This document shows, in pieces, positions 1 through 64,000 of a DNA stretch of 64,000 bases. The number at the start of each line of letters is the position of its first letter. The first letter of the stretch is position 1. The stretch spans positions 124,001 through 188,000 of IMG/VR virus record IMGVR_UViG_3300021963_000021, one strand, 5' to 3'. Made by a program: the position numbers and the translations under genes. The notes below the pieces were generated by a model that saw only the letters and a list, made by a program, of their open reading frames with translations, had not been told where the DNA came from and did not search any database.

Positions 1-3000
1 CTAGAAACGATTAAATCGTCAGTGGTTGACGGGTATACACCTGTTGGCCTATTCAGTTATGTTTTAGATTACATTAGATCTAATGCTGTTAACACAGAAT
101 CATTATATGATTTCTTTAGTAACTATAATGTTAAGTTGTCTAGTCGCATTGGCGGGTTTGTTGATAAATCACAACAGAAATATCTATTAGACAGCAAGAG
201 TCCGCAGAGTAAAACATCTGGAGTGTTTATTCCTCAAGAAGATTACGAGATATTTTTTAATGTAAGTTCACCATCTTCCGTGGTAACATATTCTGGTGTT
301 ATCATAGAAAAAGTTCCTACAGGATTTAAACTATCAGGGTATGATAAGCTAGATGCTAGTTTTGTATATTATGATTATTTTGCCAGATTAGATGACCCTG
401 CGATATCCGTTGGAGGCGTCAGCGAAAACTACTCTGATTGGACTACTGAAAAATTTTATAGCAAAGGGGCACTTGTAAAATACAATTCTAAATTTTACAG
501 AGTCTCTCAAACACATACTAGTGGTCAAACATTTGACAGTAATCAATTTGTTGAAATTTCTACACTTCCACTTGTAGGCGCTGTTACAGCAGTTAAGAGA
601 ACTTCTTTTGACAAGCAGACTGTGTTAACAACGCCCTATGGAACTGTTATTGAAAATATACAAGGGGTAGTCGATTTCTTGTTAGGCTATCAAGCATACA
701 TGAAAGATCAAGGACTTGTATTTGATGATTATAATACAGATCTACAAGTTTCAAACGATTGGGAAACCAGTTGTAAAGAATTCATGTTCTGGACAACCCA
801 TAACTGGGCCACTGGTGCTATCATATCGTTGAGCCCTGCTGCTCTAAAGATAAAAATAACAGCAGTTGGTAGCGTAGCAGATAACATATTAGATACATTC
901 TACGACTACTCCATATTCAAAGCCGACGGAACAAAGTTATCTCCAGATGAAGTTGATGTATATAGAACCTATAATGAAATTATACTAGCACCTAGTAGTG
1001 TGACTACTGGTATCTATTATGCTAAGATTAGTTTTGTCTTAAAAGAACATGTGGTACTATTCAACGACAGAACTATATTCAATGATGTTATCTATGACAA
1101 AGGTCCTGGTTATAGACAGGAAAGAATTAAAGTTCTAGGTTTTAGAACCAGCGACTGGGACGGTGATTATACAAGTCCGGGATTTATCTATGATGTTGCT
1201 GATATTAATCCTTGGGAAAAATATACTGATTACAGACTAGGCGACATTGTACAATTTAAACAATTTAATTACGTCAGCAAGTATTTCCAGAAAGGTACTG
1301 CTGAGTTTGATAGGGCTGGATGGGAAAAACTTGATTCAGAACCGACGTCTGGTTTAGTAGCAAACTTTGATTATAAAATTAATCAAATTGAAGATTTCTA
1401 CGAAGTTGATTATCAAGGTATCAATAACGAGCAAAAAGTAATGGCTCGACATTCTATTGGTTATCAGAAACGAGAATTTTTACAAGACATGGCAGAAGAT
1501 GAAGTCAGTCAGTTTAGACTTTATCAAGGCTACATCAAAGAAAAAGGCACATACAACGCCATAACTAAGGTGTTTGATAAACTTAGTAGAATCCCCGAAG
1601 ACTCTGTAGAGCTTAAAGAAGAGTGGGCATTCTTGTTAGGAAGCATGGGCGGCACAGAGCAGTATAATGAAATAGAATTTTCTTTGAAACAAAATGCTCT
1701 TAAATTAAATCCTCAACCAGTGCTTTTAAATGAAAGAAACACATCAAAATCTGAATATCAAAATTATATTATTGTAAAGCAGAACGATTATACTGTAGGC
1801 AATAACTCTTATAAATTCCCAGTCAAGGATTATCCTGTAGGCAATTGGACTGCTGGATATGTTTACGCAGATGATGTTGATTATGTAGTTTCTTCATTCG
1901 CAGACATTTATCTACAAGATGTGACCACCTATAAAAACGGTCAAACAACTTGGGTGACATTTACAGATACTGGGTGGAATGTTTTAAGATATAGAATCAG
2001 TAATGTAATAGTGGGAGCCGTTGCGGTTGTTGATACAACAACAGTTGTATTAGAAACTAACAGAGTACATGGAATTGAAGTTGGCACAGTTATTGGTCTA
2101 ACAAATATAAAAAATCTAACAGGATTTTATTATGTTAAAGCAGTGTCGCCGACAAAAATAATTATAGCCATTGATGGATACAAAGAAGAACCAGAAATCG
2201 ATGAAAGCTCTTTCTGCTACGTGGGATATTTTATTCCTGCTAGAGTACCAAATTCTAATCCATTAATCAGCGACGAATACGCTTCGTTGCCATTGGGCAC
2301 ACGCCTATGGTTGGATTCAGACGAAAACAATCGTTGGAATGTTATAGAAAGACAGAAGCAGTATAAGGTAACAGAAATTTCCGAATACGGTGTTTCGTTC
2401 CCAACAGGAACTGGTGCTGCGGTAGAGTATCTAGAAAAACGAAATGTAACTATTGTTTCAAACCCAGGTAGTTCAGTAACATCTGGAGATGCTACTAGAG
2501 AAGCTGCGGTGATTGTTTATTCACAGGGATCTGCTGGATTAACACCGTTACAGATATTAAATCCTCAAAGTGGATTACAAGACACATTCCTAGGAACATA
2601 TGGTGATATTCTAAAATCCAGTAAAGATGGCCGCTGGCTGTTGATTGGTTCACCAAATGTATCTTATGTTCCTTCTAACTTTAGAGAGTCCTATGATCCT
2701 CAGGCAAATTACAATCAAGGCGATACAGTAATATATGCTGGAAAACTTTGGACAGCAAAACGTCCTATATACAGTGACGGAAGTACTGCGGTATTTGATT
2801 ATGATGATTGGGAATTAGCAACAATACATGAAGCAAATCCTTTAGGAAAGAATATCTATGATATAAATCAAGGATATAGACAACAAGGATCAGTTGACGT
2901 ATACGAGTACGATCAGGGGCAATATGTATTTAGAAATAGTTTGATTAGTCCACGTCCGGGTCGAGGTGAACAGTTTGGTTCGTCAATTGCCATCGGTAAG

Positions 3001-6000
3001 AGAGAAGGAATCGAAGGCACCAGTGGTGACCTAGTGCTAACAGTCAACAGTATAGATAGTCTAGGCGGTATTGCTGAAGTTTCAGTAGAAGGCACCAGCG
3101 GTCTAGCAGATGCTGTATTCAGCAATATCAGCGGTATTGATGTTAGTTCTCCGGGCGAAAATGCTTCCTTTGACGTTTTTAGATTTGGTAACAATTATAC
3201 AGTTACAGTTCGTAATGGTGGTACAAGATATACAGTAGGCGACAGAATAAAAATTATCGGCAGCAGAGTAGGAGGAGTTACACCTTTTAATGATCTCTTA
3301 GTGGATGTTATTGCTGTAAATTCTCAGGGAGAAATTTTAGGTTCTGAAACATATACTAACCTATCTGGTATTAATTCAGTATTGCCGACAGTGGCAGCAG
3401 TGTTTAATATCAGCAAGGTAAGAAACGTCTATTCTGTAGAAGCAATAAACAACGGCCTCGGTTACATTCCGAGAAGTGTAGTAAGATATGCTTCAAAATT
3501 ATATGCCTGTATCAAAGACACAGGAATCGACAGAGGAGTCTACGCTGTCGAAAGTACATACACTCCTGGAGACATTGTCAAGTATCCAGCTAATTCCAGT
3601 GCTTATTATAAGTGTATTCGTTATCTAGTTGATAGTGAAGATCCAGAACTACGTGTAGGCATTACTGGAATTCAAACATCTGATACCTATTACTGGGAAC
3701 CAGCAGCAACTATATTCCCAACAAACACAGAATATTGGGAATTGGTTTCAGGCGGCGCATTTCCGCTTATAGCAACTAACTGGCAAGACAAAGACAATAG
3801 AGGTAATTTAATACACTATGTTGCTGGATCAACTATATTTGTTTCGGGAGATCAGCTAGGCGGTGTGTCACCTGACAATGACTTGATCATAAGAGTTAAC
3901 CAAATAGAAAATGGGGCAATAGCTGATTTTTCTTTCAAGGGAACAGCGTCAACTGGTATTATATGGACAGGAAGCGCAGCTTCGGGTGAAGCTACCTACA
4001 ACGACCTAGTTGGTGAAGACGTCAGTGCGCCTGGATCGGGAGCTATCTTTAACATAGCAAGAACTAACGGGATTTATTCTGCTATAGTTAATGTCAGTGG
4101 CACAAGATATACAGTAGGCGATCAGATAAAAATTCTAGGAACTTCGTTGGGTGGAGTTAAAGAAGCCTATTACATGATTATTGGAGCTCCAGGTTCTAGA
4201 GACGATCAAGGTAGAGCATACCTTTACATCTATGAAGGGTTTAAGTGGAAACATTTAGAAGACCTAACATTCCAGGGAGTCTTTAACCCGGCTAACAATT
4301 ACAATGAAAGTGACACTGTTTGGTATGATACTTCATACTGGAAAGCTACATCGGCCTGGGCCGGTGACGGATCAACTGTTCCTACAGCACCGGCATGGGA
4401 ACAAATAGTTTCGTTGAATACAGGAATACTGCCAAAAGCAGCAGCATTTACTGATGATGGCTCTACAATACAGTCTGGACTTGTTGCCGACGGCATAGAG
4501 TTTTTAAACATCGGTGATAGATATGCTCAAAGCATGGACACCAATCAAACAGCAACTGTGCTAGTAGTTGGTGCTCCACAGGCAGACGCTTCGGAGTTTG
4601 AAGACTATGCCGGTGTATGGAAATCATATCAAACCTATTACACAGGGCAGACAGTTAGAAGAAATACTTCTTATTACACCTGTTTAGTTGACGGTTCGAT
4701 CAGTGATATACCAGAATCCGAACCAGCTATCTGGGAACTAGAAACCGGAGTAAACCAGTCTAGGACTGGAGAAGTTTTTGTATACCAGAAAGATGATCAA
4801 GATGTATACCATCTATTACAAACGCTTTCTTCTAGCACAGTGTCTCAGATATCAGCAAATGAATCTGGCGATCAGTTTGGCCATAAAGTCCTATTGTCAA
4901 CAGACGGTACTACATTATACGTATCTGCTCCAAATGTTGATATGCTTGGTGCTGACCAAGGCGCAGTTTATGTGTTTAAATTTGATAACAATCAGTTTGT
5001 ATTTGATCAAAAAATACAAAGCGTTGTACAAGATGCCGGCGAACGTTTTGGTTCGACACTATCTGTATCACCAGATGGCTCAACATTGGCCATTGGTGCT
5101 GAAGGTGCTGAAACTTTCTCTAATACTACATTTGATGCTGGTAGTACAGCATTTGATAGATTCGTTACTAGATTTAAAGATCCTGAAGGAAAAACAGGAA
5201 AAGTATATGTTTACAATCAATATATAGGAAAATATATACTGGCTGAAATTTTTGAAGACGGTCTAACAACTAACGAAGACTTTGGTCGATCTATATCAGT
5301 ATCAAATAATTCGATCATTGTTGGTTCTCCAAATTATCTTTCAGATGATCCAGCGTTTGATCAAATTAGAATTGGTCGTATACAAAAATTCACCAAGGCT
5401 GAGGGCGTAAAATCTTGGGCAGTGATAAGAGAACAATCATCTGGCGTTGATGTTTCTAAGATAAAAAATCTGTCATTCTACAATGGTTTGACAAATATAA
5501 AAATAGCAGATGTAGATGTAGTTGATCCGTTCAACGGAAAAATATTATCTATAGTTGAGCAAGACATTGATTACAAAACATCTTATGATCCGGCAGTTTA
5601 TTCTGTAGGCACAGATACTGATACTGTGGACGAGAAACAACCTTGGTTGTCTAATATGGTAGGTGCTATATGGTGGGATACTTCAACAACTAAATGGACT
5701 GTGTATAATCAAAATGATACATCGTTTAGATTAGGCAATTGGTCTAAACTAGCGTATGGAAGCTCTGTTGATGTCTACGAGTGGGTAGAGTCTGAATATT
5801 CGCCTAGTGAATGGGCCGACCTAACAGGAACAGCAGAAGCGTTTAATGTTGGAATATCAGGAACACCTTTAGAAAATGCTCCTTATTCTAAGAAAGACTT
5901 TGTAGATACAATAACAGGAGTGGTCAATAAGACTTATTATTACTACTGGGTTAAAGACAAATCTACATTGCCGACAAACAGTAAGAAAACTAATCCAGCT

Positions 6001-9000
6001 TCTGTAATTGCTGATTATATTGAAAATCCTACGCTGTCTGGATTGCCTTTTGCTGCGTTATTAGAGAACGATAAGATGGCATTGTATAATGCTTCTTACG
6101 TAGTTGATTCGGACGATTTCTTAGTCAATATTCAGTTTTTCAATAATGACAAACAGCAAAATCTAATCCATAACGAATATCAACTATTGGCAGAAGGATC
6201 AATAGAAGGTCCAAATCAAGAGTTAGAAAACAAATGGATTGACAGTTTAGTTGGTCAGGATATATTAGGTAACGAAGTACCTGATAGAAAACTAACAGAA
6301 AAATCAAAATATGGAATCGCAGCAAGACCTGTTCAAACTATGTTTGTTAATAAAAATGCTGCGGTAAAAATTACCATCGATTATATTAATGATGTATTGT
6401 TGACATATCCGTTGGCTGACAATATTTCATACGATAATTTAAACAGCATAAGTCAACCTCCGTCTAAGAATAAGAATCTATATGATCTTGTCTATGACAC
6501 CTATGAAGAAATTGCTCTGTTAAATGTTATTAAAATAAAAACAGCAACATTGAAAGCAAATATTATTAATGGACACATTAATACTGTCGATGTTGTTGAT
6601 GCTGGCTACGGATATAAAGTTCCTCCGACAGTGAAAATAATGGGCACAGGAGAAGGCGCAGTTCTTGAAACAGTAATAGATACATTTGGTAGAATTACCA
6701 AGGTCAATGTTTTACGTGCTGGCAAAAAATACACAGAGGCTAGAATTCAAGTTCGACCATTCAGTATCCTTGTAAATTCAGATTCTACAGTTAACGGGTT
6801 CTGGAGTATATGGAGTATCAATGATAGAAACAAAGAGTTCTATAGATCTGCTACGCAGACACACGATACTACCAAGTTCTGGGACAAGGTCGATTGGTGG
6901 GCAGCAGGATTCAACGAAAAATCTAGAATAAAATACAACCTTCCTGGATTGTATGCTGAGCCTGAAGTTGACCTCAACGTTGGTGAACTATTGCGTTTAG
7001 AAGACTACGGTTCGGGCGGCTGGGCAGTTATTGAACGAACAAACACAAATCCAACACTGTTAGGAAAATATAGATTAGTTGGTAGAGAGCTAGGAACAAT
7101 TCAGATATCTGAAAAGTTTTATAACAAAACAGCATCATCTTATGGTTATGATTTAACTCAGAGCTTTGACAGTGATAAGTTTGATACTTCATCTGCTATT
7201 GAATTTAGAAATATATTGAAAGCAGTAAAAGAAGATATCTTTATTAATGAGCTAGACACTGAGTGGAACAAATTGTTCTTTGCGAACATACATTATGTGT
7301 TTTCAGAACAGCTATATGTAAGCTGGGCTTTTAAAACTAGCTTTATGAATGCTGTACACAATGTTGGATACCTTGAAGAAAAATTAAATTATAAGAGCGA
7401 TAATTTATCTAGCTTCCAACAATACATCAATGAAGTTAAGCCTTATAGAACTAAGATTAGAAAATACACAAGTAGATATCTAGGGCTCGACAGGTCAGGT
7501 CTATTAACATCTGACTTTGATTTACCGCCAGCATATGATATTGACACAAATACAATTAATCCTGTAAAACTAGGAGATAGTTTAGTTGATCAGTATCCTT
7601 GGAAAAATTGGTTTGAAAATTACAAATATACCATAGTAGAAATAAAGATATTAGACAACGGTTCTACTTATAGAACTGTACCTCAAGTAATATTTGAGGG
7701 TGGCGGCGGCAGTGGTGCTAAAGCCAAGGCTTTTATCTCTAACGGCAAAGTTACTAATATTAAATTAATATCCGGAGGCTACGGTTATACAACAGCACCT
7801 AAAGTAAAAATAGTAGGTGGTGTAGGTAGCAATGAAGAAAATTCTGCTAAAGCTATCGCTGTGATTGGTAATTCAAAAGCAAGAACTTTCGATATGACTG
7901 TGAAGTTTGATCGTTACTCTAAACAAGGAAAATTCACAGCCTCTAGTAAGAATGAAAAATTTATAGAAACAGAAACCTTCCTAGAAGGTAAGAGCACTTA
8001 CGATTTAAAATACCCACCGACTACAGATAAGTCAAAAATATCTGTTACAGTTAATGGTAAGAAACTTTTAAGAAACGATTATGTAATAACATTGTTTACA
8101 AAAGAAGTTGACGGGTATACACAATTGAAAGGTCGACTAATACTGCCTGCTGTCGCAGTTGGAGCGGTGTTGGTAACGTATGAAAAGAACGATCAGATAT
8201 TAGATGCTCTAAACAGATTAGACAAATACTACAAGCCTTCTTCGGGTATGCTTGGATTCGAAAAGACCGAAATAACTGATGATAATGGAAATGTAATATC
8301 AGTTAAGAGTGATTACTCTCAACTAATGACAGGTATTGACTTTGGCGGAGTCATAGTACAAGGTGCTACATTTGATGTGGGCGCAGGTTGGGATGCTCTT
8401 CCATGGTTTACAGAAGGTTGGGACAGCTCGGAAACATTAGACTCTGATTTTTATATTGCTGCTGACGACAGCACACATTCATTTAATCTTCCAGAGATAT
8501 TAAAAGAAGGTACAGAGTTAAATGTCTACCAGAAGAAAAAATCTACAGGAAAAACAACAAGATTAGATCCTGACCAAATGCCAACATATGTTGCTGACGG
8601 ATCAACGTCTACAGTTATTATTCCTGACGAGATATTAGTTGAGAACGGAGATATATTCATATTCCGTAAGCCTTCAAGTGACGGCAGTTTAGTAATTGGT
8701 GGAAGAAATCTTCTTGATGCTAATGTGTCTGGTGGCAGTTTGTCTGGCATGACTCCTTATGCTACTGCGTTAGGAACAACAGCATCTGAAATAGTTATCG
8801 ATGGCGATAAGTTTGTCAGCCCAGATCAAGTTCCTGCTCCCGAGGAACAAGTTCCTGGTCAAGTTTTAGAAGCAGTGAGTATCAAGGTATTCCATACAAA
8901 CAGAACAGGCTCTCCTGCGGTACTGTCAAATGTTTATATCGCTGACGGAACAACAAATCTATTTGATATTGGTCAAACTGTCATTGAACAAAACTCTGTG

Positions 9001-10875
9001 TTAGTAACAGTTGATAAGACTCCTAAAACATTAAGCATGGACTATGTTATCGATACTGTATTGAATAAAGTTAGATTTATTGGAACAGCACCAGTGCCTG
9101 GCGCAGTTGTTGAAATATTCTCTATATCAGTAGGCGGTGTTGATATTCTTGATGTTAAAGAATTTGTAGGAGACGGCAACACACGATACTTCTTAACTGG
9201 TGCTGCCTATGCTGAAACAGGATCGATATTCGCAAGTATAAACGGATCTGCGGTTGAAGCGGGATGGGTTAACAGTAATGGTAGAGTCAATGAAATTGAC
9301 AAAACATTGATCGAATTTGGTGCTCCGCCTGCGGTTGGTAGAAAAGTTATTGTTATAGTATTATCATCAGATATTGCTTCAACACAGCCTCTAGTAAGAC
9401 TAAGACAAGAAACATTTACATTAGACGGATCTACAAGATCTTATCCTATACAATCTTTCATTAGTTATGAAGCTACCGCTACTGGATCGGTTCTAGTAGA
9501 TATAAACAATACTGCGTTAACATCAGTTGACACAGTGTATGTTGTCTATAATGCTGTAAATGAAATAGCAATAGGTTTAGATCCATTTAGAGATTATGGT
9601 TCTATTGTTGAATCTGACATTCGAATATACTTTAATAACGTGTTAAAAACTTTTGGTCTTGACTATGTCTTTAGTGGCGACATCAACGTGGTGACTATTA
9701 TTCCTGAACCGTCAGGTATAACACATGGTGACATAATAAGAATTGAAGATTATTCTAGTCCTAAGTTTACTATACAGGGAACAAACATAGTTCTTGATCC
9801 TGCTGTAACAATCGCCGACGGCGATGTTATGACAGTATCTTGGGCAGAACAATATCCTCAGTCTGATATACTAAAAGATATCTATACAGGCGGACGTGTA
9901 AGCTACGCTTTACAACGAACCGCTACTGCTTTATCTTACGTAAGAGTTTACAAAAATGGTGTTAGATTAACTCCGGATTTTGAATACTATCTTGGTAATG
10001 CCAACACTTCTGTGTATTTGAAAGACGCAACTAGCGAAACTGATGTAATAGAAATATTCACATATTCTAACACTGTGTGGAAACCGCCTGTGTCTTGGGA
10101 AATTTTCAAAGATGTGCTAAATCAAAATCATTATTCAAGATTTGTGATTGGTAATTCTTACTTGACTAAAGTACTGAACTATTATGACACTGAAATTGAA
10201 CTAACTGATGCTAGCCAATTTGCTACACCAGAATTTGACAAGCCGGGAATAGTTACTATAAACAACGAAAAGATTCAATACTTTGAAAAAGATGGCAACA
10301 TCCTAAAACAAATCAAACGAGGAGTTTTTGGAACAAGTATAGGTGCTTCCTACGCAGCGGGAACCGCTGTTGTAAACACAGGATTTACTGAAACTGTGCC
10401 GTACAAGGAAACACAAGAAAAAGAAGATTTCGTCAGCGATGGTATTTCGGATGATTCTACAATCGGAACTGCTAAAACTATTGGACCATTAAATTTTGTT
10501 CCAGTAAAATCTAGTGATACTGATTGGTATAGAGATACGATTCCTGTTACACACGGGCCCTGCGATCAAATAGAGGTATTTGTTGCTGGACGTAGACTAC
10601 GTAAAAACCCAACTTATTTGTATAATTCTGCGGTGGGATCGGACAGTCCTCAAGGAGATGTACAAGTTGAAGCTGAATTTAGCGTTGACGGTGCTACTGG
10701 ATATGTAAGATTAACAGAAACTCCGCCGGCTGGACAACGTGTTACAGTTATACGCAGAGTTGGCAGCATCTGGTATAGTCCAGGGCCAGAAACTGCTACA
10801 AACGGTAAAGGATTGACACAGAGCACATCGCCGGTGGCTAAATTCCTACAACAGAGCACAACAAATTTACCATAA
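1..10875 (+). CDS. Giant virion structural protein (baseplate wedge/gp7-like), 5'-truncated by the window edge
   Basis: Frame is open from base 1 (LETIKSSV...), so the true start is upstream. Contains FG-GAP-like propeller repeats (GEQFGSSIAIG, GDQFGHKVLLS, GERFGSTLSVS, EDFGRSISVS), W..Y..GD.V.Y CBM5/12-like modules and GxGY..xP.V.I.GG baseplate-type repeats. Followed by tail-fibre genes. Confidence 0.7.
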   Translation, partial: LETIKSSVVDGYTPVGLFSYVLDYIRSNAVNTESLYDFFSNYNVKLSSRIGGFVDKSQQKYLLDSKSPQSKTSGVFIPQEDYEIFFNVSSPSSVVTYSGVIIEKVPTGFKLSGYDKLDASFVYYDYFARLDDPAISVGGVSENYSDWTTEKFYSKGALVKYNSKFYRVSQTHTSGQTFDSNQFVEISTLPLVGAVTAVKRTSFDKQTVLTTPYGTVIENIQGVVDFLLGYQAYMKDQGLVFDDYNTDLQVSNDWETSCKEFMFWTTHNWATGAIISLSPAALKIKITAVGSVADNILDTFYDYSIFKADGTKLSPDEVDVYRTYNEIILAPSSVTTGIYYAKISFVLKEHVVLFNDRTIFNDVIYDKGPGYRQERIKVLGFRTSDWDGDYTSPGFIYDVADINPWEKYTDYRLGDIVQFKQFNYVSKYFQKGTAEFDRAGWEKLDSEPTSGLVANFDYKINQIEDFYEVDYQGINNEQKVMARHSIGYQKREFLQDMAEDEVSQFRLYQGYIKEKGTYNAITKVFDKLSRIPEDSVELKEEWAFLLGSMGGTEQYNEIEFSLKQNALKLNPQPVLLNERNTSKSEYQNYIIVKQNDYTVGNNSYKFPVKDYPVGNWTAGYVYADDVDYVVSSFADIYLQDVTTYKNGQTTWVTFTDTGWNVLRYRISNVIVGAVAVVDTTTVVLETNRVHGIEVGTVIGLTNIKNLTGFYYVKAVSPTKIIIAIDGYKEEPEIDESSFCYVGYFIPARVPNSNPLISDEYASLPLGTRLWLDSDENNRWNVIERQKQYKVTEISEYGVSFPTGTGAAVEYLEKRNVTIVSNPGSSVTSGDATREAAVIVYSQGSAGLTPLQILNPQSGLQDTFLGTYGDILKSSKDGRWLLIGSPNVSYVPSNFRESYDPQANYNQGDTVIYAGKLWTAKRPIYSDGSTAVFDYDDWELATIHEANPLGKNIYDINQGYRQQGSVDVYEYDQGQYVFRNSLISPRPGRGEQFGSSIAIGKREGIEGTSGDLVLTVNSIDSLGGIAEVSVEGTSGLADAVFSNISGIDVSSPGENASFDVFRFGNNYTVTVRNGGTRYTVGDRIKIIGSRVGGVTPFNDLLVDVIAVNSQGEILGSETYTNLSGINSVLPTVAAVFNISKVRNVYSVEAINNGLGYIPRSVVRYASKLYACIKDTGIDRGVYAVESTYTPGDIVKYPANSSAYYKCIRYLVDSEDPELRVGITGIQTSDTYYWEPAATIFPTNTEYWELVSGGAFPLIATNWQDKDNRGNLIHYVAGSTIFVSGDQLGGVSPDNDLIIRVNQIENGAIADFSFKGTASTGIIWTGSAASGEATYNDLVGEDVSAPGSGAIFNIARTNGIYSAIVNVSGTRYTVGDQIKILGTSLGGVKEAYYMIIGAPGSRDDQGRAYLYIYEGFKWKHLEDLTFQGVFNPANNYNESDTVWYDTSYWKATSAWAGDGSTVPTAPAWEQIVSLNTGILPKAAAFTDDGSTIQSGLVADGIEFLNIGDRYAQSMDTNQTATVLVVGAPQADASEFEDYAGVWKSYQTYYTGQTVRRNTSYYTCLVDGSISDIPESEPAIWELETGVNQSRTGEVFVYQKDDQDVYHLLQTLSSSTVSQISANESGDQFGHKVLLSTDGTTLYVSAPNVDMLGADQGAVYVFKFDNNQFVFDQKIQSVVQDAGERFGSTLSVSPDGSTLAIGAEGAETFSNTTFDAGSTAFDRFVTRFKDPEGKTGKVYVYNQYIGKYILAEIFEDGLTTNEDFGRSISVSNNSIIVGSPNYLSDDPAFDQIRIGRIQKFTKAEGVKSWAVIREQSSGVDVSKIKNLSFYNGLTNIKIADVDVVDPFNGKILSIVEQDIDYKTSYDPAVYSVGTDTDTVDEKQPWLSNMVGAIWWDTSTTKWTVYNQNDTSFRLGNWSKLAYGSSVDVYEWVESEYSPSEWADLTGTAEAFNVGISGTPLENAPYSKKDFVDTITGVVNKTYYYYWVKDKSTLPTNSKKTNPASVIADYIENPTLSGLPFAALLENDKMALYNASYVVDSDDFLVNIQFFNNDKQQNLIHNEYQLLAEGSIEGPNQELENKWIDSLVGQDILGNEVPDRKLTEKSKYGIAARPVQTMFVNKNAAVKITIDYINDVLLTYPLADNISYDNLNSISQPPSKNKNLYDLVYDTYEEIALLNVIKIKTATLKANIINGHINTVDVVDAGYGYKVPPTVKIMGTGEGAVLETVIDTFGRITKVNVLRAGKKYTEARIQVRPFSILVNSDSTVNGFWSIWSINDRNKEFYRSATQTHDTTKFWDKVDWWAAGFNEKSRIKYNLPGLYAEPEVDLNVGELLRLEDYGSGGWAVIERTNTNPTLLGKYRLVGRELGTIQISEKFYNKTASSYGYDLTQSFDSDKFDTSSAIEFRNILKAVKEDIFINELDTEWNKLFFANIHYVFSEQLYVSWAFKTSFMNAVHNVGYLEEKLNYKSDNLSSFQQYINEVKPYRTKIRKYTSRYLGLDRSGLLTSDFDLPPAYDIDTNTINPVKLGDSLVDQYPWKNWFENYKYTIVEIKILDNGSTYRTVPQVIFEGGGGSGAKAKAFISNGKVTNIKLISGGYGYTTAPKVKIVGGVGSNEENSAKAIAVIGNSKARTFDMTVKFDRYSKQGKFTASSKNEKFIETETFLEGKSTYDLKYPPTTDKSKISVTVNGKKLLRNDYVITLFTKEVDGYTQLKGRLILPAVAVGAVLVTYEKNDQILDALNRLDKYYKPSSGMLGFEKTEITDDNGNVISVKSDYSQLMTGIDFGGVIVQGATFDVGAGWDALPWFTEGWDSSETLDSDFYIAADDSTHSFNLPEILKEGTELNVYQKKKSTGKTTRLDPDQMPTYVADGSTSTVIIPDEILVENGDIFIFRKPSSDGSLVIGGRNLLDANVSGGSLSGMTPYATALGTTASEIVIDGDKFVSPDQVPAPEEQVPGQVLEAVSIKVFHTNRTGSPAVLSNVYIADGTTNLFDIGQTVIEQNSVLVTVDKTPKTLSMDYVIDTVLNKVRFIGTAPVPGAVVEIFSISVGGVDILDVKEFVGDGNTRYFLTGAAYAETGSIFASINGSAVEAGWVNSNGRVNEIDKTLIEFGAPPAVGRKVIVIVLSSDIASTQPLVRLRQETFTLDGSTRSYPIQSFISYEATATGSVLVDINNTALTSVDTVYVVYNAVNEIAIGLDPFRDYGSIVESDIRIYFNNVLKTFGLDYVFSGDINVVTIIPEPSGITHGDIIRIEDYSSPKFTIQGTNIVLDPAVTIADGDVMTVSWAEQYPQSDILKDIYTGGRVSYALQRTATALSYVRVYKNGVRLTPDFEYYLGNANTSVYLKDATSETDVIEIFTYSNTVWKPPVSWEIFKDVLNQNHYSRFVIGNSYLTKVLNYYDTEIELTDASQFATPEFDKPGIVTINNEKIQYFEKDGNILKQIKRGVFGTSIGASYAAGTAVVNTGFTETVPYKETQEKEDFVSDGISDDSTIGTAKTIGPLNFVPVKSSDTDWYRDTIPVTHGPCDQIEVFVAGRRLRKNPTYLYNSAVGSDSPQGDVQVEAEFSVDGATGYVRLTETPPAGQRVTVIRRVGSIWYSPGPETATNGKGLTQSTSPVAKFLQQSTTNLP
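3223..4121 (+). repeat. Intragenic 20-bp direct repeat ACAAGATATACAGTAGGCGA (3223-3242, 4102-4121)
   Basis: Exact DNA match inside a duplicated module (GTRYTVGDRIKIIG / GTRYTVGDQIKILG). Confidence 0.85.
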
Positions 10876-10881
10876 TAAATA
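10876..10881 (+). promoter_or_regulatory. T4-like late promoter core TAAATA
   Basis: TAAATA 6 nt before ATG 10888. The same hexamer recurs in many intergenic gaps. Confidence 0.6.
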
Positions 10882-10887
10882 CATGAT

Positions 10888-11547
10888 ATGAGACAAGAAG
10901 AGCCAAACACTATGCTAGAAAATAACCAAGTAAATCAACAGTCACCGCAAAAGCCTAATGAGCAAGGTGGCTTCCACGTCGAAGGACACATCAAGATTTT
11001 TGATCCTGAAACCAACGAAATTTACATCGATAAACGTAATGCTATACATTATGAAAATATGAGCGTGGCCATGGCGCAGGCCCTGTCAAATCAAGGATCA
11101 GGATGGATATCATCTATGGTATTTGGTAACGGGGGAACAGTGGTAGATCCAACAGGATTAATTACCTACCTAACACCAAATACAAATGGTATTAATTCTA
11201 GTCTTTATAATCAAACATTTTCTAAGGTAGTAGATCAAAATTCAGCTACCAACGCAGATCCTGTAAGAAACAAGATGGAAGTACGTCACGTTACAGGCGC
11301 AACTTACAGCGATATTGTAGTTTCTTGCTTACTAGATTATGGTGAGCCGAGCGGCCAAGAGGCGTTTGATAATTCTGTAGATATGAACGGCGACTATGTG
11401 TTTGACGAATTAGGGCTTAAATCATCGGGCACAGACAAATTACTAACACACGTAGTTTTCCACCCTGTACAAAAGTCATTAAACAGACTTATACAGATTG
11501 ATTACACAATTAGAATACAAAGCCTAACTGGTTTCACTGAGGTATAA
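10888..11547 (+). CDS. Putative virion structural protein (tail/baseplate region)
   Basis: 219-aa beta-rich ORF between the baseplate giant and the fibre genes. Confidence 0.55.
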   Translation: MRQEEPNTMLENNQVNQQSPQKPNEQGGFHVEGHIKIFDPETNEIYIDKRNAIHYENMSVAMAQALSNQGSGWISSMVFGNGGTVVDPTGLITYLTPNTNGINSSLYNQTFSKVVDQNSATNADPVRNKMEVRHVTGATYSDIVVSCLLDYGEPSGQEAFDNSVDMNGDYVFDELGLKSSGTDKLLTHVVFHPVQKSLNRLIQIDYTIRIQSLTGFTEV

Positions 11548-11549
11548 CA

Positions 11550-13733
11550 ATGCCATATAATGTATATTTTACAGATCCAACACTACATCCTGAACCGTTA
11601 GAAGTTCAAGATAATACCTCTAACGTTGATACTAATGTTACTATTCCTGGTAGAAACGTAACTGGTTATGGAAAAATTATAGCTGAGAATTTCTTACATT
11701 TATTAGAAAATTTTGCCAGTGACAATGCTCCTAATAGCTCTCAAGCTGTGATTGGTCAACTATGGTATGACACAGTAAACAACAGAGTACAGGTCTTTGA
11801 CGGAGTTGATTGGAAACCAACTAGCGGTATTACCACAGCAGTTAACGAACCATCTGGCGCAACAACAGGCGATCTCTGGGTTAACAACAGTACACAACAG
11901 TTGTACTTGAGAGCCAATGACACTTGGGTATTAGTTGGACCGCAATTTAGTGAAGGTACAAAATCGGGTCCTTTAGTTGAAAGTATTCTAGACATTGACA
12001 ACAGAAGTAGAACAGTTATTATATTCTACACTAGAGACATTCCTGTTGTTATTGTTAGCAAAGACACATTTATTCCTAAGGTAGTTATTCAAGGTTTTAC
12101 TAGTGTAGAATCTGGAATCAATATTACTACACGAACAGACATTTCTGATTTAACAGTAGTTCCTAAATTAATCGGTCGAGCAACAGCAGCAGAATCGTTG
12201 GTCGTTGGTACTACAGAAGTCCCAGCTACAACTTTTATTAGACGTGATCAAATAGAAACAATATCGGCTCAATTTAATGTTAGAGATGATTCTGGACTAT
12301 TCATAGGTACTAATGGTAATTTTAACCTTGGTGTTAGATCATCTAACGCATTGCTTTATAATTCAACACCAGGTGGCGCCATTGATATCCAATCAAGTAG
12401 AACAGGCAGCTTTGGTGTTCCGACTACAGTTATACGTGTTATTGAAGACAAGATTGGCGTAAACAACGCTACTCCAGAAGCAACATTGGACGTTATTGGT
12501 ACAGTTAGAGTTGCGGGTGTTGTTACATTAACTGACGAATCAAATTCTACAAATTTAAACAACGGTAGCTTTATTACAGCTGGCGGTATGGCTGTTAATA
12601 GAAATCTTAATGTCGGAGGAAACACTAGCATAAGCGGTACACTGACAACAAAATCAGTAGAGCCTGCTACAGCATCTGAAACTATTGGTACTGACACTAA
12701 TAGATATAAAGTTATCTACGCTGACCAATTGGTTGCTAATAAATTTACAGGTACGCTAACTGGTAATATTTCTGGAAACGCAGGGTCAGCTACTTCTTTA
12801 GCTAATTCTACAAACTTTAAATTAGAAGGTGACGTTTCAAGTAACGTGCTGTCCTTTAATGGTACAGGTAACCTTAACAAGACATTTACAACAACACTAA
12901 CTTCGGACATTATTTCCAACAAAGCATCATTAGGTAACATACAGAATAATGATGAAATGTTAGTTTACAGAGCTAACACTGGTCTAAGAAAAGTAACAAG
13001 ACAGACATTTATTGATGACGCTGGTGTACCTATTGGGTCTGTGTTTGCTTGGTCAGGCACTGAGGCACCAACCGGCTATGTGTTGTGTGACGGTTCAGAA
13101 TACGAACTTTACCGTTATAGAGAATTGGGTACAGTCCTAGGAACAACATACAATGGTTCTACTCCTTTACTAGGATCTCCAAAAGGCGTTACTTTCCGTG
13201 TTCCGGATCTACGTGGTAGATTTGTACTTGGTAAGCAAGACATGGATGCCGGTGTTAGAGTTCCTTATCCAGGTGGAGCAACTGCGCCCGACGCTGGCGG
13301 CGGACTAGTAGTCCCTGCTCGTGTAAGTGATACACAGGCAAACGTGTTAGGCGGTATCAGCGGTAAAGACCAATACGTTATTGAACAATACAATATTCCA
13401 GACCACGATCACGATTTGGCAGGAAGAAGAACTGATAATTCACCAAGTGGAACACAGTTTTATGTTATTAATGATTTATCATCAACGCAGCCTACAGATG
13501 TGTCACCGTATACATTAATTGGCGGTGCTGGTAGATTAAATGAAAGAACAAAAGCAGGCACAGTTATTGGTGGTGCTCAAAAAATGTCTTCAACAGGTTT
13601 GGTAAGAATTAACATTGAAGATAAACGTGTACCAGGAAATTCTGATTCGCTTATTGGCCGTCCATTTAACGTTATGAATCCGTTTATAACATTAAATTAC
13701 ATCATACGAAGCGGAAAGCCAACTAACGATTAA
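11550..13733 (+). CDS. Tail fibre protein with C-terminal tail-collar domain
   Basis: Shared N-terminal anchor (GRNVTGYG..IAENFLHLLENFA..GQLWYD). Collar motif VPIGSVFAW..APTGYVLCDG..FRVPDLRGRF. Confidence 0.8.
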   Translation: MPYNVYFTDPTLHPEPLEVQDNTSNVDTNVTIPGRNVTGYGKIIAENFLHLLENFASDNAPNSSQAVIGQLWYDTVNNRVQVFDGVDWKPTSGITTAVNEPSGATTGDLWVNNSTQQLYLRANDTWVLVGPQFSEGTKSGPLVESILDIDNRSRTVIIFYTRDIPVVIVSKDTFIPKVVIQGFTSVESGINITTRTDISDLTVVPKLIGRATAAESLVVGTTEVPATTFIRRDQIETISAQFNVRDDSGLFIGTNGNFNLGVRSSNALLYNSTPGGAIDIQSSRTGSFGVPTTVIRVIEDKIGVNNATPEATLDVIGTVRVAGVVTLTDESNSTNLNNGSFITAGGMAVNRNLNVGGNTSISGTLTTKSVEPATASETIGTDTNRYKVIYADQLVANKFTGTLTGNISGNAGSATSLANSTNFKLEGDVSSNVLSFNGTGNLNKTFTTTLTSDIISNKASLGNIQNNDEMLVYRANTGLRKVTRQTFIDDAGVPIGSVFAWSGTEAPTGYVLCDGSEYELYRYRELGTVLGTTYNGSTPLLGSPKGVTFRVPDLRGRFVLGKQDMDAGVRVPYPGGATAPDAGGGLVVPARVSDTQANVLGGISGKDQYVIEQYNIPDHDHDLAGRRTDNSPSGTQFYVINDLSSTQPTDVSPYTLIGGAGRLNERTKAGTVIGGAQKMSSTGLVRINIEDKRVPGNSDSLIGRPFNVMNPFITLNYIIRSGKPTND

Positions 13734-13744
13734 TGGAGCGATGA

Positions 13745-15805
13745 ATGGCATATACAATTAATAAAACCGACGGTACCGCAATAGCAACAGTAGCTGATGG
13801 ACAGATAGACTCGGCATCTACTTCTATTACGCTGATTGGTAAAAACTTTAGCGGATTCGGTGAGTATCTTAATGAAAACTTAGTTAAGCTACTGGAAAAT
13901 TTTGCCAGCAACGGAGTTGAACCAACACCTGCCCTAACAGGGCAACTTTGGTATGATACTGAAGAAAATCGTGTAAAGGTTTATTCGGGAACAGAATGGA
14001 AAGCAGTGGGCACGAGTGCGTTAGCGACAACAAGACCGCTCGATATTAGCACAGGTGATTTTTGGTTTAACACTACAGATAACCAACTGTATTTTTATGA
14101 TGGCAGTAGAGATTATCTAATAGGCCCTGACTACTCAGTATCCCAAGGTCAAACTGGTTTTAAAGTTGAAACCATAGAAGATTCGGCAAGAAGAAATAGA
14201 ACTGTAGCAACATTATATCTAGCAGGCGGCGCATTTGGATTTTACAGTGCTATTGAATTTACACCACGATTTCCTATTCCTAATTATTCTAGCAACGTTA
14301 TTAAGATTGGTTTTAATCCTATCAACGATACATTTAAATATCAAGGAACTTCAGCGAACTCGGATAAGCTAGGAAATGTTGAAGCTATCTTTTATGCTAG
14401 AAAAAATCAAACTAACATATTTTCTGAGCAGCTTACAGTATCTAATGATCAAGGTATCCGTTGGGGAACAGGTCCTCAAGGACAAGCTGGCGTCGAAAGT
14501 GGCGGTGACGTTTATATAAGAAACAGTGCCAACAATTTTAAACTAGCACTCAAAGTAACAAAAAATAATAACTCTCTAACTGCTATGACTATTGAGCCAG
14601 CATCAACTGGCGACGATATAATAAACATATTTCCTTCAAATCCTAACAGTCTAGTAAATGTTGGCGGCGATATGGTTATTGCCGGAGACCTAACAGTACA
14701 GGGCGCAACAATTATAGTCCAAGCAGAAACAGTTACACTTAAAGACAAACTGTTAGAAATAGGTGTTCCGTCGAGCGGATCTGCCACAGATACTGGCGCA
14801 GACGGTGGTGGTATAAAATTAAAAGGTGATACAGATCATTCTATGATCTGGGACAACGCTACAGACACTTGGGTGTTCAGCGAGTCTATAGATGTTCCAG
14901 CTGGCGCTGGTTATAAAATTGACGGTGTGCCTGTTTTAACTGATATTGGCACAGGCATTGAATTATCTGCAGCAGTTACAAGCGCACCAGGATTGACTGC
15001 GTTTGGTACATTAAACAGTTTTAACGTTGATAATATTACGTTCAACGACAATCTGATATCTAACAATGGTAACTCATCCCCATACCCAGATGGGGGCAAT
15101 GCGGGAGGAGTTAATCAATATGATTTACATATTGAACCTCGCGGAGACTTATATCTTGACGGAACAACACATCCAAAGATTATAGGCATACAAACTACTA
15201 ATGAATTAGCAATAGATCAAACAGTTGAATCACCTAATGTCTTAACTGGTACTGAATTATCTGAAGCAACTTCAAAACAGTATGTAACACAATTAGTTAG
15301 AACACGAAGCATTGCGTTGACATTAGATGTCACAGGTAAAGAACTAGTTAACTATGATTCTGACCTAGGCGATCCTTTAACAGATCAAGAAATAGTAGAT
15401 ATCTTAACAAATATTGCTCCTGTGGACGAATATGAACCAGGAACAAAAGCACGTATAGCTACTTGGAGATATTTCTTAGAAAATATTCCTGCTGTATCAA
15501 CGACTGGATCTCAGTGGACCGGTGGAAACATGATATCTACAGAAACATTGTACGATGTAACCGGAGCGTTAACTCCGAGTGGACCGACTGGGCCATACGG
15601 TGTTGTTAAAGAAGTAGCAGTTGATTCTCAAATACCAACTCAAAAACCTCCAAGATTTTATATCGTTAGAGGTTTAGTTGTATGTACTTTAACACAGACT
15701 TCTCCTTCGGTAGTTGAGTGGGTGCTTGATACTAGAGTAGAAGACCAAGATCCACCTGGACCATCCGGAGCAGCGTTGACATCATTCGAGAGACCAGCAT
15801 GGTAA
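13745..15805 (+). CDS. Tail fibre-like protein (paralogue 2)
   Basis: Same N-terminal anchor (GKNFSGFGEYLNENLVKLLENFA..GQLWYD); SD GGAG. Confidence 0.75.
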   Translation: MAYTINKTDGTAIATVADGQIDSASTSITLIGKNFSGFGEYLNENLVKLLENFASNGVEPTPALTGQLWYDTEENRVKVYSGTEWKAVGTSALATTRPLDISTGDFWFNTTDNQLYFYDGSRDYLIGPDYSVSQGQTGFKVETIEDSARRNRTVATLYLAGGAFGFYSAIEFTPRFPIPNYSSNVIKIGFNPINDTFKYQGTSANSDKLGNVEAIFYARKNQTNIFSEQLTVSNDQGIRWGTGPQGQAGVESGGDVYIRNSANNFKLALKVTKNNNSLTAMTIEPASTGDDIINIFPSNPNSLVNVGGDMVIAGDLTVQGATIIVQAETVTLKDKLLEIGVPSSGSATDTGADGGGIKLKGDTDHSMIWDNATDTWVFSESIDVPAGAGYKIDGVPVLTDIGTGIELSAAVTSAPGLTAFGTLNSFNVDNITFNDNLISNNGNSSPYPDGGNAGGVNQYDLHIEPRGDLYLDGTTHPKIIGIQTTNELAIDQTVESPNVLTGTELSEATSKQYVTQLVRTRSIALTLDVTGKELVNYDSDLGDPLTDQEIVDILTNIAPVDEYEPGTKARIATWRYFLENIPAVSTTGSQWTGGNMISTETLYDVTGALTPSGPTGPYGVVKEVAVDSQIPTQKPPRFYIVRGLVVCTLTQTSPSVVEWVLDTRVEDQDPPGPSGAALTSFERPAW

Positions 15806-15808
15806 AAT

Positions 15809-15814
15809 TAAATA
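15809..15814 (+). promoter_or_regulatory. Late promoter core TAAATA
   Basis: Intergenic TAAATA upstream of ATG 15833. Confidence 0.5.
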
Positions 15815-15832
15815 AACTGACGGAAGAAGCAG

Positions 15833-17710
15833 ATGCCATATCAAATTAACAAATATAACGGTGATAGACTAGTAGTACTAGAAGATGGTGTGTTAGACAC
15901 AACCACTAGTGTTGGTCTTGTAGGTAAAAACTTCGCTGGGTATGGCGAAATACAAAATGAAAACTTCCTATGGTTGTTGGAAAATTTTGCTGGAAGAAAT
16001 GCTCCAACAAAAGCCATACAAGGACAACTATGGTATGATTCTGAAACACAGCGTATTAGAGTTTACGATGGAATTGCTTGGAACATAGTCGGCAACACTG
16101 TTGTTTCAAGTACAGAGCCTGTTGACAATGCTCCAGGTGATGGATGGTTTAATACTACTTCCAAACAGCTCTATGTCTATGACGGTACACAATTTAGATT
16201 TGTTGGACCAGAAGCTGTCACTGATTTTGGCACAACACGTCTAGTATCTACAAAGATTAGAGATGTAACTTCTAATTATAGAGCAGTAATTAAAGTAACT
16301 TTAAATGATACGGTGATTGGCATCATAGCTGAAAGAGACTTTGACATAAGTCCGTCGGATGCTGTTCCTGGATTTACGTCACTTAAGAAAGGCATAACAC
16401 TTTCTACTACTTCTTTCTTAAAAGGTGACGTAGTAGGAAATGCTTCTACAGCAACAGCGTTGGATACAGCAAGAAATATTAATGGCGTTGCCTTTGACGG
16501 ATCGGCAGATATAACAATAAAATCTAGTACTACAAATTATCTAGTAAGTGGAAATTATATTACTGGTGATGACTTTGACGGATCTACACCTATAACATGG
16601 GGAGTTGATGCTACATCGAGCAATACCCACGGTAAAGTAGTGGCCAGAGACTTGTTGGGAAATTTTTCAGCATCGACTATCACAGCAGATTTAACCGGCA
16701 ATACAACCGGAACACATTATGGAAATGTTCAAGGAAATCTATCAGGCAATACTGTAGGTACACATACAGGACCTTTAGTAGGAAATGTGACAGGAAATGT
16801 GACAGGAAATGTAACTGGTTCATTAAACGGTATTGTCGGCAACACATCACCAACATCGGGCACATTTACAGTTTTAACAGTCAGCGGCGATTTTGTAGTT
16901 GACGGGTCAGCAGGGACTGTAGGACAGATATTAAAATCAAGAGGTGCCAGCCAACCACCAGTATGGGGATCACCTGTTGTGGATCTTGACACACAGGTAA
17001 CAAATATACTAGCCGGAAATCACGGCGGCACAGGAAGATCGTCACTTACATTGAACAGTCTTGTAGTTGGCAATGGAACTGGCCCGGTTAACTTAATTGC
17101 GCCAGGGCAAGCGGGCAATGTTTTACAATCAGACGGCGGCCAATGGGCTAGCCAACCTTTAGGCATTGTTGGGCAAGTTTGTTATTTTGCCATGGCAACC
17201 CCTCCAGCTGGTTGGTTAATATGTGATGGGAGAGCAATATCTAGAACTGCTTACCCTGCTCTTTATGCGGCAATTGGTATTCAATGGGGAGATGGCGATG
17301 GCGGTTCTACATTTAATCTACCAGACCTACGTGGAGAATTTATTAGAGGTTGGGACGGCGGTCGTGGTGTAGATTCTGGAAGATCATTTGCTTCTCCTCA
17401 ATCAACAAGTGTTGGACAGCACACACATGATTTCTATGACATCTATGGAATATGGGGTGATCACGTTGGTAACTATCGAATCACAGGCGGGGTTCCTGTA
17501 CTAAATGGACCAGAGCCTCCTGTAGCTGTTGGATCTGGATTTAGAGATGTTGATGGAAATTATCATACACAGTACTTCTATTATAGTGATGCGTATGATG
17601 GAGATAACGACGGCGGAGCTTGGGCAATTAAGAATAGAACACTAACAGCCGGACAAGCAGGCGAAACAAGACCAAGAAACGTAGCAATGCTACCTTGTAT
17701 TAAATATTAA
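15833..17710 (+). CDS. Tail fibre protein with tail-collar domain (paralogue 3)
   Basis: Anchor domain; ARNINGVAFDGSADITI fibre repeat; collar motif PPAGWLICDGRAISRTAYPALYAAIG..FNLPDLRGEFIRGWD; C-terminal ETRPRNVAMLPCIKY. Confidence 0.85.
   Translation: MPYQINKYNGDRLVVLEDGVLDTTTSVGLVGKNFAGYGEIQNENFLWLLENFAGRNAPTKAIQGQLWYDSETQRIRVYDGIAWNIVGNTVVSSTEPVDNAPGDGWFNTTSKQLYVYDGTQFRFVGPEAVTDFGTTRLVSTKIRDVTSNYRAVIKVTLNDTVIGIIAERDFDISPSDAVPGFTSLKKGITLSTTSFLKGDVVGNASTATALDTARNINGVAFDGSADITIKSSTTNYLVSGNYITGDDFDGSTPITWGVDATSSNTHGKVVARDLLGNFSASTITADLTGNTTGTHYGNVQGNLSGNTVGTHTGPLVGNVTGNVTGNVTGSLNGIVGNTSPTSGTFTVLTVSGDFVVDGSAGTVGQILKSRGASQPPVWGSPVVDLDTQVTNILAGNHGGTGRSSLTLNSLVVGNGTGPVNLIAPGQAGNVLQSDGGQWASQPLGIVGQVCYFAMATPPAGWLICDGRAISRTAYPALYAAIGIQWGDGDGGSTFNLPDLRGEFIRGWDGGRGVDSGRSFASPQSTSVGQHTHDFYDIYGIWGDHVGNYRITGGVPVLNGPEPPVAVGSGFRDVDGNYHTQYFYYSDAYDGDNDGGAWAIKNRTLTAGQAGETRPRNVAMLPCIKY
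16780..16815 (+). repeat. 3x12-bp in-frame tandem repeat (AGGAAATGTGAC) encoding GNVT x3
   Basis: Two perfect copies and one with a single mismatch, read directly. Confidence 0.85.
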
Positions 17711-17722
17711 TTGGAGCGATAA

Positions 17723-19504
17723 ATGCCATATCAGGTAGACAGATACAACGGAACAACACTAGTTACAGTCCCAGATCAAACTGTGGACTCGTCTAGCTGC
17801 GACATTAAATTAATAGGTAAAAATTACGCAGGGTATGGCGAATTACAAAACGAAAATTTCTTACACATGTTGGAACATTTTCGCGGTGAATATGCCCCAA
17901 GACGCCCTATAGTTGGTCAAATATGGTATGACGAACTTAATAATAAAATAAAGTTTAGAGATAAGAATAACAGTTGGCGAACTACTGCTATCCTTGATGT
18001 ATCGCCGACGGCTCCTACAGGATTAGCAGCCGCAGACAAGGGCAATTTTTGGTATGATGATACCTTAAAGCAAATAAACGTGTGGGACGGTTCTGATCAT
18101 ATAGTTGTAGGACCAGAAGTTGCTGTAAATTTTGGTAAAACTAGACTTAGCTCTGGGACTATACGTGATAATGGTAACACTGAACACGCTATCATTAGAG
18201 TATGGGCCGATGACACTGTTGTTGCTACTATCAGCAATGACGAATACAGTATTGGCGATATTGAAGAAATCGACGGTTTTACAGATATAAAGAAAGGTAT
18301 CACTCTAGTTGATACTCCAGCAACAGGTGTTACTAGCACACCTTATAGATTTTGGGGCACAGCTAGCAACACACTAAAGTTTGTTGGAAGACCAATATCA
18401 GACTTTGTTTTAAGATCCGGCGCAGGATCTACTTTTGATGATACCGGATTTTCTATAGGCAATGATAACGATCTAAAAATATTTGTTGAATCTACAGATA
18501 GACCAGTTATTTCTAATCAATTAGGTAACAGCATTCGTATTAGAATCAAAACTGGTACAATTAATAATGACGTTGGAGTGTTTGATGTTACTGGAATGGT
18601 TCCAGGCACAACCGAAAGTTATAATTTAGGTTCAACATTGCGTAAATGGAAAGAAATACATGCTAGTGATGTATTTGGTAATGTAGTTGGTTCTGTAACT
18701 GGCAACGTCTATGCCAACGATGATTCAGTAATGGTTAATGGTTTGACTAAAGAATTAGTTGGATCGCTAACAGGATCAGTCTCGGGAAATCTAAAAGCAC
18801 TTGATAGTACTATCGCCTATGATGGTTCTACTAAAACATTTACTAGTACTAACGCAAATTTTGTCAATTCTTCTATCGACACATTAACAATTATTAATCT
18901 AATAGATGGTGATTTAAAGGGTGACTTATACGCTTCAGACTCTACCATTGCCTACAACGCAGGAACTAAACAATTTACAGGGTCGTTAGTCGGTAATGCT
19001 GCTACAGCTAGCAAATTCTTAGACCCTAAATATATTAACGGTGTAGCATTCGATGGCTCAGTAAACATAACTATCGAAGACGATACTAAGGTAGCTAAAG
19101 CTGGCAGTGCTATGACTGGCTATCTAACATTATCTGGAGCGCCGACACAGCCAAATCACGCTGCTACTAAGCAGTATGTCGATGATAAAGTTTCATCTAA
19201 GACACTATTCTTTAGTTTAGATACTAGAGGATTATCTACAACAGGTAGTACCGCAGGTTCTGTTGTGTCTATATTGAATGAACTAGCACCTGCTTCTAAT
19301 TTCTTACCAGGAACAATGGCACACATTGCCAGTACTGTACAAAATGTACAGGCCACAGCAAACGTCGGATACAGCAGTAGAATTTCTATGACTTATGTGT
19401 CTAGTGTTTCTGTGACTACCACAGTACAAAATCCTACTAGAAACAATCTTTTGATATATCAAATCAATTACAGCGGAACAAGTTGGGAATATGTATCAGG
19501 TTAA
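17723..19504 (+). CDS. Tail fibre-like protein (paralogue 4)
   Basis: Anchor domain; INGVAFDGSVNITI repeat; MTGYLTLSGAPTQPNHAATKQYVD fibre motif. Confidence 0.8.
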   Translation: MPYQVDRYNGTTLVTVPDQTVDSSSCDIKLIGKNYAGYGELQNENFLHMLEHFRGEYAPRRPIVGQIWYDELNNKIKFRDKNNSWRTTAILDVSPTAPTGLAAADKGNFWYDDTLKQINVWDGSDHIVVGPEVAVNFGKTRLSSGTIRDNGNTEHAIIRVWADDTVVATISNDEYSIGDIEEIDGFTDIKKGITLVDTPATGVTSTPYRFWGTASNTLKFVGRPISDFVLRSGAGSTFDDTGFSIGNDNDLKIFVESTDRPVISNQLGNSIRIRIKTGTINNDVGVFDVTGMVPGTTESYNLGSTLRKWKEIHASDVFGNVVGSVTGNVYANDDSVMVNGLTKELVGSLTGSVSGNLKALDSTIAYDGSTKTFTSTNANFVNSSIDTLTIINLIDGDLKGDLYASDSTIAYNAGTKQFTGSLVGNAATASKFLDPKYINGVAFDGSVNITIEDDTKVAKAGSAMTGYLTLSGAPTQPNHAATKQYVDDKVSSKTLFFSLDTRGLSTTGSTAGSVVSILNELAPASNFLPGTMAHIASTVQNVQATANVGYSSRISMTYVSSVSVTTTVQNPTRNNLLIYQINYSGTSWEYVSG

Positions 19505-19985
19505 TCTTGTTAAAAACTATCTAACCAACTCCGATGAAATTATCGAGTTAGCTGAGAAGCATCTTGATAAATTTTCGGATAGATCTGCTGGCAGTAAACA
19601 CAGTTTCAGTACACAATATGGTACTAGTAAACTAAAAAGCATGTTCTATTTTGACATGCCAGAAGAATTAAAAGCAGCGGTATTTAAAACTATACCGGAT
19701 GATCGACGATTTGTTAGTAGCTTCACTATAAACAGATATGATCCGGGTGATTATTTGATACGCCATAGAGACAGCAGCGCAGGATATTGGAAATTCAAGC
19801 TGATATTTTTACGCAGCGATAAATCTCATTTTAAGTATTATGACGAAGATGGCACAGATTATCTAGTTGATGAAGAGCCTGGTGCTTTATTAGACATGCC
19901 TGTTCATTTAGAGCATGAAGTAACAGAAATAGGACCAGATGAAAGGCCAAAATATAGTTTGGTTTTAACATGGGGAAGAATGTAA
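19491..19985 (+). CDS. 2OG-Fe(II) oxygenase family protein
   Basis: INRYDPGDYLIRHRD (HxD), distal HEVTEI, and the RPKYSLV strand typical of the DSBH oxygenase fold. Confidence 0.7.
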   Translation: MYQVNLVKNYLTNSDEIIELAEKHLDKFSDRSAGSKHSFSTQYGTSKLKSMFYFDMPEELKAAVFKTIPDDRRFVSSFTINRYDPGDYLIRHRDSSAGYWKFKLIFLRSDKSHFKYYDEDGTDYLVDEEPGALLDMPVHLEHEVTEIGPDERPKYSLVLTWGRM

Positions 19986-20456
19986 ATGGCAAAAGTAAAA
20001 AGAGACTTATTATTTTTAAAGAATACAGGTGTGTTAATTGGCGAAATCCATGACGAAACTGACCGTGAGTCTTTGAATCTAGAAAAATTTGTAGTCAAAT
20101 CTGTAGAGTTTGATACTGAACTTGGCGAATATTGGTATGGTGATCATGATACAGGCGAGATCCGCTCTAGAGTCGAAAAGCCAGTGGTCACTGAGTCATA
20201 CGTGAAGTACGATACTAATCTAACAATAGTTGGTGAATATCCTGTACACAAACAACTCAACATCATAATTGACATGTTAAACAAGAGTTCTGTAGAAAAG
20301 ACCCCAGAGTTTCTAGCTATGAAAGAGTTCATTGATACTGTTAGATCAAACTATCAAGAGCAGGTAGCTGCTTATGCTAATAATCCAGAGGGTTATACTT
20401 GGATTTCTGAAGAAGAAGAACTAGAAATGCTGGACAAAAAGCGTAGATTTGAGTAA
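19986..20456 (+). CDS. Hypothetical protein (possible fibre assembly factor)
   Basis: 156-aa ORF abutting the oxygenase inside the fibre block. Confidence 0.5.
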   Translation: MAKVKRDLLFLKNTGVLIGEIHDETDRESLNLEKFVVKSVEFDTELGEYWYGDHDTGEIRSRVEKPVVTESYVKYDTNLTIVGEYPVHKQLNIIIDMLNKSSVEKTPEFLAMKEFIDTVRSNYQEQVAAYANNPEGYTWISEEEELEMLDKKRRFE

Positions 20457-20459
20457 GAA

Positions 20460-20465
20460 TAAATA
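20460..20465 (+). promoter_or_regulatory. Late promoter core TAAATA
   Basis: Intergenic TAAATA upstream of ATG 20484. Confidence 0.55.
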
Positions 20466-20483
20466 CAAGAAACTGGAACAAAC

Positions 20484-22268
20484 ATGACTTATCGCGTAGA
20501 CAGATATAATGGAACTTTTTTAACAAATGTTGCTGATGGCACCATTGATAGCACTACGGATTTAAGGTTCGTAGGCAGAAATTACTCTGGCTACGGTGAA
20601 GTCCAGAATGAAAATTTCTTACACTTATTGGAAAATTTCTCTAATACAGTGGCCCCTAGTAGACCAATTAATGGTCAAATTTGGTATGATTCTGGTACAA
20701 AGAAACTAAAATTCTATGACGGAATAAAATTTAAAGTAGCTAGTGGAGCAGAAGTTGCTTCTACAGCACCTTCAGGACTAGCAGCAGGTGACCTATGGTT
20801 CGATTCTGGCACTAATCAGTTGTCGGCATGGAACGGTTCAAGCTTCGTTCTTATTGGTCCACAAAGCGCACCCGGTTTTGGTACTTCACAGATCGTTACA
20901 CAGGTAGTAAAAGATACTAACAACACTAGCCACGTGATACTACGAGCAGTAGTAGGTGGCGTAACTACGGCGGTATTCAGCAATGATCCAGACTTTACAC
21001 TTTCTACATCCAACAACATTTCGGGTTTTTCGGAAACCGGTCGTCAAATTAAAAAGGGTATTACACTAAACTCGGTTTTATCGTCAGGGGTCAGTGACAG
21101 CGCAGGCTATAGATTCTGGGGCACAGCAAGTAACTCGGAAAGACTGGGCGGACAAACAATTGATAAATTTATTCGTAGTGATGCCGAGGGCGGCTTCACT
21201 GCTGAGATTAATTTTAAAGCTGGCCTTACTATTAATTCTGGAAACAGAAAAGACCTGAGAATTTGGGTCAATACTAATCAGCAGCCTACTATTGAAAATC
21301 AAGTTAACGGCCCGATAGTAATGAGAATTTCAAACAGCGGATCTCAGACTGACAAAGACGATATGCTGATCATGACTAGAGATCAGTTTGATAACAGTGA
21401 TGCTACATCGGCAAATGCTATATTTCCAGGTACTACAGGTAAACTTAATTTTGGTTCATCTAATAAGAGATGGAAAAGCATCTTTGCTAACACTGTAATA
21501 TCTAATCTAGTAGGAAATGTTACTGGAAACACAACCGGTGTACACAAAGGAAACATATTATCAGCAAACGATACTGTGGCATTTAATGCTACAACAAGAG
21601 CGTTTGTTGGCGACAGCTTTACAGGATCATTTACTGGCCCATTAACTGGCCAATCAACCTCATCTATTACATCATCTAAATTAAACAACTTAGATCCTAG
21701 TGAATTGGCTACTCCTGGATTAGCAACCATTCCTATTAGAACATCGTCTGGTATTATTCGAGCTGCGAGATTTGAAGGTCAAGCAACAGATTCTATAACA
21801 GTTAACGGTAGAGCACTATCTGTAACCAAAGATCCAAACACAATCGTCCTGCGAAACGCTGGTGGCGACGTTGAAGCACGTTATTTTAACGGCACGGCCA
21901 CTTCAGCTCAATATGCTGACTTAGCAGAGATATATAAAACTGACAAAGAATACGAAGTTGGAACTGTAGTAGCAGTTGGCGGTGATGCTGAAGTAACTGA
22001 AAGTATTTTAGGTGATAGAGCCATTGGTGTTATATCTGAGCATCCTGCGTATCTAATGAACAAAGATGCCGAAGGACAAGCGGTAGCACTAAAAGGTCGT
22101 GTGCCTGTTAAAGTTTCTGGAAGAGTTAAAAAAGGTCAGAGACTAGTAGCAGGCGCCAACGGCAGAGCAGTAGCCGCCACACATCATACATTAATGGATG
22201 TTTTTGCGATAGCATTAGAAACGCACACAGAACCGACAGACGGCGTGATTGAAGCGATAATAATATAA
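20484..22268 (+). CDS. Tail fibre-like protein with C-terminal intramolecular chaperone/autocleavage domain (paralogue 5)
   Basis: Anchor domain; C-terminal YADLAEIY..VGTVV..GVISEHPAYLMN..VALKGRVPVKV (peptidase G2/IMC-like). Confidence 0.75.
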   Translation: MTYRVDRYNGTFLTNVADGTIDSTTDLRFVGRNYSGYGEVQNENFLHLLENFSNTVAPSRPINGQIWYDSGTKKLKFYDGIKFKVASGAEVASTAPSGLAAGDLWFDSGTNQLSAWNGSSFVLIGPQSAPGFGTSQIVTQVVKDTNNTSHVILRAVVGGVTTAVFSNDPDFTLSTSNNISGFSETGRQIKKGITLNSVLSSGVSDSAGYRFWGTASNSERLGGQTIDKFIRSDAEGGFTAEINFKAGLTINSGNRKDLRIWVNTNQQPTIENQVNGPIVMRISNSGSQTDKDDMLIMTRDQFDNSDATSANAIFPGTTGKLNFGSSNKRWKSIFANTVISNLVGNVTGNTTGVHKGNILSANDTVAFNATTRAFVGDSFTGSFTGPLTGQSTSSITSSKLNNLDPSELATPGLATIPIRTSSGIIRAARFEGQATDSITVNGRALSVTKDPNTIVLRNAGGDVEARYFNGTATSAQYADLAEIYKTDKEYEVGTVVAVGGDAEVTESILGDRAIGVISEHPAYLMNKDAEGQAVALKGRVPVKVSGRVKKGQRLVAGANGRAVAATHHTLMDVFAIALETHTEPTDGVIEAIII

Positions 22269-22277
22269 GGATTAGAG

Positions 22278-23495
22278 ATGGCATTACCAGCAACCCCAGC
22301 GGCACAGTACGATCCAGTTAGATATAGCGATTATAACAATCTCTATAATTATGTTGCGGATACGTTAGGCCCAATACCAGTAGACGGCGGCAATGTCTTT
22401 GGGTACAGACTTGGTCGCGGTTATGGCCAATTGACATCGACTTTTAATTCTTTATTGTATCCTTTTACTAGAACTATTACAAATATCAGTAATGCTAATC
22501 CTGCGGTAGTTACGACATCATTAGCACACAACCTTGTTGCTGACGAAGTGGTGTTTTTAGGAAACTTTACACAGAGCGGATGGAATACTTCTCCTCTAGA
22601 AGGAAACTATCAGATAGTTGACCAGGTGTTGACATCTAACACCTTTACACTTAGAAACATAGATACACGATTAACTAATGGTTATGTTGCTTGGGGGTCT
22701 GGACAAACAGGCCAATGCAGCCAGCCTATTATTAGTGCCAACCAATTCAACAATCTAAAAACAGATGTAAACAAAATCGTTAAACATACTACAGGAGTTA
22801 ACGCAACAGTAGCGCAGTTACCTATAGTTGCTCGAGGAACTGCTATTAACCATAGCGTGTATCTTCCATATTACAATACAGTAGACAGTGTTTATAACGC
22901 TAACTTAAAATTAGGTGAAAGTATTGAGTATCTAACACCAACTAGACCTACAAGGACTGCTAGTTGGAACTCTAGTATCACTACAGAACTTACAGTACAG
23001 TGGCCAACTGAATATGATTTTGTACAATATTTTAACACCGGCGGCCTTTTAAAATTTAACATTTTAGTTACATCTATTTCAAGTGGCTCGAGCACAGCAA
23101 AAAACCAATCATACTTCGATTTGGCTAACAATAATTTTCCATTATATTATGGTGCTTATACCAAAGCAGTAATGGGATACGTTGACACCACCAAGTGGGC
23201 CAACGCAGGTGCGTATGGAGCATCGCTAGCTGGCTATACTGAAATCTATAGAGTGGCGCCATCGGGCACCTATGCTGCTAACTATTATAGACTCCAGCAT
23301 CGTTTGATCAATGCTCGAACATTGTCATTTATTCTAACTGCTCAAGACGATGTTGCCAACGCATTTGCTCAAGATGTCACTGCTGACTTTGAATTTAATA
23401 TATCACTGATATATTCCACAGGATCAGTTGTACTGAATTCCAATCCGTTGACTCAGGTTTCTATCGTTTATCAGCAGACCTGGAACGGTTCATAA
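22278..23495 (+). CDS. Putative virion structural protein
   Basis: T/N/Y-rich; ITNISNANPAVVTTSLAHNL beta-module typical of phage structural proteins. Confidence 0.55.
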   Translation: MALPATPAAQYDPVRYSDYNNLYNYVADTLGPIPVDGGNVFGYRLGRGYGQLTSTFNSLLYPFTRTITNISNANPAVVTTSLAHNLVADEVVFLGNFTQSGWNTSPLEGNYQIVDQVLTSNTFTLRNIDTRLTNGYVAWGSGQTGQCSQPIISANQFNNLKTDVNKIVKHTTGVNATVAQLPIVARGTAINHSVYLPYYNTVDSVYNANLKLGESIEYLTPTRPTRTASWNSSITTELTVQWPTEYDFVQYFNTGGLLKFNILVTSISSGSSTAKNQSYFDLANNNFPLYYGAYTKAVMGYVDTTKWANAGAYGASLAGYTEIYRVAPSGTYAANYYRLQHRLINARTLSFILTAQDDVANAFAQDVTADFEFNISLIYSTGSVVLNSNPLTQVSIVYQQTWNGS

Positions 23496-23510
23496 TTAAG
23501 TATATCCTAC

Positions 23511-23546
23511 AATATCCTAGCATAAGTATCATGCTAGGATATTTTT
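23511..23546 (+). promoter_or_regulatory. 13-bp perfect hairpin covering the RBS of 23547, with late-promoter-like TAAGTA at its loop; may also act as a terminator
   Basis: AATATCCTAGCAT (23511-23523) / ATGCTAGGATATT (23531-23543); TAAGTA at 23523-23528; T run then ATG. Confidence 0.75.
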
Positions 23547-23903
23547 ATGGATAAAAATCTGGAAAACATAATAGAGTTGTCGGATAAGATGTTGTCTTTT
23601 AGGACACAGCAGCTCTACGTCAAAGAAAAATTTGAAGCAGAAACTGTAGTAGGGTATTCCGGCGGAATCTTTAAAATTGATCAATCTTTGATATCCTATA
23701 TCAAAACTATAATTGATCTAGGAAAAAAAGACAATGTTGTAGTATTGGACATGAATCAACAGCCGATTCTAATACAAGATCTAACAGTGTTTCTAAGTGA
23801 TATAGTTGATAAACATCTTTCTGCCCTAGGAAGATACTATTTCCAAATACAAGAACTTAAAAAATCAAAACCGGGTTCTTGGAGAATAACACGCAAGGCA
23901 TGA
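23547..23903 (+). CDS. Hypothetical protein
   Basis: 118-aa ORF, first gene of the glycosyltransferase block. Confidence 0.6.
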   Translation: MDKNLENIIELSDKMLSFRTQQLYVKEKFEAETVVGYSGGIFKIDQSLISYIKTIIDLGKKDNVVVLDMNQQPILIQDLTVFLSDIVDKHLSALGRYYFQIQELKKSKPGSWRITRKA

Positions 23904-24730
23904 AACAAGGTGCCCTAATATTTGCCCATAATTCAGAGACTCTTAATTACTTAAAGATGTCTTTAGTGTCGGCAAGGCTAGTTAAAAAAAATCTTAATGT
24001 TCCTGTTTGTATAGTCACTGATCAATACAGTCTTGATCAAACACAAATAGACCTTTCTCAGCATGTTGATCATGTAGTATTAATTCCCAAACCCGCAGTA
24101 GATAATTATCGTAACTTAAACAACACAAGACATGCTTTTATAAATGGCAGTAGACACTCTGCTTGGAGTCTTACACCGTTTGATCGAACGCTGCTGATAG
24201 ATTCAGATCTGTTGATTATGTCTGATGCTTATTCTCAGTACTGGGACTCAGAAGATTTTTTAATGTGCGGCAGTATGACAGATTTAATTGGCAATAAATT
24301 AAGCCAAGAAGAGATGCGAGTATCGGATCATACAATTAGACTTCGATGGGCTACTGCTGTAATGTTTACAAAGAATGAATATACTAAGAAGATTTTTGAT
24401 ACAGTTGAATTTGTAAAAAGAGAATACAGGTATTTTTCGGATCTTTACGAATTTGATTCTAGAAATTTTAGAAATGACATTGCTTTTTCGATAGCAGCAC
24501 ACATAACAAACGGCTTTAAAGAAGCAGACATATTTTTACCATCACCGTTGTTTTTTACAGACGTTGATAACATCATTGATGTAGTTGACGACCAACTTTT
24601 GATATTAGCTACTAACGGATCAAAAAATATAATACTTCCGTTAAATGGAATCGACATACATTTCCTTAATAAGAAAAATATTTTAGAAAATTATGATAAG
24701 TTAATGGAGTTAGTATGTTTGGATACTTGA
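23879..24730 (+). CDS. GT-A (GT8-like) glycosyltransferase
   Basis: LTPFDRTLLIDSDL (DxD), RNDIAFSIA, IHFLNK. Start may be ATG 23900. Confidence 0.65.
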   Translation: MENNTQGMKQGALIFAHNSETLNYLKMSLVSARLVKKNLNVPVCIVTDQYSLDQTQIDLSQHVDHVVLIPKPAVDNYRNLNNTRHAFINGSRHSAWSLTPFDRTLLIDSDLLIMSDAYSQYWDSEDFLMCGSMTDLIGNKLSQEEMRVSDHTIRLRWATAVMFTKNEYTKKIFDTVEFVKREYRYFSDLYEFDSRNFRNDIAFSIAAHITNGFKEADIFLPSPLFFTDVDNIIDVVDDQLLILATNGSKNIILPLNGIDIHFLNKKNILENYDKLMELVCLDT

Positions 24731-25572
24731 TCATAATATCTAATGACAGTAAAAGAAACTATGCTGCTATGGCCACGCTGTTGGCGTTGTCTATCAAACA
24801 TACACAGCCTAGTGGCTACGACAATGTAGCAATAGTTACAGATGATCAAGAACAGGTAAAACTTTTTAAAGCATTGCCATACTTTGATAGAGTAATATTT
24901 TGGAACGAAAAAACACATTGGGATGGTAGAAGTTTCATGGATAAATTGACTCCGTGGGAACAGACTATTTGTCTCGATGCTGATATGATTTTTACTAGAG
25001 ATTACAGTCATTGGGTAGATCACTTCTTAAAAAATTGTGAGTTGTATATTCCTTCTACGGCCTATACATTTAGAGGTGACATAGTTACTTCTAATTATTA
25101 TAGAGAAACTTTTGTAAAAAATTCTCTGCCTAATCTTTATTCTGCTTATACCTACTTTACAAAAACCAGCGAGCTGGCTAGAGACTTTTTCAATTTACAA
25201 AGAGCTATAATAGAAAATCCGATTGAGTTTAAAAATCTCTATCTAGAAAAATTAATTCCTGAAGTGGTAGGAACAGATGAAGCTTTTGCTCTTGCTGCTA
25301 AAATTTTAGGAATAGAATCTCAAATATCTTACAAGATGAATTTTCCTAGATTTGTCCACATGAAGCCAATGGTCCAAGATTTTAAAAATCCTATTACAAC
25401 AACAGGCGTTGATCTTGGGTATTATTTTAATAATGATAATAAAATAAAGATAGGACAATACTATCAGACTGATATATTACACTACGCAGATAAAGATCTT
25501 GATATTGAAAGCATGATTAAGAATTATGAAAAGATGATGTTTAAAGGATTAAAAAACTATGAACATCTATAA
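24715..25572 (+). CDS. GT-A (GT8-like) glycosyltransferase
   Basis: LTPWEQTICLDADM (DxD), GTDEAFALA, FVHMK; paralogous to the previous gene. Confidence 0.65.
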   Translation: MFGYLIIISNDSKRNYAAMATLLALSIKHTQPSGYDNVAIVTDDQEQVKLFKALPYFDRVIFWNEKTHWDGRSFMDKLTPWEQTICLDADMIFTRDYSHWVDHFLKNCELYIPSTAYTFRGDIVTSNYYRETFVKNSLPNLYSAYTYFTKTSELARDFFNLQRAIIENPIEFKNLYLEKLIPEVVGTDEAFALAAKILGIESQISYKMNFPRFVHMKPMVQDFKNPITTTGVDLGYYFNNDNKIKIGQYYQTDILHYADKDLDIESMIKNYEKMMFKGLKNYEHL

Positions 25573-26143
25573 GATCTATGTTGATAAAAATTTGGGGACA
25601 GTTATAATGTTCTCAAACAGCGATCTGCCAGAAATGGATCATCCTGATTTTTTACCATTTACTGTTCCTGAGCAATATAGTGAACTATTTGATAGAATAA
25701 AAGAGGGTAAAGATTCTTTGAGCAGAATACGTGTAAACGTAAGCAGTAAAGAATTTAAAATTTATTCTTTAAATGATTTTAAAGACACTGACTATGAGTA
25801 TGGTAAATGGTTTAAATTACCTTGTTATAGAAGGAATCCTCCCGTCGAGGCAGATTTGATATTAACGATTATCAGTAAAAATTTTAAACCTTATCTATCT
25901 TTAAAGTTTGTCGGGGACCCTAAGATTTTAAAAGATCCCAAACGTCATTCTTTAAATTTCTATTTCACTAAACAAAATGATTTAAATTGTTTGTATGAAT
26001 CTTTCCATACAGACTTCGACAAACTAGACAAGAACAACGAAATCGTTTTTCCTATAGAGCGTATAGATCCTGATAAATTATTTCAAAATAATTTCAGTGT
26101 TTATTATAGAAAAATTTTTAAAACGGTATATTACGTATTATGA
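25559..26143 (+). CDS. Hypothetical protein
   Basis: 194-aa ORF overlapping both neighbours. Confidence 0.6.
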   Translation: MNIYKIYVDKNLGTVIMFSNSDLPEMDHPDFLPFTVPEQYSELFDRIKEGKDSLSRIRVNVSSKEFKIYSLNDFKDTDYEYGKWFKLPCYRRNPPVEADLILTIISKNFKPYLSLKFVGDPKILKDPKRHSLNFYFTKQNDLNCLYESFHTDFDKLDKNNEIVFPIERIDPDKLFQNNFSVYYRKIFKTVYYVL

Positions 26144-27042
26144 AACCATCAGATTTAGAAGTGATTTTTATCAGTTATGACGAGCCTAACGCAGATTTAA
26201 ATTATTCAGACTTATTAACTAAAGCACCATGGGCTAAAAGAATACACGGTGTTAAAGGCAGCGACAATGCGCATAAAGCTGCCGCAGCTGAATCATCTAC
26301 TGATTGGTTTGTTACAGTAGATGGTGACAACAAAGTAGATCCGAAGTTTTTTAACATTGAAATAGAAGAATTGCCAAATGTTAATGTATACGGATGGTGT
26401 GGTAAAAACAACATAAATGGTCTACGCTATGGCAATGGTGGTTTGAAAATCTGGAACAAACAATTTGTATTAGATATGAAGACACACGAGTCTGCTGAAG
26501 ATCCAAGAGCACAGGTTGATTTTTGCTGGGAAGCCGGATACATGAACTTTCCTACAGTGTTCAGTGAAACAATCATTAACTCAACTCCCTTCCAAGCATG
26601 GCGAGCAGGATTCCGTGAAGGTGTTAAGATGCTGTTGAAAGACGGACTTAAGATTGATAAAGCACGTCTTAAACAAGAAGTATATTGGCATAACATACAT
26701 AGACTTCGTATGTGGAGTTGCGTCGGGTCACATGTACCTAATGGAAATTATGCCATACTCGGTGCTAGGATGGGCAGCTGGATGGCATATTGTACTGATT
26801 GGGATCACATAAATGTTAGAGATTTTGATGTGTTAAAAGATCTCTATGAAAAGAATGTCACGCACGATGATATTGAGAATGACATAAAAGATCTAGGAAA
26901 AGAGTTACGAATTAACCTGGGGTTGAATTGGTCTTATTTTATACCCGAACAAAGTGAGTATGTTGTAGAGATGTATGAAGAATCTATAGCATTGGGACAG
27001 ACATATTTTAACAAGGCTCCGATATGGAAAAGTTCTTCTTAG
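26140..27042 (+). CDS. GT-A-fold glycosyltransferase-like protein
   Basis: IFISYDEPNA..VKGSDNAHKAAA..FVTVDGDN (DxD)..YGNGGLK..AWRAGFREGVK. Confidence 0.65.
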   Translation: MKPSDLEVIFISYDEPNADLNYSDLLTKAPWAKRIHGVKGSDNAHKAAAAESSTDWFVTVDGDNKVDPKFFNIEIEELPNVNVYGWCGKNNINGLRYGNGGLKIWNKQFVLDMKTHESAEDPRAQVDFCWEAGYMNFPTVFSETIINSTPFQAWRAGFREGVKMLLKDGLKIDKARLKQEVYWHNIHRLRMWSCVGSHVPNGNYAILGARMGSWMAYCTDWDHINVRDFDVLKDLYEKNVTHDDIENDIKDLGKELRINLGLNWSYFIPEQSEYVVEMYEESIALGQTYFNKAPIWKSSS

Positions 27043-27704
27043 CATTTGACGATCCAAATTCAAAAGAAAACTTTGATCGTGCTAGATCGATGATCCCTGA
27101 TCTACAGGAAGTTAACACAAAAATGTCTATAGTTGAATCACATAAACTGTGCGGGTCAATGTCGTTGACTAATCAATTTATGGTATTAGATGCTGATTCG
27201 TACTTGTTAGATGAATTCAATATGGCAGAACTTTATAACATCTGTAAAGACTCAGATTGGATTTACATATTTTCTGCTAGAAATCCCGTAAACGATTTAG
27301 AGTATGGTCACGGTGGTGTAAAGATATTTCAAAAAAAATATTTTAATAACAATGAAGTTATAGATTTTTCTACTAGCTTTTTAGGAAAGATCCGCACTGT
27401 TAAAAAAACACTAAACATACATAGATTTAATTCTAGCGCATTTCACGCATGGCGTACAGCATTTAGAGAATGTGTTAAGCTAAGTTCTTCCACTATTGTT
27501 AACAGAAATAAAATAGACGACGAATATAGATTGACAGTGTGGTGTGAAAAATTCAACGATGTTGAATACGCAGAATTTGTCAAACTAGGAGCGATACAGG
27601 GCAGAGACTTTGGTAATTCAAATAAAAATAATCCTGCTGAGCTTAAAAAGATAAATGATTTTATATGGTTAAACAGATCCTATGAACAAGTGGTACAACG
27701 ATAG
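27024..27704 (+). CDS. GT-A-fold glycosyltransferase-like protein (paralogue of 26140)
   Basis: FMVLDADS (DxD)..YGHGGVK..AWRTAFRECVK. Confidence 0.6.
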   Translation: MEKFFLAFDDPNSKENFDRARSMIPDLQEVNTKMSIVESHKLCGSMSLTNQFMVLDADSYLLDEFNMAELYNICKDSDWIYIFSARNPVNDLEYGHGGVKIFQKKYFNNNEVIDFSTSFLGKIRTVKKTLNIHRFNSSAFHAWRTAFRECVKLSSSTIVNRNKIDDEYRLTVWCEKFNDVEYAEFVKLGAIQGRDFGNSNKNNPAELKKINDFIWLNRSYEQVVQR

Positions 27705-29085
27705 ACTTGAATACAAAAAAGAATTAGACACCATTGGTCACGGATTTTGTTCGGCTAAATGGAGTCAAGTTACCATACACTTAGGTACGGGGCATAATCA
27801 CAGTTGTCATCATCCTAGGACACATTTTATTCCTATTGAAGAAATAGTCGAAGATCCAACAGCATTACACAATACAAAATTTAAAAAAGAAATACGTAGG
27901 CAGATGCTCAACGGTGAACGTCCAACGGAATGCGATTACTGTTGGAAAGTCGAAGATGCTGGCGAGCCTCTTAGCGACAGAGTATTAAAAAGTTATGAAC
28001 CGTGGAGCAGAGATTATTTTGACAAAATAATAAAAGCAGGATCGGAAGGTAATGTAGATCCTAGCTACTTAGAAGTTAGTTTTTCAAATGTTTGTAATTT
28101 TAAATGTTCTTATTGCTCTCCTGATGTTAGCAGTCAGTGGATGGAAGAAATTAAACAGCACGGACCTTACCCTACGTCTATACGATACAATAATATTGAT
28201 TGGATACAGAAGCAGGATAAGATGCCAATTCCTGAGCGTGAATACAATCCATATGTAGAAGCATTTTGGAAGTGGTGGCCGGACCTTTATAAAAATTTAC
28301 ATACATTCCGCATTACAGGCGGTGAACCATTATTAACTAAACACACATTTCGTGTATTAGATTATATAATTGAAAATCCTAACAAGAATCTAGAACTTAG
28401 CATTAACAGTAATTTCTGTGTACCTGATGATGTATTTGAAAAGTTTCTTTCGAAATTAGAAATAATACAATCAAAAAAATCAGTGAAGCATTTAGTTGTG
28501 TTTACTAGCTGTGAAGCAGCAGGGCCAAAAGCTGAATATATTAGACACGGATTGAATTATGCCAAATGGTATTCTAATTGTAATTTGTTTTTACAAAGAA
28601 TACCAAATGCTAAACTAGGTATTATGAGCACCTATAATGCGCTGTCAGTTACTAGCTATACTGATTTCTTAAAAGACATGTGGTTGTTAAATTATACGCA
28701 CAGCAAAAAGAAATGGTATCAATCAATCGCTAGCTTAGTGTCGACTGGTGATTTAGGTAAGCATCCATTGATATTAGATATTCCGTATCTTAATAACCCA
28801 CCGCATCAGACTGTGGGAATACTTACGCCCGACTACATACCTCGTATACAAGAATCTATTGATTACATGAACTCTAATAAAGAGTTCTATAAATCAGAAA
28901 CTCAAAAATTAGAAAGACTATTAAAAGTTTTTGAACCAAAAATTCTTGATGACAATCCTGGTAAAGCGCAGCACAGAAAAGATTTTGTTTCTTTTGTTGA
29001 CGAGCACGATAAGAGACGAGGAACGAACTTTTTAAGTACGTTCCCCGAAATGACAGAGTTTTATAACTTTTGTAAAACTTACTGA
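27682..29085 (+). CDS. Radical SAM protein with N-terminal Cys-rich (SPASM/twitch-like) segment
   Basis: CNFKCSYC (CxxxCxxC), ITGGEPLL; N-terminal CSAKW..SCHH..CDYCW. Confidence 0.85.
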   Translation: MNKWYNDRLEYKKELDTIGHGFCSAKWSQVTIHLGTGHNHSCHHPRTHFIPIEEIVEDPTALHNTKFKKEIRRQMLNGERPTECDYCWKVEDAGEPLSDRVLKSYEPWSRDYFDKIIKAGSEGNVDPSYLEVSFSNVCNFKCSYCSPDVSSQWMEEIKQHGPYPTSIRYNNIDWIQKQDKMPIPEREYNPYVEAFWKWWPDLYKNLHTFRITGGEPLLTKHTFRVLDYIIENPNKNLELSINSNFCVPDDVFEKFLSKLEIIQSKKSVKHLVVFTSCEAAGPKAEYIRHGLNYAKWYSNCNLFLQRIPNAKLGIMSTYNALSVTSYTDFLKDMWLLNYTHSKKKWYQSIASLVSTGDLGKHPLILDIPYLNNPPHQTVGILTPDYIPRIQESIDYMNSNKEFYKSETQKLERLLKVFEPKILDDNPGKAQHRKDFVSFVDEHDKRRGTNFLSTFPEMTEFYNFCKTY

Positions 29086-29747
29086 CTTACAAAATCGCCG
29101 GTCATTGGAAATACTGCGGCGATGACACAGGCACATTCTTTTGCTATTTGTTGATGTTCTAACTGTGTACCATTAGCTGAACGCAATTCGATAAAGTGAA
29201 TCCAACTACGCAATGTGCCATTCATGTATAACCGGCTTTCTGTTAGACCTTCTGGTAACACAGCACGAGCTTGTTCTTTAGCAATGCCACGCTCTATTGC
29301 TTCGGAGTAAGCTACGCTAGCCTGTTCAATGATCCATTTTTGCTTGGCATCCCACCATGCTTGTAACTCTGTATCATTTGTGATGATGCTGTTCTGACGA
29401 TTCTTGTTGTCTTGAAGTCTGGCTTCTCTTGTAACGAACGCCAAATCTTTAGTTGGGTCAGCATAGCGTTGACTGAACTCTTGGAAACTAAAACTTCTGT
29501 GTCGCAAGATTTGTCTAGCGATATCTCTTGTGGTTGTAATTTCACAACAGGCTGAGACCATTTCGAGTGGGCTCCAGTGTTTGTGTTTGACCAAGTATCG
29601 GATGAGTTTTTCTGATGTTTCGGTGTTAAGTTGGTTGGCTGGATTGCTGACACGGGCGCAATACGCAATGAGTTCTTGCGCATCTGAGATGCCCATATCT
29701 GCAAATTCCTGTGTTGGCTGTGAATAGGAAATAAGTCGTACATTCAT
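29079..29747 (-). CDS. thyX: FAD-dependent thymidylate synthase
   Basis: RHRSFSFQEFSQRY signature; HWSPLE; EQARAVLP. Confidence 0.95.
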   Translation of the reverse strand: MNVRLISYSQPTQEFADMGISDAQELIAYCARVSNPANQLNTETSEKLIRYLVKHKHWSPLEMVSACCEITTTRDIARQILRHRSFSFQEFSQRYADPTKDLAFVTREARLQDNKNRQNSIITNDTELQAWWDAKQKWIIEQASVAYSEAIERGIAKEQARAVLPEGLTESRLYMNGTLRSWIHFIELRSANGTQLEHQQIAKECACVIAAVFPMTGDFVSQ

Positions 29748-30058
29748 GAATCGCCTAGTAAACCTTTCGTTGAGTTAATAACGTCTTCTTTGAGTCTTGC
29801 TACATCCACTTGGAAATTTATAGTTTGAATTTCTTCGTGGTAGTCTTTTAGCGCACCCATAAGTTTTTCTATAATTTCATCTTCGCTGTCGAATTCCAAA
29901 CGTTCGTTAAGATCGATACCCCACACTCTTCCGTTGTCGAAAAGAATTTCTACGCCATGGATGTATTTTATTGGCATAGAACTCATGTAGATGTCCTCAA
30001 AAATTTCTGGCCATTCCCTAATTACATCCTTAGGTGGCTTTACGTATTTTTTAGGCAC
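29744..30058 (-). CDS. Hypothetical protein
   Basis: 104-aa ORF coupled to its neighbours. Confidence 0.6.
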   Translation of the reverse strand: MPKKYVKPPKDVIREWPEIFEDIYMSSMPIKYIHGVEILFDNGRVWGIDLNERLEFDSEDEIIEKLMGALKDYHEEIQTINFQVDVARLKEDVINSTKGLLGDS

Positions 30059-30668
30059 CTACTTCTTCTTCTTTATTCTTAGTTGCTTTCTTCTGAGGAG
30101 GATCTAGTTCGTCTGCTTGTTTACGCAACTTTGCTGCTTCTTTATACATAGCGTCAGCTTGGCTACGATAAGACTTAGCTATGTCTTTATCAGATAAAGG
30201 GTCATTGCTTGCTTTAGGAGGAGTTGCTGGAGTTTCTTTTACTTCCTTCGCAGCTTCCTTGGCCTTTTCTTCTTCACCTGGCGCTTTAAGCGATAAATCA
30301 TCAACAGCTAAACCACGTTGTTCTGCGATTAGAGCATTAAGTTCATCGAGCGGAATAGAAGTATTCGGGCTCGGAGTCATTTCTACATCGTTGGTAGGAA
30401 CCTTTACTAATTTTCCATCTTGATGTAATGCTGATAGCATCGGACGTCCATCTGGAAAAAATCTTGATGAAAGAATCTCACCAAATTCGTATACATCCTG
30501 CGCCTGTGGGCTTTCTACTAGATTAATGATAGCGTTATGCTGATCATCTGATAGATTTGCTGTTCCTATGACTAACGCATTGAAAGCATCTCCGGGTAGC
30601 GTACGAAATGCTACTAGAACCTTAGCTCTGTTTGCTTTCATACGTCCTATGTGTTTTAAGTTTGCCAT
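30051..30668 (-). CDS. Hypothetical protein (likely start MANLKH at 30668)
   Basis: SD AAGGA precedes ATG 30668. Confidence 0.6.
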   Translation of the reverse strand: MANLKHIGRMKANRAKVLVAFRTLPGDAFNALVIGTANLSDDQHNAIINLVESPQAQDVYEFGEILSSRFFPDGRPMLSALHQDGKLVKVPTNDVEMTPSPNTSIPLDELNALIAEQRGLAVDDLSLKAPGEEEKAKEAAKEVKETPATPPKASNDPLSDKDIAKSYRSQADAMYKEAAKLRKQADELDPPQKKATKNKEEEVGA

Positions 30669-30672
30669 GATA

Positions 30673-30909
30673 TTATCCTTGTTTAGGTGGCTGAGCAGGC
30701 TGCTGTGGAGGAGCAACTCCATCCAAGAATGTGTTCAACCGATTGTAAACCTTACCAATGGATTCCATTTCGCTCGCCTTGAAAGCACCTCTTGTGGTAG
30801 CTACATCAATAATGGTTCTCAATGCGTTGAGATCATTGATAGTTAATTCTGGTGCTGCGGTGCCTTGTTCAGTTGCTGGCGCCTCAGGCTTTTTTGCTTC
30901 TTCTGTCAT
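30673..30909 (-). CDS. Hypothetical protein (likely start MTEEAK at 30909)
   Basis: SD AGGAG precedes ATG 30909. Confidence 0.6.
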   Translation of the reverse strand: MTEEAKKPEAPATEQGTAAPELTINDLNALRTIIDVATTRGAFKASEMESIGKVYNRLNTFLDGVAPPQQPAQPPKQG

Positions 30910-31166
30910 TTTTGACTCCTTAAGTGTGTACAAGCTAGCATAAAGTATGTAAGTTCTTTTTCTTCTTCAAAACCTACATAGGTAAACACTCCTGTATCTT
31001 CGGCAGTGTTTACTAAACAATATCTGCCCTTCAATTTATATTTTATCCAGTCTTCAATCTCGGGACTTAAGAATTGGTCCTTAGTTCCGATTCTAGCCTT
31101 AGAAAAATGCGGAGGCATCCATTTTAATGCCCGCTTGTTTAAAATATCTAAAGGGTTGATATCCAT
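30906..31166 (-). CDS. Hypothetical protein
   Basis: 86 aa; preceded by TAAATA at 31179-31174. Confidence 0.6.
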   Translation of the reverse strand: MDINPLDILNKRALKWMPPHFSKARIGTKDQFLSPEIEDWIKYKLKGRYCLVNTAEDTGVFTYVGFEEEKELTYFMLACTHLRSQK

Positions 31167-31187
31167 TGCGATGTATTTACTACGTAG

Positions 31188-31592
31188 TTAATCTTGATCA
31201 GAGGATTCTTGGCTTAAACGTTTTGAAAGAGCTTTGTTGTATCCCATTTTTTGAACATCGCCTGAAAATAGGTATAGTTCAAAGGCTGTTCTTTCGGAAG
31301 TGACTGTTATGTCTTTCTTAGTAATATAATAAGGGGAATCAATGAATTTGTCAAGCCACACTAAAATTTGTGGTGTTATTGTAAACTGGCCTGGGAATTT
31401 AATATTGTAAGTTTTGAGCTTTGCTTCGTTTTGTACAAATTCAAAACCTTGTTCTGTAAGACGTAGCCCGCCGTTGTCTTTTCTTCTAACATTATACCAC
31501 CATTCGCTGCGTTTGGCATCTATAATTTGGTCGGTTGTTTCAAGACCTGCGGCGTTTAAAAATTTCTTTGTGTACTCGTTTTTGCTATCCAT
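31188..31592 (-). CDS. Hypothetical protein
   Basis: 134-aa ORF, TAATG-coupled. Confidence 0.6.
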   Translation of the reverse strand: MDSKNEYTKKFLNAAGLETTDQIIDAKRSEWWYNVRRKDNGGLRLTEQGFEFVQNEAKLKTYNIKFPGQFTITPQILVWLDKFIDSPYYITKKDITVTSERTAFELYLFSGDVQKMGYNKALSKRLSQESSDQD

Positions 31593-31879
31593 TACTTACC
31601 AATTACTTCACCTTGTGTCAATTTGACAACTTGGAAGTCTGAAGTCTTAAACATCCTGTTTAGTTTCTTCGAAAGGTTATGAGCATGTCCTGGGTTAGAA
31701 AAACTTACCTTCTTATATTTTGGTCCCGGGTAACTTAAAATCATACTACCGCTTTTAAGATTAAATGGAGCGCCTTTATAAAAAACAGCCCAAATGGCAT
31801 CGCTCTCTAACACCTGCTCAACCTTATGGTTTTCTTTGTTAGCGTATTCAAGTAATACTTTAGGTTTTGGTCTACTCAT
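31592..31879 (-). CDS. Hypothetical basic protein
   Basis: 95 aa; TAAATA at 31914-31909 upstream. Confidence 0.6.
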   Translation of the reverse strand: MSRPKPKVLLEYANKENHKVEQVLESDAIWAVFYKGAPFNLKSGSMILSYPGPKYKKVSFSNPGHAHNLSKKLNRMFKTSDFQVVKLTQGEVIGK

Positions 31880-31919
31880 TAAAAAATCTCAATAATAATA
31901 CACGCATATATTTATCTTC

Positions 31920-32168
31920 TTAAAATGTACCACCATCCATTTGTACGCTTATTTCCTGCGTGGTAGTATTCAATTTGTCCAATTTAGCATGTATTTCATC
32001 AATGGTTTTACCCAAGCGGCCAGTTATTAAAGCCAAATCGGCAATAAGATCTTTTCCTTCTTGTAGTGTAAGCCTTATTTCTCTTTGATTGCTTTTTTCA
32101 GCAGTAGCTACTCGTTGTATAATACGCTCAACACTACCTAGACGTTCTGGTAAATTATTTTGAGACAT
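31920..32168 (-). CDS. Hypothetical protein
   Basis: 82-aa helical ORF. Confidence 0.55.
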   Translation of the reverse strand: MSQNNLPERLGSVERIIQRVATAEKSNQREIRLTLQEGKDLIADLALITGRLGKTIDEIHAKLDKLNTTTQEISVQMDGGTF

Positions 32169-32631
32169 TTGACAGCCTTTGACGCATTTCTATTTCTGTT
32201 CTAAAAGGGCCTTCGTATTGATATCGCTGTAATGTAATTAGTTTAGGGCAAAAACTCTTAACCCAACCTTTATCAAAACGGATAACATAGTAACCTGCGC
32301 AGTAAAGACTTTTACTGTCACCGCTTTTTGTAAAAAGTGGAAGTTTTCTTTTGATGTCAAACATAGCATTGTGTGGTTCGACGCTTGTAGGAAAACCGTG
32401 AACTTCTAGTTCTTCGGCATCATAACTTTCTTTTACAATCTTGGCTATAAAGAAATCTTTACCGAACTGTTTTGTTAGACTTTCTTTATTAGGATAAATC
32501 TTGACGCCTAACTCGTTACTTAAGACAAAACGATCGTCTTCGTTCTTTCTTAAGGTAGCAAATCGACTTCCGTCTTTTTCTACAATCCAAAACTTATCTT
32601 TTATGATTGGCTTGGCATGTAACTCTGTCAT
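32155..32631 (-). CDS. Hypothetical protein
   Basis: 158-aa ORF coupled to the exonuclease gene. Confidence 0.6.
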   Translation of the reverse strand: MTELHAKPIIKDKFWIVEKDGSRFATLRKNEDDRFVLSNELGVKIYPNKESLTKQFGKDFFIAKIVKESYDAEELEVHGFPTSVEPHNAMFDIKRKLPLFTKSGDSKSLYCAGYYVIRFDKGWVKSFCPKLITLQRYQYEGPFRTEIEMRQRLSNVSK

Positions 32632-33614
32632 TGTGTGTACCTCGCATTAAGTGGTTCGGCATATGATTGTGCTTGGTCTGTAATTTTCTTAAGATCAAAA
32701 AGATTACAGAACTTCATTAATCTTATACCAACTTGGCTAATATTTTTATTAGCTGAAGTTGCTGTTTCAATTGTTTCTTTGATAATAGTTTTAATTTCTT
32801 CTGGTTGATGTGATAGATCGATGAGTCTACGATTACGTTCATAGTCATCTAATACACGATGTTCGACACCGTTGTGGTCTGTCCAACGTTGTAGCATTAG
32901 ATTGTTCCAAGAATATCCTTTGGCGTTTTTGTCGCTAAACGCTTCCAAGAGACCAACTTTAGATTTGGTCCCCTTTGTACGCACACCCGGGTAAGCACTA
33001 AAGACGTTGTCGCTAGTGTCACCTCGCATACACTTTTCGAAAAGTAACCATTGCGGATCAGGAGCGGCCTTTTCTTCGCCTGTCTTTTTATCTTTGACCT
33101 TATTACCTTTCGCATCAAAGTATCCCTCATGTGTTATAGTGACTTCGCTTACACCGTTATATTGTTTTACGTTAGGTGCGATCAGTTGCTCAAAATCTGA
33201 GTCAGTGGAAATAATAACATGTTTGCTGTCTGGATGGGATTGTATCCAGCCGGCGATTAAGTCGTCTGCTTCTAGTTGTGGGTGTTGAATTACTGTACAG
33301 TTAGTTTTTTCTGCTACAAATTCTTTAAACGTATCAAATGCTTCCCAGAATAGTTTATCTTCTTCTTGTTCAGAAGCAGTTAACGCAGCACGAGTTTCAG
33401 CTCTATTACGCTTATACGGCTCGTAATAGTCTTTTCGCCAGCTACGACCTTCTAGGCAGAACACTACATGACTGCCGTCAAAATCTTGCCACGCTTTGCG
33501 TATAGAATTTAAAGTAATGTGAAAAGCCATGCCGATTTTAATATCAGCATCACCGCGGATTACGTGTCTAGCACGAAAGAACGTGTTAGCAGTATCTACT
33601 AAAATATAGCTCAT
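32628..33614 (-). CDS. rnh: 5'-3' exonuclease / T4-type RNase H (FEN/PIN fold)
   Basis: ILVDTAN, YKRNR, LEADDLIA, IISTDSDFEQL, GDTSDNV motifs. Confidence 0.9.
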   Translation of the reverse strand: MSYILVDTANTFFRARHVIRGDADIKIGMAFHITLNSIRKAWQDFDGSHVVFCLEGRSWRKDYYEPYKRNRAETRAALTASEQEEDKLFWEAFDTFKEFVAEKTNCTVIQHPQLEADDLIAGWIQSHPDSKHVIISTDSDFEQLIAPNVKQYNGVSEVTITHEGYFDAKGNKVKDKKTGEEKAAPDPQWLLFEKCMRGDTSDNVFSAYPGVRTKGTKSKVGLLEAFSDKNAKGYSWNNLMLQRWTDHNGVEHRVLDDYERNRRLIDLSHQPEEIKTIIKETIETATSANKNISQVGIRLMKFCNLFDLKKITDQAQSYAEPLNARYTQ

Positions 33615-34045
33615 GAAACCTCAGACTTTCCTTTACTCAACGGAGTGACATTAATGAACCCTGCGTTTACACGCTCGGGCTCTGCTACTCCGTCATCGGC
33701 GAGCATGTTTCTAACAATATCACGGAACCAACGATCGACAATTTCTTCGTCAGCGTCGCCATCGAATCCGTAACCTTCTTGTTTTAATTGTAACACAAAT
33801 AATTCGTTCCAGTCAAGCTCAAAAAAACCGTTGCGTATATTATCCTTGTTAACATGAGTATCTAAAACGGATACCCAAGGTTCACCTTTTCTAGTAGCAC
33901 GTTCTTTTGGAGTCAGTTTAGCGAGTTCTTCTGCTTCTTTGGCTTTAAGTGCTTCTCCTTCGGCAACTTTCTTTTCTTGTTCTAATCTTGCTTTGTCTGC
34001 CTCTAATTTAGCAATACCTGTAATTTTTTTAAACCAATCTTTCAT
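33611..34045 (-). CDS. Hypothetical protein (likely start MKDWFK, TAATG-coupled to queE)
   Basis: Stop/start overlap at 34043-34047. Confidence 0.6.
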   Translation of the reverse strand: MKDWFKKITGIAKLEADKARLEQEKKVAEGEALKAKEAEELAKLTPKERATRKGEPWVSVLDTHVNKDNIRNGFFELDWNELFVLQLKQEGYGFDGDADEEIVDRWFRDIVRNMLADDGVAEPERVNAGFINVTPLSKGKSEVS

Positions 34046-34905
34046 TATGTACCCCACTCATTTTTAAATAACGGCACCTGTAAGCGGTCACTATAACGTA
34101 AACCATGTTTCATTGCCATAATAGCTACCGCTTTATTGTTTAATGCGTAAACACTTTCAACACCACCGACTGGCATTAGATAAACGTGTCCTTTAAATCC
34201 AGCGGCACGATATTCGCTTGCGGCTTTAAGCGCATAGTCGCGATCTTCTTCTGTGGCAATAACAAATTTCAAGTATGCTGTACCAACTTCTTCATACTCA
34301 CAAACAACCTCTGGAAGAATTGCTTCTTCCCACTTCTCACCACTACAAGGAAGTTTAGCACTGACACTGAATGTAACTTCTCTAGTGAAGTCTAAGTTAG
34401 GCATCTGCCACTGTAATAGATAGTCTTTAAATTCTGGACTTAGTTTTTGAGTACCATTTGTTTCAAAAGTAATTTCTTTCAATCCAGACATCTTAGGATT
34501 ATCTAGCAAGTCTGGATAAGCACGTTGCCAACCTAGCAATGGCTCGCCACCTGTAATTACGAGATGTTCGTCTAACCATTCATTATGTGGAAGGATTTCC
34601 ATAATTCGATCTGCTATAGCATCGCTTGTGAGCATTGGACTAAGGTCTTTGAATCTTGGATCCCAACTTGCGTAACTGTCACAGCCTGTACTAACAAGTG
34701 GAAGTTCTTCATATTTTGTAAATGGTTTTAAAGTATGTGCTAACGCAATGGTGTCAACTTCGTCACTTAGTTCACCACGTGGCATTCCGAAACCAGCACA
34801 TTTAAAGTTACAACCAAATGTACGTAAGAAAACAGAAGGCACACCCATATAGCGTCCTTCACCTTGTATGCTGTAAAACAGCTCTGCGATTTTGATTTTG
34901 CTCAT
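34045..34905 (-). CDS. queE: 7-carboxy-7-deazaguanine synthase (radical SAM)
   Basis: ELFYSIQGEGRYMGVPSVFLRTFGCN..C..CDS, VITGGEPLL, FETNGT, SDRLQ. Likely start ATG 34905. Confidence 0.88.
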   Translation of the reverse strand: MSKIKIAELFYSIQGEGRYMGVPSVFLRTFGCNFKCAGFGMPRGELSDEVDTIALAHTLKPFTKYEELPLVSTGCDSYASWDPRFKDLSPMLTSDAIADRIMEILPHNEWLDEHLVITGGEPLLGWQRAYPDLLDNPKMSGLKEITFETNGTQKLSPEFKDYLLQWQMPNLDFTREVTFSVSAKLPCSGEKWEEAILPEVVCEYEEVGTAYLKFVIATEEDRDYALKAASEYRAAGFKGHVYLMPVGGVESVYALNNKAVAIMAMKHGLRYSDRLQVPLFKNEWGT

Positions 34906-34911
34906 GTTTAT

Positions 34912-34941
34912 ATTATACACTCATTTCTTTAATTTTGTCAA
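34912..34941 (-). promoter_or_regulatory. Sigma70-type promoter TTGACA-18-TATAAT for queE
   Basis: Consensus hexamers at 34941-34936 and 34917-34912; ATG 6 nt downstream. Confidence 0.75.
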
Positions 34942-35509
34942 CTATACTTTTGAAAATAAATTCATTACCTTCTTTGGTATAATGATTAACATCACCACGG
35001 TTACTTGGCCAATACTCTGAAAAATCTAAATGATTCAATTCGTGACCAAAATGACTGCTGGCACTAGTATGGTCTAATGCTAGATATAGTGTTTGAACAT
35101 TTCTATCTATTTCACTGCGCATCAATCTATAGATATCTTCTTGATACTGTTCATCATAATGATGTTTAAACCAATTTAATGCTGTTACTAAACTTTCGTT
35201 TGATTTGTCTTGATTGTTTTCTAAATCATTAAAGATTAGATCACAGTTTTCGTGTAGCCCTTTTCTTTTTATAGGATGAGTGGGCGTGTGTACACGAAAG
35301 GGACTGGTATGACTAACAATCACTAGATTAAATTCTTTTGTGTTATTATTTTCTATTTGTTTTAAGATCTTATATTCACCAACACCTGCCTGCGCTACGT
35401 TTTTAACTGAATATTCTTTAGACAATAGATCTGCCCAACCAGGATACTCGCCGTTCCATTTGGCAGCAAAACTATCTCCGGCTAGCAGTATTTTTATTTT
35501 TTTAGCCAT
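34913..35509 (-). CDS. SGNH/GDSL-like hydrolase or acyltransferase
   Basis: LLAGDSFA, NVAQAGVG, terminal DVNHY. Confidence 0.65.
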   Translation of the reverse strand: MAKKIKILLAGDSFAAKWNGEYPGWADLLSKEYSVKNVAQAGVGEYKILKQIENNNTKEFNLVIVSHTSPFRVHTPTHPIKRKGLHENCDLIFNDLENNQDKSNESLVTALNWFKHHYDEQYQEDIYRLMRSEIDRNVQTLYLALDHTSASSHFGHELNHLDFSEYWPSNRGDVNHYTKEGNEFIFKSIVDKIKEMSV

Positions 35510-36309
35510 GGGATGAAACTTTCAGCTATCATGCGATGATAATCTTCGTTGTAATGTTCGTTGTCTGGAAGAAAGAATTTAGTATGATCGATAAACTTTT
35601 TACGAAAATAAGTTTCAACTGTTTGTTCGGAAATTTTAGTAGATTTTAATTTTGCGTAGTAATCTAATTTTTCCGGAAACTTAACACGATCAGTCATGTT
35701 AAACAGATACAGTTTACAGCCGTGTTCGTGGCACATAGTATCCATAACAAGTATATCTTTAAAAAAGTCTCTCTGTTCAAGATGTGTATTCAACTCAAAG
35801 AATAGTTTAACATCCATGTACGAATCTTTTCTAAGATCTGGTTTTATAAGACCGCTGGCATAATTAAAATTAATGTCTGCCATTCTTCCAAAATCTTCGT
35901 AAGTGGGTTTATTTAGAAGTTGGAATCTGTCATCTTTAAAAATCGTATCTTGGTATATGTCTACTAATCCGTGCTTGTTTTTATAAAATTCAGTAAAGTA
36001 ATCTGAACCAATAACATCAGCAGATAGTGTTTCATTGAATGCTAAGATAAAACGATTCCAGCTGGCTAGCAGTACAAACACTTCGTCGGTATCTGGATGT
36101 TTATCTAACATTGTTCTAAGCCAGTCTGTATATACTTTGTTTGCTGCTCCGGGAATAGCATACACTGACACTTGTTTGTTATTTTCTTTTGCGTAGAATT
36201 CTGCGTAGTTGTTGTCATTCCATAGGGAGTAACTACCAGGTCCCATCTTGCCTGGTTCTGTTATATAACCGCAGGTGTGACTATCGCCGAGAAATATTGC
36301 TCTACTCAT
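35494..36309 (-). CDS. SGNH/GDSL-like hydrolase or acyltransferase
   Basis: IFLGDSHT, AIPGAAN, terminal DNEHY. Confidence 0.65.
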   Translation of the reverse strand: MSRAIFLGDSHTCGYITEPGKMGPGSYSLWNDNNYAEFYAKENNKQVSVYAIPGAANKVYTDWLRTMLDKHPDTDEVFVLLASWNRFILAFNETLSADVIGSDYFTEFYKNKHGLVDIYQDTIFKDDRFQLLNKPTYEDFGRMADINFNYASGLIKPDLRKDSYMDVKLFFELNTHLEQRDFFKDILVMDTMCHEHGCKLYLFNMTDRVKFPEKLDYYAKLKSTKISEQTVETYFRKKFIDHTKFFLPDNEHYNEDYHRMIAESFIPWLKK

Positions 36310-36503
36310 TGAATACCTTCGCTTAACAGCAATCTACACATTAGCGCATCTTGTTCTGTTTTAAAATGAAACTTCATACATTCTGTGCTGACTTCTGTTG
36401 TATACCGTGTACCTGGTAAACCAAAGTGTTCCATAACGCTAGCACAGGTTTCATTCCACCAAATGTCTTTTTGATTTTGCCAGGGCACGTTTATTGTAAT
36501 CAT
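36306..36503 (-). CDS. Hypothetical protein
   Basis: 65 aa, ATGA-coupled. Confidence 0.55.
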   Translation of the reverse strand: MITINVPWQNQKDIWWNETCASVMEHFGLPGTRYTTEVSTECMKFHFKTEQDALMCRLLLSEGIQ

Positions 36504-36703
36504 TCTGGTACTTGTCTAAATCTAGTAATGAAGCTTTCTAAATAACAGCTATATTCTTTGTTGTTATCTGGATCTTCAGGATCAATAACTACATTTTCTT
36601 TTCTGTAATGTACCCAGGTGTGATCATGTATATCAATTACGTGTATCACACGAAACTTTTGACTAGTTGAACCTTCCCACAATGTACCTTCTTTAACGAT
36701 CAT
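36500..36703 (-). CDS. Hypothetical protein
   Basis: 67 aa, ATGA-coupled. Confidence 0.55.
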   Translation of the reverse strand: MIVKEGTLWEGSTSQKFRVIHVIDIHDHTWVHYRKENVVIDPEDPDNNKEYSCYLESFITRFRQVPE

Positions 36704-37092
36704 TTTTCGCCCTTTCGATAGTTACCTTTTCCTGGGATAGTGTTTCGAACACCGCCCACAGGATCTTCTACATCACCTTTGCGTCTTGGAATGAGATGTA
36801 CATGCGGATACATTACAGTCTGACCAGCAGCTTCACCCCAATTAAGACCAATATTAAATCCGTCCCATTCGCCAATGGCTACCATTTCTTTTCCGTGCTT
36901 GAAAGCATCGGCAAAGCAATCTTCAATAACTCCGTCGGCAGAGTATTGAGGAACGAAAAGAAGATGCCCGGGTGTACAAGGATATTTGTCCTCGAAAACC
37001 ACAACATGGAAGTCCTCCCGGATCTTTTCTGTCCATGGCGCTACGCCATTGGCCGCGGCATCTTCTAAAGTGTAATATTGTATCTTACTCAT
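36700..37092 (-). CDS. HIT-family nucleotide hydrolase
   Basis: DKYPCTPGHLLFVP..FNIGLNWGEAAGQTVMYPHVHLIPR. Confidence 0.9.
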   Translation of the reverse strand: MSKIQYYTLEDAAANGVAPWTEKIREDFHVVVFEDKYPCTPGHLLFVPQYSADGVIEDCFADAFKHGKEMVAIGEWDGFNIGLNWGEAAGQTVMYPHVHLIPRRKGDVEDPVGGVRNTIPGKGNYRKGEK

Positions 37093-37316
37093 CTTGAAAA
37101 GTCCTTGCGCTCTTGCGGTAGCGCATCTTCTTTAACAACAAACTCTCGTCCTAGCATACTGCCGACGTAGACTTTGGTGTTTTCTTTATATACCATTCGT
37201 ATCTTAACAGTTTGTAACGCTACTTCTAGGAAAGCCTTTGGCTTGTGTCCTAGTATATGAGCATCGAGGTCTTTGCCGTTATCAGTACAACGTATTTTTA
37301 TTTTCGAATCAATCAT
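37089..37316 (-). CDS. Hypothetical protein
   Basis: 75 aa, ATGA-coupled. Confidence 0.55.
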   Translation of the reverse strand: MIDSKIKIRCTDNGKDLDAHILGHKPKAFLEVALQTVKIRMVYKENTKVYVGSMLGREFVVKEDALPQERKDFSR

Positions 37317-37810
37317 TTAGTCCACCAATCTTCGTATGGAAAATCAATCCATATATTACGTTCTGCTTTATTAATTTCTTCCCCGGTGAAATCCATTTTA
37401 ACTTTACAGCTCGATGCTAGGTTATCAAACATCACAGCAAATTTCACATTGTTATTCCACACTTCGTTCCAGCGTGTGTGATCGGGCAAACAATTCGCTT
37501 GCCAGTCGTCCATGATCCAATTAAGTGTAGCACCTGTATCGTTGATATCGTCGGCAATTAAGATATTCTTTTCTTCGAACGCATCTTCTGCCATCCAGAG
37601 ATTGCTTTCGCAATCGTCACCATCTCTTAACTGTACTTTAATTGTTTGGCAAGGAATATTAAAATAGTGGCTAATCATTACAGCTGGCAGCAGCCCGCCT
37701 CGGGTTATTCCAACCACATAGTCGGGTTTCCAATCAGATAAACTAATATCTCTACAGATCTTATTGATCAACGCTTGGTACTGTAACCAGCTTACGTTAT
37801 ATTTTTCCAC
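37313..37810 (-). CDS. Type I phosphoribosyltransferase (xanthine/guanine PRT-like)
   Basis: VVGITRGGLLPA, ILIADDINDTGAT PRPP loop, WIDFPYE. Confidence 0.88.
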   Translation of the reverse strand: MEKYNVSWLQYQALINKICRDISLSDWKPDYVVGITRGGLLPAVMISHYFNIPCQTIKVQLRDGDDCESNLWMAEDAFEEKNILIADDINDTGATLNWIMDDWQANCLPDHTRWNEVWNNNVKFAVMFDNLASSCKVKMDFTGEEINKAERNIWIDFPYEDWWTK

Positions 37811-38270
37811 TCTCTAATTTCCTTACGGCAATATATTCCTCATGTTGAATCCATTTGTTATTGACTAGGAAACCCCAATCACGTTTATGTGGACCGGGCA
37901 TAAACAATGTCCAGGCTGTTACACCTTCTTTTAATTCAATGCGATGATAGCTTGTTGGCTTACAAATACGAAAATGCCCAGGGCCTCTCCAGTGGCGTAT
38001 CTCGCCAATCTTTTGGCCAATACTATTAAACTGTGGAACCCATTCATAGTACCCGCCTTTCAAAATTAGTGTAGCATATGGCCAAGGATGATCATGTACA
38101 TCGTCGGGATCGCCTTTTAAAAACTTGTGTAGAAACACATTAAAAGGAAACCAAGAACGATCTTTTAGAAAAAGGTAATACCTTTCTAAGTAAGGCTCAT
38201 TACTTTGCCTATCCATAATAATACGCTTGCGGCCAATGCTATCAAGCCAATTTAGAAAACGGTAAAACAT
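37797..38270 (-). CDS. Cupin-fold protein
   Basis: HDHPW..ILKGGYYE..YHRI..AWTLF metal-binding cupin pattern. Confidence 0.65.
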   Translation of the reverse strand: MFYRFLNWLDSIGRKRIIMDRQSNEPYLERYYLFLKDRSWFPFNVFLHKFLKGDPDDVHDHPWPYATLILKGGYYEWVPQFNSIGQKIGEIRHWRGPGHFRICKPTSYHRIELKEGVTAWTLFMPGPHKRDWGFLVNNKWIQHEEYIAVRKLESGKI

Positions 38271-38277
38271 TATATCC

Positions 38278-38511
38278 TCATTTTTTAGGTTTTGTTGCTT
38301 CTGGTGGTGTGTCAGCGGTTAATGGTCTTCCTTGATCATCATAATGAATATATGTGTCAATGTATCGTACCATACGAACCGGAACCCAATATGCCCTTAG
38401 TAATTTGTTAATACCAATAGCTGTAACGACAATTAATAGGACAGTTAGACAGCCAACAAATGTACCGCCAAACATTGACAGACCTGTAAGTATTGCTGAG
38501 CATTCATTCAT
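38278..38511 (-). CDS. Small membrane protein
   Basis: One long hydrophobic segment; SD AAGGA. Confidence 0.55.
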   Translation of the reverse strand: MNECSAILTGLSMFGGTFVGCLTVLLIVVTAIGINKLLRAYWVPVRMVRYIDTYIHYDDQGRPLTADTPPEATKPKK

Positions 38512-38524
38512 ATATTTCCTTTAG

Positions 38525-39349
38525 TTAGCGTGGAGCAAATTCTTGTTGAAGTTTAATATTATCCATGAACTCTTTTTTAGTTCCTGGATCATCTTTAAAC
38601 GCACCTTTTAATACTGTAGTCTGCGTTAAAGAACTGTGTGCCATAATACCGCGATTCTCACAGCAACCATGTGTTGCCTGTACATAGACTGCTACATTTT
38701 CTGAGTCAGTGGCTTTGCTAATCTCGCGGGCAATGTCGTTACAAAGTTCCTCCTGGAGAGTACCACGTCTTGCACACCACTGTGCGATGCGTGTGTACTT
38801 TGAGAGTCCAATGAGTTTTTGTGCGGCAATAATACCAATATAAGCAACGCCAGTAACGGGTTGATGATGATGGCTACACATACTGCGAAGCTCACTGCGA
38901 ACCACAAGCATACCTTCGTAGCGGTCCTCCGAGTCATTTGGGAAAGCGGTTGCGTCTGGTGCTGGGTCATACCTACCTGCCATTATTTCATTAAAGTACA
39001 TCTTAGCAAGCCTGCGGGCTGTGCCTTGACTGTTAGGATCATTTTCACGGTCAATTAGTAGCGTATCTAACACACGTTCAAACGCTTCTGTTGCTTCGTC
39101 GATAAGTTTTGCTTTATCTTCTTCAGTGACATAGTCACTGATATTGTCACCGGCCCAGAAGCGTTTTTTATCACGCTTCAATTTCGCACGAATAGCATCA
39201 CCTAAATAGCCTTCTGAATATCCTTTGTCGGACATCATTTCACCTGCTTTAACGTACACTTGCTTTTCTAATGGTACGTATTTTTCTTCAACGAACTTTT
39301 TGTCTAACGGTTCGTTGAGAACAGGATCTGGTGTAAATTCTTTTGTCAA
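38525..39349 (-). CDS. folE: GTP cyclohydrolase I
   Basis: SMCSHHHQP, IGLSKYTRI, LQEEL, HGCCENRG; TTG start with SD GGAG. Confidence 0.93.
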   Translation of the reverse strand: MTKEFTPDPVLNEPLDKKFVEEKYVPLEKQVYVKAGEMMSDKGYSEGYLGDAIRAKLKRDKKRFWAGDNISDYVTEEDKAKLIDEATEAFERVLDTLLIDRENDPNSQGTARRLAKMYFNEIMAGRYDPAPDATAFPNDSEDRYEGMLVVRSELRSMCSHHHQPVTGVAYIGIIAAQKLIGLSKYTRIAQWCARRGTLQEELCNDIAREISKATDSENVAVYVQATHGCCENRGIMAHSSLTQTTVLKGAFKDDPGTKKEFMDNIKLQQEFAPR

Positions 39350-39389
39350 TTTATTGTTCTCCGAGTTAATGTCGTGGATGACATATATG

Positions 39390-40454
39390 TTATTTTAAAT
39401 TCTTTAGAAGATTTTCGCAACTGAAGAAGTTGTTTTTTAATTCTTCTACCTGTTTATTTAGGCTAGGTAAGAATTTTTCATAATTTTCCATGTACTGGAT
39501 TATCTTATGACACACTTCTTTTCTATGAACTTCATAGGATTCGAATGATTCTGTCCATTCGCTAGGATATTTGAATGGATCAAATGCCATTTCACTGTAG
39601 CTGAGTCTATCAGGAACCATAGGAATAGCATCTACAACTGCCCCTTCGTACCAACTGATACCTAGGGTTTCTTGTAGATTAGCACTGAATACTAGTTTAG
39701 CTTCACCTAGCATATTATGATATTCGTTCTTGGTCAACGGATATTCTTGGCATACTTTAAATTCGTATTGTGGAAGATGCTTTTTTAAATCAAGAAATAT
39801 ATCTAGCTGCTTTTCTGGAGCAATACGATGTGGGAATAGAATTAAGTTTTTCTTTTCCATTCCTTTATACATCATAAGAGCATTAGTCATATACTCCATT
39901 GGCCAGCCTGTGCGTATAACCTTACCGTCAAAGTCTGCGCCTGAAATAACTTTAGTTCCAAATAGATTTTCAAAGAACATCTTAATATGGAAGTTTGTGG
40001 CAAAGTAGTTGTGGTCAAACGCTTCGTAAAAACTTTTCTCAGCGTGTCTAACCCAAGGCTTGTTGCCAACAAGACGTCCTAGGAAGTCTTGAGGATCATA
40101 ACTGCCAGCATGCCACAGGCCATGAGTGACTACAGGAATATCCAGCAATTCACTCATGTACTTTAAGTTTATGATACCAGGGTGCCAAGCATCAGTAAAA
40201 ATAAAATGATCCCCAGGCTTAATTGCTCCGGCGCAAAATAAACGACCAATCTGCTCAACCTGACTAGACTTGTATATATTAGTCCCGCCAAAATTAAGAA
40301 AGGCCCCAGGAGTAGTGGCACTAGGAATATCCGTAGGGCCAGAGATAACTTGAACATTGTGTCCTGCCTTTCGTAGAAGTTCAGGTACATGAGTCTTCCA
40401 TTGACCCGTGTACCTGGTTTCAACCGCTTCTAGATCAACGAGAAAAACGGTCAT
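39390..40454 (-). CDS. GT-B fold glycosyltransferase (likely start MTVFLV at 40454)
   Basis: ILFPHRIAPEKQ, VFSANLQETLGISWYEGAVVDAIPMVPDRLSYSEM (GT-B E-x7-E-like region). Confidence 0.75.
   Translation of the reverse strand: MTVFLVDLEAVETRYTGQWKTHVPELLRKAGHNVQVISGPTDIPSATTPGAFLNFGGTNIYKSSQVEQIGRLFCAGAIKPGDHFIFTDAWHPGIINLKYMSELLDIPVVTHGLWHAGSYDPQDFLGRLVGNKPWVRHAEKSFYEAFDHNYFATNFHIKMFFENLFGTKVISGADFDGKVIRTGWPMEYMTNALMMYKGMEKKNLILFPHRIAPEKQLDIFLDLKKHLPQYEFKVCQEYPLTKNEYHNMLGEAKLVFSANLQETLGISWYEGAVVDAIPMVPDRLSYSEMAFDPFKYPSEWTESFESYEVHRKEVCHKIIQYMENYEKFLPSLNKQVEELKNNFFSCENLLKNLK
39392..39420 (-). promoter_or_regulatory. Possible sigma70 promoter TTGCGA-17-TAAAAT for folE
   Basis: Near-consensus hexamers with a 17-nt spacer. 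Confidence 0.45.
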
Positions 40455-40704
40455 TGTTATATCTCGGTTTATTACCTTGGTAAGGTTTGCGTTCACCGTT
40501 GTTTCGATCTACCCAAGGACGCTTTGGGCGTTTACTATACAGATAGTTCTGATAGTTTTTTGAATCCTTGCGGTACAAATCCGCAGGGTTGAAATCGCAG
40601 AGTTCAATTCTGCAGTAGTCCAAATACGCTTCAAGATCTTCAAAGATCTTGACAACGTCAGGACGGTTAGTGAAGTAGGAATAGTCCTTGTAGTTCTTAG
40701 ACAT
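40435..40704 (-). CDS. Hypothetical protein
   Basis: 89 aa with SD GAGG and a basic tail. Confidence 0.6.
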   Translation of the reverse strand: MSKNYKDYSYFTNRPDVVKIFEDLEAYLDYCRIELCDFNPADLYRKDSKNYQNYLYSKRPKRPWVDRNNGERKPYQGNKPRYNNDRFSR

Positions 40705-40713
40705 TTTAGCCTC

Positions 40714-41109
40714 TTAGTATTTGATAAACGAACCATTTTCTCCGTCTTCGGAGATCTCAATCCAAATCTCGCGATCTGGATACTTTAGCGAAATAATGTT
40801 GAACAAATCGTCCGACATCATTTCACAACTCTTGTAGTCAAGGCTTAGAATGGAACCTTGACCATTATACAGCGACTCGAGCCATCGTTTGAACTGGATG
40901 AACTCGATGTCCCTGTCATTATGGAGCACACTGATCCACACCCTGAAATGAAAGATGTGGCGATGAGGGTGACCCAAAAACGATACATCATATTCATCTC
41001 CTGTAGCTAAGTTGGGATCTGTAAGAGCCGCAGGATATTTATGAATACCTTCCTTTTGAAAGGTAACCCAGATCATTTTGTTAGGTCTAATATCTTGTTT
41101 AATGATCAT
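40714..41109 (-). CDS. QueD-paralogous T-fold protein, DpdL-like (putative CDG decarboxylase)
   Basis: GIHKYP..LGHPHRHIFHF..DIEFIQFK..SCE..ISEDGENG. Matches the LxxxHRHxF signature I recall for DpdL (from memory, not searched). Confidence 0.65.
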   Translation of the reverse strand: MIIKQDIRPNKMIWVTFQKEGIHKYPAALTDPNLATGDEYDVSFLGHPHRHIFHFRVWISVLHNDRDIEFIQFKRWLESLYNGQGSILSLDYKSCEMMSDDLFNIISLKYPDREIWIEISEDGENGSFIKY

Positions 41110-41408
41110 GCCTTTAGTCCTTCCATAGTAATGATCTTACCGATCTCGTCACCTAGATCTTTATCGTCTGTGATAATATAAAGACCATTATTGCTGGTGT
41201 CACGCTTCATGTCGTATTTGCGTGTTTCGATGATAGTTCCGCCGTTTGCTCGGAATACCTTAAGGGTAAATCCGTTTGCGTCAATGGACCTTTCACCGGT
41301 AGAAAGCACTGCGGCTGTTCCCATTTTTATTCCTTCATCTTGGTATTTGTGGCTGTTATCCCACATATCGCGGGTCTTTTTATACAGCCATTTATCAAAC
41401 CATTTCAT
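41106..41408 (-). CDS. Hypothetical protein
   Basis: 100 aa, ATGA-coupled. Confidence 0.6.
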   Translation of the reverse strand: MKWFDKWLYKKTRDMWDNSHKYQDEGIKMGTAAVLSTGERSIDANGFTLKVFRANGGTIIETRKYDMKRDTSNNGLYIITDDKDLGDEIGKIITMEGLKA

Positions 41409-41947
41409 TTAATAATCTCATCGTTAGTGTAAGCACTCCACGGTGTGAACTTACTGCGGTCTTTTAAATCGTGTAGGCTATGACACCACACGCCGGGATT
41501 GGTTGCTTTAAAATCTTTGTCATCGATTTTAAGCATTGTATTGTAATTCCATAGTTTGATATATGGGATAGGTATACGGATTTGCGGAATAAACATCTCG
41601 TAGTCGTTTAAGCAGCCGTCATTGAACTCTTCTACTTGATTTAGTGGAATATCTAGACTACACCAATACCCTTGATCGAGAAAATGTGTAATCATATCTT
41701 CCCATGCCTTGTGCTCATCATATCCTGTAGGATTGAAACTATGATTAGCACCAAAGAAGATATGTTTAATATGTTTGCTAGTGTCGAGCAAACAATTCAT
41801 ATCACCAAGAATGTGGTCAATGACTTGTTCATTTTGAACACCAGTTACAAACAATGTACGCATACCAAACGTGGGAGTATTCTCGACTTCGTTACCGATG
41901 AAAAAATTCACATCTTCTAATGTGCCAGTGGAATAATCACGCTTCAT
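41405..41947 (-). CDS. Hypothetical enzyme-like protein within the deazaguanine locus
   Basis: 180 aa with motif-like blocks GNEVENTP, HIFFGANHSF, KIDDKDFKATNPGVWCH. Confidence 0.6.
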   Translation of the reverse strand: MKRDYSTGTLEDVNFFIGNEVENTPTFGMRTLFVTGVQNEQVIDHILGDMNCLLDTSKHIKHIFFGANHSFNPTGYDEHKAWEDMITHFLDQGYWCSLDIPLNQVEEFNDGCLNDYEMFIPQIRIPIPYIKLWNYNTMLKIDDKDFKATNPGVWCHSLHDLKDRSKFTPWSAYTNDEIIK

Positions 41948-42114
41948 TGTTTAAACCAGTTTCTAATTGACTTCATTAAATTATAGTATCTTGCTTTGTA
42001 GTTGTCAACCAGGATATCATCAATCATTGGGCGACGATGTGGGCAGCGACCTTGTCTCCAGTCGCAACCTGCGTGAATTTCTTCACCGCAAGTTTCGCAT
42101 TTTCTAGCTACCAT
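41944..42114 (-). CDS. 56-aa Cys-rich (zinc-finger-like) protein missing from the ORF track
   Basis: Hand translation: MVARKCETCGEEIHAGCDWRQGRCPHRRPMIDDILVDNYKARYYNLMKSIRNWFKQ. Fills the gap and overlaps both neighbours. Confidence 0.65.
   Translation of the reverse strand: MVARKCETCGEEIHAGCDWRQGRCPHRRPMIDDILVDNYKARYYNLMKSIRNWFKQ
41980..42008 (-). promoter_or_regulatory. Perfect sigma70 promoter TTGACA-17-TATAAT
   Basis: Hexamers at 42008-42003 and 41985-41980, upstream of the 41947 / DpdL-like / GT genes. Confidence 0.8.
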
Positions 42115-42338
42115 GTGTTTACGTCAGTGATATCAACGGTGGTGTCGATGTCCTTGTCGGCATCGTTGAATAGGTTGAACTTAACAACAACGGCAGGACC
42201 AATTCCGCTGGTGTGACTTTCTTCGAGAGTGAACCACTCTACTTCTTTGAAGTGAGCAGATATTTTAGCAAGTTTTTCAATTTGTCCTTTGTTAAGAGCA
42301 AACTGTGTTGGTACGTAGTCTTTATCTTTCTTCGTCAT
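42108..42338 (-). CDS. Hypothetical protein
   Basis: 76-aa ORF. Confidence 0.55.
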   Translation of the reverse strand: MTKKDKDYVPTQFALNKGQIEKLAKISAHFKEVEWFTLEESHTSGIGPAVVVKFNLFNDADKDIDTTVDITDVNTW

Positions 42339-42531
42339 AATCTATGCTTTCGTGATCATGTTCCCACTGTAGTCTAGTAAGTCTAGCAAGTTCGTCCTTA
42401 TAAAGCAACTTCTTTTTCTTTAATTCGGACAAATTCTCATCGGTAAATTTACCATTTCTTTCTAACGCAGAAATCTGTTCGTCAATTAATCTGTGTGTTT
42501 CGGTTAACGTTTTGATTCGAGATTCGTACAT
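42322..42531 (-). CDS. DUF465/YdcH-like small coiled-coil protein
   Basis: L..H..ID.QI..LE....LSELKKKKLLYKDEL pattern. Confidence 0.65.
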   Translation of the reverse strand: MYESRIKTLTETHRLIDEQISALERNGKFTDENLSELKKKKLLYKDELARLTRLQWEHDHESIDYDEER

Positions 42532-42546
42532 TTTGGCCTCCGATAA

Positions 42547-44079
42547 TCAATTGGCTGTTTGCTCTAGAAATTCGTGTTCTAATTCTTCGAGCATATCTTC
42601 GTCTAACACAGGCATTGCTGACACTTGTGACACAGACTTGTCTAATACTACTTCATCTGATTCAAAGTGTTTGTTAAACGTGTTGTTGGCGTTTCCACCA
42701 CGTAGACGCATACCCATCATTTTGTTCAGCATAGGTCTAGCATCTTCAATCATCTGCATTGGAGTTTCGCTGGTAAACAATTCTTCAACGAAGTTATTGA
42801 AGTACAGGATGTTACGAGGTACCCATTCAGAGTATTCATCGCTCTTATCCATGTCTTTGAGATTCTTCCATTGACGCCAGTTAGGACTTACTTTGGCAGT
42901 TTCAATATCCATTAAATTGTTAGCACGTTGTACAGCAACGATGTGACAATATGTATTATGTGCCATCATTAGCGCATAACCAAAGCTGTCCCAAGAAGTT
43001 TTTCCTTCTTTGCCGATTTTGTTTAACATTCCCGGCTTGTACCAGCAGATGTCTCCGATGTTAAGGCGCCTGCCAATTTCTGATTCAAACGGGAAGGGGA
43101 TGTTAAAAGCCTGGCTAATTGCTTTGTTGTCTGGGGCCTTGTCCATGATGACTGACCAGCGTTTGTTGGTGTGCTGGGCATTTGTGTAGACAAGCCCGTG
43201 GGCTGTAGCAATGAAGGGTGATGCGCAATCAAAAGATATGGTAAAGTTTTCATTCACGTGCTTCCTTACTTGGCGTTGGATTAAAGTTAAGTAACAAGAC
43301 CAATCTAACTGTGCTGTACCCAAGAAGTGCATCCAGTTACGATCGTCTAACAGTTTCTCATCACGCAGGATAATGAGACGTTTTAGTGCGACTTCCATAT
43401 CACACATATTCTTACCGCCCATTGCCCACCCTTCTGTAGGCAAGTGTTTAACTGCTTCGTACCAAGCCTGTGCTGTTTCCCAGTCACTGCCTTGTAGAAC
43501 GTTAAGGAATTTAGTTTGACCTAAGCGATTACGTATAAAGTAATCATTGTTGTGAAGTGTTTTATCTAAACAGTCTTGAAAACTCTTTAATCCTGTCTTT
43601 GGACTATGGATATGATCGCTAGCCCATGTCGGGACGTCTAATAACATTGACCAATCAGCAGTTAATTCTAGCCAGTTAAGGATGCTGTCACGAGTTTTAT
43701 TGGCAGCAGCACCTTCAAAGTTCATCCAATCAAACTTAAGAACACCTTTACCGATCTGATAGCCGCCGGAGTCGCCTACAATAAGTGTGTTGTTACGATC
43801 TCTACTTTGAATCATAGCATCTTGAATCATTGTCTTTTCAAGATCTAATTGTGCGTGGCCTGCTGAGTAAAGACCATATTTGTAAGTAAAGTATCCTTGC
43901 TCAGGATTAAGGAAGTTCATTCCTTCAATGCCGCGATCAAACCCTTGCGGAATACGATCGTTAGGAACAAACTCGCTGAATCTTTGTTTGCTTACATATG
44001 TTGAATAAAAACAACTAATCGCAGGCAAATAGACTGCGTAGTCTTTCTGTAGGGGTGTTAAATTAACTGGTGGTCTCAT
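42547..44079 (-). CDS. TGT-fold deazaguanine transglycosylase-like protein (divergent DpdA, DpdA3-like)
   Basis: TGT motifs in order: GDSGGYQ, MLLDVP, LNVLQG, GWAMGG, MHFLG, SFDCASP, LMMAHN. No CxCxxC zinc site of tRNA TGTs. Lies near folE/queE. Confidence 0.75.
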   Translation of the reverse strand: MRPPVNLTPLQKDYAVYLPAISCFYSTYVSKQRFSEFVPNDRIPQGFDRGIEGMNFLNPEQGYFTYKYGLYSAGHAQLDLEKTMIQDAMIQSRDRNNTLIVGDSGGYQIGKGVLKFDWMNFEGAAANKTRDSILNWLELTADWSMLLDVPTWASDHIHSPKTGLKSFQDCLDKTLHNNDYFIRNRLGQTKFLNVLQGSDWETAQAWYEAVKHLPTEGWAMGGKNMCDMEVALKRLIILRDEKLLDDRNWMHFLGTAQLDWSCYLTLIQRQVRKHVNENFTISFDCASPFIATAHGLVYTNAQHTNKRWSVIMDKAPDNKAISQAFNIPFPFESEIGRRLNIGDICWYKPGMLNKIGKEGKTSWDSFGYALMMAHNTYCHIVAVQRANNLMDIETAKVSPNWRQWKNLKDMDKSDEYSEWVPRNILYFNNFVEELFTSETPMQMIEDARPMLNKMMGMRLRGGNANNTFNKHFESDEVVLDKSVSQVSAMPVLDEDMLEELEHEFLEQTAN

Positions 44080-44428
44080 AATCTCTCGCTAGTTTTGCTG
44101 TAATGTTTAAATGTTGTCTTGCCTGTTCTAGGTTGTCTAATGCTATTTTAACAGCCTTATTCTCATTTGCCAAGCTCTGCCACATCTTTTCTTCGTCACG
44201 TTTCTTACGTGCCCATTGTACTATATCTAGTACATCTTGATCTAGGCCTACAGTGGCATAGCTGGTACTCATACTAATCCAACTACTACCATCGAACACC
44301 TGAATGTCACTGCCCCAAACACGCATCATGCCTGTTACGGGGTTATTGGTATTTTGATTAACATAAGGTACGCTAGTGTTACCACCAGATACTGTTACGC
44401 CGCTAACGCCTTGTAGACCTTTGATCAT
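44063..44428 (-). CDS. Hypothetical protein
   Basis: 121-aa ORF. Confidence 0.6.
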   Translation of the reverse strand: MIKGLQGVSGVTVSGGNTSVPYVNQNTNNPVTGMMRVWGSDIQVFDGSSWISMSTSYATVGLDQDVLDIVQWARKKRDEEKMWQSLANENKAVKIALDNLEQARQHLNITAKLARDYETTS

Positions 44429-44429
44429 A

Positions 44430-45164
44430 TTACGCCTGTGCTGGAATAATGTACTTGTAAACTGCTACACCGCTGTCAAGAGTGATTTGAATAGCACCTT
44501 CGTTTGACAAAGACATCTTTGTGTTGTTTACATCAGCAATCTTTAAAATGCTTAAGATTGGCATCACTGGCCAAGTCCAGCCACGATCTAGTTTACCTGC
44601 TACATTTTGTGCGAATACAAATTCGCCACCGTGTGTTGACAAGTCACCAAATGTAAACTTTAGATTTCCACCTTCTGTCTTAGCAAGGAATGTTGGATGT
44701 TCGTTGTGAGCACCTGCTTGGAAGTTAAAACGTGTAACAGAAGCAACGCTTGGCTCTAGTTCAACGTCCCACTTAACACCACGGAATTTCACAGACTTCA
44801 TCTTTTCGTTGATGACTTCTTGATTCATAAAACGATAGTCGTTTTTAAAGTCGCCGTCTTTGTTTTCAAAGTGAATGCCAACTGGAATAGTTTCTCCGTT
44901 GCGTTCTGCTGTAGTGATACTGATTTTAGCATCATCTTTGTATTCGTTGCCATCGAGCAAATACTTTAGTTTATTAAGCTGAGGCATACCAAATGTACCA
45001 ATCATGTCTGGATATGGCTGGTATGTAGTAGCTTCCATAATAACAGAACGGTCTTCAGCCATTGAAAAGAATGTAGTTGACTCTTCTGTTCCTGTAATTT
45101 TAACTGTAGTCAAGAACCCTAGGTTCTGTGTATGACTAACGATGTCTTGTAAAATATCTTTCAT
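44430..45164 (-). CDS. Putative DNA sliding clamp (gp45/PCNA-like)
   Basis: 244 aa, alternating beta/alpha pattern, C-terminal YKYIIPAQ; directly downstream of DNA polymerase. Confidence 0.55.
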   Translation of the reverse strand: MKDILQDIVSHTQNLGFLTTVKITGTEESTTFFSMAEDRSVIMEATTYQPYPDMIGTFGMPQLNKLKYLLDGNEYKDDAKISITTAERNGETIPVGIHFENKDGDFKNDYRFMNQEVINEKMKSVKFRGVKWDVELEPSVASVTRFNFQAGAHNEHPTFLAKTEGGNLKFTFGDLSTHGGEFVFAQNVAGKLDRGWTWPVMPILSILKIADVNNTKMSLSNEGAIQITLDSGVAVYKYIIPAQA

Positions 45165-45187
45165 TAAGATTCTCCGGTTATATTAAG

Positions 45188-45216
45188 ATTATATTTAGAT
45201 TTATGTGAAAAAGCAA
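45188..45216 (-). promoter_or_regulatory. Promoter TTGCTT-17-TATAAT with an overlapping TAAATA
   Basis: Hexamers 45216-45211 and 45193-45188; TAAATA 45197-45192; SD GGAG downstream. Confidence 0.6.
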
Positions 45217-45224
45217 GAGCTAAA

Positions 45225-47897
45225 TCACTCAAAATCAAACAATTTACTGAATGTGTTATCACTGCGTGTTGAACTAATGTCCCATTCCAACACTCCGATT
45301 AGGTTTTCTAACTTTTCATCGATAACTGTGGTTTCCATTTCGGCATCATCGAACGGTAGTTCTTTGAACCATTGCGGCAAACGTAGTTCGTCTACCGGAT
45401 ACGCTACTGAAGTATAGCCCATTGGGTTATCTCTGACTTTACAAACAATCACTTTAGCACCGTCAGTGATGCCCATTGAGTACTTGTCATCCATCATGCG
45501 TTTGAGAGTATTCCAATTAAGACTTGCTCTAACATGACCAGGCATGTTAGTCTTACCAGCCTTCTTCTCTTTTGCGGCGTATTCTGTAATGTTGTTGGCA
45601 CGTTTGGGAGAGCCTTTCTCCCAACCTGGGCGAGTTTTAAATTCTGTACGGAAATTAGTGATGTGTTCTAGTACTTCTTCTTTTGAAGCACCGGTTAGCA
45701 CTTTTTCTAATACATCACTTAAGAAGTTTTGAATGACTACTGGAGTATCACTGCGTTTAAGGTCTAGACCCATGGCCTTGATCTTACCAGGTTTACCATC
45801 TACATCACTGCGCTTGCCTTCTTTGTCATAGTAAAGCACAGCATAACGCTTCTTAGTAATGAACAGACCTTTTGACGCAACAATTTCACGACCTGCTTTA
45901 ATAACTTCGCCACGAGTCTTTGGACAATGGAACTGTTCTGTCATCATTTTAGGAAAACTCTGATTGACTTCGTCGGCTATTTGATCATACAACTGTACTA
46001 CAGTTTCTTTACTCCAAGGCAAGTGCCCAGATTCAATTTCTTTTCTCAGTACAGGGTATGCTGAAAAGTAGCAGGAGTCAGTATCACCATAGATAACAGC
46101 CTTGCCTTTGTAATCATATTCGCCACAAATGATTTCATTTATCTTTGAGGCCATGTGTTTGACAATAGTCCTGCCTGTGAGTGTAGTGGATTGACCGATT
46201 CTATTATCAAAGAAGCGGCAACCAGGATTAAGAATAGCGCCATAAAGACTATTGAGGTTAATTTTCTTAACAAGCTGTCGTTTGTCCCAGTATTCTTCTT
46301 CAATTTTATTTCCACTTGCTATACATTCCTTTAGTTTAGCTTGCATTTCTTTACGTTCAGCATACCAACGCTTTAGCAGTCCTGGAATAATACCATCTTT
46401 TTCATAGGTAAAGATAGTTCCGTTAGAACTGATCATCCAGGGCTGACCAGAATCAAATATGAGATCATTGATCTGTGCGCCAGTTAATGTATCACTGCCG
46501 CCATTTTCCCAGTCAATGACGATTTCTTTAGCAATGTTTCGTTCCATTACATACTCATACTCCAAGCTACCGAACATTCCTTCCCATGCTGCCGCAAAAG
46601 ATTTACCATGCCGCACCATTTGATCGTCAATATAGTTCTTTGTGTAGTCTGGACGAAGTTGACCGACAATGGTTTCCGGTCCCATGTTTAGCGCACGAAT
46701 CGCAGACGGATACAGTGAGTTCAAGTCAACTGATCCGATCCATTCGTGAATGCCTTTCTTGGGATAAGCAACATAAGCACCTGCTGCCTGTGTGGATTCT
46801 GTGTCGTCACGTCTCTTACGATTCGGTACAACAAAGCCTCTACGATGTGCTTCGTTGATAATTGCCTGCTCAGTAACAGCAACCGCACCCATCGCAGTCT
46901 GTAGTAACACAGTATTTTCGTGGGCAATCTTGTTAGCTAGATCCAAAAACTGTAGTTTCTTATCTAACTTGTCTAGCAGTGCTGTGTCTTGTCTGTTGTA
47001 TTCGATGAATTTTTTAAAGTCGTTGTTGTAAAGTTGATCCAGTGTACCTTCGTAGACTGTTTTGTTTTCACCGATCTCCATTTCACCAATAGCATCTAGT
47101 CGATATGTGTGTCGTTCTTCATATGTGTACTTTCTATAAAGTTCGAGACTATCAAGATGTACACGCCCTACTAGATCATATGTGACAGCCTGGCGACCAA
47201 ACTTTTCAAACTCACGTTTTTTAGGAAACTGATTCCATAAACAGAATCGACGTGTATCTTCTTTTGACAACGCTTTTGTTACACGGTTAACGGTGTATGG
47301 AATATCGAAACCTTCTGAATTCCAACCACTTAACACATCAGCATCTTCAATGAGTGTTAAGAAGTTGTCAAGAAGATCTGCTTCGTTGTCAAAAAGATAT
47401 GTGTTTGGAAATTCTGCTACTGCCTTTTCTGCTTCTGCCATTGACATAGTCTTTGGAGGTACAGCAAGACAGATTAATGTGTTAAGCCATTGTAAGTGAA
47501 CAGCAATCGCAGTGATCGGCATAAACGCATCATCTGGTGAAGCATACCCACGTTCGGGATCAAAGTCTACTTCAATGTCAAAGAATGCTACGTTTAGTTT
47601 TGGGGAATCTTGATTAAGATAGTTTTCTTCAAGACAACGGAATATAGGATTAATATCAGATTCATAAAGTTTCTGACTTCCGTGTATTTTTTGTTCTTTG
47701 TGGAATTCTTTTAGATTTTTACAAGTAACACGACTCAGCGGAATGCCGTGAGTACTAACATACTTGCCTTTAGGATCTTGATAATAAAAAAGATATTTGG
47801 CAGCATATTCTTTAAACTGTCTGCGACCATCTTTATCTCTTTCGACAACAGAGATAAGATCACTGTCTCTGTCGTAGTAAGCATCTACGTAACTCAT
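45225..47897 (-). CDS. Family B DNA polymerase (gp43-like); likely start MSYVDA at 47897
   Basis: Exo motifs FDIEVD, GWNSEGFDIPY, YNRQD; pol motifs SVDLNSLYPS, KINLNSLYG, YGDTDS, KKRYA; SD AAGGAG. Confidence 0.95.
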   Translation of the reverse strand: MSYVDAYYDRDSDLISVVERDKDGRRQFKEYAAKYLFYYQDPKGKYVSTHGIPLSRVTCKNLKEFHKEQKIHGSQKLYESDINPIFRCLEENYLNQDSPKLNVAFFDIEVDFDPERGYASPDDAFMPITAIAVHLQWLNTLICLAVPPKTMSMAEAEKAVAEFPNTYLFDNEADLLDNFLTLIEDADVLSGWNSEGFDIPYTVNRVTKALSKEDTRRFCLWNQFPKKREFEKFGRQAVTYDLVGRVHLDSLELYRKYTYEERHTYRLDAIGEMEIGENKTVYEGTLDQLYNNDFKKFIEYNRQDTALLDKLDKKLQFLDLANKIAHENTVLLQTAMGAVAVTEQAIINEAHRRGFVVPNRKRRDDTESTQAAGAYVAYPKKGIHEWIGSVDLNSLYPSAIRALNMGPETIVGQLRPDYTKNYIDDQMVRHGKSFAAAWEGMFGSLEYEYVMERNIAKEIVIDWENGGSDTLTGAQINDLIFDSGQPWMISSNGTIFTYEKDGIIPGLLKRWYAERKEMQAKLKECIASGNKIEEEYWDKRQLVKKINLNSLYGAILNPGCRFFDNRIGQSTTLTGRTIVKHMASKINEIICGEYDYKGKAVIYGDTDSCYFSAYPVLRKEIESGHLPWSKETVVQLYDQIADEVNQSFPKMMTEQFHCPKTRGEVIKAGREIVASKGLFITKKRYAVLYYDKEGKRSDVDGKPGKIKAMGLDLKRSDTPVVIQNFLSDVLEKVLTGASKEEVLEHITNFRTEFKTRPGWEKGSPKRANNITEYAAKEKKAGKTNMPGHVRASLNWNTLKRMMDDKYSMGITDGAKVIVCKVRDNPMGYTSVAYPVDELRLPQWFKELPFDDAEMETTVIDEKLENLIGVLEWDISSTRSDNTFSKLFDFE

Positions 47898-47907
47898 TTT
47901 TTTCTCC

Positions 47908-47954
47908 TTGCGATTTTTGGCTCGCAAATACCAAACTAGTCATTTATGGCTGAC
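47908..47954 (-). promoter_or_regulatory. Twin RNA hairpins with near-identical 8-nt loops abutting the polymerase RBS (putative translational operator)
   Basis: mRNA: GUCA-GCCAUAAA-UGAC ... UUGCGA-GCCAAAAA-UCGCAA-GGAG-A7-AUG. Confidence 0.65.
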
Positions 47955-47969
47955 GAGACCGTACTCATA

Positions 47970-48260
47970 TTAATTAATTAGCATTCTAACTAGGCCGAAT
48001 GTGTCAATTGCGGTTAGCAAGATGTAGTTAGCCAACATGCCAAACGATTTCCTAGTATAAGCAGCCCAAGCATACATAGCACAGCCGCTGATCCAAATAG
48101 GATATAACGCAAGTAACGGGGGATTCGGGACGGTGATTGCCATAGTAATACTACACCCAATACTAACAGCCCAGGCAAGCAGCTCAATAATAAAACGGAA
48201 AGGATGACTATTCCAATCATCACGGATCCAATCAAATGTTGGTTTGAATAGATCTATCAT
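47970..48260 (-). CDS. Small multi-pass membrane protein
   Basis: Three hydrophobic segments in 96 aa. Confidence 0.6.
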   Translation of the reverse strand: MIDLFKPTFDWIRDDWNSHPFRFIIELLAWAVSIGCSITMAITVPNPPLLALYPIWISGCAMYAWAAYTRKSFGMLANYILLTAIDTFGLVRMLIN

Positions 48261-48523
48261 TCAGAATCGGGCAAACGCTTAGTTACACCAAGAATCATTT
48301 CAATCTCGTCCCATTCTTCTTCGTGAGATTTCCAATTATCTTTGTGAGCAATCTTAATTGCTTTATTAATAATACTTGGTTTGATTTGTAGCTCTTCTGC
48401 TACTGCTTTGACAGTCTCTTTGAGACCTTCTTGTAGATCTTCTACTTCACGTAATACATTGCCGCCTTCGTTAATAAGGCGTTCTAATTTTGCTTTTTCT
48501 TCAGGACCATACATCTTTGCCAT
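48257..48523 (-). CDS. Small dsDNA-binding protein (T4 DsbA-like)
   Basis: 88-aa helical; LKETVKAVAEELQIKPSIINKAIKIAHK pattern; upstream TTGCTC-18-TATAAT and SD AGGAG. Confidence 0.5.
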   Translation of the reverse strand: MAKMYGPEEKAKLERLINEGGNVLREVEDLQEGLKETVKAVAEELQIKPSIINKAIKIAHKDNWKSHEEEWDEIEMILGVTKRLPDSE

Positions 48524-48580
48524 ATAATAAACTCCTTGTTACAGTCTATTATATATGACCTAGGCCCTGAAGAGCAAATA

Positions 48581-49198
48581 TTATCCTACCAAAATGTGTA
48601 GTGCGTGTTCGTAGTGTTTTTTACGATCTTCTAAACCAATAGTGCCACCGTTAATACGTTTGGTCATTGTTAGAATATCGCCAGAGTCGGCGAATTGATT
48701 TAAATTATTTGCTGCCCAAAACCAACCTGCTGAAAGAACTGCTCCCGGAGATGTCTCTAGTAATTCTGGTTCTTCAAGTAAGTCTGCTCCGAGTGCTTCA
48801 CCGCAGGCACGATAGTTATTTTTACCAGTGACTTGGATTAGCCCGCGACCGCGATATTTAAAACCTTCACCGCTGGCTTCGTCACCGTTGCCCATACGAT
48901 TAGCATACACTCTATTAGCAATCATTTGTGGCTTGCGTTCGTAGTGTGCTGCTGTGGCATCATCTGGGAAATATTTTGGGAATGTGCCTCTTAGTCCCTT
49001 TGCTCCATAGTTGAGATTCTCAACCATGAAATTAAAATTACCACTTTCATGAGCACACTGAGCAAGGAAAGCAGCTTGCCTTGCTGGTGTCATGATATCG
49101 AACAATTCAAATGTTTCTACAAAACCTTCATACAGTTCTGCTACTCTTTGCTTTTTAGCCTCAGGAAAGGCTTCTTGAATTTGTTCTAAAAGAATCAT
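48581..49198 (-). CDS. GH19 (chitinase-class) endolysin
   Basis: AAFLAQCAHES, ENLNY, YRGRGLIQVTGKNNY, SAGWFW, TKRINGG. Confidence 0.92.
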   Translation of the reverse strand: MILLEQIQEAFPEAKKQRVAELYEGFVETFELFDIMTPARQAAFLAQCAHESGNFNFMVENLNYGAKGLRGTFPKYFPDDATAAHYERKPQMIANRVYANRMGNGDEASGEGFKYRGRGLIQVTGKNNYRACGEALGADLLEEPELLETSPGAVLSAGWFWAANNLNQFADSGDILTMTKRINGGTIGLEDRKKHYEHALHILVG

Positions 49199-49208
49199 CT
49201 CTTGTCCT

Positions 49209-50021
49209 TTATTCTGCTAGAGTCTTGTGGAGATCCCACTCACCGCCCATTTTTTCGTAAGTAACAGCAGCAAATGCCTGAGCCTTAGCAGACTCGTTGA
49301 ATTTGCTAGTACCTACTCTGTTTGCCCACTGCCATAGATTCTTGTCAAGTGGATCAATCTGCATTGTGCCTTGACTTTCGCTAACAATCTGTAAGCAACG
49401 CTTGAATGTTAGTCTGTCTGCGCTTTCTTTAACAGCAACTTTCTTTTTATCTTTGACCGCTTTCTTCATCGGCTCTTTCTTGTCGCCGTCTTTGTCCATG
49501 TCTAAGAAGTCTGGTTTAGATCCTTCAGCAACCTTCTTATCTTTCTTTTTCTTAGCAATAGCTATAGCGGCCTGCTGTTTAGCATTAGCAGCTTCTTTGA
49601 CTTTTTTCTTTGTTGTTTCTGGCTTGTCATCGTCATCAACTTCTGGCTTGTTATCATCAGAACCGCCGTAGTTGCCTGGACCAGCTTTGTGAACGATACC
49701 TGTTTTAGTCTTAGTAACAGTACCACCTTTAGCAGTTTTCTTGCTGTCGCCGACTTTCATTTCTTCTTTGACTGCGCCTTTCTTCTTGTCAGCAACAGCT
49801 TTTTTCATTGGCTCTTTTTTGTTGCCGTCTTTGTCCATGTCTAAGAAGTCTGGTTTAGCTTTTTTAGCTTCTGCCAATACTGTTGATAGTCCAGCTAGCA
49901 CACGGATTTCAGCATCTTCTGATAGCTGAATCTTTGGCGCTGCCGCTTCAGTTATCGTTACTGCTTTTTTAGCAGGTGTTTCGAAACTTGCGATTTTAGA
50001 TACTAGTGCTTTGAAATCCAT
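49209..50021 (-). CDS. Lys-rich putative internal head protein with duplicated DxDxDG module (likely start MDFKAL at 50021)
   Basis: KPDFLDMDKDG(N/D)KKEPMKKAV occurs twice; several xxE junctions; SD AAGGA. Confidence 0.6.
   Translation of the reverse strand: MDFKALVSKIASFETPAKKAVTITEAAAPKIQLSEDAEIRVLAGLSTVLAEAKKAKPDFLDMDKDGNKKEPMKKAVADKKKGAVKEEMKVGDSKKTAKGGTVTKTKTGIVHKAGPGNYGGSDDNKPEVDDDDKPETTKKKVKEAANAKQQAAIAIAKKKKDKKVAEGSKPDFLDMDKDGDKKEPMKKAVKDKKKVAVKESADRLTFKRCLQIVSESQGTMQIDPLDKNLWQWANRVGTSKFNESAKAQAFAAVTYEKMGGEWDLHKTLAE
49485..49858. repeat. Exact 35-bp direct repeat (49485-49519, 49824-49858)
   Basis: GCCGTCTTTGTCCATGTCTAAGAAGTCTGGTTTAG occurs twice, with imperfect flanks. Confidence 0.9.
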
Positions 50022-50025
50022 GATA

Positions 50026-50373
50026 TTATCCTTGGGTTTTGTAATTTTTCCATTGTTCAAGAAGCTGACTTTCAACTTCCTGCTTTGCTGATTCGTCGAG
50101 ATCTAGATCACCTTCGTCGGCATTATCTTGATCTGCGGGTTCAAATTTCTTTTGATATTCTAAATGATGAGAAACAGTGTCTAGATAATCAGAAGCTAGA
50201 GTTATTTTCTTTGAAACCCAACCTTCTAAATTATCGCCTGGCTGAATCATATGAAACAGCTTGATAGCATATTCTGCTGCTTTGTAAAGCTCAGCTTTAG
50301 CCATAGAAGCTTCGTGATCGTGATGATCTGCTTCATACGGAATAGTCTGGTTTTCTTTGAATACCTTTTTCAT
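50026..50373 (-). CDS. Hypothetical protein, probable head-associated
   Basis: 115 aa; TAAATA (50384-50379) 5 nt before the ATG. Confidence 0.6.
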   Translation of the reverse strand: MKKVFKENQTIPYEADHHDHEASMAKAELYKAAEYAIKLFHMIQPGDNLEGWVSKKITLASDYLDTVSHHLEYQKKFEPADQDNADEGDLDLDESAKQEVESQLLEQWKNYKTQG

Positions 50374-50381
50374 AGTTGTAT

Positions 50382-50642
50382 TTATCTTTTGATAGCAGAG
50401 CCGCTGCCAAACAAACTAGTGCCTTGATCTAGGGCATTTTTAGCTGTGCCGTCTGCATTTTTACGTTGTGAAACTTTTGGCTGTGGTGGCGCTTTTGTAC
50501 CGGATTTTCCAGGACTTCCTGTGTAGCTTTTCTTACCACGTGCTGGACCTGGGCTAATATGAGGGTTAGGAACGCTAGCAATATTACCAGCGGATGTTGC
50601 TCCGGCAGTTGCTGTTTCCCTTAATATGTCTGATATTTTCAT
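50382..50642 (-). CDS. Small basic putative internal head protein
   Basis: MKISDILRE N-terminus; G/P/K-rich. Confidence 0.55.
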   Translation of the reverse strand: MKISDILRETATAGATSAGNIASVPNPHISPGPARGKKSYTGSPGKSGTKAPPQPKVSQRKNADGTAKNALDQGTSLFGSGSAIKR

Positions 50643-50824
50643 TTTATTTCTCTAATATTATTTACTAATGCGTCTTTACCGTACTGGGCTCTAAGTAGCC
50701 TTCTAGCCATTTCTTTATTTTTAGCAGTTACTGTAGTGTCGATCATTTGGCTATAGCCAGGCTGTTTTACTTTAACACGAGCACTCCAAAATTTAAAAGG
50801 AAATGTAACTTCTTCGGCTCTCAT
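50639..50824 (-). CDS. Hypothetical protein
   Basis: 61 aa, ATGA-coupled on both sides. Confidence 0.55.
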   Translation of the reverse strand: MRAEEVTFPFKFWSARVKVKQPGYSQMIDTTVTAKNKEMARRLLRAQYGKDALVNNIREIK

Positions 50825-52665
50825 TTCTTTTTACCCTGTCTCATATTTATTTGCCAATGTGCCAATTGTTTTTTACGAGGGCTAGCTGAATCGCTGCTGC
50901 GAATCTTTTTTAACTGAGCAATAGTCATGCCCTTTCTAATACCGTGACGTTTACTATCGCCTTTGTCTTGCGGGTTTTTACCATCAGCAAAATTTTCGTC
51001 TACATTATATGTTGGATCAGTCTTCTGCCGTTTCATTTTTTTAGGCTGCTTAGGATCTTTAGGGTCGATGTCTGTTGTAGTAAGTCCTGATTTTTCTAGA
51101 CCTTTGATATATTTGTGTTCTTCTTCTTCGCTGCCAAAGGAAAAAATTGTACTAGGAGGTCCCTTACCGAAGTCGTGTTTACCTAGACCTTTCATATTGC
51201 TTATGTGCTGTCCTAGTTTATACCAATCGTATACATCACTTACATCGACCCTAACTGTACCGGCTGGCATAGTAGGTTTAACTTCCGGGCCGCGCGGCTG
51301 TTCGTTTGGATGTTGGTCTTCATCTTGCTTGTTTATATCAAAGTCTGGCTCATCATCTTGGCCAAATATTTTTTCTAAGAATTCACCTACATACCAAAAC
51401 CAGTTTTTAAAATGCCCAGGATTAGTATCGTAATCCATGTGTGCTGAGTGCGATGCGGCATTATAAAGATTTTTTAGTTGAGGTTTAACACTGAACTCAC
51501 TCGCTACTCTAGTTAACTCTTTGCTAATCCTATTAGCACCTTCTTCGTCTTCATGTTGTTCTACACCGAAGCTGGCTTCTCTATAAGCACCTAATAACGC
51601 TCTACCAGCTTTAGGATCCATGCTTTGCCATGATGTTGATGCTTCTTGTATACTTTCGATAGCTGGTTTATCAAACAGGTTCGGGTATTTCTTATTGAAG
51701 TGTCTCATGATCACACCGCCTATAGCGTGTGCTTCATTCTCGTCACTGCTGCCGGTTTCGCCGCTGTTTTTGTTTAGTTGATGATGAGTTAGCTGTTTCC
51801 AATGTACTAGTTCATGGGCCAGGGTTCTCATAATATCTAATGGATGTCTGTTTTTAACTCCTACGTAGATAACTTTTTCATCATTTTCTAATTTGCCAAA
51901 TGTAGGTTGATCGGAGTTATCTATTTTTTTCAGTAGCACTATCTTAGGTAACTTCTTTATTCCTAACTGTTTCATAGCAATAGGAAAGAACTTTCTTAAA
52001 ACACTTTTTAGATCAGTATCGATATTTTCTTTAACTTCTTCGTCTTTGTCACCGCTAGAATGAACAGCAATCATCTTACCTCTATCTAAGCTCTGTAACT
52101 TTTGCGGTTCATGTTTTTCATCGCCTTGACCTACACGCCTGGCACGTTTAAAGCCGTCTAGAATTTTTTGTAGGCTGTCTTCGTCTGCTTGGTACTTGAT
52201 ACCAATACCGCCCGCAGCTTCCCAAGCAGTAATGTTGCTGCCTCTATCATCAATTAGTACGTTAGGCATGCCGTTGGCATTTTTAGCATACTTGGCTTTG
52301 TTAGAAACAATATAGATATTCTTTGGAGGTATGTTTAAATGTTTGTTGATCCAGACTTTTTTGTAGTGTGCGGATCCTTCATGATCACCACGCAACGGAC
52401 TAGAGCAGATGTTGTAACTGTCTGCGGCCTGTACTACCATTTGTAATAGTTTATCTGCTGTGGGGAACTTAGGCAATCGAGCAAAGAAATCTGTACCTAC
52501 CATTTTATTTAAAGTAGGGTCTGTTTTTGCTGGAGGAATATCTCTGTAGTTGCCGCTTTCAATACCGGCAAGTTTTGCGTACTCAGTAAAAAAGTCAGCG
52601 AGAACACCGTCCATGTCAACATAGACTTCCATTCCTTCTGGTAATTTTAAATCGTTAGCTTTCAT
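50821..52665 (-). CDS. Multidomain protein: HAD 5'-nucleotidase-like + HExxH metallopeptidase-like + basic modules (likely start 52665)
   Basis: VYVDMDGVLADF..LIDDRGSN..W..AGG; RTLAHELVHWKQ..ENEAHA. Confidence 0.75.
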   Translation of the reverse strand: MKANDLKLPEGMEVYVDMDGVLADFFTEYAKLAGIESGNYRDIPPAKTDPTLNKMVGTDFFARLPKFPTADKLLQMVVQAADSYNICSSPLRGDHEGSAHYKKVWINKHLNIPPKNIYIVSNKAKYAKNANGMPNVLIDDRGSNITAWEAAGGIGIKYQADEDSLQKILDGFKRARRVGQGDEKHEPQKLQSLDRGKMIAVHSSGDKDEEVKENIDTDLKSVLRKFFPIAMKQLGIKKLPKIVLLKKIDNSDQPTFGKLENDEKVIYVGVKNRHPLDIMRTLAHELVHWKQLTHHQLNKNSGETGSSDENEAHAIGGVIMRHFNKKYPNLFDKPAIESIQEASTSWQSMDPKAGRALLGAYREASFGVEQHEDEEGANRISKELTRVASEFSVKPQLKNLYNAASHSAHMDYDTNPGHFKNWFWYVGEFLEKIFGQDDEPDFDINKQDEDQHPNEQPRGPEVKPTMPAGTVRVDVSDVYDWYKLGQHISNMKGLGKHDFGKGPPSTIFSFGSEEEEHKYIKGLEKSGLTTTDIDPKDPKQPKKMKRQKTDPTYNVDENFADGKNPQDKGDSKRHGIRKGMTIAQLKKIRSSDSASPRKKQLAHWQINMRQGKKK

Positions 52666-52739
52666 TAATGTTGCCCGTATGGATTTAAAGGGCGATCTTC
52701 TTCGCCTTGTTGTTCTGGATAAACAGGATATTGGTTCAT
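52665..52739 (-). CDS. 24-aa micro-protein [24 protein letters not shown]
   Basis: Start overlaps the erpA stop (ATGA); stop overlaps the next start (TAATG). Confidence 0.55.
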
Positions 52740-53062
52740 ACTGAAAAACTACTCCCACAACCACATGTAGATTGAGCGTTAGGATTTTTAATCACAAACT
52801 GACTGCCTTGTAATTCTTCTTTGTAATCTATTTCGGCTTCGTTCATATAGGTCATGCTCATTGAATCAATCAACACAACATGCTTTTCATCTAACGGTAT
52901 TTCCCAATCATCTTCATTCTTTACTTCGTCAAATGTAAAACCATATTGGAAACCAGAACAGCCGCCACCTTGAACAAAGGTGCGTAGCATTAAGTTAGGA
53001 TTGTTTTCTTCTAATAGAAGATCAAGTATTTTTGCTTTTGCTGATGCTGTTATCTCAACCAT
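52736..53062 (-). CDS. erpA: A-type Fe-S cluster carrier (ErpA/IscA/HesB)
   Basis: [31 protein letters not shown]. Confidence 0.9.
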
Positions 53063-53283
53063 TTATCATCCCCAATAGGTTTTTCTCCGGTCAGGTAAGG
53101 CTTACTGAACCATAATTTAAACCATTCTGGTGTGCCTGGTTTGATATTATGTTTCTTCATTAGCTCGCCTTTTTCGTTTCCAGTTATGCTGATGTTGCTA
53201 CCTTGTTCAATGGCATATGGTGTATATCCTTTGAACTCGTTAGTAATACCTGCTAACTTTTTTAGTTCACTTATCGGATCCAT
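53050..53283 (-). CDS. Hypothetical protein
   Basis: 77 aa; [21 protein letters not shown]. Confidence 0.6.
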
Positions 53284-53992
53284 CTGCTTTCTTATGGCTC
53301 TTGTAGCCTTTGTTTTTCATTGACCATGCTAGGGCAAAAGGATTGTCTATGTCTTTATGTTTCTTCATAGCTTTAACTGTGCCTTTAAAACCTGGAGGTG
53401 CTTTTTCACCTAATGCGCCTTTGATATCACCTTTAGCTAATTTCTTCAGCGGCCCGCCAATATCTTTGGCAATCTTCTGACCTATTGTCTTAGGTTCAGC
53501 AGCTTTTTTTGCTAACTTTTGCTCAGCACGATCAGCACGGTAGTTAATTTCTGCTTCACGAGATTTTGCCATGGCGTCTTTATATTCCTGACTTGTTTCA
53601 GCAATGCTTTCTGTTGCTGGCTCACCGGTAACATGAACAGTCCACTTCTTACCAGTAGCAGCAGATTTTTTATCAGCCCATGCTTTTAATTGTTGATAGT
53701 GGGCTTTTTCACGATAGTCGTCGGCATACGTTCCACGTCCTGCAAATACTTTCCATTTTTTACCGTTGATGTAGACAGCAAAGTTATTTGGCGGTTCTGT
53801 ATTGCCTTCGTCCCAATCTTCTGGATCTCTGGCCTCTGCTACTTCTTTATTCTTATGCTTAACATCGCCTTGCTTGGCAGCTTTCTTTTTATCTTTGTGT
53901 GCGCCAGCACCGCTTTTGACAGCGTTCTTAGCTACAAAGTTACGTGGCTTTGGAGGTTCTTTCTTTTCAAAAATAAGATCTTTAATTTTCAT
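53267..53992 (-). CDS. Lys-rich modular putative internal head protein
   Basis: MKIKDLIFE N-terminus; modules separated by VAE/ATE/IAE/LGE. Confidence 0.55.
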   Translation of the reverse strand: MKIKDLIFEKKEPPKPRNFVAKNAVKSGAGAHKDKKKAAKQGDVKHKNKEVAEARDPEDWDEGNTEPPNNFAVYINGKKWKVFAGRGTYADDYREKAHYQQLKAWADKKSAATGKKWTVHVTGEPATESIAETSQEYKDAMAKSREAEINYRADRAEQKLAKKAAEPKTIGQKIAKDIGGPLKKLAKGDIKGALGEKAPPGFKGTVKAMKKHKDIDNPFALAWSMKNKGYKSHKKADGSDK

Positions 53993-53993
53993 A

Positions 53994-54878
53994 TTAATAT
54001 TTTCCTATATCTATTTCACGGCCTCTGCCTATAGGACGCTTACCTTGTTTTTCTTTAAACCGGTTATACTGAGCTAATGCTCGTATTTTTGCTTCCATAG
54101 CTCCTGCCTTGTACAAGACGTACTCAATGTTTTCATAGTTTCCATATTTAAGAAATTCTAATATGGACTCGAACTGTTTATTTAAACTCGATACTAGGGC
54201 CTGCTCGTTCCAAGTCCCCATGCCACCGTCAGGTCTAATCTCTACACCTTTTTCTGGATTGTTAACTAACACAGCTTCATCGGCCATGTCTTCTTTAATT
54301 TTTAATCCCATTCTTACTGCCTTATAGAGTTCGTCTGACAAATTACCAGCGCCTGTTACTTGAGCAAACGTTTCAGGATCATTGCTTCTTGCTGCGTTAC
54401 GAGCTGCGCTGGCACTAATGCCTGTTAGCCCTTCGCCGTCTGGATCTCTGTCACCACTAGATACTAGGTTGATGCTGTCAAATTGATAAACACCGTGAGC
54501 TGATTCGACGCCGTTATATTTTTCTAACAGCTCTCTAAAACTCTCAAGTCTATCAGAACCTGCGACAACTGTTACATTTCTATAACCTTCGTTATACAAC
54601 ATAACAGAAATTTTCATTATGGTATTGATGCTAGCATCGTCTGATATGTGTGATGCGTGTTGCGGAAACATTGACTTTAGAAATTTCACTTTGGTAGCAA
54701 AATCTAAAGGATTATCTTTCTTTGGTGTTTGAGCAGGGCTAACAAATATTCTATAATTTTTATTAGTCTGTGCTAGAGTGTCAAACACTGCTCCGTGACC
54801 AATCGTAGGAGGATTCATTCTGCCAAAGCAGAAAGCAATAGAATCATCCTTGGCTTCGAACAGGTGTCTTAATCTCAT
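53994..54878 (-). CDS. Cytidylyltransferase-like (HIGH-class) nucleotidyltransferase
   Basis: FCFGRMNPPTIGH, KDNPL, VAGSDR, GISASAAR. Confidence 0.8.
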   Translation of the reverse strand: MRLRHLFEAKDDSIAFCFGRMNPPTIGHGAVFDTLAQTNKNYRIFVSPAQTPKKDNPLDFATKVKFLKSMFPQHASHISDDASINTIMKISVMLYNEGYRNVTVVAGSDRLESFRELLEKYNGVESAHGVYQFDSINLVSSGDRDPDGEGLTGISASAARNAARSNDPETFAQVTGAGNLSDELYKAVRMGLKIKEDMADEAVLVNNPEKGVEIRPDGGMGTWNEQALVSSLNKQFESILEFLKYGNYENIEYVLYKAGAMEAKIRALAQYNRFKEKQGKRPIGRGREIDIGKY

Positions 54879-55231
54879 CGATCATATGCTCCAGAGTCAA
54901 TATGATTTTTTTGTTCATCGGCAAATCGTTGAGCAACACTCTTTAATAGATCATCTGTAAAAATTTTATCTTTAATGTCATTTAGATCAAATTTCTTAAC
55001 ATAGATGTCTAGACATTTCTTTACAGGCTCCATGTAATACTTTGATGCTGGATCTTCTGAGTGTAGATCTTCTTGATGCTTTTTAATAGCAGGGAAGAAG
55101 TGTGTAGACAACAGGTCGTTGTCGTTGTCGATGAAGAATTTTAAATCGCCTGCGTAATCGACGTCTTGATCAAGGCGTTTGTCTTTGGTCTCTGATGGTA
55201 CCTCAAATAATTCATTCAATAACATTACCAA
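54875..55231 (-). CDS. Hypothetical protein
   Basis: 118 aa; MLLNELFE N-terminus (start possibly 55225). Confidence 0.6.
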   Translation of the reverse strand: MVMLLNELFEVPSETKDKRLDQDVDYAGDLKFFIDNDNDLLSTHFFPAIKKHQEDLHSEDPASKYYMEPVKKCLDIYVKKFDLNDIKDKIFTDDLLKSVAQRFADEQKNHIDSGAYDR

Positions 55232-56001
55232 CTCCTACAAGACCAATAACGTGCTTTCCAACGTGGGCCTGGATTTTTACAATTATGACGAGCTCTAAAA
55301 GACTTGCGTCTCTTAGGATTAGATTTTTTAATACGCATGTTCTTATCGCCAAAGTTTACTTTGACAATATTACCGTTAGGCTTGCGTACATATACTTTTG
55401 ATTTCTTTACATCGCCTGGAAGTTTTTTACCTAGCGGAACATTCTTTCCGTGATATTCTGCTTCTTCCATGCTACATTCTTTCAGACCGTGTACTGGGCA
55501 ACTTTCTCCCAACGGTGTGTGATTACATTCTGCTTCTTCATTTGTAGGTACACAATTAGGAACAGTTTTTCCACCCTTCTTCTTAGTACCGACTGGCTTG
55601 TAGCCTTTCCAGCAAGGATTTTCTGTTCTAAGGCTTTCTGTTAGACCGCCATCTAGAAAACGCACACCTTCTGATTCTAAATATTGAATTGCTTGATCAT
55701 CTAATTCAACAACTATACCATCTTCTGTAAAGCCAACTATTTCTGTACCGATCTCGAAATCTTCAGAAAAGCTAAATCCTATGCTGTCGCCTAGTGCTAG
55801 TCCTTTGGACTTGGCTTCTCTATCTAGGTCAGCTTTACGTTGTAAAATTGCTTGGGAAATTTCAGGGTCTTCAGCAGCAACAGGATCCGTCTGTAGATCT
55901 TGTAGTGCTTTCTTTTTTGCTTCGTAATCGCCCTTAGGGTCTTTGGGATTTAGAGCAGTTTCTTTTATAATGCTGTCTAGTTTATCCAGAATGTCACGCA
56001 T
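55225..56001 (-). CDS. Modular protein with Cys-containing basic modules (putative internal head protein)
   Basis: NPCWKGY..VPNCVP; CNHT..CPVHG..C; VNFGD..RRKSFRARHNC..ARYWSC. Confidence 0.6.
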   Translation of the reverse strand: MRDILDKLDSIIKETALNPKDPKGDYEAKKKALQDLQTDPVAAEDPEISQAILQRKADLDREAKSKGLALGDSIGFSFSEDFEIGTEIVGFTEDGIVVELDDQAIQYLESEGVRFLDGGLTESLRTENPCWKGYKPVGTKKKGGKTVPNCVPTNEEAECNHTPLGESCPVHGLKECSMEEAEYHGKNVPLGKKLPGDVKKSKVYVRKPNGNIVKVNFGDKNMRIKKSNPKRRKSFRARHNCKNPGPRWKARYWSCRSW

Positions 56002-56031
56002 AGTATGTTCCTCGAGATCATACTATATTTA
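56000..56031 (-). promoter_or_regulatory. Late promoter TAAATA overlapping a hairpin that encloses the RBS/start of 56001
   Basis: mRNA-sense: TAAAT-ATAGTATG-ATCTCGAGGAA-CATACTAT-G; 8-bp stem. Confidence 0.65.
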
Positions 56032-56045
56032 GCTAGATTTTATGC

Positions 56046-56381
56046 TTAGTGATTATAACGGATTTCGCGGATAGTACCTTCTTCTAAGGTCCCTGTAGTG
56101 CGTAACCACACGAAATTTCCGTTGATGTTTTGATAGTATGATGAATTATCAAATACTGTGCTGTCCCCGCCTAGTTCGTAGACTGTAAACCAATCGGTTT
56201 CTGTTGGATCTAGTGCTAGAGTAGCCTGTATTTTAATAGTGCCTTTAAAGGCATCCACAAGAAAAACGACAGTATGTAGACCGTCGCCTAGGTTATAGTA
56301 GCCGTCACCTTTTTGCTTTTCGCTGGTGAAATCGCCTACTGTGCTGGTTTGTGCTAATAATTGAACGCTGTTTGCTGGCAT
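56046..56381 (-). CDS. Small beta-rich probable virion protein
   Basis: 111 aa; TAAATA (56392-56387) 5 nt before the ATG. Confidence 0.55.
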   Translation of the reverse strand: MPANSVQLLAQTSTVGDFTSEKQKGDGYYNLGDGLHTVVFLVDAFKGTIKIQATLALDPTETDWFTVYELGGDSTVFDNSSYYQNINGNFVWLRTTGTLEEGTIREIRYNH

Positions 56382-56385
56382 ACTA

Positions 56386-57078
56386 CTATTTATCTACAAC
56401 TTTATAATCATAGACAGCACCTACTATGTCTCCACACCGTAGTTTTAACATCAGCAATGATTTTTCATCCTCGGCCATGATGTATCTGCGATCCCAATTC
56501 CATCCGGTTACAATAAACCATTGCGCAGTAGTATCAGTTATGTGTAAATTGCTTTGACTTTTAATCCATTTAACGGTTTCTGCTTTTTGCTGCGAGTCTT
56601 TGATCTTATGAGGTGCTAAAAACACCTTGTGTTTAAAGCGTCCTTCTGGATATTTGTTAACTATTATCACATTTCTGCTTTTTAATAGATCTTCTGTGCC
56701 TTCTGCTGGGCTAAACACCGAAGTTATATGGTCTGGATGTGTAGTCAGTAGTTTCTGTAATAGTTCTTTTTTGTCAGTATACACATCGAGCATGGCCGAT
56801 TCTAGTCTTATTTGAAAGTCTTCTTTAGGAAGACTATCTAAAAAATAAGCCATGTCTATGATAACTTCGGAGTTAAGGCGGATATCTGTGTGGAAAGACC
56901 CCTTCCACCTAAGCATTCTGTCTGGAGGATCAGTAATATATGCCTGTAATTTATCTAGTGTGCGTTCTCTTAGCACACTAACACCAGGAATACGGTAAGT
57001 GACCTTGTAGGGCCACTTACGATAAAACAATTTTTTAGTTTGTTTGTGTTTCATTGGTAAGCAGATTTGCTCCATCAT
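56386..57078 (-). CDS. Hypothetical protein
   Basis: 230-aa ORF; start may be internal (MKHKQTK). Confidence 0.6.
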   Translation of the reverse strand: MMEQICLPMKHKQTKKLFYRKWPYKVTYRIPGVSVLRERTLDKLQAYITDPPDRMLRWKGSFHTDIRLNSEVIIDMAYFLDSLPKEDFQIRLESAMLDVYTDKKELLQKLLTTHPDHITSVFSPAEGTEDLLKSRNVIIVNKYPEGRFKHKVFLAPHKIKDSQQKAETVKWIKSQSNLHITDTTAQWFIVTGWNWDRRYIMAEDEKSLLMLKLRCGDIVGAVYDYKVVDK

Positions 57079-59377
57079 TGATTCTACGTTGATGCTTTAA
57101 TGCTCGTTTTTCATACTTGCTTAATTCATCACCGAGATTTTTAATTTCAAATGAAAGTTTATCATCAATGACTGTGACAAATACACGGCCGCCTTCTTTT
57201 AGCTCACCAAACAGCATTTTACGACTTAACGGACTTTTGAGTTCGTTGTCAATTAAACGTGACAGCGGTCTTGCGCCCATCTTGCTGTTGTAACCATTCT
57301 TAGCTAACCAGTCTCTTGATTCTTCATTTAACACAATCTCAACATACTTGTCTTTGATCTGTGTGTTAAGCTCACGAATAAACTTGTCAACAATGATTCT
57401 AACGGTGTCTACAGACAGTTTGCCGAACTTGACAATGGCATCTAAACGATTGCGGAATTCAGGAGCAAAATATTTCTTAACTGCCTTAACGTCCTCGCCT
57501 TCTTTGTCTAATTCGCCAAAGCCGATTGTATTCTTTTCGTTGTCAGCGGCACCTAAGTTTGAAGTCATAATTAGAATACAGTTACGACCGTCTGCTTGTT
57601 TGCCATTTGACCCTGTTACAAATCCATTATCCATGAACTGTAATAGGATGTTTGAAACATCGGGATGAGCCTTTTCGATCTCATCTAACAACAGAATAGC
57701 GTTTGGCGTTTCTTGTAACTTGGTAATCAGTTGTCCAGCGTTATCTTCAAAGCCGACGTAGCCCGGGGGAGCACCGATTAGACGTGCTACACTGTGTTTC
57801 TCTTGATATTCACTCATATCAAAACGCAGTAACGGCATTGCCATTTTTTCCGATAGCTGTTTAGCAGTTTCTGTTTTGCCTGTACCAGTTGGCCCAACGA
57901 ATAAGAAGCAACCGATTGGTTTGTTAGGATTTTTCATTCCTGCTTGTGCTACAAAGATCTTGTCTAGTAGATTTGAAATAGCATCGTCTTGACCAAACAC
58001 TGAGTTTTTAAGATTAGATTCTAAGTCAACGAGATTCTTGCTTTCTTTTTCAGACACAGTTTCAAACGGCATCTTAGTCATTTTGCTGACTTCGAACATT
58101 ATCTGTTCAATGTCTACAAAATTAATTCCTTCGCCCTGTGTTTCATCGTCTTTGATTTTGTATCTAGCACAGGCACAGTCGATAATGTCAATGGCCTTGT
58201 CTGGCAATTTCTTATCTGGCATATACTTGACACTCATCTTAACAGCGTTCTCGACAGCAGCATCGGTAATGCGTACTTTGTGATGTTGCTCGTAATAGCG
58301 TTTAATTCCTTTGAGAATCTTAACAGCTAGCTCTGGAGTAGGCTCGTCAACAGTAACACGCTGGAATCTGCGCATTAGGGCACGATCCTTTTCAAAGTGC
58401 TTGCGATATTCTTCCCAAGTAGTTGACGCAATGACTTTCATAGTTCCTTTGGTCAACATGGGCTTGAGCATATTTGCCAAGTCGTTAGCTGAACCATTGG
58501 CAGCACCTGCTCCGTTCATCATATGTGCTTCGTCAATGAACAGCACGACCTTACCTTTGCGTTCAAGGGCAGCGATAACTGCTTTAAGTCGTTCTTCGAA
58601 ATCACCGCGGTACTTGCTGCCGGCTAGCAGTGCTGAGATGTCTAATGTGTATACAATATGATCTTGTATAAATTTAGGAACCTTTCTTTCGAAGATCTTG
58701 CGAGCAAGTCCTTCTGCGATAGCAGTCTTACCGACACCTGGTTCACCGATCAACAGTACATTGCTCTTCGATCGCCTTGCTAGAATTAATTGTATATCTT
58801 CTAGTTCTTGTTCACGGCCAATTACAGGGTCAATCTTCTTTTGTTTTGCCATTAAACTAAGGTTAGTACAATAGGCATTTAGGATTTTATCAAGTTGGTT
58901 TGGGTTCAATGTTTTAACAGCGTTTTCTGGTTCTTCGGAATTTTCAAATTTTTCTTGGTAATACTCGATAAACTTTTCTTTGACAACGCCTGCCTTAGTT
59001 AGATAGTAATAGGAAAAACTTTTCTTTTCAGATAGGATAGAAATTAAGACATCTTGTACTTCAATTTTTTGACGCCCACTAAACAACACCTGTGTAAAGC
59101 TACGATTAAGCACACGTTCTACAGATGCTGTACGTTTAGGTTTTACGCCAGGTTGTGAAGTTTTAATTTCGCTGAGATTAGTTTTTAAAAACTGTTCTAG
59201 ATTTGCTTTAATAAAATCACAGTTGGCACCGTAATCTAGAAGTTCTTTAAAAGTTTCTTCGTCACACATCACAGCAAATACTAGATGCTCGAGTGTTACG
59301 TATTCGTGCTCTAGCTTTTGCGCAATGTCAATAGCTCTTTCAAAAATGGCTTGTAATTTATCGCTTGGTTCTAGCAT
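57035..59377 (-). CDS. clpA: ClpA-type AAA+ chaperone/protease ATPase
   Basis: Clp N-domain (HEYVTLEHL); two Walker A motifs (GEPGVGKT, GPTGTGKT); RFDMSEY; IGF ClpP-docking loop; no ClpB middle domain. Confidence 0.92.
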   Translation of the reverse strand: MLEPSDKLQAIFERAIDIAQKLEHEYVTLEHLVFAVMCDEETFKELLDYGANCDFIKANLEQFLKTNLSEIKTSQPGVKPKRTASVERVLNRSFTQVLFSGRQKIEVQDVLISILSEKKSFSYYYLTKAGVVKEKFIEYYQEKFENSEEPENAVKTLNPNQLDKILNAYCTNLSLMAKQKKIDPVIGREQELEDIQLILARRSKSNVLLIGEPGVGKTAIAEGLARKIFERKVPKFIQDHIVYTLDISALLAGSKYRGDFEERLKAVIAALERKGKVVLFIDEAHMMNGAGAANGSANDLANMLKPMLTKGTMKVIASTTWEEYRKHFEKDRALMRRFQRVTVDEPTPELAVKILKGIKRYYEQHHKVRITDAAVENAVKMSVKYMPDKKLPDKAIDIIDCACARYKIKDDETQGEGINFVDIEQIMFEVSKMTKMPFETVSEKESKNLVDLESNLKNSVFGQDDAISNLLDKIFVAQAGMKNPNKPIGCFLFVGPTGTGKTETAKQLSEKMAMPLLRFDMSEYQEKHSVARLIGAPPGYVGFEDNAGQLITKLQETPNAILLLDEIEKAHPDVSNILLQFMDNGFVTGSNGKQADGRNCILIMTSNLGAADNEKNTIGFGELDKEGEDVKAVKKYFAPEFRNRLDAIVKFGKLSVDTVRIIVDKFIRELNTQIKDKYVEIVLNEESRDWLAKNGYNSKMGARPLSRLIDNELKSPLSRKMLFGELKEGGRVFVTVIDDKLSFEIKNLGDELSKYEKRALKHQRRINDGANLLTNETQTN

Positions 59378-59378
59378 A

Positions 59379-59873
59379 TCACCTTCTCTTTTTAATTTTC
59401 TTCATTGCTAAGTCTAACTTCATCTTACTAACTCTGTCAACAAAACAGATGCCCTCTAAATGATCATACTCATGTTGAAAACATTTTGCTAGGTATCCGT
59501 CCATCTTGACTTCGTGTATGTTGCCTTTGCTGTCTTGATATTCTGCTCGAATCCAAGCAGGTCGTTTTACCATCAACCACATTCCGGGAAAACTCAAACA
59601 ACCTTCTTTGTCCATCTTTGTTTCTTCGCTGTGTTCTAGGATCACAGGATTAAACAACGCAAAAGGTTCTGGAAATCCTGTTATGTTTTTACTGCCCATA
59701 ACAAACACACGTTTAGCAAGTCCTATTTGATTTGCTGCTAGACCAATACCTCCGTTGGCTAACATAAAATCTACCATTTCTTTTTCTAGTTGCTCAGCAT
59801 CACCGTCTGTGCCGAACTCCCAAGGAGTGCTAGCTGAGGTTAAACTTTCGTGTATACCTAATTTATATTCCAT
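59379..59873 (-). CDS. def: Peptide deformylase
   Basis: [24 protein letters not shown]. Confidence 0.95.
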
Positions 59874-60684
59874 TTTTGGCTTGTTCTAATAGCTGTTTTT
59901 GATTTTCGTTTAGATTCTTGGGTATTTTAACTTTTACTCTTATTAAAAGATTACCCCTGACTCCACTTTTATGATGAGGAATGCCTTCTCCTCTACAACT
60001 TAATACAGTTTCCGGTTGTGTGCCCGGAGGAATACCTATAGTAAAAGTTTTATTATCTATAGATGTTATAGTCATTTCAGAACCTAATAATGCTTCCCAG
60101 ACAGATATCTCATGTTCACAGATTAAGTTAACGCCTTCTCTCTTAAATTTTGGATGGGGTCTAACTCTAACTGTTACTATTAAATCGCCTGGAGCAAATT
60201 TAGGTTGACTATGGTCGCCCATTCCTGGGTAACGTATCTGTACATTATCATCAATGCCTACTGGAATATTAATAGATACCAGTTTTCGTTGTCCGTTGCG
60301 GAAAGTAACTTCGGCATTAAGTTCTTTGCCGGTCATTACATCTTCTAGGCCAATTTCAACATGAGCACCTATGTTACTATTTCTTGGCTGTGCCTGTTGG
60401 AAACCAAATCCAAACTGTGGCCCGCCAAAGAACGTAGAAAATATTCCATCGTCACCAAATTGGCTGCTAAACCCTCCAGCACCGCCAAAGGGATTTGGGC
60501 TATCGTATTCTGCTCTTTTTTGATCATCGCTAAGAGTAGCATACGCTTCTTGTATTTCTTGAAACTTTGCGGGGTCTCCGCCGCGGTCAGGATGATGCTT
60601 CATCGCTAATTTGCGATAAGCTGATTTTATTTCATCTGATGTTGCTGAGGCAGAAACGCCTAATACTTTATAATAATCCATCAT
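59863..60684 (-). CDS. dnaJ: DnaJ/CbpA-type co-chaperone (no zinc finger)
   Basis: J domain with HPD, G/F-rich linker, C-terminal GDLIV/GNLLI domain. Confidence 0.9.
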
Positions 60685-60689
60685 ATATT

Positions 60690-60729
60690 ATTTTAGTATC
60701 AGGCGTCAGGTTTGTCAATGAATATTGAC
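60690..60729 (-). promoter_or_regulatory. Sigma70 promoter TTGACA-17-TAAAAT with palindrome GTCAAT-N4-ATTGAC over the -35
   Basis: Hexamers 60718-60713 and 60695-60690; palindrome 60714-60729. Confidence 0.7.
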
Positions 60730-60730
60730 T

Positions 60731-61267
60731 CTATTTTTTAGATAATGAGCTTCTTCCAGGCATTCCTACTGGTGCTGTGGATTCTCCGAATCCTTCGGCT
60801 TTTGGTGATCCGAAAGGTTCTGGAGCCGCTGCTGTAGGTGTGCTTCCAAAGCCGCTTCCGCTAAACCCTGTTGTAGCTGGAGTTGTGGCTCCGAAGCTTG
60901 GGGTTGTCGCTGGTGCTGCTGGAGGTACGCTAAATGCTGAAGGCTGGCTCGATGGTAAGTTTGCTCCGCCATTGTTTGCTCCTGCTAATTTTTCTTGTGT
61001 ACGACCTAGTGCGGCAATACCAAGTACAGCACCCATTGCGATGTGGAATAGACCAGCACCTTGTAATGTCAATGGTTGCCATTGTGTAATTTGTGCTACG
61101 TGCATTACTGCCTGTAATGCGCTCCACAAGATGGGAAACAATACGAAGTCAAAGGCGCATACGCCCATGTACAACCAGCCCATCATTGGACGCCATTTGC
61201 TGTTCATCCAATCTTCTTTTTTCTTTTCACTGTCACTCATAGCTTGATATTCTTCTGCTGTTGGCAT
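60731..61267 (-). CDS. Putative holin (GTA 3TM-holin-like)
   Basis: KWRPMMGWLY..FDFVLFP..MGAVLGIAALGRTQEK; low-complexity tail; in the spanin block. Confidence 0.65.
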   Translation of the reverse strand: MPTAEEYQAMSDSEKKKEDWMNSKWRPMMGWLYMGVCAFDFVLFPILWSALQAVMHVAQITQWQPLTLQGAGLFHIAMGAVLGIAALGRTQEKLAGANNGGANLPSSQPSAFSVPPAAPATTPSFGATTPATTGFSGSGFGSTPTAAAPEPFGSPKAEGFGESTAPVGMPGRSSLSKK

Positions 61268-61285
61268 AATTCGCTCCTTTATTTT

Positions 61286-61846
61286 TTACATCCAAAGCAA
61301 CAAGCCCTGGGCACTTAATAGTACGCCAGCACCTGCTACTACAAAACTACCCCAGAACAGAGGCATGCTTACAGCAAGAATACTTGCCGATAGTAAAACG
61401 ATTGCTAATTGATATGCTGTTGACGCATAACCAATCCACGGTGAACGTGTTTTTGCTTCATCACGTTCTTTTTCTAACTTTGTTGCCTTTTCAGCTATCT
61501 CTTTCTTTTCAGCATCCATACGTGCTTTTTCTTCTAAGAGATGCTTTTTATTTTCGCCTGTTGCCTGTAATGCTGATGTTTCGTAGATAACGCCACGAAC
61601 GTTCTTTGCTTGATACCATGACCATTGATTGTTAGCTGAGATAGTATTGTTTAATACTGTGCTAGATAACTTACCACCATACCATGCGTTTAATGCCAGT
61701 AACAACGCAAACACGTTAATTACTAATCCTGCTTTGTCTTTGATTTTAGCTTCACGTTCACTGCGTGAACCTGGCGCTGGTTTTGGTGCGTCTGGATCTT
61801 TCGGTTGTTTGTTAAAAATATTTAGAACTGAATCTATTAATGCCAT
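61286..61846 (-). CDS. DUF4337-like membrane protein
   Basis: TM-ANNQWSWYQAKNVR-coiled coil-QLAIVLLSASIL-TM. Confidence 0.65.
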   Translation of the reverse strand: MALIDSVLNIFNKQPKDPDAPKPAPGSRSEREAKIKDKAGLVINVFALLLALNAWYGGKLSSTVLNNTISANNQWSWYQAKNVRGVIYETSALQATGENKKHLLEEKARMDAEKKEIAEKATKLEKERDEAKTRSPWIGYASTAYQLAIVLLSASILAVSMPLFWGSFVVAGAGVLLSAQGLLLWM

Positions 61847-61864
61847 ATTCGCTCCTTTATGCGA

Positions 61865-62131
61865 TTATTTTATTTCGTCGAAGATTTTTTTGTTTGATTT
61901 GTGCCATTCGATCCAAAGATCCATTTTGGCCCTACACTCGTGATATTGAGAATAATTTTCTACTACTGTATTTAATACGTCGGATAATTGAGCACCCTTC
62001 TTGACCTCTTTTAGGTCTGGACATTCTTTAAACATTTCTTCAGGTGCGTCTGGAAAAGACATCTTAACAGGTGCTGTAGTCATACAACCTGCTAAGAGTA
62101 ATACTGGTAATAAGATTAAAAGTCTTTTCAT
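61865..62131 (-). CDS. Putative o-spanin lipoprotein
   Basis: Lipobox LLLAGC; Pro-rich segment with two further Cys; overlaps the i-spanin end. Confidence 0.75.
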   Translation of the reverse strand: MKRLLILLPVLLLAGCMTTAPVKMSFPDAPEEMFKECPDLKEVKKGAQLSDVLNTVVENYSQYHECRAKMDLWIEWHKSNKKIFDEIK

Positions 62132-62592
62132 TTTTTATCTTTTTTAATTGTTTTCGCTGAGTGATTTAAAATATTAACTGCGTCATCTGGTACTTTACAT
62201 TCGGCATTGATGATCACTTCTTTTTCTTTGATTTCTTCTTGTACAACTATTTTGGTATCAGTGATTACTTGGACTCGGTCCTTGTACTCGACAACAATTT
62301 TTTCGTTTACCTGTTGTGACTTTTCTTCAGCAGCCGCCACTTGTTTTTCTAGTTCAGCAACACGCTCTCTCCACATTATTTCGACACCATAGCCGCCTTT
62401 GAAATACACGCCGGCAGTTAGCAGTAACACACCGATGATCTGGATTGGAGTGCGATACTGATTAACAAATGGTATAAACTTAATGAAGAATCCTGCTAGA
62501 GTGCCTACAGCACCGATAAGCAGGACCGTGTTAATAATCCATAGCAAAACGGAATCTGGAATTAAACTGATCATCCAGCCTATCTGCCCCAT
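62128..62592 (-). CDS. Putative i-spanin
   Basis: N-terminal TM segments, coiled coil, terminal Cys (AECKVP). Confidence 0.7.
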   Translation of the reverse strand: MGQIGWMISLIPDSVLLWIINTVLLIGAVGTLAGFFIKFIPFVNQYRTPIQIIGVLLLTAGVYFKGGYGVEIMWRERVAELEKQVAAAEEKSQQVNEKIVVEYKDRVQVITDTKIVVQEEIKEKEVIINAECKVPDDAVNILNHSAKTIKKDKK

Positions 62593-62593
62593 C

Positions 62594-63334
62594 TTAGACT
62601 CCTGATATTCTAATAGTCATAGCTCGGTTGCCGTTTTCTAATACAAAGGCTTCACCGTATTTGTTAATATTAAAGTCGCCTAATAATTTTGTTAACCATA
62701 AAGATTCAGCTGTGCTCTTGGTATCAATCTTAAGTGTTTCAGTTAGATCTTTTTGTATGTCGTCCTTGGCTCCGAACTTAACTATATCAAAACTAAACTT
62801 CATACCGAATGGTTTTGTTATAGTAATTTTGTTGCCTTCGACAACTATTGAATCCTTGTATGTCTTTCCAAAGAATCGTGTAATTCCATCAACACGTTTT
62901 GATTCCATCATAGTTTCATAGTCTAGCGCAGATGTTGGAACAATGCGGTTAATGTTTTCTTCGTTTAGATCATGTGAAGCAGTGCTTCTGTAATACTTGA
63001 ACTTCCACTCTTTGATATTAGTCAGTCTAGTAATACCATCGACTAGTTCGTGGATGTGTTCAGCTAGCTTAGGGCTTCTGGCTAATTCTACGAATACATG
63101 ATAGGTTCCTTCACGATCTTCGCCGGCGCTGACATCAGCGTCTAATACAAAGCCGTACCCTTTTTCTATAAATTCCATCATGTCTTTGGCAGGTGCTCTA
63201 TCTCTAGCTCTAAAAGACAATACGCAGACATCTCTGTCTTCGCCCATCTTGCTTTGGAATGCGTCAATTTCAAAAACATTGAACAGCATATCTTCTAAGT
63301 CATTAGGTCTTAGACCTTCTCTTAGTACTCTCAT
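62594..63334 (-). CDS. Hypothetical protein
   Basis: 246 aa; MRVLRE N-terminus. Confidence 0.6.
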   Translation of the reverse strand: MRVLREGLRPNDLEDMLFNVFEIDAFQSKMGEDRDVCVLSFRARDRAPAKDMMEFIEKGYGFVLDADVSAGEDREGTYHVFVELARSPKLAEHIHELVDGITRLTNIKEWKFKYYRSTASHDLNEENINRIVPTSALDYETMMESKRVDGITRFFGKTYKDSIVVEGNKITITKPFGMKFSFDIVKFGAKDDIQKDLTETLKIDTKSTAESLWLTKLLGDFNINKYGEAFVLENGNRAMTIRISGV

Positions 63335-63849
63335 TATACTTCTCCCTCTACAGGTTCAGTTGTGCCTTGCTGTGCTTGGGTCATTGGCATATCTACCTTG
63401 GGGATATCTTTGTCTACTTGATTTGTCTTGAGATCTCTGTAACCCTTGTTGATATCGAACATTAGTTTCTTAGGCATATGGATTTCAACGATCCATATAG
63501 GTTCGCGGTCGATCTTACCTTTTTTAGTTCCTGGTCGAATATCGTCGGGAGTTTTAATCTTACGAACTTTAGAAAGTTCTTCTTGTTTGTACAGCACTTT
63601 ACAGCCGTAATCTAACAAACGCTTCCCGCCCTGCGGGTTTGGCATTTTTTTAAGTGGCCACATAAAGCTACAGGTGACCCAGTATCTTGAATCTTTTGGA
63701 CCCGCAACAAGCTCTCCGTCGATCCAGTTTTCGTAAACATACAGATCTAGCTCGTCTAACACACGCTCGAAATCCTTCAAAATACTCAAGCTGGTAGTAG
63801 AACCATATATGTTTTCGATGTTTTTTAGCACTTCTTTGATATCTTGCAT
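63334..63849 (-). CDS. Hypothetical protein (likely start MQDIKE at 63849)
   Basis: SD GAGGA 63864-63860 and TAAATA 63875-63870 upstream. Confidence 0.6.
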   Translation of the reverse strand: MQDIKEVLKNIENIYGSTTSLSILKDFERVLDELDLYVYENWIDGELVAGPKDSRYWVTCSFMWPLKKMPNPQGGKRLLDYGCKVLYKQEELSKVRKIKTPDDIRPGTKKGKIDREPIWIVEIHMPKKLMFDINKGYRDLKTNQVDKDIPKVDMPMTQAQQGTTEPVEGEV

Positions 63850-63869
63850 AGGTGATTTGTCCTCACAAG

Positions 63870-64000
63870 TATTTATTTCGATCAAAAAGTTATCATAAGT
63901 TATTATATTTTTAAAATGGTTGTAAATATCTGTGTGTTCGGCAACGGCACAAACGGTTTGGGCCCGTGCCTAGCACATCAATAGGAGGCTTACCCTTTGA
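63870..64000. promoter_or_regulatory. Divergent late promoters; the plus-strand one is followed by a structured leader and SD AGGAGG for a gene starting at the window edge
   Basis: TAAATA on minus (63875-63870) and plus (63923-63928); GGCAC/GTGCC stem; AGGAGG at 63983-63988. Confidence 0.5.

What the first reader, a model, noticed from the sequence alone, without database searches (positions are those of the whole stretch)
23547..29085. Late operon of four GT-A-like genes plus a radical SAM directly after the fibre genes: virion glycosylation?
Seen: two paralogous pairs of DxD proteins (23879/24715 and 26140/27024) and a Cys-rich radical SAM, overlapping head to tail, on the structural strand behind a late-type promoter. 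Known: some phages glycosylate capsid or tail proteins using GTs encoded among structural genes. Inference: a glycan-building and tailoring pathway for the Ser/Thr-rich fibres or for the host surface, separate from the DNA-modification GT.
Basis: partly seen in the sequence, partly recalled or inferred. Interest (0 to 1): 0.65.

Follow-up and report, generated by a model that had tools for sequence, protein, structure and literature searches.

The report
Jumbo-phage glycosyltransferase and radical-SAM operon
Directly after its tail-fibre genes, this 364-kb phage carries a seven-gene operon of four sugar-transferase-like enzymes, one radical SAM enzyme and two unknown proteins; hundreds of uncultured phages share it, nobody has annotated it, and it most likely decorates a virion protein with a tailored glycan, though the target is unproven.

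Summary
The genes are g1 to g7 (23547-29085, + strand). They overlap head to tail and follow five tail-fibre paralogues.

- **g2/g3:** ancient paralogues (hhalign E 3.6e-18). Their profile matches glycogenin (GT8), including the DxD motif.
- **g5/g6:** ancient paralogues (E 2.8e-39). A confident model shows a GT-A fold, remotely GT2-like, with an invariant DxD.
- **g7:** a clear member of NCBIfam NF033640, the N-terminal twitch-domain radical SAM family (346 bits, cut-off 170).
- **g1 and g4:** no recognisable family.

None of g1-g6 matches Pfam, PHROGs or NCBIfam. The same gene order recurs in about 80 fetched IMG/VR loci and in one cultured phage, Ralstonia phage RsoM2USA, where every gene is annotated as hypothetical.

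All seven proteins are soluble. The genome has no ThyA-type hydroxymethylase, which argues against DNA glycosylation. In Bdellovibrionota, relatives of g7 sit beside GT1/GT2 genes, other radical SAM genes and M16 peptidases.

Virion (fibre) glycosylation is the best reading. It rests on synteny and analogy, and no glycan or acceptor is shown.

In place of a clear late promoter there is a covarying hairpin that sequesters the g1 ribosome-binding site.

The parts
23511..23543 (+). Conserved stem-loop (13-bp stem, 7-nt loop) ending 3 nt before the g1 ATG. The 3' arm contains the Shine-Dalgarno-like AGGA. The loop and stem top carry the conserved motif AGCATAAGT.
   Evidence: MFE -21.3 kcal/mol, z -5.5. 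Stable in 38 of 47 distinct related loci, and the SD-like motif is paired in 33 of 37. 94% of cells are paired against 76% in shuffles, with 48 compensatory cells against 18 (0/500). No Rfam family matches.
23547..23903 (+). g1, 118 aa. Conserved first gene of the module, function unknown, with invariant residues G36, G39, G40, F42, D68, N70 and P73.
   Evidence: Orthologue present in the same position in nearly all loci that have upstream flank. Alignment A6. No match in Pfam, PHROGs, NCBIfam, PADLOC or PDB.
23879..24730 (+). g2, GT8-like GT-A glycosyltransferase paralogue 1. The DxD is D108-S-D110. The likely true start is the ATG at 23900 (276 aa).
   Evidence: The joint g2/g3 profile matches glycogenin-1/2 at E 9.5e-7 over profile positions 13-117, including the DxD. 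Invariant residues D110, H261 and K265. Paralogy to g3.
24715..25572 (+). g3, GT8-like GT-A glycosyltransferase paralogue 2 (DxD = DAD).
   Evidence: The g2/g3 family has 2069 protein clusters, none with a Pfam domain.
25559..26143 (+). g4, 194 aa. Fast-evolving accessory protein of unknown function, possibly a beta-sandwich (weak lead).
   Evidence: A positional orthologue of 170-210 aa lies between g3 and g5 in all 24 loci examined. The Atlas model has low confidence (pLDDT 0.61), with Ig/FN3-like matches at TM below 0.5. No PDB or Pfam match.
26140..27042 (+). g5, 300 aa. GT-A-fold, GT2-like glycosyltransferase domain (residues 1-150, DxD = D61-G-D63) plus a C-terminal helical domain. It is the most conserved gene of the module.
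   Evidence: AlphaFold2 model pLDDT 90.7. Foldseek top hit PBCV-1 A64R at E 5e-5. VIA-align Z 10.5 to B4GALNT1 and 9.9 to STIV A197, but also 10.3 to MobA. hhalign to bacterial GT2 proteins: 60%, E 8.7e-5, DxD aligned. 53-79% identity across loci. More than 7600 homologous clusters, all named hypothetical.
27024..27704 (+). g6, 226 aa. Shorter paralogue of g5 (DxD = DAD). In other clades it is fused to extra C-terminal domains (347-672 aa).
   Evidence: Fusions seen; the extra domains have no Pfam match.
27682..29085 (+). g7, 467 aa. Radical SAM enzyme with an N-terminal twitch (auxiliary Fe-S) domain. It is the last gene of the + strand block.
   Evidence: NF033640 at 345.8 bits, cut-off 170. 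Invariant residues C23, C84, C87, C138, C142, C145 and GGEPL, with C42 nearly invariant. The nearest solved sequences are MoaA (E 7e-5) and, weakly, viperin.
11550..23495 (+). Context: five tail-fibre paralogues (11550-13733, 13745-15805, 15833-17710, 17723-19504, 20484-22268), two small genes, and up1 (22278-23495). These are candidate acceptors.
   Evidence: PHROG tail-fibre matches and a shared N-terminal domain. The fibre at 20484-22268 has a borderline C-terminal IMC/Peptidase_G2 domain. S+T content is 18-21%, against 9-13% in the enzymes.
29079..29747 (-). Context: a convergent ThyX gene whose end overlaps the end of g7 by 7 nt. It marks the end of the + strand transcription unit.
   Evidence: Thy1 at E 5.6e-44. 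The strand and skew switch is seen.

Best explanation
g1-g7 form one transcription and translation unit. It encodes a soluble, cytoplasmic glycosylation-and-tailoring pathway that acts late in infection on a virion protein. The most likely targets are the tail fibres encoded immediately upstream.

Proposed steps:
1. The two GT8-like enzymes (g2, g3; retaining type by family analogy) and the two GT2-like enzymes (g5, g6; inverting type by analogy) add sugars in sequence from host nucleotide-sugars. The phage has no NTP-transferase of its own.
2. The twitch-domain radical SAM enzyme (g7) performs a radical tailoring step on the sugar donor, on the glycan or on the acceptor residue.
3. g1 and g4 are non-catalytic accessory proteins.
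4. The conserved hairpin that hides the g1 ribosome-binding site keeps enzyme output low, or conditional, relative to the fibre genes.

Shown: gene order, paralogy, folds and families, conservation, solubility, the hairpin.
Inferred: sugar transfer, late timing, the acceptor, the radical SAM chemistry, the roles of g1 and g4.
For: Family and fold assignments.

Synteny with fibre genes:
- The seven genes keep their order after fibre genes in about 80 IMG/VR loci at only 30-65% identity.
- The same holds in the metagenome contigs L003-L007.
- In Ralstonia phage RsoM2USA the cluster (ORF354-348) follows the tail sheath, a virion structural protein and a fibre-like ORF355.

Signs of one operon:
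- A TAAATA motif of the kind found before the fibre gene stands before g1 in 25/46 loci. It is never found before g3, g5 or g7 (0/53, 0/55, 0/46).
- This motif is 2.6-fold depleted genome-wide, and 35% of its copies lie 8-45 nt upstream of a same-strand start.

Cellular location and substrates:
- No transmembrane segment or signal peptide.
- No NTP_transferase and no ThyA-type hydroxymethylase in the genome.

Links between the radical SAM enzyme and glycosyltransferases:
- g7 relatives in Bdellovibrionota are directly adjacent to GT1 or GT2 genes. 20 of 39 long loci hold a glycosyltransferase, some starting 0-2 nt after the radical SAM gene.
- The same loci hold M16 peptidases and SPASM radical SAM genes, which suggest peptide or protein substrates.

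Other support:
- The top fold match of g5 is a viral glycosyltransferase that glycosylates a capsid protein.
- Contigs from three freshwater RNA libraries cover the fibre genes and g1-g6.
Against: - No glycan, acceptor or enzyme activity is shown.
- Synteny inside phage structural modules is often conserved for reasons unrelated to function.
- The GT-A fold is shared with nucleotidyltransferases (MobA Z 10.3, IspD about 9).
- Sequence support for g5 as GT2 is weak (60% probability; no Pfam hit).
- A close g7 homologue (55% identity) occurs in related phages without g2/g3/g5/g6 nearby, so the radical SAM gene is not bound to these glycosyltransferases.
- The fibre-like protein next to the Bdellovibrio relative is a single case.
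- RsoM2USA virion mass spectrometry covered only ten abundant bands and reported no glycosylation.
- RNA-library contigs can derive from contaminating DNA and say nothing about timing.
Confidence: 0.45

Rival explanations
1. The module makes or remodels a non-protein glycoconjugate or an unusual nucleotide-sugar. Examples are a soluble metabolite, a lipid-linked or cell-envelope precursor at the inner face of the membrane, or depletion and rewiring of host sugar-nucleotide pools. The radical SAM enzyme would act on a nucleotide or nucleotide-sugar.
For: - The nearest solved relatives of g7 by sequence act on nucleoside triphosphates (MoaA E 7e-5, viperin weakly).
- Neighbours of g7 relatives in bacteria include a carbamoyltransferase, methyltransferases and HAD/S6PP hydrolases, which are typical of sugar tailoring.
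- Large T4-like cyanophages also carry clusters of glycosyltransferases with a radical SAM gene. Their authors ascribe these clusters to cell-wall modification (PMC12801897).
- GT8 and GT2 enzymes commonly build LPS and polysaccharides (established knowledge).
Against: - The module has no membrane protein, flippase or polymerase, and all its products are soluble.
- The module has no sugar-nucleotide synthesis gene, and the genome has no NTP_transferase.
- The invariable position behind the fibre genes is not explained.
Confidence: 0.2
2. The module modifies a peptide or a non-virion protein (phage or host) in a RiPP-like manner. The radical SAM enzyme would install a radical modification and the glycosyltransferases would glycosylate it. 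g1 or g4 could be the substrate or a recognition partner.
For: - SPASM/twitch radical SAM enzymes mostly mature peptides or proteins (established knowledge).
- Bacteriovoracaceae carry a recurring cassette of M16 peptidase, C-terminal-SPASM radical SAM, N-twitch radical SAM, GT1 and a 321-aa protein.
- In some related loci the module is followed directly by further radical SAM genes, including a B12-dependent one (L003-L005), and radical SAM genes form tandem arrays of up to eight in Bdellovibrionota.
- The phage's separate radical SAM island holds Asp/Asn beta-hydroxylase-like and prolyl-hydroxylase-like oxygenases.
- SunS, an S-glycosyltransferase of a glycocin, is among the fold matches of g5 (Z 8.2).
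Against: - No short precursor-like ORF or leader peptide was seen.
- g1 has no Cys and is not Ser/Thr-rich.
- No protease or exporter lies in the phage module.
- This rival overlaps with the best explanation if the modified protein is a fibre.
Confidence: 0.15
3. The glycosyltransferases glycosylate phage DNA (hypermodified bases) to evade restriction. The radical SAM enzyme would take part in base hypermodification.
For: - Phage glycosyltransferases often act on DNA (reviewed in the sources quoted).
- Nucleotide-metabolism genes lie next door on the other strand: ThyX at 29079-29747 and a QueE-like radical SAM at 34045-34920.
Against: - The genome has no ThyA-type dCMP/dUMP hydroxymethylase to provide the usual acceptor.
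- The module is transcribed with the structural block, on the strand opposite to the DNA-metabolism genes.
- Four transferases plus a twitch-domain radical SAM enzyme is unlike the known DNA glycosylation systems.
- ThyX makes ordinary dTMP.
Confidence: 0.07

Closest known systems
NCBIfam NF033640 (N_Twi_rSAM, twitch domain-containing radical SAM protein)
   Same: g7 matches end to end (residues 22-461 on model positions 4-398) at 345.8 bits against a cut-off of 170. It has the CxxxCxxC and GGE motifs and four N-terminal cysteines.
   Different: The family has a name but no established substrate or reaction. Here it is a single copy welded to four glycosyltransferase-like genes.
Glycogenin / CAZy GT8 retaining GT-A glycosyltransferases
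   Same: The g2/g3 profile aligns to glycogenin over the nucleotide-binding half, including the DxD (E about 1e-6). An invariant His and Lys lie near the C-terminus, where GT8 enzymes carry their third metal ligand (the position is judged from memory and was not aligned by a tool).
   Different: - No Pfam PF01501 hit even at E 10.
- Only about 105 of 280 residues align.
- Identity is below 20%.
- The family is restricted to phages, with 2069 clusters and no annotation.
PBCV-1 A64R (PDB 2P6W) and STIV A197 (PDB 2C0N): small viral GT-A glycosyltransferases
   Same: They are among the best fold matches to the g5 N-terminal domain (Foldseek E 5e-5; VIA-align Z 8.7 and 9.9). They are virus-encoded, soluble and cytoplasmic, and A64R glycosylates a virion protein.
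   Different: - 10-14% identity.
- g5 has an extra 150-residue helical domain and a paralogous partner.
- These enzymes come from a eukaryotic and an archaeal virus.
- Nucleotidyltransferases score equally well on fold alone.
Mycobacteriophage virion glycosylation (Che8, Corndog, Myrna; Freeman et al. 2023, as summarised in PMC12619734)
   Same: Phage-encoded glycosyltransferases put glycans on capsid and tail-tube subunits. This is the known precedent for the proposed function.
   Different: Those systems were shown by glycoproteomics, and no radical SAM enzyme is reported in the summaries read here. Nothing is demonstrated for the present module.
Clusters of glycosyltransferases with a radical SAM gene in large T4-like cyanophages (S-SCSM2R ORF302-310; PMC12801897)
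   Same: Several glycosyltransferases sit together with a 'radical SAM maturase' in a large phage genome, and the function is unresolved.
   Different: The glycosyltransferases belong to other families recognised by standard annotation, and sugar-nucleotide enzymes are present. Homology to g1-g7 was not tested. No cultured phage other than RsoM2USA matched g2, g5 or g7 by tblastn.
Cytoplasmic O-glycosylation of serine-rich-repeat adhesins by successive GT8 and GT2 enzymes in Gram-positive bacteria (recalled from memory, not tested)
   Same: It may work alike: soluble GT8- and GT2-type enzymes act one after another on a Ser/Thr-rich fibrous adhesin before assembly or export.
   Different: No homology was tested. 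Those systems start with a GT-B pair (GtfA/B) and have no radical SAM enzyme.

Membership tests
Radical SAM superfamily / NF033640 N_Twi_rSAM | CxxxCxxC motif that binds the SAM-cleaving [4Fe-4S] cluster | tested here: met
   C138, C142 and C145 are invariant in 27 aligned homologues. The sequence is visible.
Radical SAM superfamily / NF033640 N_Twi_rSAM | Score above the curated cut-off of the family model, over its full length | tested here: met
   345.8 bits against a cut-off of 170, model positions 4-398 of 398. Pfam Radical_SAM alone scores 27.1 bits, just under its cut-off of 29.5.
Radical SAM superfamily / NF033640 N_Twi_rSAM | N-terminal twitch domain with cysteines for an auxiliary Fe-S cluster | tested here: met
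   C23, C84 and C87 are invariant and C42 is nearly so. A paralogue in L003 shows a Pfam SPASM domain at residues 22-85, N-terminal to the radical SAM core.
Radical SAM superfamily / NF033640 N_Twi_rSAM | Reductive cleavage of SAM and a defined substrate | not testable with these tools
   This needs anaerobic reconstitution and a 5'-deoxyadenosine assay.
CAZy GT8 (glycogenin/LgtC-like) | GT-A nucleotide-binding half with a DxD motif, recognisable by sequence | tested here: met
   The g2+g3 profile matches glycogenin-1/2 at E 9.5e-7 to 4.7e-6, with the DxD aligned. D110 is invariant and D108 is conserved in at least 90%.
CAZy GT8 (glycogenin/LgtC-like) | Match to the curated family model (Pfam PF01501 Glyco_transf_8) | tested here: not met
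   No Pfam family for g2 or g3 even at E 10. None of the 120 best-scoring homologous clusters listed (of 2069) carries a Pfam domain.
CAZy GT8 (glycogenin/LgtC-like) | C-terminal His that completes the metal site | tested here: inconclusive
   H261 and K265 are invariant in both paralogues. The tool alignment to glycogenin stops at residue about 117, so equivalence is not shown.
GT-A fold, GT2-like glycosyltransferases | Rossmann-like GT-A fold with the DxD after the fourth strand | tested here: met
   Model pLDDT 90.7. GT-A structures dominate the matches at Z 8-10.5. D61 and D63 are invariant in g5 and g6 homologues.
GT-A fold, GT2-like glycosyltransferases | Sequence membership in GT2 (Pfam PF00535 or a profile match) | tested here: inconclusive
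   No Pfam hit. hhalign to 22 bacterial GT2 proteins gives 60% probability, E 8.7e-5, over 104 columns. Nucleotidyltransferases with the same fold score as well (MobA Z 10.3).
Phage virion-glycosylation systems | Glycan covalently attached to a virion protein and dependent on the phage glycosyltransferases | not testable with these tools
   This needs glycoprotein staining or mass spectrometry of virions. The only virion proteomics on a carrier phage covered ten abundant bands.
Phage virion-glycosylation systems | Glycosyltransferase genes linked to the structural gene block | tested here: met
   Same strand and directly downstream of the fibre genes here, in about 80 loci and in RsoM2USA.
Phage DNA glycosylation (hypermodified bases) | A route to hydroxymethylated pyrimidines as acceptor (ThyA-like hydroxymethylase) | tested here: not met
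   No PF00303 match in the 364-kb genome, rated 100% complete by CheckV. Only ThyX is present.

The most novel reading that the evidence does not exclude
The module installs a previously undescribed, radical-SAM-tailored glycan or glyco-amino-acid linkage on tail fibres. Its enzyme set would come from a toolkit shared by a large clade of uncultured jumbo phages and predatory Bdellovibrionota: N-twitch radical SAM enzymes, B12-dependent radical SAM enzymes, and glycosyltransferases from families unknown to Pfam. This would be a new class of protein post-translational modification that shapes host recognition.
Probability: 0.2. Interest if true: 0.85.

Novelty: new variant of a known kind. Interest (0 to 1): 0.6.

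Why it matters
- **Unannotated families:** Two glycosyltransferase-like families (more than 7600 and about 2000 protein clusters) and two accessory families are absent from Pfam, PHROGs and NCBIfam. Yet they form one of the best-conserved non-structural modules in a widespread clade of freshwater, estuarine and soil jumbo phages.
- **If they glycosylate fibres:** Virion glycosylation would be common among phages of Gram-negative hosts and not only a mycobacteriophage curiosity. That bears on receptor binding, resistance to proteases and recognition by host or grazer.
- **The radical SAM family:** The pairing with a twitch-domain radical SAM enzyme of unknown chemistry gives this large orphan family (NF033640) a concrete, testable biological context.
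- **An experimental handle:** One cultured phage, RsoM2USA, carries the cluster and can be used for tests.

Tried and rejected
**Searches that found nothing**
- Megablast of the region against 50,697 phage records gave no match.
- Pfam, PHROGs, NCBIfam and PADLOC gave nothing for g1-g6. g7 gave only a weak pVip match of 27.5 bits, which reflects the generic radical SAM core.
- Profile searches of g1, g4 and g5/g6 against PDB sequences found nothing credible.

**Lead that did not generalise: fibre next to the radical SAM relative in bacteria**
- Bdellovibrio locus L106 has a 1965-aa protein with a Peptidase_S74 chaperone domain beside the radical SAM relative and four GT2 genes.
- An iterative search with that domain found it in only 2 loci.
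- Ten further large neighbouring proteins proved to be housekeeping genes, other radical SAM enzymes or unknowns.
- I therefore do not use it as support.

**Other checks**
- Neighbours of the 55%-identical g7 homologue in other phages (L088-L091) are unrelated to g2/g3/g5/g6. Two of them have homologues elsewhere in this genome.
- The fibres contain no collagen-like repeats.
- The genome has no Sigma70_r2 match, so no late sigma factor was identified.
- The loop motif AGCATAWNT is not enriched in the window, so it is not a general promoter motif.
- Relatives cannot be drawn for a virus record.

- A g5+g6 complex prediction: four attempts unanswered. No verdict exists on heterodimers, and I make no binding claim.

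**Literature**
- The Freeman et al. 2023 paper is not held.
- 'Moraphages', with four core glycosyltransferase orthogroups (PMC12619734), may or may not be this clade. This was not tested.

Full report
**Setting.** The window is bases 124001-188000 of a 363,943-bp IMG/VR phage record that CheckV rates as complete. From base 1 to 29085 all large ORFs are on the + strand.
- The block begins with a 3,617-aa ORF.
- It continues with five paralogous proteins that share an N-terminal domain and match tail-fibre PHROGs.
- The last of these, at 20484-22268, has a borderline C-terminal Peptidase_G2/IMC domain.
- A 405-aa protein follows at 22278-23495.
- Then comes the flagged operon. It ends in a 7-nt convergent overlap with a ThyX gene on the other strand.

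**The observation.** The operon has seven genes, not five: g1 (118 aa), g2 (283 aa), g3 (285 aa), g4 (194 aa), g5 (300 aa), g6 (226 aa) and g7 (467 aa). Each overlaps the next by 4-25 nt.
- g2 and g3 are paralogues: BLASTP E 4e-5; profile-profile 99%, E 3.6e-18 over 254 columns.
- g5 and g6 are paralogues: BLASTP E 1e-18; profile-profile 100%, E 2.8e-39.
- The two pairs are unrelated in sequence.
- All four proteins carry a DxD motif that is invariant or nearly so in alignments of 37 and 49 homologues.
- g2 most likely starts at the ATG at 23900. That start overlaps the g1 stop as ATGA, and the closest relatives are 276 aa.

**What the proteins are.** None of g1-g6 matches Pfam (even at E 10), PHROGs, NCBIfam or PADLOC.
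- *g2/g3.* A profile of the two families matches glycogenin-1 and -2 (GT8) at E 9.5e-7 and weaker, over the nucleotide-binding half with the DxD aligned. An invariant His and Lys lie near the C-terminus.
- *g5.* An AlphaFold2 model built on the g5/g6 alignment is confident (pLDDT 90.7, pTM 0.89).
  - Residues 1-150 form a GT-A fold. The top Foldseek hit is the PBCV-1 A64R capsid glycosyltransferase (E 5e-5).
  - VIA-align gives Z 10.5 to B4GALNT1, 9.9 to STIV A197 and 9.1 to SpsA. It also gives 10.3 to the nucleotidyltransferase MobA.
  - A profile comparison with 22 bacterial GT2 proteins gives 60% probability (E 8.7e-5) with the DxD aligned.
  - I read g5 and g6 as remote GT2-like transferases. 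The 150-residue helical C-terminal domain of g5 was not tested on its own.
- *g7.* It scores 345.8 bits against NCBIfam NF033640, the twitch-domain radical SAM family (cut-off 170). It has invariant C138/C142/C145, GGEPL and four N-terminal cysteines, three invariant and C42 in at least 90%. Its nearest solved relatives by sequence are MoaA (E 7e-5) and, weakly, viperin.
- *g1.* It remains unassigned.
- *g4.* It remains unassigned. The Atlas model of g4 is poor, with weak Ig/FN3-like matches.
- *Solubility.* No protein has a hydrophobic segment or signal peptide.

**Distribution.**
- The g5 family has more than 7,600 protein clusters, mostly 60-65% identical and all named 'hypothetical'.
- The g2/g3 family has 2,069 clusters.
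- 404 IMG/VR contigs encode a g5 relative.
- In the 80 loci fetched, the order g1-g2-g3-(g4)-g5-g6-g7 is kept, preceded by the fibre gene wherever flank is available.
- A positional g4 of 170-210 aa is present in all 24 loci examined, although BLAST misses many of them.
- g5 is the most conserved member (53-79%).
- In some clades g6 carries extra C-terminal domains. In some, further radical SAM genes follow directly: one with an N-terminal SPASM domain and one B12-dependent.
- Among 50,697 cultured-phage records only Ralstonia phage RsoM2USA has homologues. Its ORF354-348 are syntenic, all hypothetical, and lie next to the tail sheath and a virion structural protein.

**Context of the radical SAM enzyme elsewhere.** Chromosomal relatives of g7 (40-48% identity) were found mostly in Bdellovibrionota.
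- 25 of 73 loci hold two or more copies, and some hold up to eight in tandem.
- 20 of 39 loci with at least 15 kb of sequence hold a GT1 or GT2 gene. In several, the glycosyltransferase starts 0-2 nt after the radical SAM gene.
- Bacteriovoracaceae carry a recurring cassette: M16 peptidase, C-terminal-SPASM radical SAM, N-twitch radical SAM, a 774-aa GT1 protein and a 321-aa protein.
- Other neighbours include a carbamoyltransferase, methyltransferases and flagellin.
- One Bdellovibrio locus has a 1,965-aa protein with a Peptidase_S74 fibre chaperone domain beside the radical SAM gene and four GT2 genes. This did not recur.
- In related phages a 55%-identical g7 homologue sits in another context, without these glycosyltransferases.

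The robust association is therefore between the radical SAM enzyme and glycosyltransferases, with hints of peptide or protein substrates. An association with fibres is not established in bacteria.

**The rest of the genome.**
- There are 12 radical SAM matches. Nine lie in an island at 240-264 kb that also holds an Asp/Asn beta-hydroxylase-like protein, a prolyl-hydroxylase-like 2OG oxygenase and an epimerase.
- There is no NTP_transferase, so sugar donors would have to be host nucleotide-sugars.
- There is no ThyA-type hydroxymethylase, which removes the usual acceptor for DNA glycosylation.

**Regulation.** The 51-nt spacer before g1 does not hold an obvious promoter. It holds a 13-bp stem-loop followed by a U run (-21.3 kcal/mol, z -5.5).
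- A stable hairpin ending just before the ATG occurs in 38 of 47 distinct related loci. The Shine-Dalgarno-like motif lies in the paired 3' arm in 33 of 37.
- On 18 aligned loci, 94% of cells pair, against 76% in shuffles and 29-48% in slid controls. 48 cells are compensatory against 18 expected (0/500).
- No Rfam family matches.
- In more distant loci the loop carries TAAATA, which resembles the T4 late promoter TATAAATA.
  - The motif stands before g1 in 25/46 loci and before the fibre gene in 24/36. It is never found before g3, g5 or g7.
  - In this genome it is 2.6-fold depleted, and 35% of its copies lie 8-45 nt upstream of a same-strand start, against 4-6% for control words of the same base composition.
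  - It precedes the window genes that start at 10888, 15833, 17723 and 20484.
  - Before g1 in this window the equivalent sequence is ATAAGTAT, and the conserved loop word is not a general motif.
- My inference is as follows. Read-through transcripts from the fibre genes fold the hairpin, which terminates them or hides the ribosome-binding site. Transcripts that start in the loop would lack the 5' arm and be translated. This is untested.
- Contigs from three freshwater RNA libraries cover the fibre genes and g1-g6. In one library they break exactly at the hairpin (23531 | 23544). Contigs cannot prove transcription, ends or timing.

**Interpretation.** The best-supported reading is a soluble, late, operon-encoded glycosylation and tailoring pathway that acts on a virion protein, most plausibly the adjacent fibres (confidence 0.45).
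- It explains the fixed position behind the fibre genes across deep divergence.
- It explains the lack of membrane components and of sugar-nucleotide synthesis genes.
- It fits the fold kinship to viral glycosyltransferases that modify virion proteins.

Three rivals remain:
- A non-protein glycoconjugate or nucleotide-sugar product (0.2).
- A RiPP-like or non-virion protein target (0.15). This overlaps with the main reading if the target is a fibre.
- DNA glycosylation (0.07).

**Novelty.** Phage glycosyltransferases that decorate virions are known (mycobacteriophages, chloroviruses). The new elements here are:
- two glycosyltransferase-like families unseen by the curated libraries;
- their fixed pairing as ancient paralogues;
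- their coupling to an orphan twitch-domain radical SAM enzyme;
- the covarying leader hairpin.

I rate the finding a new variant of a known kind, with interest 0.6.

Noticed in passing
window 23511-23543: A covarying stem-loop lies immediately 5' of the g1 start and pairs the Shine-Dalgarno-like AGGA. It is followed by a U run and is conserved across diverged phages, with compensatory changes in 8 of 12 pairs. No Rfam family matches. It could be a terminator, a translational gate, or both.
   Followed up: yes
window 10875, 15809, 17701 and 20459 (+ strand); whole genome G000: TAAATA, which resembles the T4 late promoter, is 2.6-fold depleted genome-wide (145 observed, 379 expected). 35% of its copies lie 8-45 nt upstream of a same-strand gene start. 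It precedes several fibre genes and, in relatives, g1.
   Followed up: partly
G000:C1:239000-264600 (outside the window; loci L170, L171): A second island holds nine radical SAM genes, including a second N-twitch paralogue at G000 256936-258336. It also holds an Asp/Asn beta-hydroxylase-like protein, a 2OG-Fe(II) prolyl-hydroxylase-like protein with a cold-shock domain, and an NAD-dependent epimerase. This suggests extensive protein or glycan tailoring.
   Followed up: partly
L092-L169 (Bdellovibrionota genome contigs), e.g. L151, L152, L165, L121: Predatory Bdellovibrionota carry tandem arrays of up to eight N-twitch radical SAM paralogues. Bacteriovoracaceae carry a recurring cassette of M16 peptidase, C-terminal-SPASM radical SAM, N-twitch radical SAM, GT1 and a 321-aa protein. 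No description of either was found in the literature searches run here.
   Followed up: partly
L003:12900-20351, also L004, L005, L061, L082: In some related phages the module is extended directly by more radical SAM genes (one with an N-terminal SPASM domain, one B12-binding) and by several proteins without any family. In the same clades g6 is fused to unknown C-terminal domains (347-672 aa).
   Followed up: partly
window 34045-34920 (-) and 29079-29747 (-): A QueE-like radical SAM gene (PHROG 2076, E 5e-51) and ThyX lie on the opposite strand. The QueE-like gene hints at 7-deazaguanine DNA modification, separate from the operon studied.
   Followed up: no
window 23879-23903: The listed TTG start of g2 is probably wrong. 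The ATG at 23900 overlaps the g1 stop as ATGA and gives 276 aa, as in the closest relatives.
   Followed up: partly
L088-L091; G000:C1:221017-224363: Related phage contigs carry a 55%-identical g7 homologue inserted between homologues of two genes. In this genome those two genes flank only two small ORFs. The radical SAM gene is therefore mobile between genomic contexts within this phage group.
   Followed up: partly
window 21500-27499: Near-identical sequence (mostly 90-99%) occurs in freshwater, riverine, estuarine and marine metagenomes from many studies, and in contigs of three freshwater metatranscriptome libraries. In one RNA library the contigs break exactly at the hairpin.
   Followed up: partly
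window 22-10875: A single 3,617-aa ORF opens the structural block. RsoM2USA has a 2,541-aa virion structural protein in the equivalent position.
   Followed up: no

Follow-up and report, generated by a model that had tools for sequence, protein, structure and literature searches.

A giant freshwater phage with a 364-kb genome (IMG/VR) carries, next to its DNA polymerase gene, a set of genes predicted to make a 7-deazaguanine base and to exchange it for guanine in DNA. A glycosyltransferase gene is part of the set in all 74 related loci examined, so the final base may be a sugar-decorated guanine substitute that has not yet been described. This differs from the phiST-type 7-deazaguanine system in the glycosyltransferase and in several conserved proteins that accompany it. 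No chemistry was tested, and there is no chemical evidence for any modified base in this phage.

A gene run beside the DNA polymerase

We analysed a 64,000-nucleotide stretch of this genome (the window). A preliminary description, made from sequence alone, proposed that one co-oriented run of genes links the replication machinery to 7-deazaguanine synthesis. This observation holds: all of the genes listed there exist as one minus-strand run from 34045 to 47897. The features of the locus are as follows, with counts referring to 74 related IMG/VR loci.

45225..47897 (-), family B DNA polymerase (PolB; ATG at 47897), the upstream boundary of the conserved block; PF00136 4e-37, PF03104 7e-20; 71-91% identical in related loci
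44430..45164 (-), clamp-like protein; phrog_12062 (function unknown), 1.4e-36
44063..44428 (-), 121-aa unknown, variably present (35/74); no family hit above noise
42547..44079 (-), 510-aa tRNA-guanine-transglycosylase (TGT)-fold, DpdA-like transglycosylase, a predicted guanine/7-deazaguanine base-exchange enzyme (74/74)
42322..42531 (-), 69-aa DUF465 protein, variable (30/74); PF04325 1.8e-11
42108..42338 (-), 76-aa unknown, variable (24/74); no family hit
41405..41947 (-), 180-aa conserved unknown (g180), part of the core module (74/74)
41106..41408 (-), 100-aa unknown, frequent (54/74); no family hit
40714..41109 (-), 131-aa DpdL homologue, a QueD-like T-fold paralogue and proposed CDG decarboxylase (74/74)
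40435..40704 (-), 89-aa protein (g89) with a basic C-terminal tail, invariably between DpdL and the glycosyltransferase (74/74); no family hit
39390..40454 (-), GT4-type (Glycos_transf_1) glycosyltransferase, 354 aa, predicted to put a sugar on the deazaguanine base (74/74)
38525..39349 (-), GTP cyclohydrolase I (FolE) with an N-terminal extension (73/74); PF01227 6e-40, phrog_2197
38278..38511 (-), 77-aa predicted membrane peptide with a hydrophobic stretch, rare (2/74)
37797..38270 (-), cupin of the 'cysteine dioxygenase' type with an HDH metal motif (70/74); phrog_4786 6.5e-36
37313..37810 (-), Gpt-like purine phosphoribosyltransferase (PRTase; 63/74); PF00156 6e-14
37089..37316 (-), 75-aa unknown, variable (21/74)
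36700..37092 (-), HIT-family nucleotide hydrolase/transferase (47/74); PF01230 1.3e-9
36306..36703 (-), two small unknowns of 67 aa (16/74) and 65 aa (61/74); no family hit
35494..36309 (-), SGNH/GDSL-like protein 1, optional accessory (13/74)
34913..35509 (-), SGNH/GDSL-like protein 2, optional accessory, always paired with the first (13/74)
34045..34920 (-), QueE-like radical-SAM 7-carboxy-7-deazaguanine (CDG) synthase (74/74); phrog_2076 5e-51, weak Radical_SAM Pfam hit
32628..34057 (-), the downstream boundary of the conserved block, a 148-aa protein and a 5'-3' exonuclease/RNase H (PF02739 1e-19), in the same order in PA5oct and Phosso

The 510-aa protein has no Pfam, PHROG, NCBIfam or PADLOC hit, and a structure search against the TGT superfamily had been named in advance as a test of its identity. 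Its AlphaFold2 model (pLDDT 90.7, pTM 0.90) has only TGT structures as top Foldseek hits (E 6e-8), with a VIA Z of 18.7 to TGT over about 305 residues. The aspartates of the DSGG, LDxP and FDxASP motifs never vary; D103, S104, G106, D148, H251 and D284 are invariant in 52 diverse relatives. The protein is not demonstrably DpdA3, as hhalign against DpdA3 of Cellulophaga phage phiST gives only 70.7% probability over a partial match. The comparison with DpdL, also proposed beforehand, was positive: the 131-aa protein carries L-G-H-P-H-R-H-I-F, which matches the LxxxHRHxF motif defined for DpdL (PMC10516641), and tblastn aligns it to ACP17 (54%), PA5oct (54%), Phosso (67%) and phiST (33%).

The glycosyltransferase most likely starts at the ATG at 40454, and an identical 354-aa protein is on record. 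The window protein itself scores below the Pfam threshold and its AlphaFold2 model was poor (pLDDT 54); however, 6 of 8 relatives hit PF00534 (best 6.8e-12), 2 hit PF20706 (GT4-conflict), and Atlas neighbours are PF00534/PF13692 clusters. FolE, PRTase, HIT and QueE are confirmed. The best NCBIfam hit of the PRTase is xanthine PRTase at 8e-11, below cut-off, and its PDB matches are purine and xanthine-guanine PRTases. The two SGNH assignments are weak, with Pfam E-values of 0.009 and 0.007 (below cut-off) for the first and second protein; GDS blocks are visible in both, near the N terminus in the first, which also has DxxH near the C terminus and DUF6071/Lipase_GDSL look-alikes in the Atlas at 0.96. 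The clamp assignment is plausible but was not confirmed here; the Phosso homologue is annotated as a sliding clamp and the PA5oct homologue as a structural protein.

The statement that queC, queF and canonical queD are absent from the window is correct. The rest of the genome had been singled out as the place to look for the missing genes, and there we found queD at C1:214652-215041, about 27 kb outside the window, whereas queC and queF are absent from the genome. The pathway is complete to CDG. The genome also lacks the ThyA/dCMP-hydroxymethylase family, leaving no hydroxymethyl-pyrimidine acceptor for the glycosyltransferase.

Conservation across related loci and cultured phages

Conservation of the gene neighbourhood had been set out as a criterion for the proposed system, with the accessory genes expected to accompany the dpdA-like gene. 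In the 74 related loci, the core comprises the TGT-like gene, g180, DpdL, g89, the glycosyltransferase, FolE and QueE. The 180-aa protein, previously called an orphan, is not one: it also has homologues in ACP17 (ASD50402, E 2.6e-14) and in the relative L179, although Pfam, PDB and Atlas searches gave no lead to its function. By contrast, the SGNH pair is optional, and the cupin is near-core in this clade only. The cupin is absent from the five cultured phages inspected that carry the glycosyltransferase-DpdL module; its homologues occur in 102 other phage records and are not next to que genes in the three inspected.

The glycosyltransferase lies beside or within 3 kb of DpdL in seven distant cultured lineages (PA5oct, Phosso, ACP17, BUDD, X1, BUCT-ZZ01 and BCSR5), with gene order otherwise shuffled. 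Five of these were inspected and each encodes a TGT-like gene, next to the glycosyltransferase in four; in Phosso the TGT-like gene lies about 170 kb from the rest of the module. The TGT-like genes of ACP17, BUDD and BUCT-ZZ01 are homologous to the window protein by hhalign (96.8%, 95.6% and 93.1%, respectively). Six DpdL lineages lack this glycosyltransferase (the phiST group, MA9V-3, RHph_I1_18, Ahp1, Bakedbeans and D479). Relatives add sugar-nucleotide genes directly after the glycosyltransferase: GHMP kinase, NTP_transferase and HIT in L179, where the HIT copy is 52% identical, and UDP-Glc/GDP-Man dehydrogenase in 8/74 loci. The PRTase recurs beside QueE in PA5oct and BUCT-ZZ01. Distant members of the TGT-like family sit beside QueD/QueC/QueE/FolE, or in integrase-flanked bacterial islands next to conflict-type or OGG-like genes, which fits a DNA-acting enzyme.

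Among the closest known systems is the locus of the Pseudomonas jumbo phage PA5oct (Wroclawvirus; EST35_0311-0325), in which the order is PolB, clamp-like, TGT-like (44% identity), glycosyltransferase (41%), DpdL (54%), PRTase, QueE, 148-aa protein and RNase H. PA5oct lacks the 180-aa protein, the cupin, HIT, the SGNH pair and FolE within the locus, and its PolB is split by a homing endonuclease. PA5oct DNA resists G-containing restriction enzymes (PMC12191111), the nearest experimental hint, although the chemical identity of its modified G is not reported in the papers that we consulted.

A predicted route to a glycosylated 7-deazaguanine

The interpretation in the preliminary description, that G is replaced by a CDG-derived base and that the glycosyltransferase, cupin and SGNH genes may tailor it into an undescribed hypermodified base, is partly supported. 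A QueC-less pathway joined to a TGT-fold enzyme among replication genes, and a glycosyltransferase that is a real, conserved member of the module, make an end product beyond plain 2'-deoxy-7-deazaguanosine (dDG) a reasonable expectation. The roles proposed for the SGNH pair and the cupin are not supported as stated, and the likely role of the PRTase, with the nucleotide-level route it allows, had been overlooked.

We favour guanine replacement that probably yields a glycosylated 7-deazaguanine, a reading in which we have only moderate confidence. In this view, FolE, QueD and QueE convert GTP to CDG, and the DpdL homologue processes CDG, by published proposal through decarboxylation to 7-deazaguanine. 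The 510-aa enzyme, a deep and unnamed branch of the DpdA-like transglycosylases, would exchange guanine in phage DNA for this base at or just after replication. The glycosyltransferase would then add a sugar from an NDP-sugar, either to the base in DNA or to the free base before insertion; this phage would take the donor from its host, whereas some relatives encode their own sugar-activating genes. The PRTase most likely returns the excised guanine to the GTP pool that feeds the pathway, the HIT protein may serve nucleotide-sugar chemistry, and the optional SGNH pair may add or remove acyl groups on the sugar. The role of the cupin is left open. Our analyses establish folds, families, motifs, synteny and co-occurrence, whereas every chemical step, the DNA target, and the sugar and its attachment point are inferred.

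Two published observations are consistent with this route. In huimycin biosynthesis the glycosyltransferase HuiG glycosylates a 7-deazapurine base (bioRxiv 10.64898/2026.04.15.718813), and expression of ACP17 dpdL with its dpdA in E. coli gave no dDG, the authors allowing that other enzymes may be needed (PMC10516641). Other considerations weigh against it. There are no mass-spectrometry or signal-level data for this phage or any glycosyltransferase-bearing relative, 7-deazaguanine has no hydroxyl, so that the acceptor atom is unknown, and DpdL's decarboxylase activity has never been shown. The six DpdL lineages without this glycosyltransferase, among them phiST with plain dDG in its DNA, the glycosyltransferase fold that could not be modelled, the score of the window protein below the Pfam threshold and the distant TGT-like gene of Phosso also count against it. 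The genome also strongly avoids TGCA (133 seen, 1536 expected), which fully protective G replacement would not obviously require.

Alternative readings and comparison with known systems

A less likely possibility is that the product is plain dDG and that the glycosyltransferase, merely sharing an early replication-module operon with the pathway, acts on a phage or host protein, an envelope glycan or a small molecule. phiST has FolE, QueD, QueE, DpdL and a TGT-like gene, and its G is fully replaced by dDG (PMC10516641); several DpdL phages lack the glycosyltransferase, and 7-deazaguanine offers no obvious acceptor. Against this are the persistent proximity of the glycosyltransferase to DpdL described above and the fact that the phiST TGT-like protein is short (259 aa) and only marginally related to the long form that travels with the glycosyltransferase.

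It is also unlikely, although possible, that the base enters before replication, at the nucleotide level. The PRTase would couple CDG or 7-deazaguanine to PRPP, as TubE does in tubercidin biosynthesis, the nucleotide would be converted to the dNTP, the adjacent PolB would incorporate it, and the TGT-fold protein would have a secondary role such as repair or proofreading of residual G. The PRTase beside QueE in three lineages, the position of the locus between PolB/clamp and the 5'-3' exonuclease, and the use of CDG with a PRTase and a decarboxylase in tubercidin clusters (bioRxiv 10.64898/2026.04.15.718813) are compatible with this route. However, the PRTase is missing in 11/74 relatives and in ACP17, Phosso and BUDD, whereas the TGT-like gene is never missing, and the best matches of the PRTase are Gpt/XPRT-type salvage enzymes. 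There is no dGTP-removing enzyme in the locus (MazG-like genes lie far away), and the literature finds a DpdA in all deazaguanine phages and argues for post-replicative insertion (PMC10516641).

It is very improbable that the TGT-fold enzyme modifies tRNA rather than DNA, acting on the phage's own Asn, Asp, His and Tyr tRNAs or on host tRNAs, with the pathway supplying a queuosine-like base for translation: the genome encodes 31 tRNAs, including all four GUN-anticodon (queuosine-family) tRNAs, and the closest solved structures are tRNA-guanine transglycosylases, but there is no HMMER-level match to PF01702 and no QueC, QueF or QueA/QueG-type route to a tRNA-type base, the position among replication genes is conserved across lineages, distant relatives sit in the bacterial islands noted above, and PA5oct, with the orthologous gene set, has restriction-resistant DNA.

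The locus shares with the phiST-type dDG system (FolE-QueD-QueE-DpdL-DpdA3; Cui et al., NAR 2023, PMC10516641) a QueC-less route to CDG, a DpdL homologue with the LxxxHRHxF motif, a TGT-superfamily enzyme next to the pathway and near the polymerase gene, and the expected replacement of G by a CDG-derived base. It differs in the glycosyltransferase, the 180-aa and 89-aa proteins and, usually, the Gpt-like PRTase, none of which we saw in phiST; conversely, phiST has a MazG-like gene in its cluster. Bacterial and phage DpdA1, DpdA2 and bDpdA, which insert preQ0, share the TGT fold, the catalytic aspartates and clustering with deazaguanine genes, and some distant members of the family studied here also sit with QueC. 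However, there is no HMMER match to PF01702, NCBIfam or any PADLOC model, and without QueC in this genome preQ0 cannot be the substrate.

HuiG is likewise encoded next to a 7-deazaguanine pathway and uses an NDP-sugar on a pyrrolopyrimidine acceptor, and huimycin-family clusters carry PF13439 (Glyco_transf_4) glycosyltransferases, the GT4 type. Huimycin is, however, a free secondary metabolite made from O-methylated preQ0 in actinomycetes, with no nucleic-acid insertion enzyme involved; homology between HuiG and the phage glycosyltransferase was not examined. The T4 alpha/beta-glucosyltransferases and other phage sugar hypermodifications of 5-hydroxymethyl- or 5-hydroxy-pyrimidines also involve a phage-encoded glycosyltransferase decorating a non-canonical DNA base, with lineage-specific variation in the sugar genes, but the acceptor there is a pyrimidine hydroxyl, whereas the glycosyltransferase described here travels with purine (deazaguanine) genes.

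Genomic setting and the gene run

The window is bases 124001-188000 of an IMG/VR virus record that is 363,943 bp in length and was judged complete by CheckV; it represents a jumbo phage with 41% G+C and 31 tRNA genes. Megablast of the locus against cultured phages found nothing, and thus no close cultured relative. Near-identical sequence occurs in freshwater, riverine and estuarine metagenomes, including DNA libraries and libraries labelled metatranscriptomic; the latter may also hold DNA, so transcription is not shown, and assembled contigs carry no information on base modification. Raw nanopore signal or SMRT kinetics at G positions in these samples were not examined.

ORF listing and translation confirm a single co-oriented run on the minus strand, as the preliminary description had it, and its observation of these genes holds. 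The features located here are as follows.
45225-47897, minus strand: DNA polymerase B (PolB)
42547-44079, minus strand: DpdA-like protein with a predicted tRNA-guanine transglycosylase (TGT) fold
42322-42531, minus strand: 69-aa DUF465 protein, between the TGT-like gene and g180, a conserved 180-aa protein
40454, minus strand: ATG start of the 354-aa glycosyltransferase (GT)
34045-34920, minus strand: QueE

Searches of Pfam and PHROGs confirm PolB, FolE, a type-I phosphoribosyltransferase (PRTase), a HIT protein, QueE and a cupin of the ‘cysteine dioxygenase’ type. Among nine small ORFs, Pfam gave nothing for eight, and the ninth is the DUF465 protein (PF04325, 1.8e-11), present in 30 of 74 related loci. 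The clamp call rests on phrog_12062 and on an annotation in phage Phosso. The two SGNH calls are plausible, not firm: the GDS (block I), GxN (block III) and DxxH (block V) blocks are visible and mostly invariant, and ESM Atlas look-alikes fall in DUF6071/Lipase_GDSL clusters, but the Pfam scores are below cut-off and profile searches of PDB were empty for both proteins, so that membership of the SGNH/GDSL hydrolases is left undecided. Searches of NCBIfam and PADLOC returned nothing for the TGT-like protein, DpdL, the GT, g180, the cupin or the SGNH proteins.

The predicted TGT-fold protein and the 7-deazaguanine pathway

The protein at 42547-44079 has no Pfam, PHROG, NCBIfam or PADLOC hit, a profile search of PDB with its sequence was empty, and PF01702 finds nothing in the whole genome. 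Its translation shows DSGGYQ, LDVP, LQG, GWAMGG and FDCASP motifs. An exhaustive HMMER search found 946 clusters at 50% identity, and in an alignment of 52 relatives (27–85% identity) D103, S104, G106, D148, P150, H251 and D284 are invariant. The catalytic and substrate-binding aspartates of the superfamily (in the DSGG and LDxx motifs and at the nucleophile after the last barrel strand) are thus present, although their equivalence to Z. mobilis D102/D156/D280 rests on motif reading and not on a residue-level superposition. AlphaFold2 on that alignment gave a confident model (pLDDT 90.7, pTM 0.90). A structural comparison with TGT had been set out in advance as a check, and the Foldseek top 50 PDB hits are all tRNA-guanine transglycosylase (E about 1e-7), with VIA-align giving Z 18.7 over about 305 residues covering model residues 11-426. 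The call of a TGT-type (beta/alpha)8 barrel in the preliminary description is therefore right.

The subfamily is less clear. The protein is not recognised by PF01702 or by the PADLOC and NCBIfam models through which a member of DpdA1, DpdA2 or bDpdA might be identified, and only 2 of the 52 relatives hit PF01702, at E 0.007. Nor does it match PF20314 (DUF6610), the family of DpdA4 from archaeal viruses: there is no Pfam family at E <= 0.01 for the protein itself, or at E <= 0.1 in the 52 relatives. By hhalign, the family profile aligns to the 424-aa ACP17 protein (96.8%, E 2e-10), the 437-aa BUDD protein (95.6%) and the 416-aa BUCT-ZZ01 protein (93.1%). Against DpdA3 of phiST (CGPG_00065) it reaches only 70.7% probability (E 3.8e-5) over 83 columns, and tblastn in both directions finds nothing; Campylobacter-phage members were not compared, and this partial match neither places the protein in DpdA3 nor excludes it. 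We therefore did not file it under DpdA3, and treat it as an unnamed deep branch of DpdA-like enzymes. No joint phylogeny or HHpred network of this family with DpdA1-4, bDpdA, ArcS and TGT was made.

Distant members of the family lie next to QueD-QueC-QueE, next to FolE-QueE, or in integrase-flanked bacterial islands beside an OGG-like gene and conflict-system genes. This favours DNA over tRNA as the target, although exchange of guanine in DNA was not assayed. The bacterial and island members (loci L182:6472-10032 and L177:8001-10977) are paired with an unannotated protein of about 510 aa. In L182 there is also an OGG-like (PF21790) gene, between two integrases and next to GTPase-centred conflict-system genes, and this may be a Dpd-like defence module of a new type.

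The 131-aa protein carries L-G-H-P-H-R-H-I-F, the LxxxHRHxF signature that Cui et al. (PMC10516641) give for DpdL in place of the QueD signature CxxxHGH. The proposed comparison with DpdL bears this out: tblastn matches the protein to DpdL of ACP17 (54.5% identity, E 5e-35) and of phiST (CGPG_00067; 32.8%, E 3e-8), over more than 90% of the length, and to that of PA5oct (54%) and Phosso (67%), and phrog_17812 is hit at 4e-32. The motif is also present in L179, a more distant metagenomic relative. Decarboxylation of 7-carboxy-7-deazaguanine (CDG) to 7-deazaguanine by DpdL was not measured here and is also unproven in the literature, in which heterologous tests failed (PMC10516641).

FolE and QueE are in the locus. 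The rest of the genome had been named as the place to look for queC and queD, and a PTPS/QueD gene was found at C1:214652-215041 (C1 being the contig of this genome), about 27 kb beyond the window. This QueD (L004:1375-1938, minus strand, which is C1:214526-215089) has C-S-T-L-H-G-Y where the signature is CxxxHGH, and lies among ORFs that look like DxD-type glycosyltransferases, for example L004:522-1217. QueC is absent; the one weak hit, at C1:349956, was rejected as a TilS-like PP-loop protein. QueF is also absent. The phage can therefore make CDG and whatever DpdL makes from it, but not preQ0. There are two MazG-like signals in the genome (C1:291471-291617 and 191225-191410), one above the Pfam cut-off and neither in the locus; in phiST, by contrast, the MazG-like gene is part of the cluster.

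The glycosyltransferase and conservation of the module

Conservation of the gene neighbourhood, and co-occurrence of the accessory genes with the dpdA-like gene, had been put forward as tests of the reading. Two scans of IMG/VR gave 160 related loci, the second scan, with a diverse GT alignment, returning only the same close clade. We examined the 74 loci that span clamp to QueE and contain the GT. Because the loci were found through DpdL or the GT, the 100% figures for those two genes are by construction; the others are not. The TGT-like gene is linked to 7-deazaguanine precursor genes in all 74 loci, whereas the SGNH pair is present in few.

Table. Genes of the module and the number of related loci, of 74, that contain them.
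TGT-like, g180, DpdL, g89 (an 89-aa protein), GT, QueE: 74
FolE: 73
Cupin: 70
PRTase: 63
65-aa protein: 61
HIT: 47
SGNH pair: 13

A 354-aa protein identical to the GT is on record. On its own the GT scores below the Pfam threshold (E 0.084), but of eight aligned relatives six hit Glycos_transf_1 (PF00534, best 6.8e-12), three hit PF13692 and two hit PF20706, the ‘GT4 in conflict systems’ model, and Atlas neighbours agree. The C-terminal E-x7-E motif, which marks GT4, is conserved as E262 and E270 (E-T-L-G-I-S-W-Y-E), with E270 invariant even against ACP17, BUDD and BUCT-ZZ01. A profile search of PDB was empty. AlphaFold2 on a shallow alignment (19 sequences at 70% identity or more) gave pLDDT 54 and pTM 0.48, too poor for a fold search, so the model speaks neither for nor against a GT-B fold with two Rossmann domains.

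The position of the GT is the main new result. tblastn places a homologue directly beside DpdL in Phosso, PA5oct, ACP17 and BUCT-ZZ01, and within 1.4–3 kb in BUDD, X1 and BCSR5. These include T4-like phages, a cyanophage, Xanthomonas phages of about 200 kb and two unrelated jumbo groups, and gene order around the pair differs between them. Of these seven we inspected five (PA5oct, Phosso, ACP17, BUDD and BUCT-ZZ01), and each also encodes a TGT-like gene, which lies next to the GT in four and elsewhere in the genome in Phosso. PA5oct and ACP17 both carry TGT-like, GT, DpdL and QueE. DpdL lineages without this GT exist, namely the phiST group, MA9V-3, RHph_I1_18, Ahp1, Bakedbeans and D479; phiST is the one whose DNA was shown to hold plain 2'-deoxy-7-deazaguanosine (dDG).

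L179 (PolB 49% identical) keeps TGT-like, g180, DpdL, GT, HIT and QueE, and inserts a GHMP-family sugar kinase and a sugar-1-phosphate nucleotidyltransferase directly after the GT; these two genes and the HIT protein, which is 52% identical to that of the window, follow the GT directly (L179:11843-14138). Eight of the 74 loci have a UDP-glucose/GDP-mannose dehydrogenase directly after the GT, and fifteen have a GFO/IDH/MocA oxidoreductase plus an ADH-like gene beside the TGT-like gene. This is what a sugar-transferring step with lineage-specific donors would look like. The genome has no ThyA/dCMP-hydroxymethylase family (no PF00303 in 364 kb), so a T4-like pyrimidine acceptor for glucosylation is not available.

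Further genes are inserted in some relatives. Two of the 74 fully spanned loci carry a tryptophan-halogenase-like flavoenzyme (PF04820, 4e-30) between the TGT-like gene and g180 (L057:6918-8138 and the matching gene in L044; L057 is a further, truncated locus); such enzymes act on electron-rich pyrrole and indole rings, which is what 7-deazaguanine is. An HhH-GPD base-excision glycosylase domain protein (PF00730, 2.4e-7) sits inside the locus in 20 of 74 relatives (L151:2868-3293 and 19 other related loci), and Phosso has a gene annotated ‘glycosylase’ between the clamp and DpdL (L003:11379-11912); this window has no such gene. A dCMP/cytidine deaminase gene is inserted between HIT and QueE in 10 of 74 relatives (L036:6906-7424 and 9 other related loci).

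The protein g180 is conserved in all relatives, in L179 and in ACP17, but has no recognisable fold or family, with no lead from ESM Atlas and nothing from a profile search of PDB; its structure was not predicted. The cupin is near-core in this clade, but we rejected it as a pathway enzyme shared across lineages: it is absent from the five cultured module-bearing phages, and its homologues in 102 other phage records sit away from que genes in the three inspected (BcepNazgul, MiCath and mycobacteriophage Reindeer). We leave its role open.

Interpretation and other features of the genome

We consider it probable that the locus is a DpdL-type 7-deazaguanine DNA-modification system. Its conserved GT4, 180-aa and 89-aa partners set it apart from the characterised phiST system. 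The most likely meaning is a glycosylated deazaguanine, which we hold only tentatively, at best about as likely as not; the SGNH pair, and the many variable genes in relatives, would be optional tailoring steps. Our results concern sequence, predicted structure and gene neighbourhood, whereas the chemistry is inferred: nothing chemical was tested, and the acceptor atom, the sugar and the order of glycosylation and insertion were not identified. The inference in the preliminary description that G is substituted by a CDG-derived base, with the GT, cupin and SGNH genes pointing to an undescribed hypermodified base, is thus supported in part, for the pathway and the GT but not for the cupin or for the SGNH pair, which is optional. 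In huimycin biosynthesis the glycosyltransferase HuiG glycosylates a 7-deazapurine base, which shows that the chemistry is feasible.

One alternative concerns the PRTase, which is closest to Gpt/XPRT-type purine salvage enzymes and recurs beside QueE in PA5oct and BUCT-ZZ01. Base exchange releases one guanine per modified site, so salvage into the GTP pool is the simplest role. A TubE-like role on CDG, as in tubercidin clusters, is the alternative and supports a pre-replicative rival; only a Gpt-like PRTase was seen, its sequence does not reveal substrate specificity, and a UbiD-type decarboxylase was not sought.

In the broadest reading, which is possible but tentative, a large, globally distributed clade of freshwater jumbo phages replaces guanine in its DNA with a sugar-bearing 7-deazaguanine, and distant cultured phages such as PA5oct, ACP17 and Phosso may do the same. 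The base would be installed by an unnamed deep branch of the DpdA/TGT superfamily and decorated by a dedicated GT4 glycosyltransferase, with lineage-specific diversification through sugar-nucleotide enzymes, SGNH esterases, oxygenases and even a halogenase-like flavoenzyme. As far as we know, this would be the first glycosylated purine analogue described in DNA. Eight 7-deazaguanine DNA bases are known (PMC10516641), and none carries a sugar.

Phage DNA hypermodifications defeat restriction enzymes and CRISPR, and have supplied enzymes and chemistries for biotechnology. The module is very common in nature, as both the TGT-like protein and the GT have thousands of environmental relatives, and it is present in cultured, clinically studied phages such as PA5oct, whose modified G is still chemically undefined in the papers we could read, with no mass reported in those searched. 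Were a new base to exist, the GT, the 180-aa protein and the long TGT-like enzyme would be the candidate enzymes. This could also explain why Cui et al. could not obtain dDG from ACP17 dpdL plus dpdA in E. coli (PMC10516641); they allowed that other enzymes may be needed, and their text does not mention a glycosyltransferase.

The tetranucleotide TGCA is almost purged from the genome, with 133 sites, 13 of them in the window, against 1536 expected from a Markov model. AGCGCT occurs 0 times against 29 expected, and the ratios for CGCG and AAGCTT are 0.36 and 0.34. This looks like restriction-site avoidance despite the predicted G modification; the strong avoidance of TGCA is unexplained and cautions against assuming full protection from restriction.

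Of the tRNA genes, 28 form a cluster at C1:232111-237855, outside the window, which itself has no tRNA gene. The cluster includes Asn-GTT, Asp-GTC, His-GTG and Tyr-GTA, the queuosine-family anticodons, and a tRNA with a CTA (amber-reading) anticodon lies at 339529-339603. The 210-aa PP-loop protein of TilS (lysidine synthase) type (C1:349923-350555, which is L175:1468-2100) lies directly upstream of a tRNA with a CAT anticodon at 350564-350640, suggesting that the phage brings its own tRNA-Ile2 and the enzyme that modifies it.

What the first reader, a model, noticed from the sequence alone, without database searches (positions are those of the whole stretch)
36700..38270. PRTase + HIT + cupin trio suggests a nucleotide-level (pre-replicative) route for the modified base
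Seen: a guanine/xanthine-PRT-like gene, a HIT hydrolase and a cupin are translationally coupled between folE and queE. Known: PRTases attach free bases to PRPP, and HIT enzymes hydrolyse nucleotide phosphoramidates/polyphosphates. Inference: the base could be salvaged to a nucleotide and incorporated by the adjacent polymerase, with HIT shaping the pools. That would give near-total G replacement rather than sparse post-replicative exchange.
Basis: inference. Interest (0 to 1): 0.6.

Follow-up and report, generated by a model that had tools for sequence, protein, structure and literature searches.

The report
Purine salvage gene in deazaguanine operon
A freshwater jumbo phage carries a purine phosphoribosyltransferase, a HIT hydrolase and a cupin-like gene inside its 7-deazaguanine DNA-modification operon.

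Summary
The three genes are real. All lie on the minus strand between FolE and QueE and are joined by 4-14 nt overlaps: a cupin-like gene (37797-38270), a PRTase (37313-37810) and a HIT gene (36700-37092). The window is part of a 364-kb uncultured jumbo phage related to Pseudomonas phage PA5oct.

- a 510-aa protein with a TGT/DpdA fold (Z 19.6 to solved TGTs), which keeps the DSGGYQ and FDC motifs;
- a DpdL homologue with the published LxxxHRHxF signature;
- a GT-B glycosyltransferase.

There is no QueC. The default reading is therefore a phiST-like pathway that makes the free base (FolE/QueD/QueE/DpdL give 7-deazaguanine), which the DpdA-like enzyme then inserts into DNA.

The three genes are not one unit. 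Cupin and HIT homologues occur mostly in phages not known to modify guanine, and some relatives of this phage lack them. The PRTase is different: 21 of 22 cultured-phage records that carry it also encode QueE, and it sits inside deazaguanine operons in at least five lineages.

Its sequence signature and its cellular relatives point to ordinary 6-oxopurine salvage. I favour recycling of excised guanine into GTP for FolE.

The parts
45225..47927 (-). Family B DNA polymerase (900 aa) at the upstream end of the gene array
   Evidence: PF00136 4e-37 and PF03104 7e-20. It is 48-50% identical to both halves of the split PA5oct polymerase.
42547..44079 (-).
   Evidence: AF2 model with alignment A2: pLDDT 83.7. 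Foldseek: the top 50 hits are all TGT, E=2.4e-9, prob 1.0. VIA-align: Z 19.6, 301 residues aligned. D103-S-G-G-x-Q108, HFLG and F283-D284-C-A-S-P are invariant. It is 43% identical to PA5oct gp168. PF01702 gives no hit, but it also misses the known phiST DpdA3.
41405..41947 (-). Conserved 180-aa protein of unknown function that travels with the DpdA-like gene
   Evidence: 33% identical to ACP17 gp122. Present in 21 of 21 full-length related loci. No family hit.
40714..41109 (-). DpdL homologue (131 aa), the proposed CDG decarboxylase and a QueD paralogue
   Evidence: 54% identical to ACP17 gp125 and PA5oct gp166, and 33% to phiST DpdL. It carries the published signature LxxxHRHxF as LGHPHRHIF (motif from PMC10516641).
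39390..40496 (-). GT-B glycosyltransferase (368 aa). It is not a DpdA.
   Evidence: 36 of 61 family representatives hit PF00534. PDB 8xsg glucosyltransferase E=1.4e-4. EX7E-like motif QETLGIxxxE. Homologues: PA5oct gp167 and ACP17 gp124.
38525..39349 (-). GTP cyclohydrolase I (FolE)
   Evidence: PF01227 6e-40.
38278..38511 (-). 77-aa ORF, poorly conserved, possibly not a gene
   Evidence: Found in only 2 of 70 related loci. No family hit.
37797..38270 (-). Cupin-like metalloprotein (157 aa), in the phage 'cysteine dioxygenase' family
   Evidence: phrog_4786 6.5e-36. Invariant HxHPW, GxYxE and H motifs. Present in 20 of 21 full loci. Homologues occur in 102 cultured phages, mostly not known to modify guanine.
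37313..37810 (-). Type I purine PRTase (165 aa), XGPRT/GpT-like
   Evidence: PF00156 6.4e-14. PDB 1vdm, 4trb, 4z1o and 1a95. R37-G-G, D87-D88-x-x-D91-T-G-x-T and W154 are invariant or nearly so. Present in 21 of 21 full loci.
37089..37316 (-). 75-aa ORF between PRTase and HIT, function unknown
   Evidence: Conserved at 48-84% identity in 31 of 70 related loci. No family hit.
36700..37092 (-). HIT-family protein (130 aa) with a variant triad
   Evidence: PF01230 1.3e-9. PDB 1y23 7e-9 and Ap4A phosphorylase 3wo5 5e-7. The motif is [YW]-P-H-[VI]-H-[LM]-I-P-R in all 47 homologues, so the first His of HxHxH is replaced.
34913..36703 (-). Four variable ORFs (67, 65, 271 and 198 aa) between HIT and QueE
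   Evidence: The 271-aa and 198-aa ORFs give only sub-threshold GDSL-lipase hits and occur in 3 of 21 full loci.
34045..34920 (-). QueE-like radical SAM enzyme (CDG synthase)
   Evidence: phrog_2076 5.3e-51. 50% identical to BUCT-ZZ01 QueE.

Best explanation
The region is the middle of a phiST/PA5oct-type operon for modifying DNA with 7-deazaguanine.

FolE, QueD (encoded about 50 kb away in the genome) and QueE make the free base CDG from GTP. With no QueC, the DpdL homologue probably decarboxylates CDG to 7-deazaguanine. The 510-aa TGT/DpdA-fold protein then swaps that base for guanine in phage DNA after replication.

The PRTase is an ordinary 6-oxopurine phosphoribosyltransferase recruited to serve this pathway. 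Each exchange consumes one GTP-derived base and releases one free guanine. The PRTase turns that guanine, and purines from degraded host DNA, back into GMP. GMP becomes GTP and feeds FolE. Removing guanine also removes a competitor for the exchange reaction.

The HIT protein and the cupin-like protein are accessory genes of this phage clade. I assign them no specific role in guanine replacement.

What is shown: gene identities, the TGT fold, the DpdL motif, synteny, and the co-occurrence figures. What is inferred: the PRTase substrate, the guanine-recycling role, the final base, and the extent of replacement.
For: 1. A base-exchange enzyme is present and conserved. The fold evidence is pLDDT 83.7 with every top hit a TGT (E=2.4e-9, Z 19.6). 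The DSGGYQ and FDC motifs are invariant. The gene is in 21 of 21 full loci. Iyer et al. 2021 already credit PA5oct with a 'deazaguanine synthesis/incorporation system' (PMC7824862).

2. The gene set matches phiST, whose DNA is 100% dDG. FolE, QueD, QueE and DpdL are present and QueC is absent (PMC10516641).

3. The PRTase looks like a canonical 6-oxopurine enzyme. It has the DDxxDTGxT motif with an invariant third Asp, the RGG loop and the stacking Trp, and all align with E. coli Gpt. That the third Asp marks 6-oxopurine PRTases and contacts N7 is my own knowledge of HGPRT/XGPRT.

4. Its closest cellular relatives (30-39% identity over the full length) sit in salvage contexts. In Ca. Actinomarina the gene is next to a PnrA/Bmp nucleoside ABC transporter. 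In Sphingosinicella it is next to adenosine deaminase.

5. The PRTase tracks GTP entry into the pathway. It lies directly upstream of FolE in immuto_2-6A and within two genes of FolE in BUCT-ZZ01 and L167. Among loci spanning GT to QueE, the counts are FolE+PRT+ 21, FolE-PRT- 5, FolE-PRT+ 1 and FolE+PRT- 0.

6. The pre-replicative signatures I searched for are largely absent from this genome: no guanylate kinase, HD or Nudix, and only a 25.6-bit MazG match far from the cluster.

7. Cupin and HIT are not specific to the pathway and some relatives lack them.
Against: - The PRTase substrate is untested.
- TubE, a purine-type PRTase that its authors aligned with Sulfolobus GpT 4Z1O, uses CDG. 4Z1O is also a top PDB hit for this PRTase.
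- No DpdA3-type enzyme has been shown to act on DNA. Cui et al. could not reconstitute DpdA3, or dpdL plus dpdA, in E. coli and suggested that other enzymes may be needed.
- DpdA3 clusters of phages with proven 100% replacement also carry nucleotide-level enzymes: a MazG/dUTPase-like gene in phiST, and a PRA-PH-like pyrophosphatase plus a P-loop kinase in immuto. Guanine recycling alone does not explain these.
- ACP17 and the Campylobacter phages have the pathway without this PRTase.
- The FolE/PRTase co-variation rests on related, non-independent contigs.
Confidence: 0.4

Rival explanations
1. The PRTase is TubE-like and joins CDG or 7-deazaguanine to PRPP. Host and phage kinases and the phage ribonucleotide reductase convert the product to 7-deaza-dGTP, which the adjacent family B polymerase incorporates. 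HIT trims the competing nucleotide pools. The DpdA-like enzyme is a back-up or serves another purpose.
For: - TubE uses PRPP and CDG (PMC6112128) and belongs to the same GpT-like group as this PRTase's PDB neighbours.
- The PRTase is embedded in deazaguanine operons of at least five lineages, among them two groups with measured 100% replacement, phiST and immuto.
- The genome encodes a ribonucleotide reductase.
- Cui et al. could not obtain dDG from dpdL plus dpdA alone.
- Every complete base substitution with a known mechanism is pre-replicative (T4, S-2L, PBS2). This last point is my own knowledge.
Against: - A conserved TGT-fold enzyme with intact catalytic motifs would be redundant.
- No dGTP-clearing enzyme and no NMP kinase lies in or near the cluster.
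- The Asp that contacts N7 is invariant, although 7-deazapurines have no N7.
- TubE itself rejected 7-deazaguanine.
- The cellular relatives are in salvage contexts.
- ACP17 and the Campylobacter phages lack the PRTase.
Confidence: 0.2
2. Base exchange at the nucleotide level. The DpdA-like enzyme exchanges guanine for the deazapurine on free dGMP or dGTP rather than on DNA. A pyrophosphatase supplies dGMP and drains dGTP: MazG-like in phiST and immuto, perhaps HIT here. A kinase re-phosphorylates the product. The PRTase recycles the released guanine.
For: - Pyrophosphatase, kinase and PRTase genes lie beside DpdA3 in phages with 100% replacement.
- DNA transglycosylase activity of DpdA3 has never been shown.
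- HIT enzymes cleave at the alpha-phosphate of nucleotides (family knowledge; nearest PDB matches are Hit, Fhit and Ap4A phosphorylase).
Against: - This is pure inference with no precedent for a TGT-fold enzyme acting on mononucleotides.
- This genome has no kinase in the cluster.
- HIT is missing from 3 of 21 full loci and from PA5oct, phiST, immuto and ACP17.
- DpdA1, DpdA2 and bacterial DpdA act on DNA (PMC10516641).
Confidence: 0.1
3. The three genes are generic auxiliary metabolic genes that happen to be inserted in a variable stretch of the operon: purine salvage for nucleotide supply, a housekeeping HIT hydrolase, and an oxygenase-like protein of unknown role. None has a specific link to guanine modification.
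For: - Cupin and HIT homologues are widespread in phages that have no deazaguanine genes nearby in the three records I inspected.
- The interval between FolE and QueE varies among relatives.
- In phiST the PRTase sits beside the ribonucleotide reductase, about 17 kb from the modification cluster.
Against: For the PRTase this reading fails on the numbers. Of 22 cultured-phage records with a homologue, 21 are QueE-encoding phages from four independent groups, yet QueE occurs in only 223 of 50,697 records. The PRTase also lies inside the operon in PA5oct, immuto, BUCT-ZZ01, L167 and L172.
Confidence: 0.15

Closest known systems
Cellulophaga phage phiST dDG system: FolE, QueD, QueE, DpdL, DpdA3 (Cui et al. 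2023, PMC10516641)
   Same: FolE, QueD, QueE and DpdL are present and QueC is absent. The DpdL signature LxxxHRHxF is present. The cluster lies next to the DNA polymerase. A homologous PRTase (30% identity) is encoded in the same genome.
   Different: The transglycosylase here is 510 aa and shows no detectable sequence similarity to the 259-aa phiST DpdA3. This operon adds a GT-B glycosyltransferase, a cupin-like gene and a HIT gene, and lacks the MazG/dUTPase-like gene of phiST. In phiST the PRTase is 17 kb away, next to the ribonucleotide reductase.
Pseudomonas jumbo phage PA5oct, gp173-gp159 (Wroclawvirus)
   Same: The gene order is syntenic: PolB, a structural gene, the TGT-like gp168 (43% identity), GT gp167 (41%), DpdL gp166 (54%), PRTase gp163 (29%), QueE gp162 and the exonuclease. 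PA5oct DNA resists restriction enzymes at G-containing sites (PMC12191111).
   Different: PA5oct has no cupin or HIT gene. A short epimerase-like gp164 sits upstream of its PRTase. Its FolE is elsewhere in the genome and its PolB is split by a homing endonuclease. The chemistry of its modification has not been determined.
TubE/ToyH, deazapurine PRTases of tubercidin and toyocamycin biosynthesis (PMC6112128)
   Same: A purine-type PRTase encoded beside FolE, QueD and QueE homologues. Its authors aligned TubE with Sulfolobus GpT 4Z1O, which is also a PDB neighbour of the window PRTase.
   Different: TubE belongs to secondary metabolism and has no TGT/DpdA partner. Its product is a free nucleoside antibiotic. 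TubE rejects 7-deazaguanine. I could not obtain its sequence, so no direct comparison was made.
E. coli Gpt (XGPRT) and archaeal GpT / P. horikoshii 1VDM purine PRTases
   Same: Similar size of about 150-165 aa, the RGG loop, the DDxxDTGxT motif and a C-terminal W-I-x-x-P-W segment.
   Different: Only 23% identical to Gpt. The match is far below the NCBIfam XPRT equivalog cut-off (41.6 against 138 bits). Most members of the clade carry an insertion of about 25 residues after the PRPP motif.
Pre-replicative base-substitution systems: T4 hmC, and the S-2L Z-genome genes PurZ, MazZ and DatZ (from my own knowledge)
   Same: The idea of a phage-made modified nucleotide incorporated by the phage polymerase. 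The PRTase, ribonucleotide reductase and polymerase genes are present.
   Different: No enzyme that clears the canonical dNTP and no dedicated NMP kinase was found near the cluster, and a post-replicative type of enzyme is present.

Membership tests
Type I phosphoribosyltransferase (PF00156), 6-oxopurine (XGPRT/GpT-like) branch | Pfam score above the gathering cut-off | tested here: met
   52 bits against 26.3.
Type I phosphoribosyltransferase (PF00156), 6-oxopurine (XGPRT/GpT-like) branch | PRPP-binding motif (hydrophobic run, two acidic residues, xx, D, T/S, G, x, T) with the third Asp typical of 6-oxopurine PRTases, plus the RGG PPi loop | tested here: met
   ILIADDINDTGAT. D88, D91, G93, T95, G38 and G39 are invariant; D87 and R37 are nearly invariant. 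All align with E. coli Gpt. The meaning of the third Asp is from my own knowledge.
Type I phosphoribosyltransferase (PF00156), 6-oxopurine (XGPRT/GpT-like) branch | Equivalog-level match to xanthine/guanine PRTase (NCBIfam NF006613) | tested here: not met
   41.6 bits against a cut-off of 138. It is a divergent relative, not an orthologue of Gpt.
Type I phosphoribosyltransferase (PF00156), 6-oxopurine (XGPRT/GpT-like) branch | Activity on guanine, xanthine or hypoxanthine rather than on 7-deazapurines | not testable with these tools
   Needs an enzyme assay.
HIT superfamily (PF01230) | Pfam score above the cut-off | tested here: met
   39 bits against 21.5.
HIT superfamily (PF01230) | Histidine triad HxHxHxx | tested here: inconclusive
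   The motif is [YW]xHxHxx in all 47 homologues. The second His (the nucleophile in Hint and Fhit, from my own knowledge) and the third His are kept. The first His is replaced.
Cupin superfamily / cysteine-dioxygenase-like | Double-stranded beta-helix fold with the two cupin metal motifs | tested here: inconclusive
   The motif-like HxHPW, GxYxE and H residues are invariant and phrog_4786 matches at 6.5e-36. There is no Pfam hit, no significant PDB hit, and the Atlas gives only leads of 0.78-0.81 to CDO_I.
TGT/DpdA transglycosylase superfamily (the 510-aa neighbour) | TIM-barrel TGT fold | tested here: met
   Foldseek E=2.4e-9, prob 1.0. VIA-align Z 19.6 over 301 residues. Every top hit is a bacterial, archaeal or human TGT.
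TGT/DpdA transglycosylase superfamily (the 510-aa neighbour) | The two catalytic aspartates, in the DSGG(F/Y)Q and FDC motifs | tested here: met
   D103-S-G-G-x-Q108 and F283-D284-C are invariant in 20 sequences. Matching them to Z. mobilis Asp102 and Asp280 is by motif, from my own knowledge.
TGT/DpdA transglycosylase superfamily (the 510-aa neighbour) | Sequence membership of PF01702 or of the published DpdA3 subfamily | tested here: not met
   There is no PF01702 hit, but the bona fide phiST DpdA3 is also missed. hhalign against phiST DpdA3 gives prob 3.5%. The match to ACP17 gp123 is weak, E=0.002 in a 13-sequence set. The subfamily is unassigned.
TGT/DpdA transglycosylase superfamily (the 510-aa neighbour) | Guanine exchange on DNA | not testable with these tools
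   Needs an assay. It has not been shown for any DpdA3-type enzyme.
DpdL (proposed CDG decarboxylase) | QueD-like T-fold protein with LxxxHRHxF in place of CxxxHGH | tested here: met
   LGHPHRHIF. 33-54% identical to phiST and ACP17 DpdL.
Pre-replicative modified-dNTP pathway | An enzyme that destroys the canonical dNTP, and a kinase for the modified NMP | tested here: not met
   No HD, Nudix or guanylate kinase was found. There is one 25.6-bit MazG-like match about 130 kb away. A HIT activity on dGTP is not excluded.
Pre-replicative modified-dNTP pathway | No post-replicative installing enzyme | tested here: not met
   A TGT/DpdA-fold gene lies in the same operon.

The most novel reading that the evidence does not exclude
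In this large, globally distributed group of freshwater jumbo phages, and in the phiST, immuto and PA5oct groups, 7-deazaguanine enters DNA through the nucleotide pool. Either a TubE-like PRTase makes the deazapurine nucleotide, or the DpdA-like enzyme exchanges the base on free dGMP or dGTP while the PRTase recycles the guanine. This would be the first pre-replicative 7-deazapurine DNA pathway. It would overturn the current view that all such modifications are made after replication.
Probability: 0.25. Interest if true: 0.85.

Novelty: new variant of a known kind. Interest (0 to 1): 0.55.

Why it matters
How some phages replace every guanine with a 7-deazaguanine is unresolved. The enzyme credited with it, DpdA3, has never been reconstituted, and the 2023 reference study does not mention a PRTase.

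This work shows that a purine PRTase is a recurrent part of exactly these operons. It also separates that gene from two bystander genes, and turns the pre- versus post-replicative question into a few clean assays in a culturable relative, PA5oct.

Homologues of the cluster's genes number in the thousands in public metagenomes, and near-identical sequence turned up in sequencing runs from at least 17 studies. The chemistry therefore matters for the ecology of restriction evasion and for sequencing and phage-therapy work with such DNA.

Tried and rejected
1. I first took the 368-aa neighbour of FolE for the DpdA. A single-sequence AF2 model failed (pLDDT 35). The big representative search, followed by Pfam on 61 members and the PDB profile search, showed it is a GT-B glycosyltransferase. 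The DpdA idea was rejected for this gene.

2. The absence of PF01702 in the genome is not evidence that a DpdA is absent. The same search misses the known DpdA3 of phiST.

3. Direct searches with phiST DpdA3 found nothing in this genome, ACP17 or PA5oct. hhalign of A2 against phiST DpdA3 was insignificant, and the PDB profile search with A2 was blank. Only the fold search settled the question.

4. For the cupin, phmmer and profile searches of the PDB gave nothing significant (the Cdc25 hits are spurious). hhalign against the 2OG oxygenase that sits in the analogous position in L167 was negative. The word search returned only close, unnamed relatives.

5. A PRTase tree was meant to test single against multiple recruitment. 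It was unresolved, with 18 of 25 forks open. The only hint is that the immuto PRTase groups with a Bacteroidota gene and E. coli Gpt (95/87), apart from the window's clade.

6. The sequencing-run search found only assembled contigs and no raw or long reads, so it gave no evidence on base modification.

7. No TubE or ToyH sequence was available from any tool, so no direct comparison was made.

Full report
**What the window is.** The window is bases 124001-188000 of a 363,943-bp IMG/VR virus record that CheckV rates complete. From about 29 kb onwards all genes are on the minus strand. Synteny and 29-54% protein identities place the phage near Pseudomonas jumbo phage PA5oct. Homologues of its genes number in the thousands in public metagenomes. 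Near-identical sequence occurs in freshwater, riverine, estuarine and 'marine' metagenomes from at least 17 studies.

The PRTase (37313-37810) hits PF00156 at 6.4e-14, and the HIT gene (36700-37092) hits PF01230 at 1.3e-9. The 157-aa ORF at 37797-38270 has no Pfam hit. It matches the phage family phrog_4786 ('cysteine dioxygenase') at 6.5e-36 and has invariant HxHPW, GxYxE and H residues that resemble the cupin metal motifs. Its fold remains unconfirmed.

FolE (38525-39349) and QueE (34045-34920) flank the three genes. Successive genes overlap by 4-14 nt. The three are not contiguous: a conserved 75-aa ORF separates PRTase and HIT, and four more ORFs lie between HIT and QueE.

A few kb upstream in the same minus-strand gene array are three further pathway genes.

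- *A DpdL homologue (40714-41109).* It is 54% identical to ACP17 gp125 and 33% identical to phiST DpdL. It carries the signature LxxxHRHxF, which Cui et al. use to tell DpdL from QueD (PMC10516641).
- *A GT-B glycosyltransferase (39390-40496, 368 aa).* I first suspected this was the DpdA. The evidence says otherwise: 36 of 61 family representatives hit PF00534, the family has an EX7E-like motif, and the profile matches the PDB glucosyltransferase 8xsg.
- *A TGT/DpdA-fold protein (42547-44079, 510 aa).* An alignment of 20 homologues shows invariant LGDSGGYQ, WAMGG, HFLGT and FDCASPF. These are the hallmark motifs of tRNA-guanine transglycosylase, including both catalytic aspartates; I matched them to TGT from my own knowledge. 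An AF2 model built on that alignment (pLDDT 83.7) matches only TGTs, with Foldseek E=2.4e-9 and prob 1.0 and VIA-align Z 19.6 over 301 residues.

PF01702 does not detect the 510-aa protein, but it also fails on the known phiST DpdA3. The genome has QueD elsewhere and no QueC. The cluster is therefore a phiST-type pathway that makes the base from CDG, or from 7-deazaguanine after decarboxylation, and it has its own base-exchange enzyme. Iyer et al. 2021 had already noted a 'deazaguanine synthesis/incorporation system' in PA5oct. PA5oct DNA resists restriction at G-containing sites (PMC12191111).

**Are the three genes one unit?** No. I anchored a search on the DpdA-like gene and kept the 21 related contigs that span FolE to QueE. 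All 21 have the PRTase, 20 have the cupin-like gene, 18 have HIT and 5 have the 75-aa ORF. Contigs anchored on the PRTase include several without cupin or HIT.

Outside this clade, cupin homologues occur in 102 cultured phages, mostly of Mycobacterium, Gordonia, Burkholderia, Xylella and Caulobacter. In the three I inspected they lie among replication or early genes with no deazaguanine genes nearby. HIT homologues occur mainly in actinophages. Neither gene is found in PA5oct, phiST, immuto or ACP17.

**The PRTase is different.** Homologues occur in only 22 of 50,697 phage records. Of these, 21 are QueE-encoding phages from four independent groups: PA5oct-like, phiST-like, immuto-like and BUCT-ZZ01. 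QueE itself is detectable in only 223 records. The gene usually sits inside the operon:

- PA5oct: gp163 lies next to QueE gp162.
- immuto_2-6A: gp211 lies directly upstream of FolE gp210 and five genes from the annotated DpdA.
- BUCT-ZZ01: the order is QueE, PRTase, one ORF, QueD, FolE.
- Contig L167, binned as Rhodobacteraceae: the order is QueE, a 2OG oxygenase, PRTase, QueD, FolE, further genes, a formyltransferase, a kinase and QueF.
- A Persephonella MAG contig: a broken PRTase is followed by QueD, QueE and FolE.

The reference paper on these pathways does not mention phosphoribosyltransferases. I found no paper that links the two.

**What the PRTase most likely does.** Its sequence points to an ordinary 6-oxopurine enzyme. 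It has the RGG loop, the DDxxDTGxT motif with an invariant third Asp, and the stacking Trp, and all align with E. coli Gpt. In HGPRT and XGPRT that third Asp contacts N7 and separates these enzymes from adenine and orotate PRTases; this is my own knowledge. Its nearest solved relatives are purine PRTases.

Its closest cellular relatives sit next to a PnrA/Bmp nucleoside ABC transporter in Ca. Actinomarina and next to adenosine deaminase in Sphingosinicella. Both are purine-salvage contexts.

In the phage operons the gene keeps company with FolE, the step that consumes GTP. In this clade the two are gained and lost together: 21 loci have both, 5 have neither, 1 has the PRTase alone and none has FolE alone. 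These contigs are related, so the counts are not independent.

My preferred mechanism follows from this. Each exchange by the DpdA-like enzyme consumes one GTP-derived base and releases one guanine. The PRTase returns that guanine to GMP, then GTP, then FolE, and it removes a competing substrate of the exchange reaction. This step is inferred, not shown.

- TubE of tubercidin biosynthesis is a purine-type PRTase that joins PRPP to CDG, although it rejects 7-deazaguanine. Its authors aligned it with Sulfolobus GpT 4Z1O, which is one of this PRTase's top PDB neighbours.
- DpdA3 has never been reconstituted. dpdL plus dpdA gave no dDG in E. coli.
- The DpdA3 clusters of phages with proven 100% replacement carry other nucleotide-level enzymes: a MazG/dUTPase-like gene in phiST, and a PRA-PH-type pyrophosphatase plus a P-loop kinase in immuto.

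Against it in this genome, I found no guanylate kinase, HD or Nudix gene, and only a 25.6-bit MazG-like match about 130 kb away. A ribonucleotide reductase is present. A PRTase tree meant to test single against repeated recruitment was unresolved.

**HIT and the cupin-like protein.** The HIT family here has a fixed variant triad, [YW]xHxHxx. Its nearest structures are Hit/Hint, Fhit and Ap4A phosphorylase. It is probably an active nucleotide hydrolase or transferase, but its substrate cannot be inferred. I treat HIT and the cupin-like protein as accessory genes of this clade.

**Verdict.**

The link between the PRTase and deazaguanine synthesis is real and apparently unreported. The proposed three-gene module and the need for a nucleotide route are not supported, because a base-exchange enzyme sits in the same operon.

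| Reading | Confidence |
|---|---|
| Base-level pathway with a guanine-recycling PRTase | about 0.4 |
| Base exchange at the nucleotide level | about 0.1 |
| Unrelated auxiliary genes | about 0.15 |

The system is a new variant of a known kind.

Noticed in passing
window 39390-40496 (-): A GT-B glycosyltransferase is conserved beside the DpdA-like and DpdL genes in this clade, PA5oct (gp167), ACP17 (gp124), Sinorhizobium phage Phosso and BUCT-ZZ01. More distant homologues occur in Xanthomonas, Burkholderia and Erwinia jumbo phages. The family has 1,107 representatives at 50% identity. PA5oct also has a short NAD-epimerase-like gene (gp164) nearby. This may mean the modified base or the DNA is further glycosylated. 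7-deazaguanine itself offers no obvious site for a sugar.
   Followed up: partly
window 42547-44079 (-): The TGT-fold protein is about twice the length of phiST DpdA3 and has a C-terminal helical extension from about residue 365; residues 458-497 are modelled with low confidence. It shows no detectable sequence similarity to DpdA3, so it may be a further DpdA subfamily. ACP17 gp123 (424 aa), in the same position, matches only weakly.
   Followed up: partly
genome G000:C1:214535-215086 (outside the window): The only QueD/PTPS homologue of the genome reads CSTLHGY where QueD has CxxxHGH, so the second zinc-binding His is replaced by Tyr. It is encoded about 50 kb from the rest of the pathway.
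   Followed up: no
L177 (Flavobacterium phage immuto_2-6A) 8980-13142; L167 2194-5615: In the fdPreQ1-type clusters the PRTase travels with a P-loop AAA_28/thymidylate-kinase-like protein. In immuto there is also a PRA-PH (MazG-superfamily) pyrophosphatase between FolE and DpdA. These nucleotide-level enzymes sit inside clusters that are currently explained as purely post-replicative.
   Followed up: partly
window 1-10875 (+): A single open reading frame of more than 3,600 aa runs off the 5' end of the window. It is followed by a long run of plus-strand genes, presumably the structural module. The strand switch falls near 29 kb.
   Followed up: no
window 45225-47927 (-) vs L003 989-6215: The family B polymerase is a single 900-aa gene here. 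In PA5oct it is split into two genes by a Hef-like homing endonuclease.
   Followed up: no
window 34913-36309 (-): Two ORFs (271 and 198 aa) with sub-threshold GDSL/SGNH-hydrolase hits lie between HIT and QueE. They occur in only a few relatives (3 of 21 full loci).
   Followed up: no
L172 243-975 (Persephonella MAG contig): A PRTase, QueD, QueE, FolE array in which the PRTase is split across two frames and QueD looks truncated. This is either a decaying copy or an assembly error.
   Followed up: no
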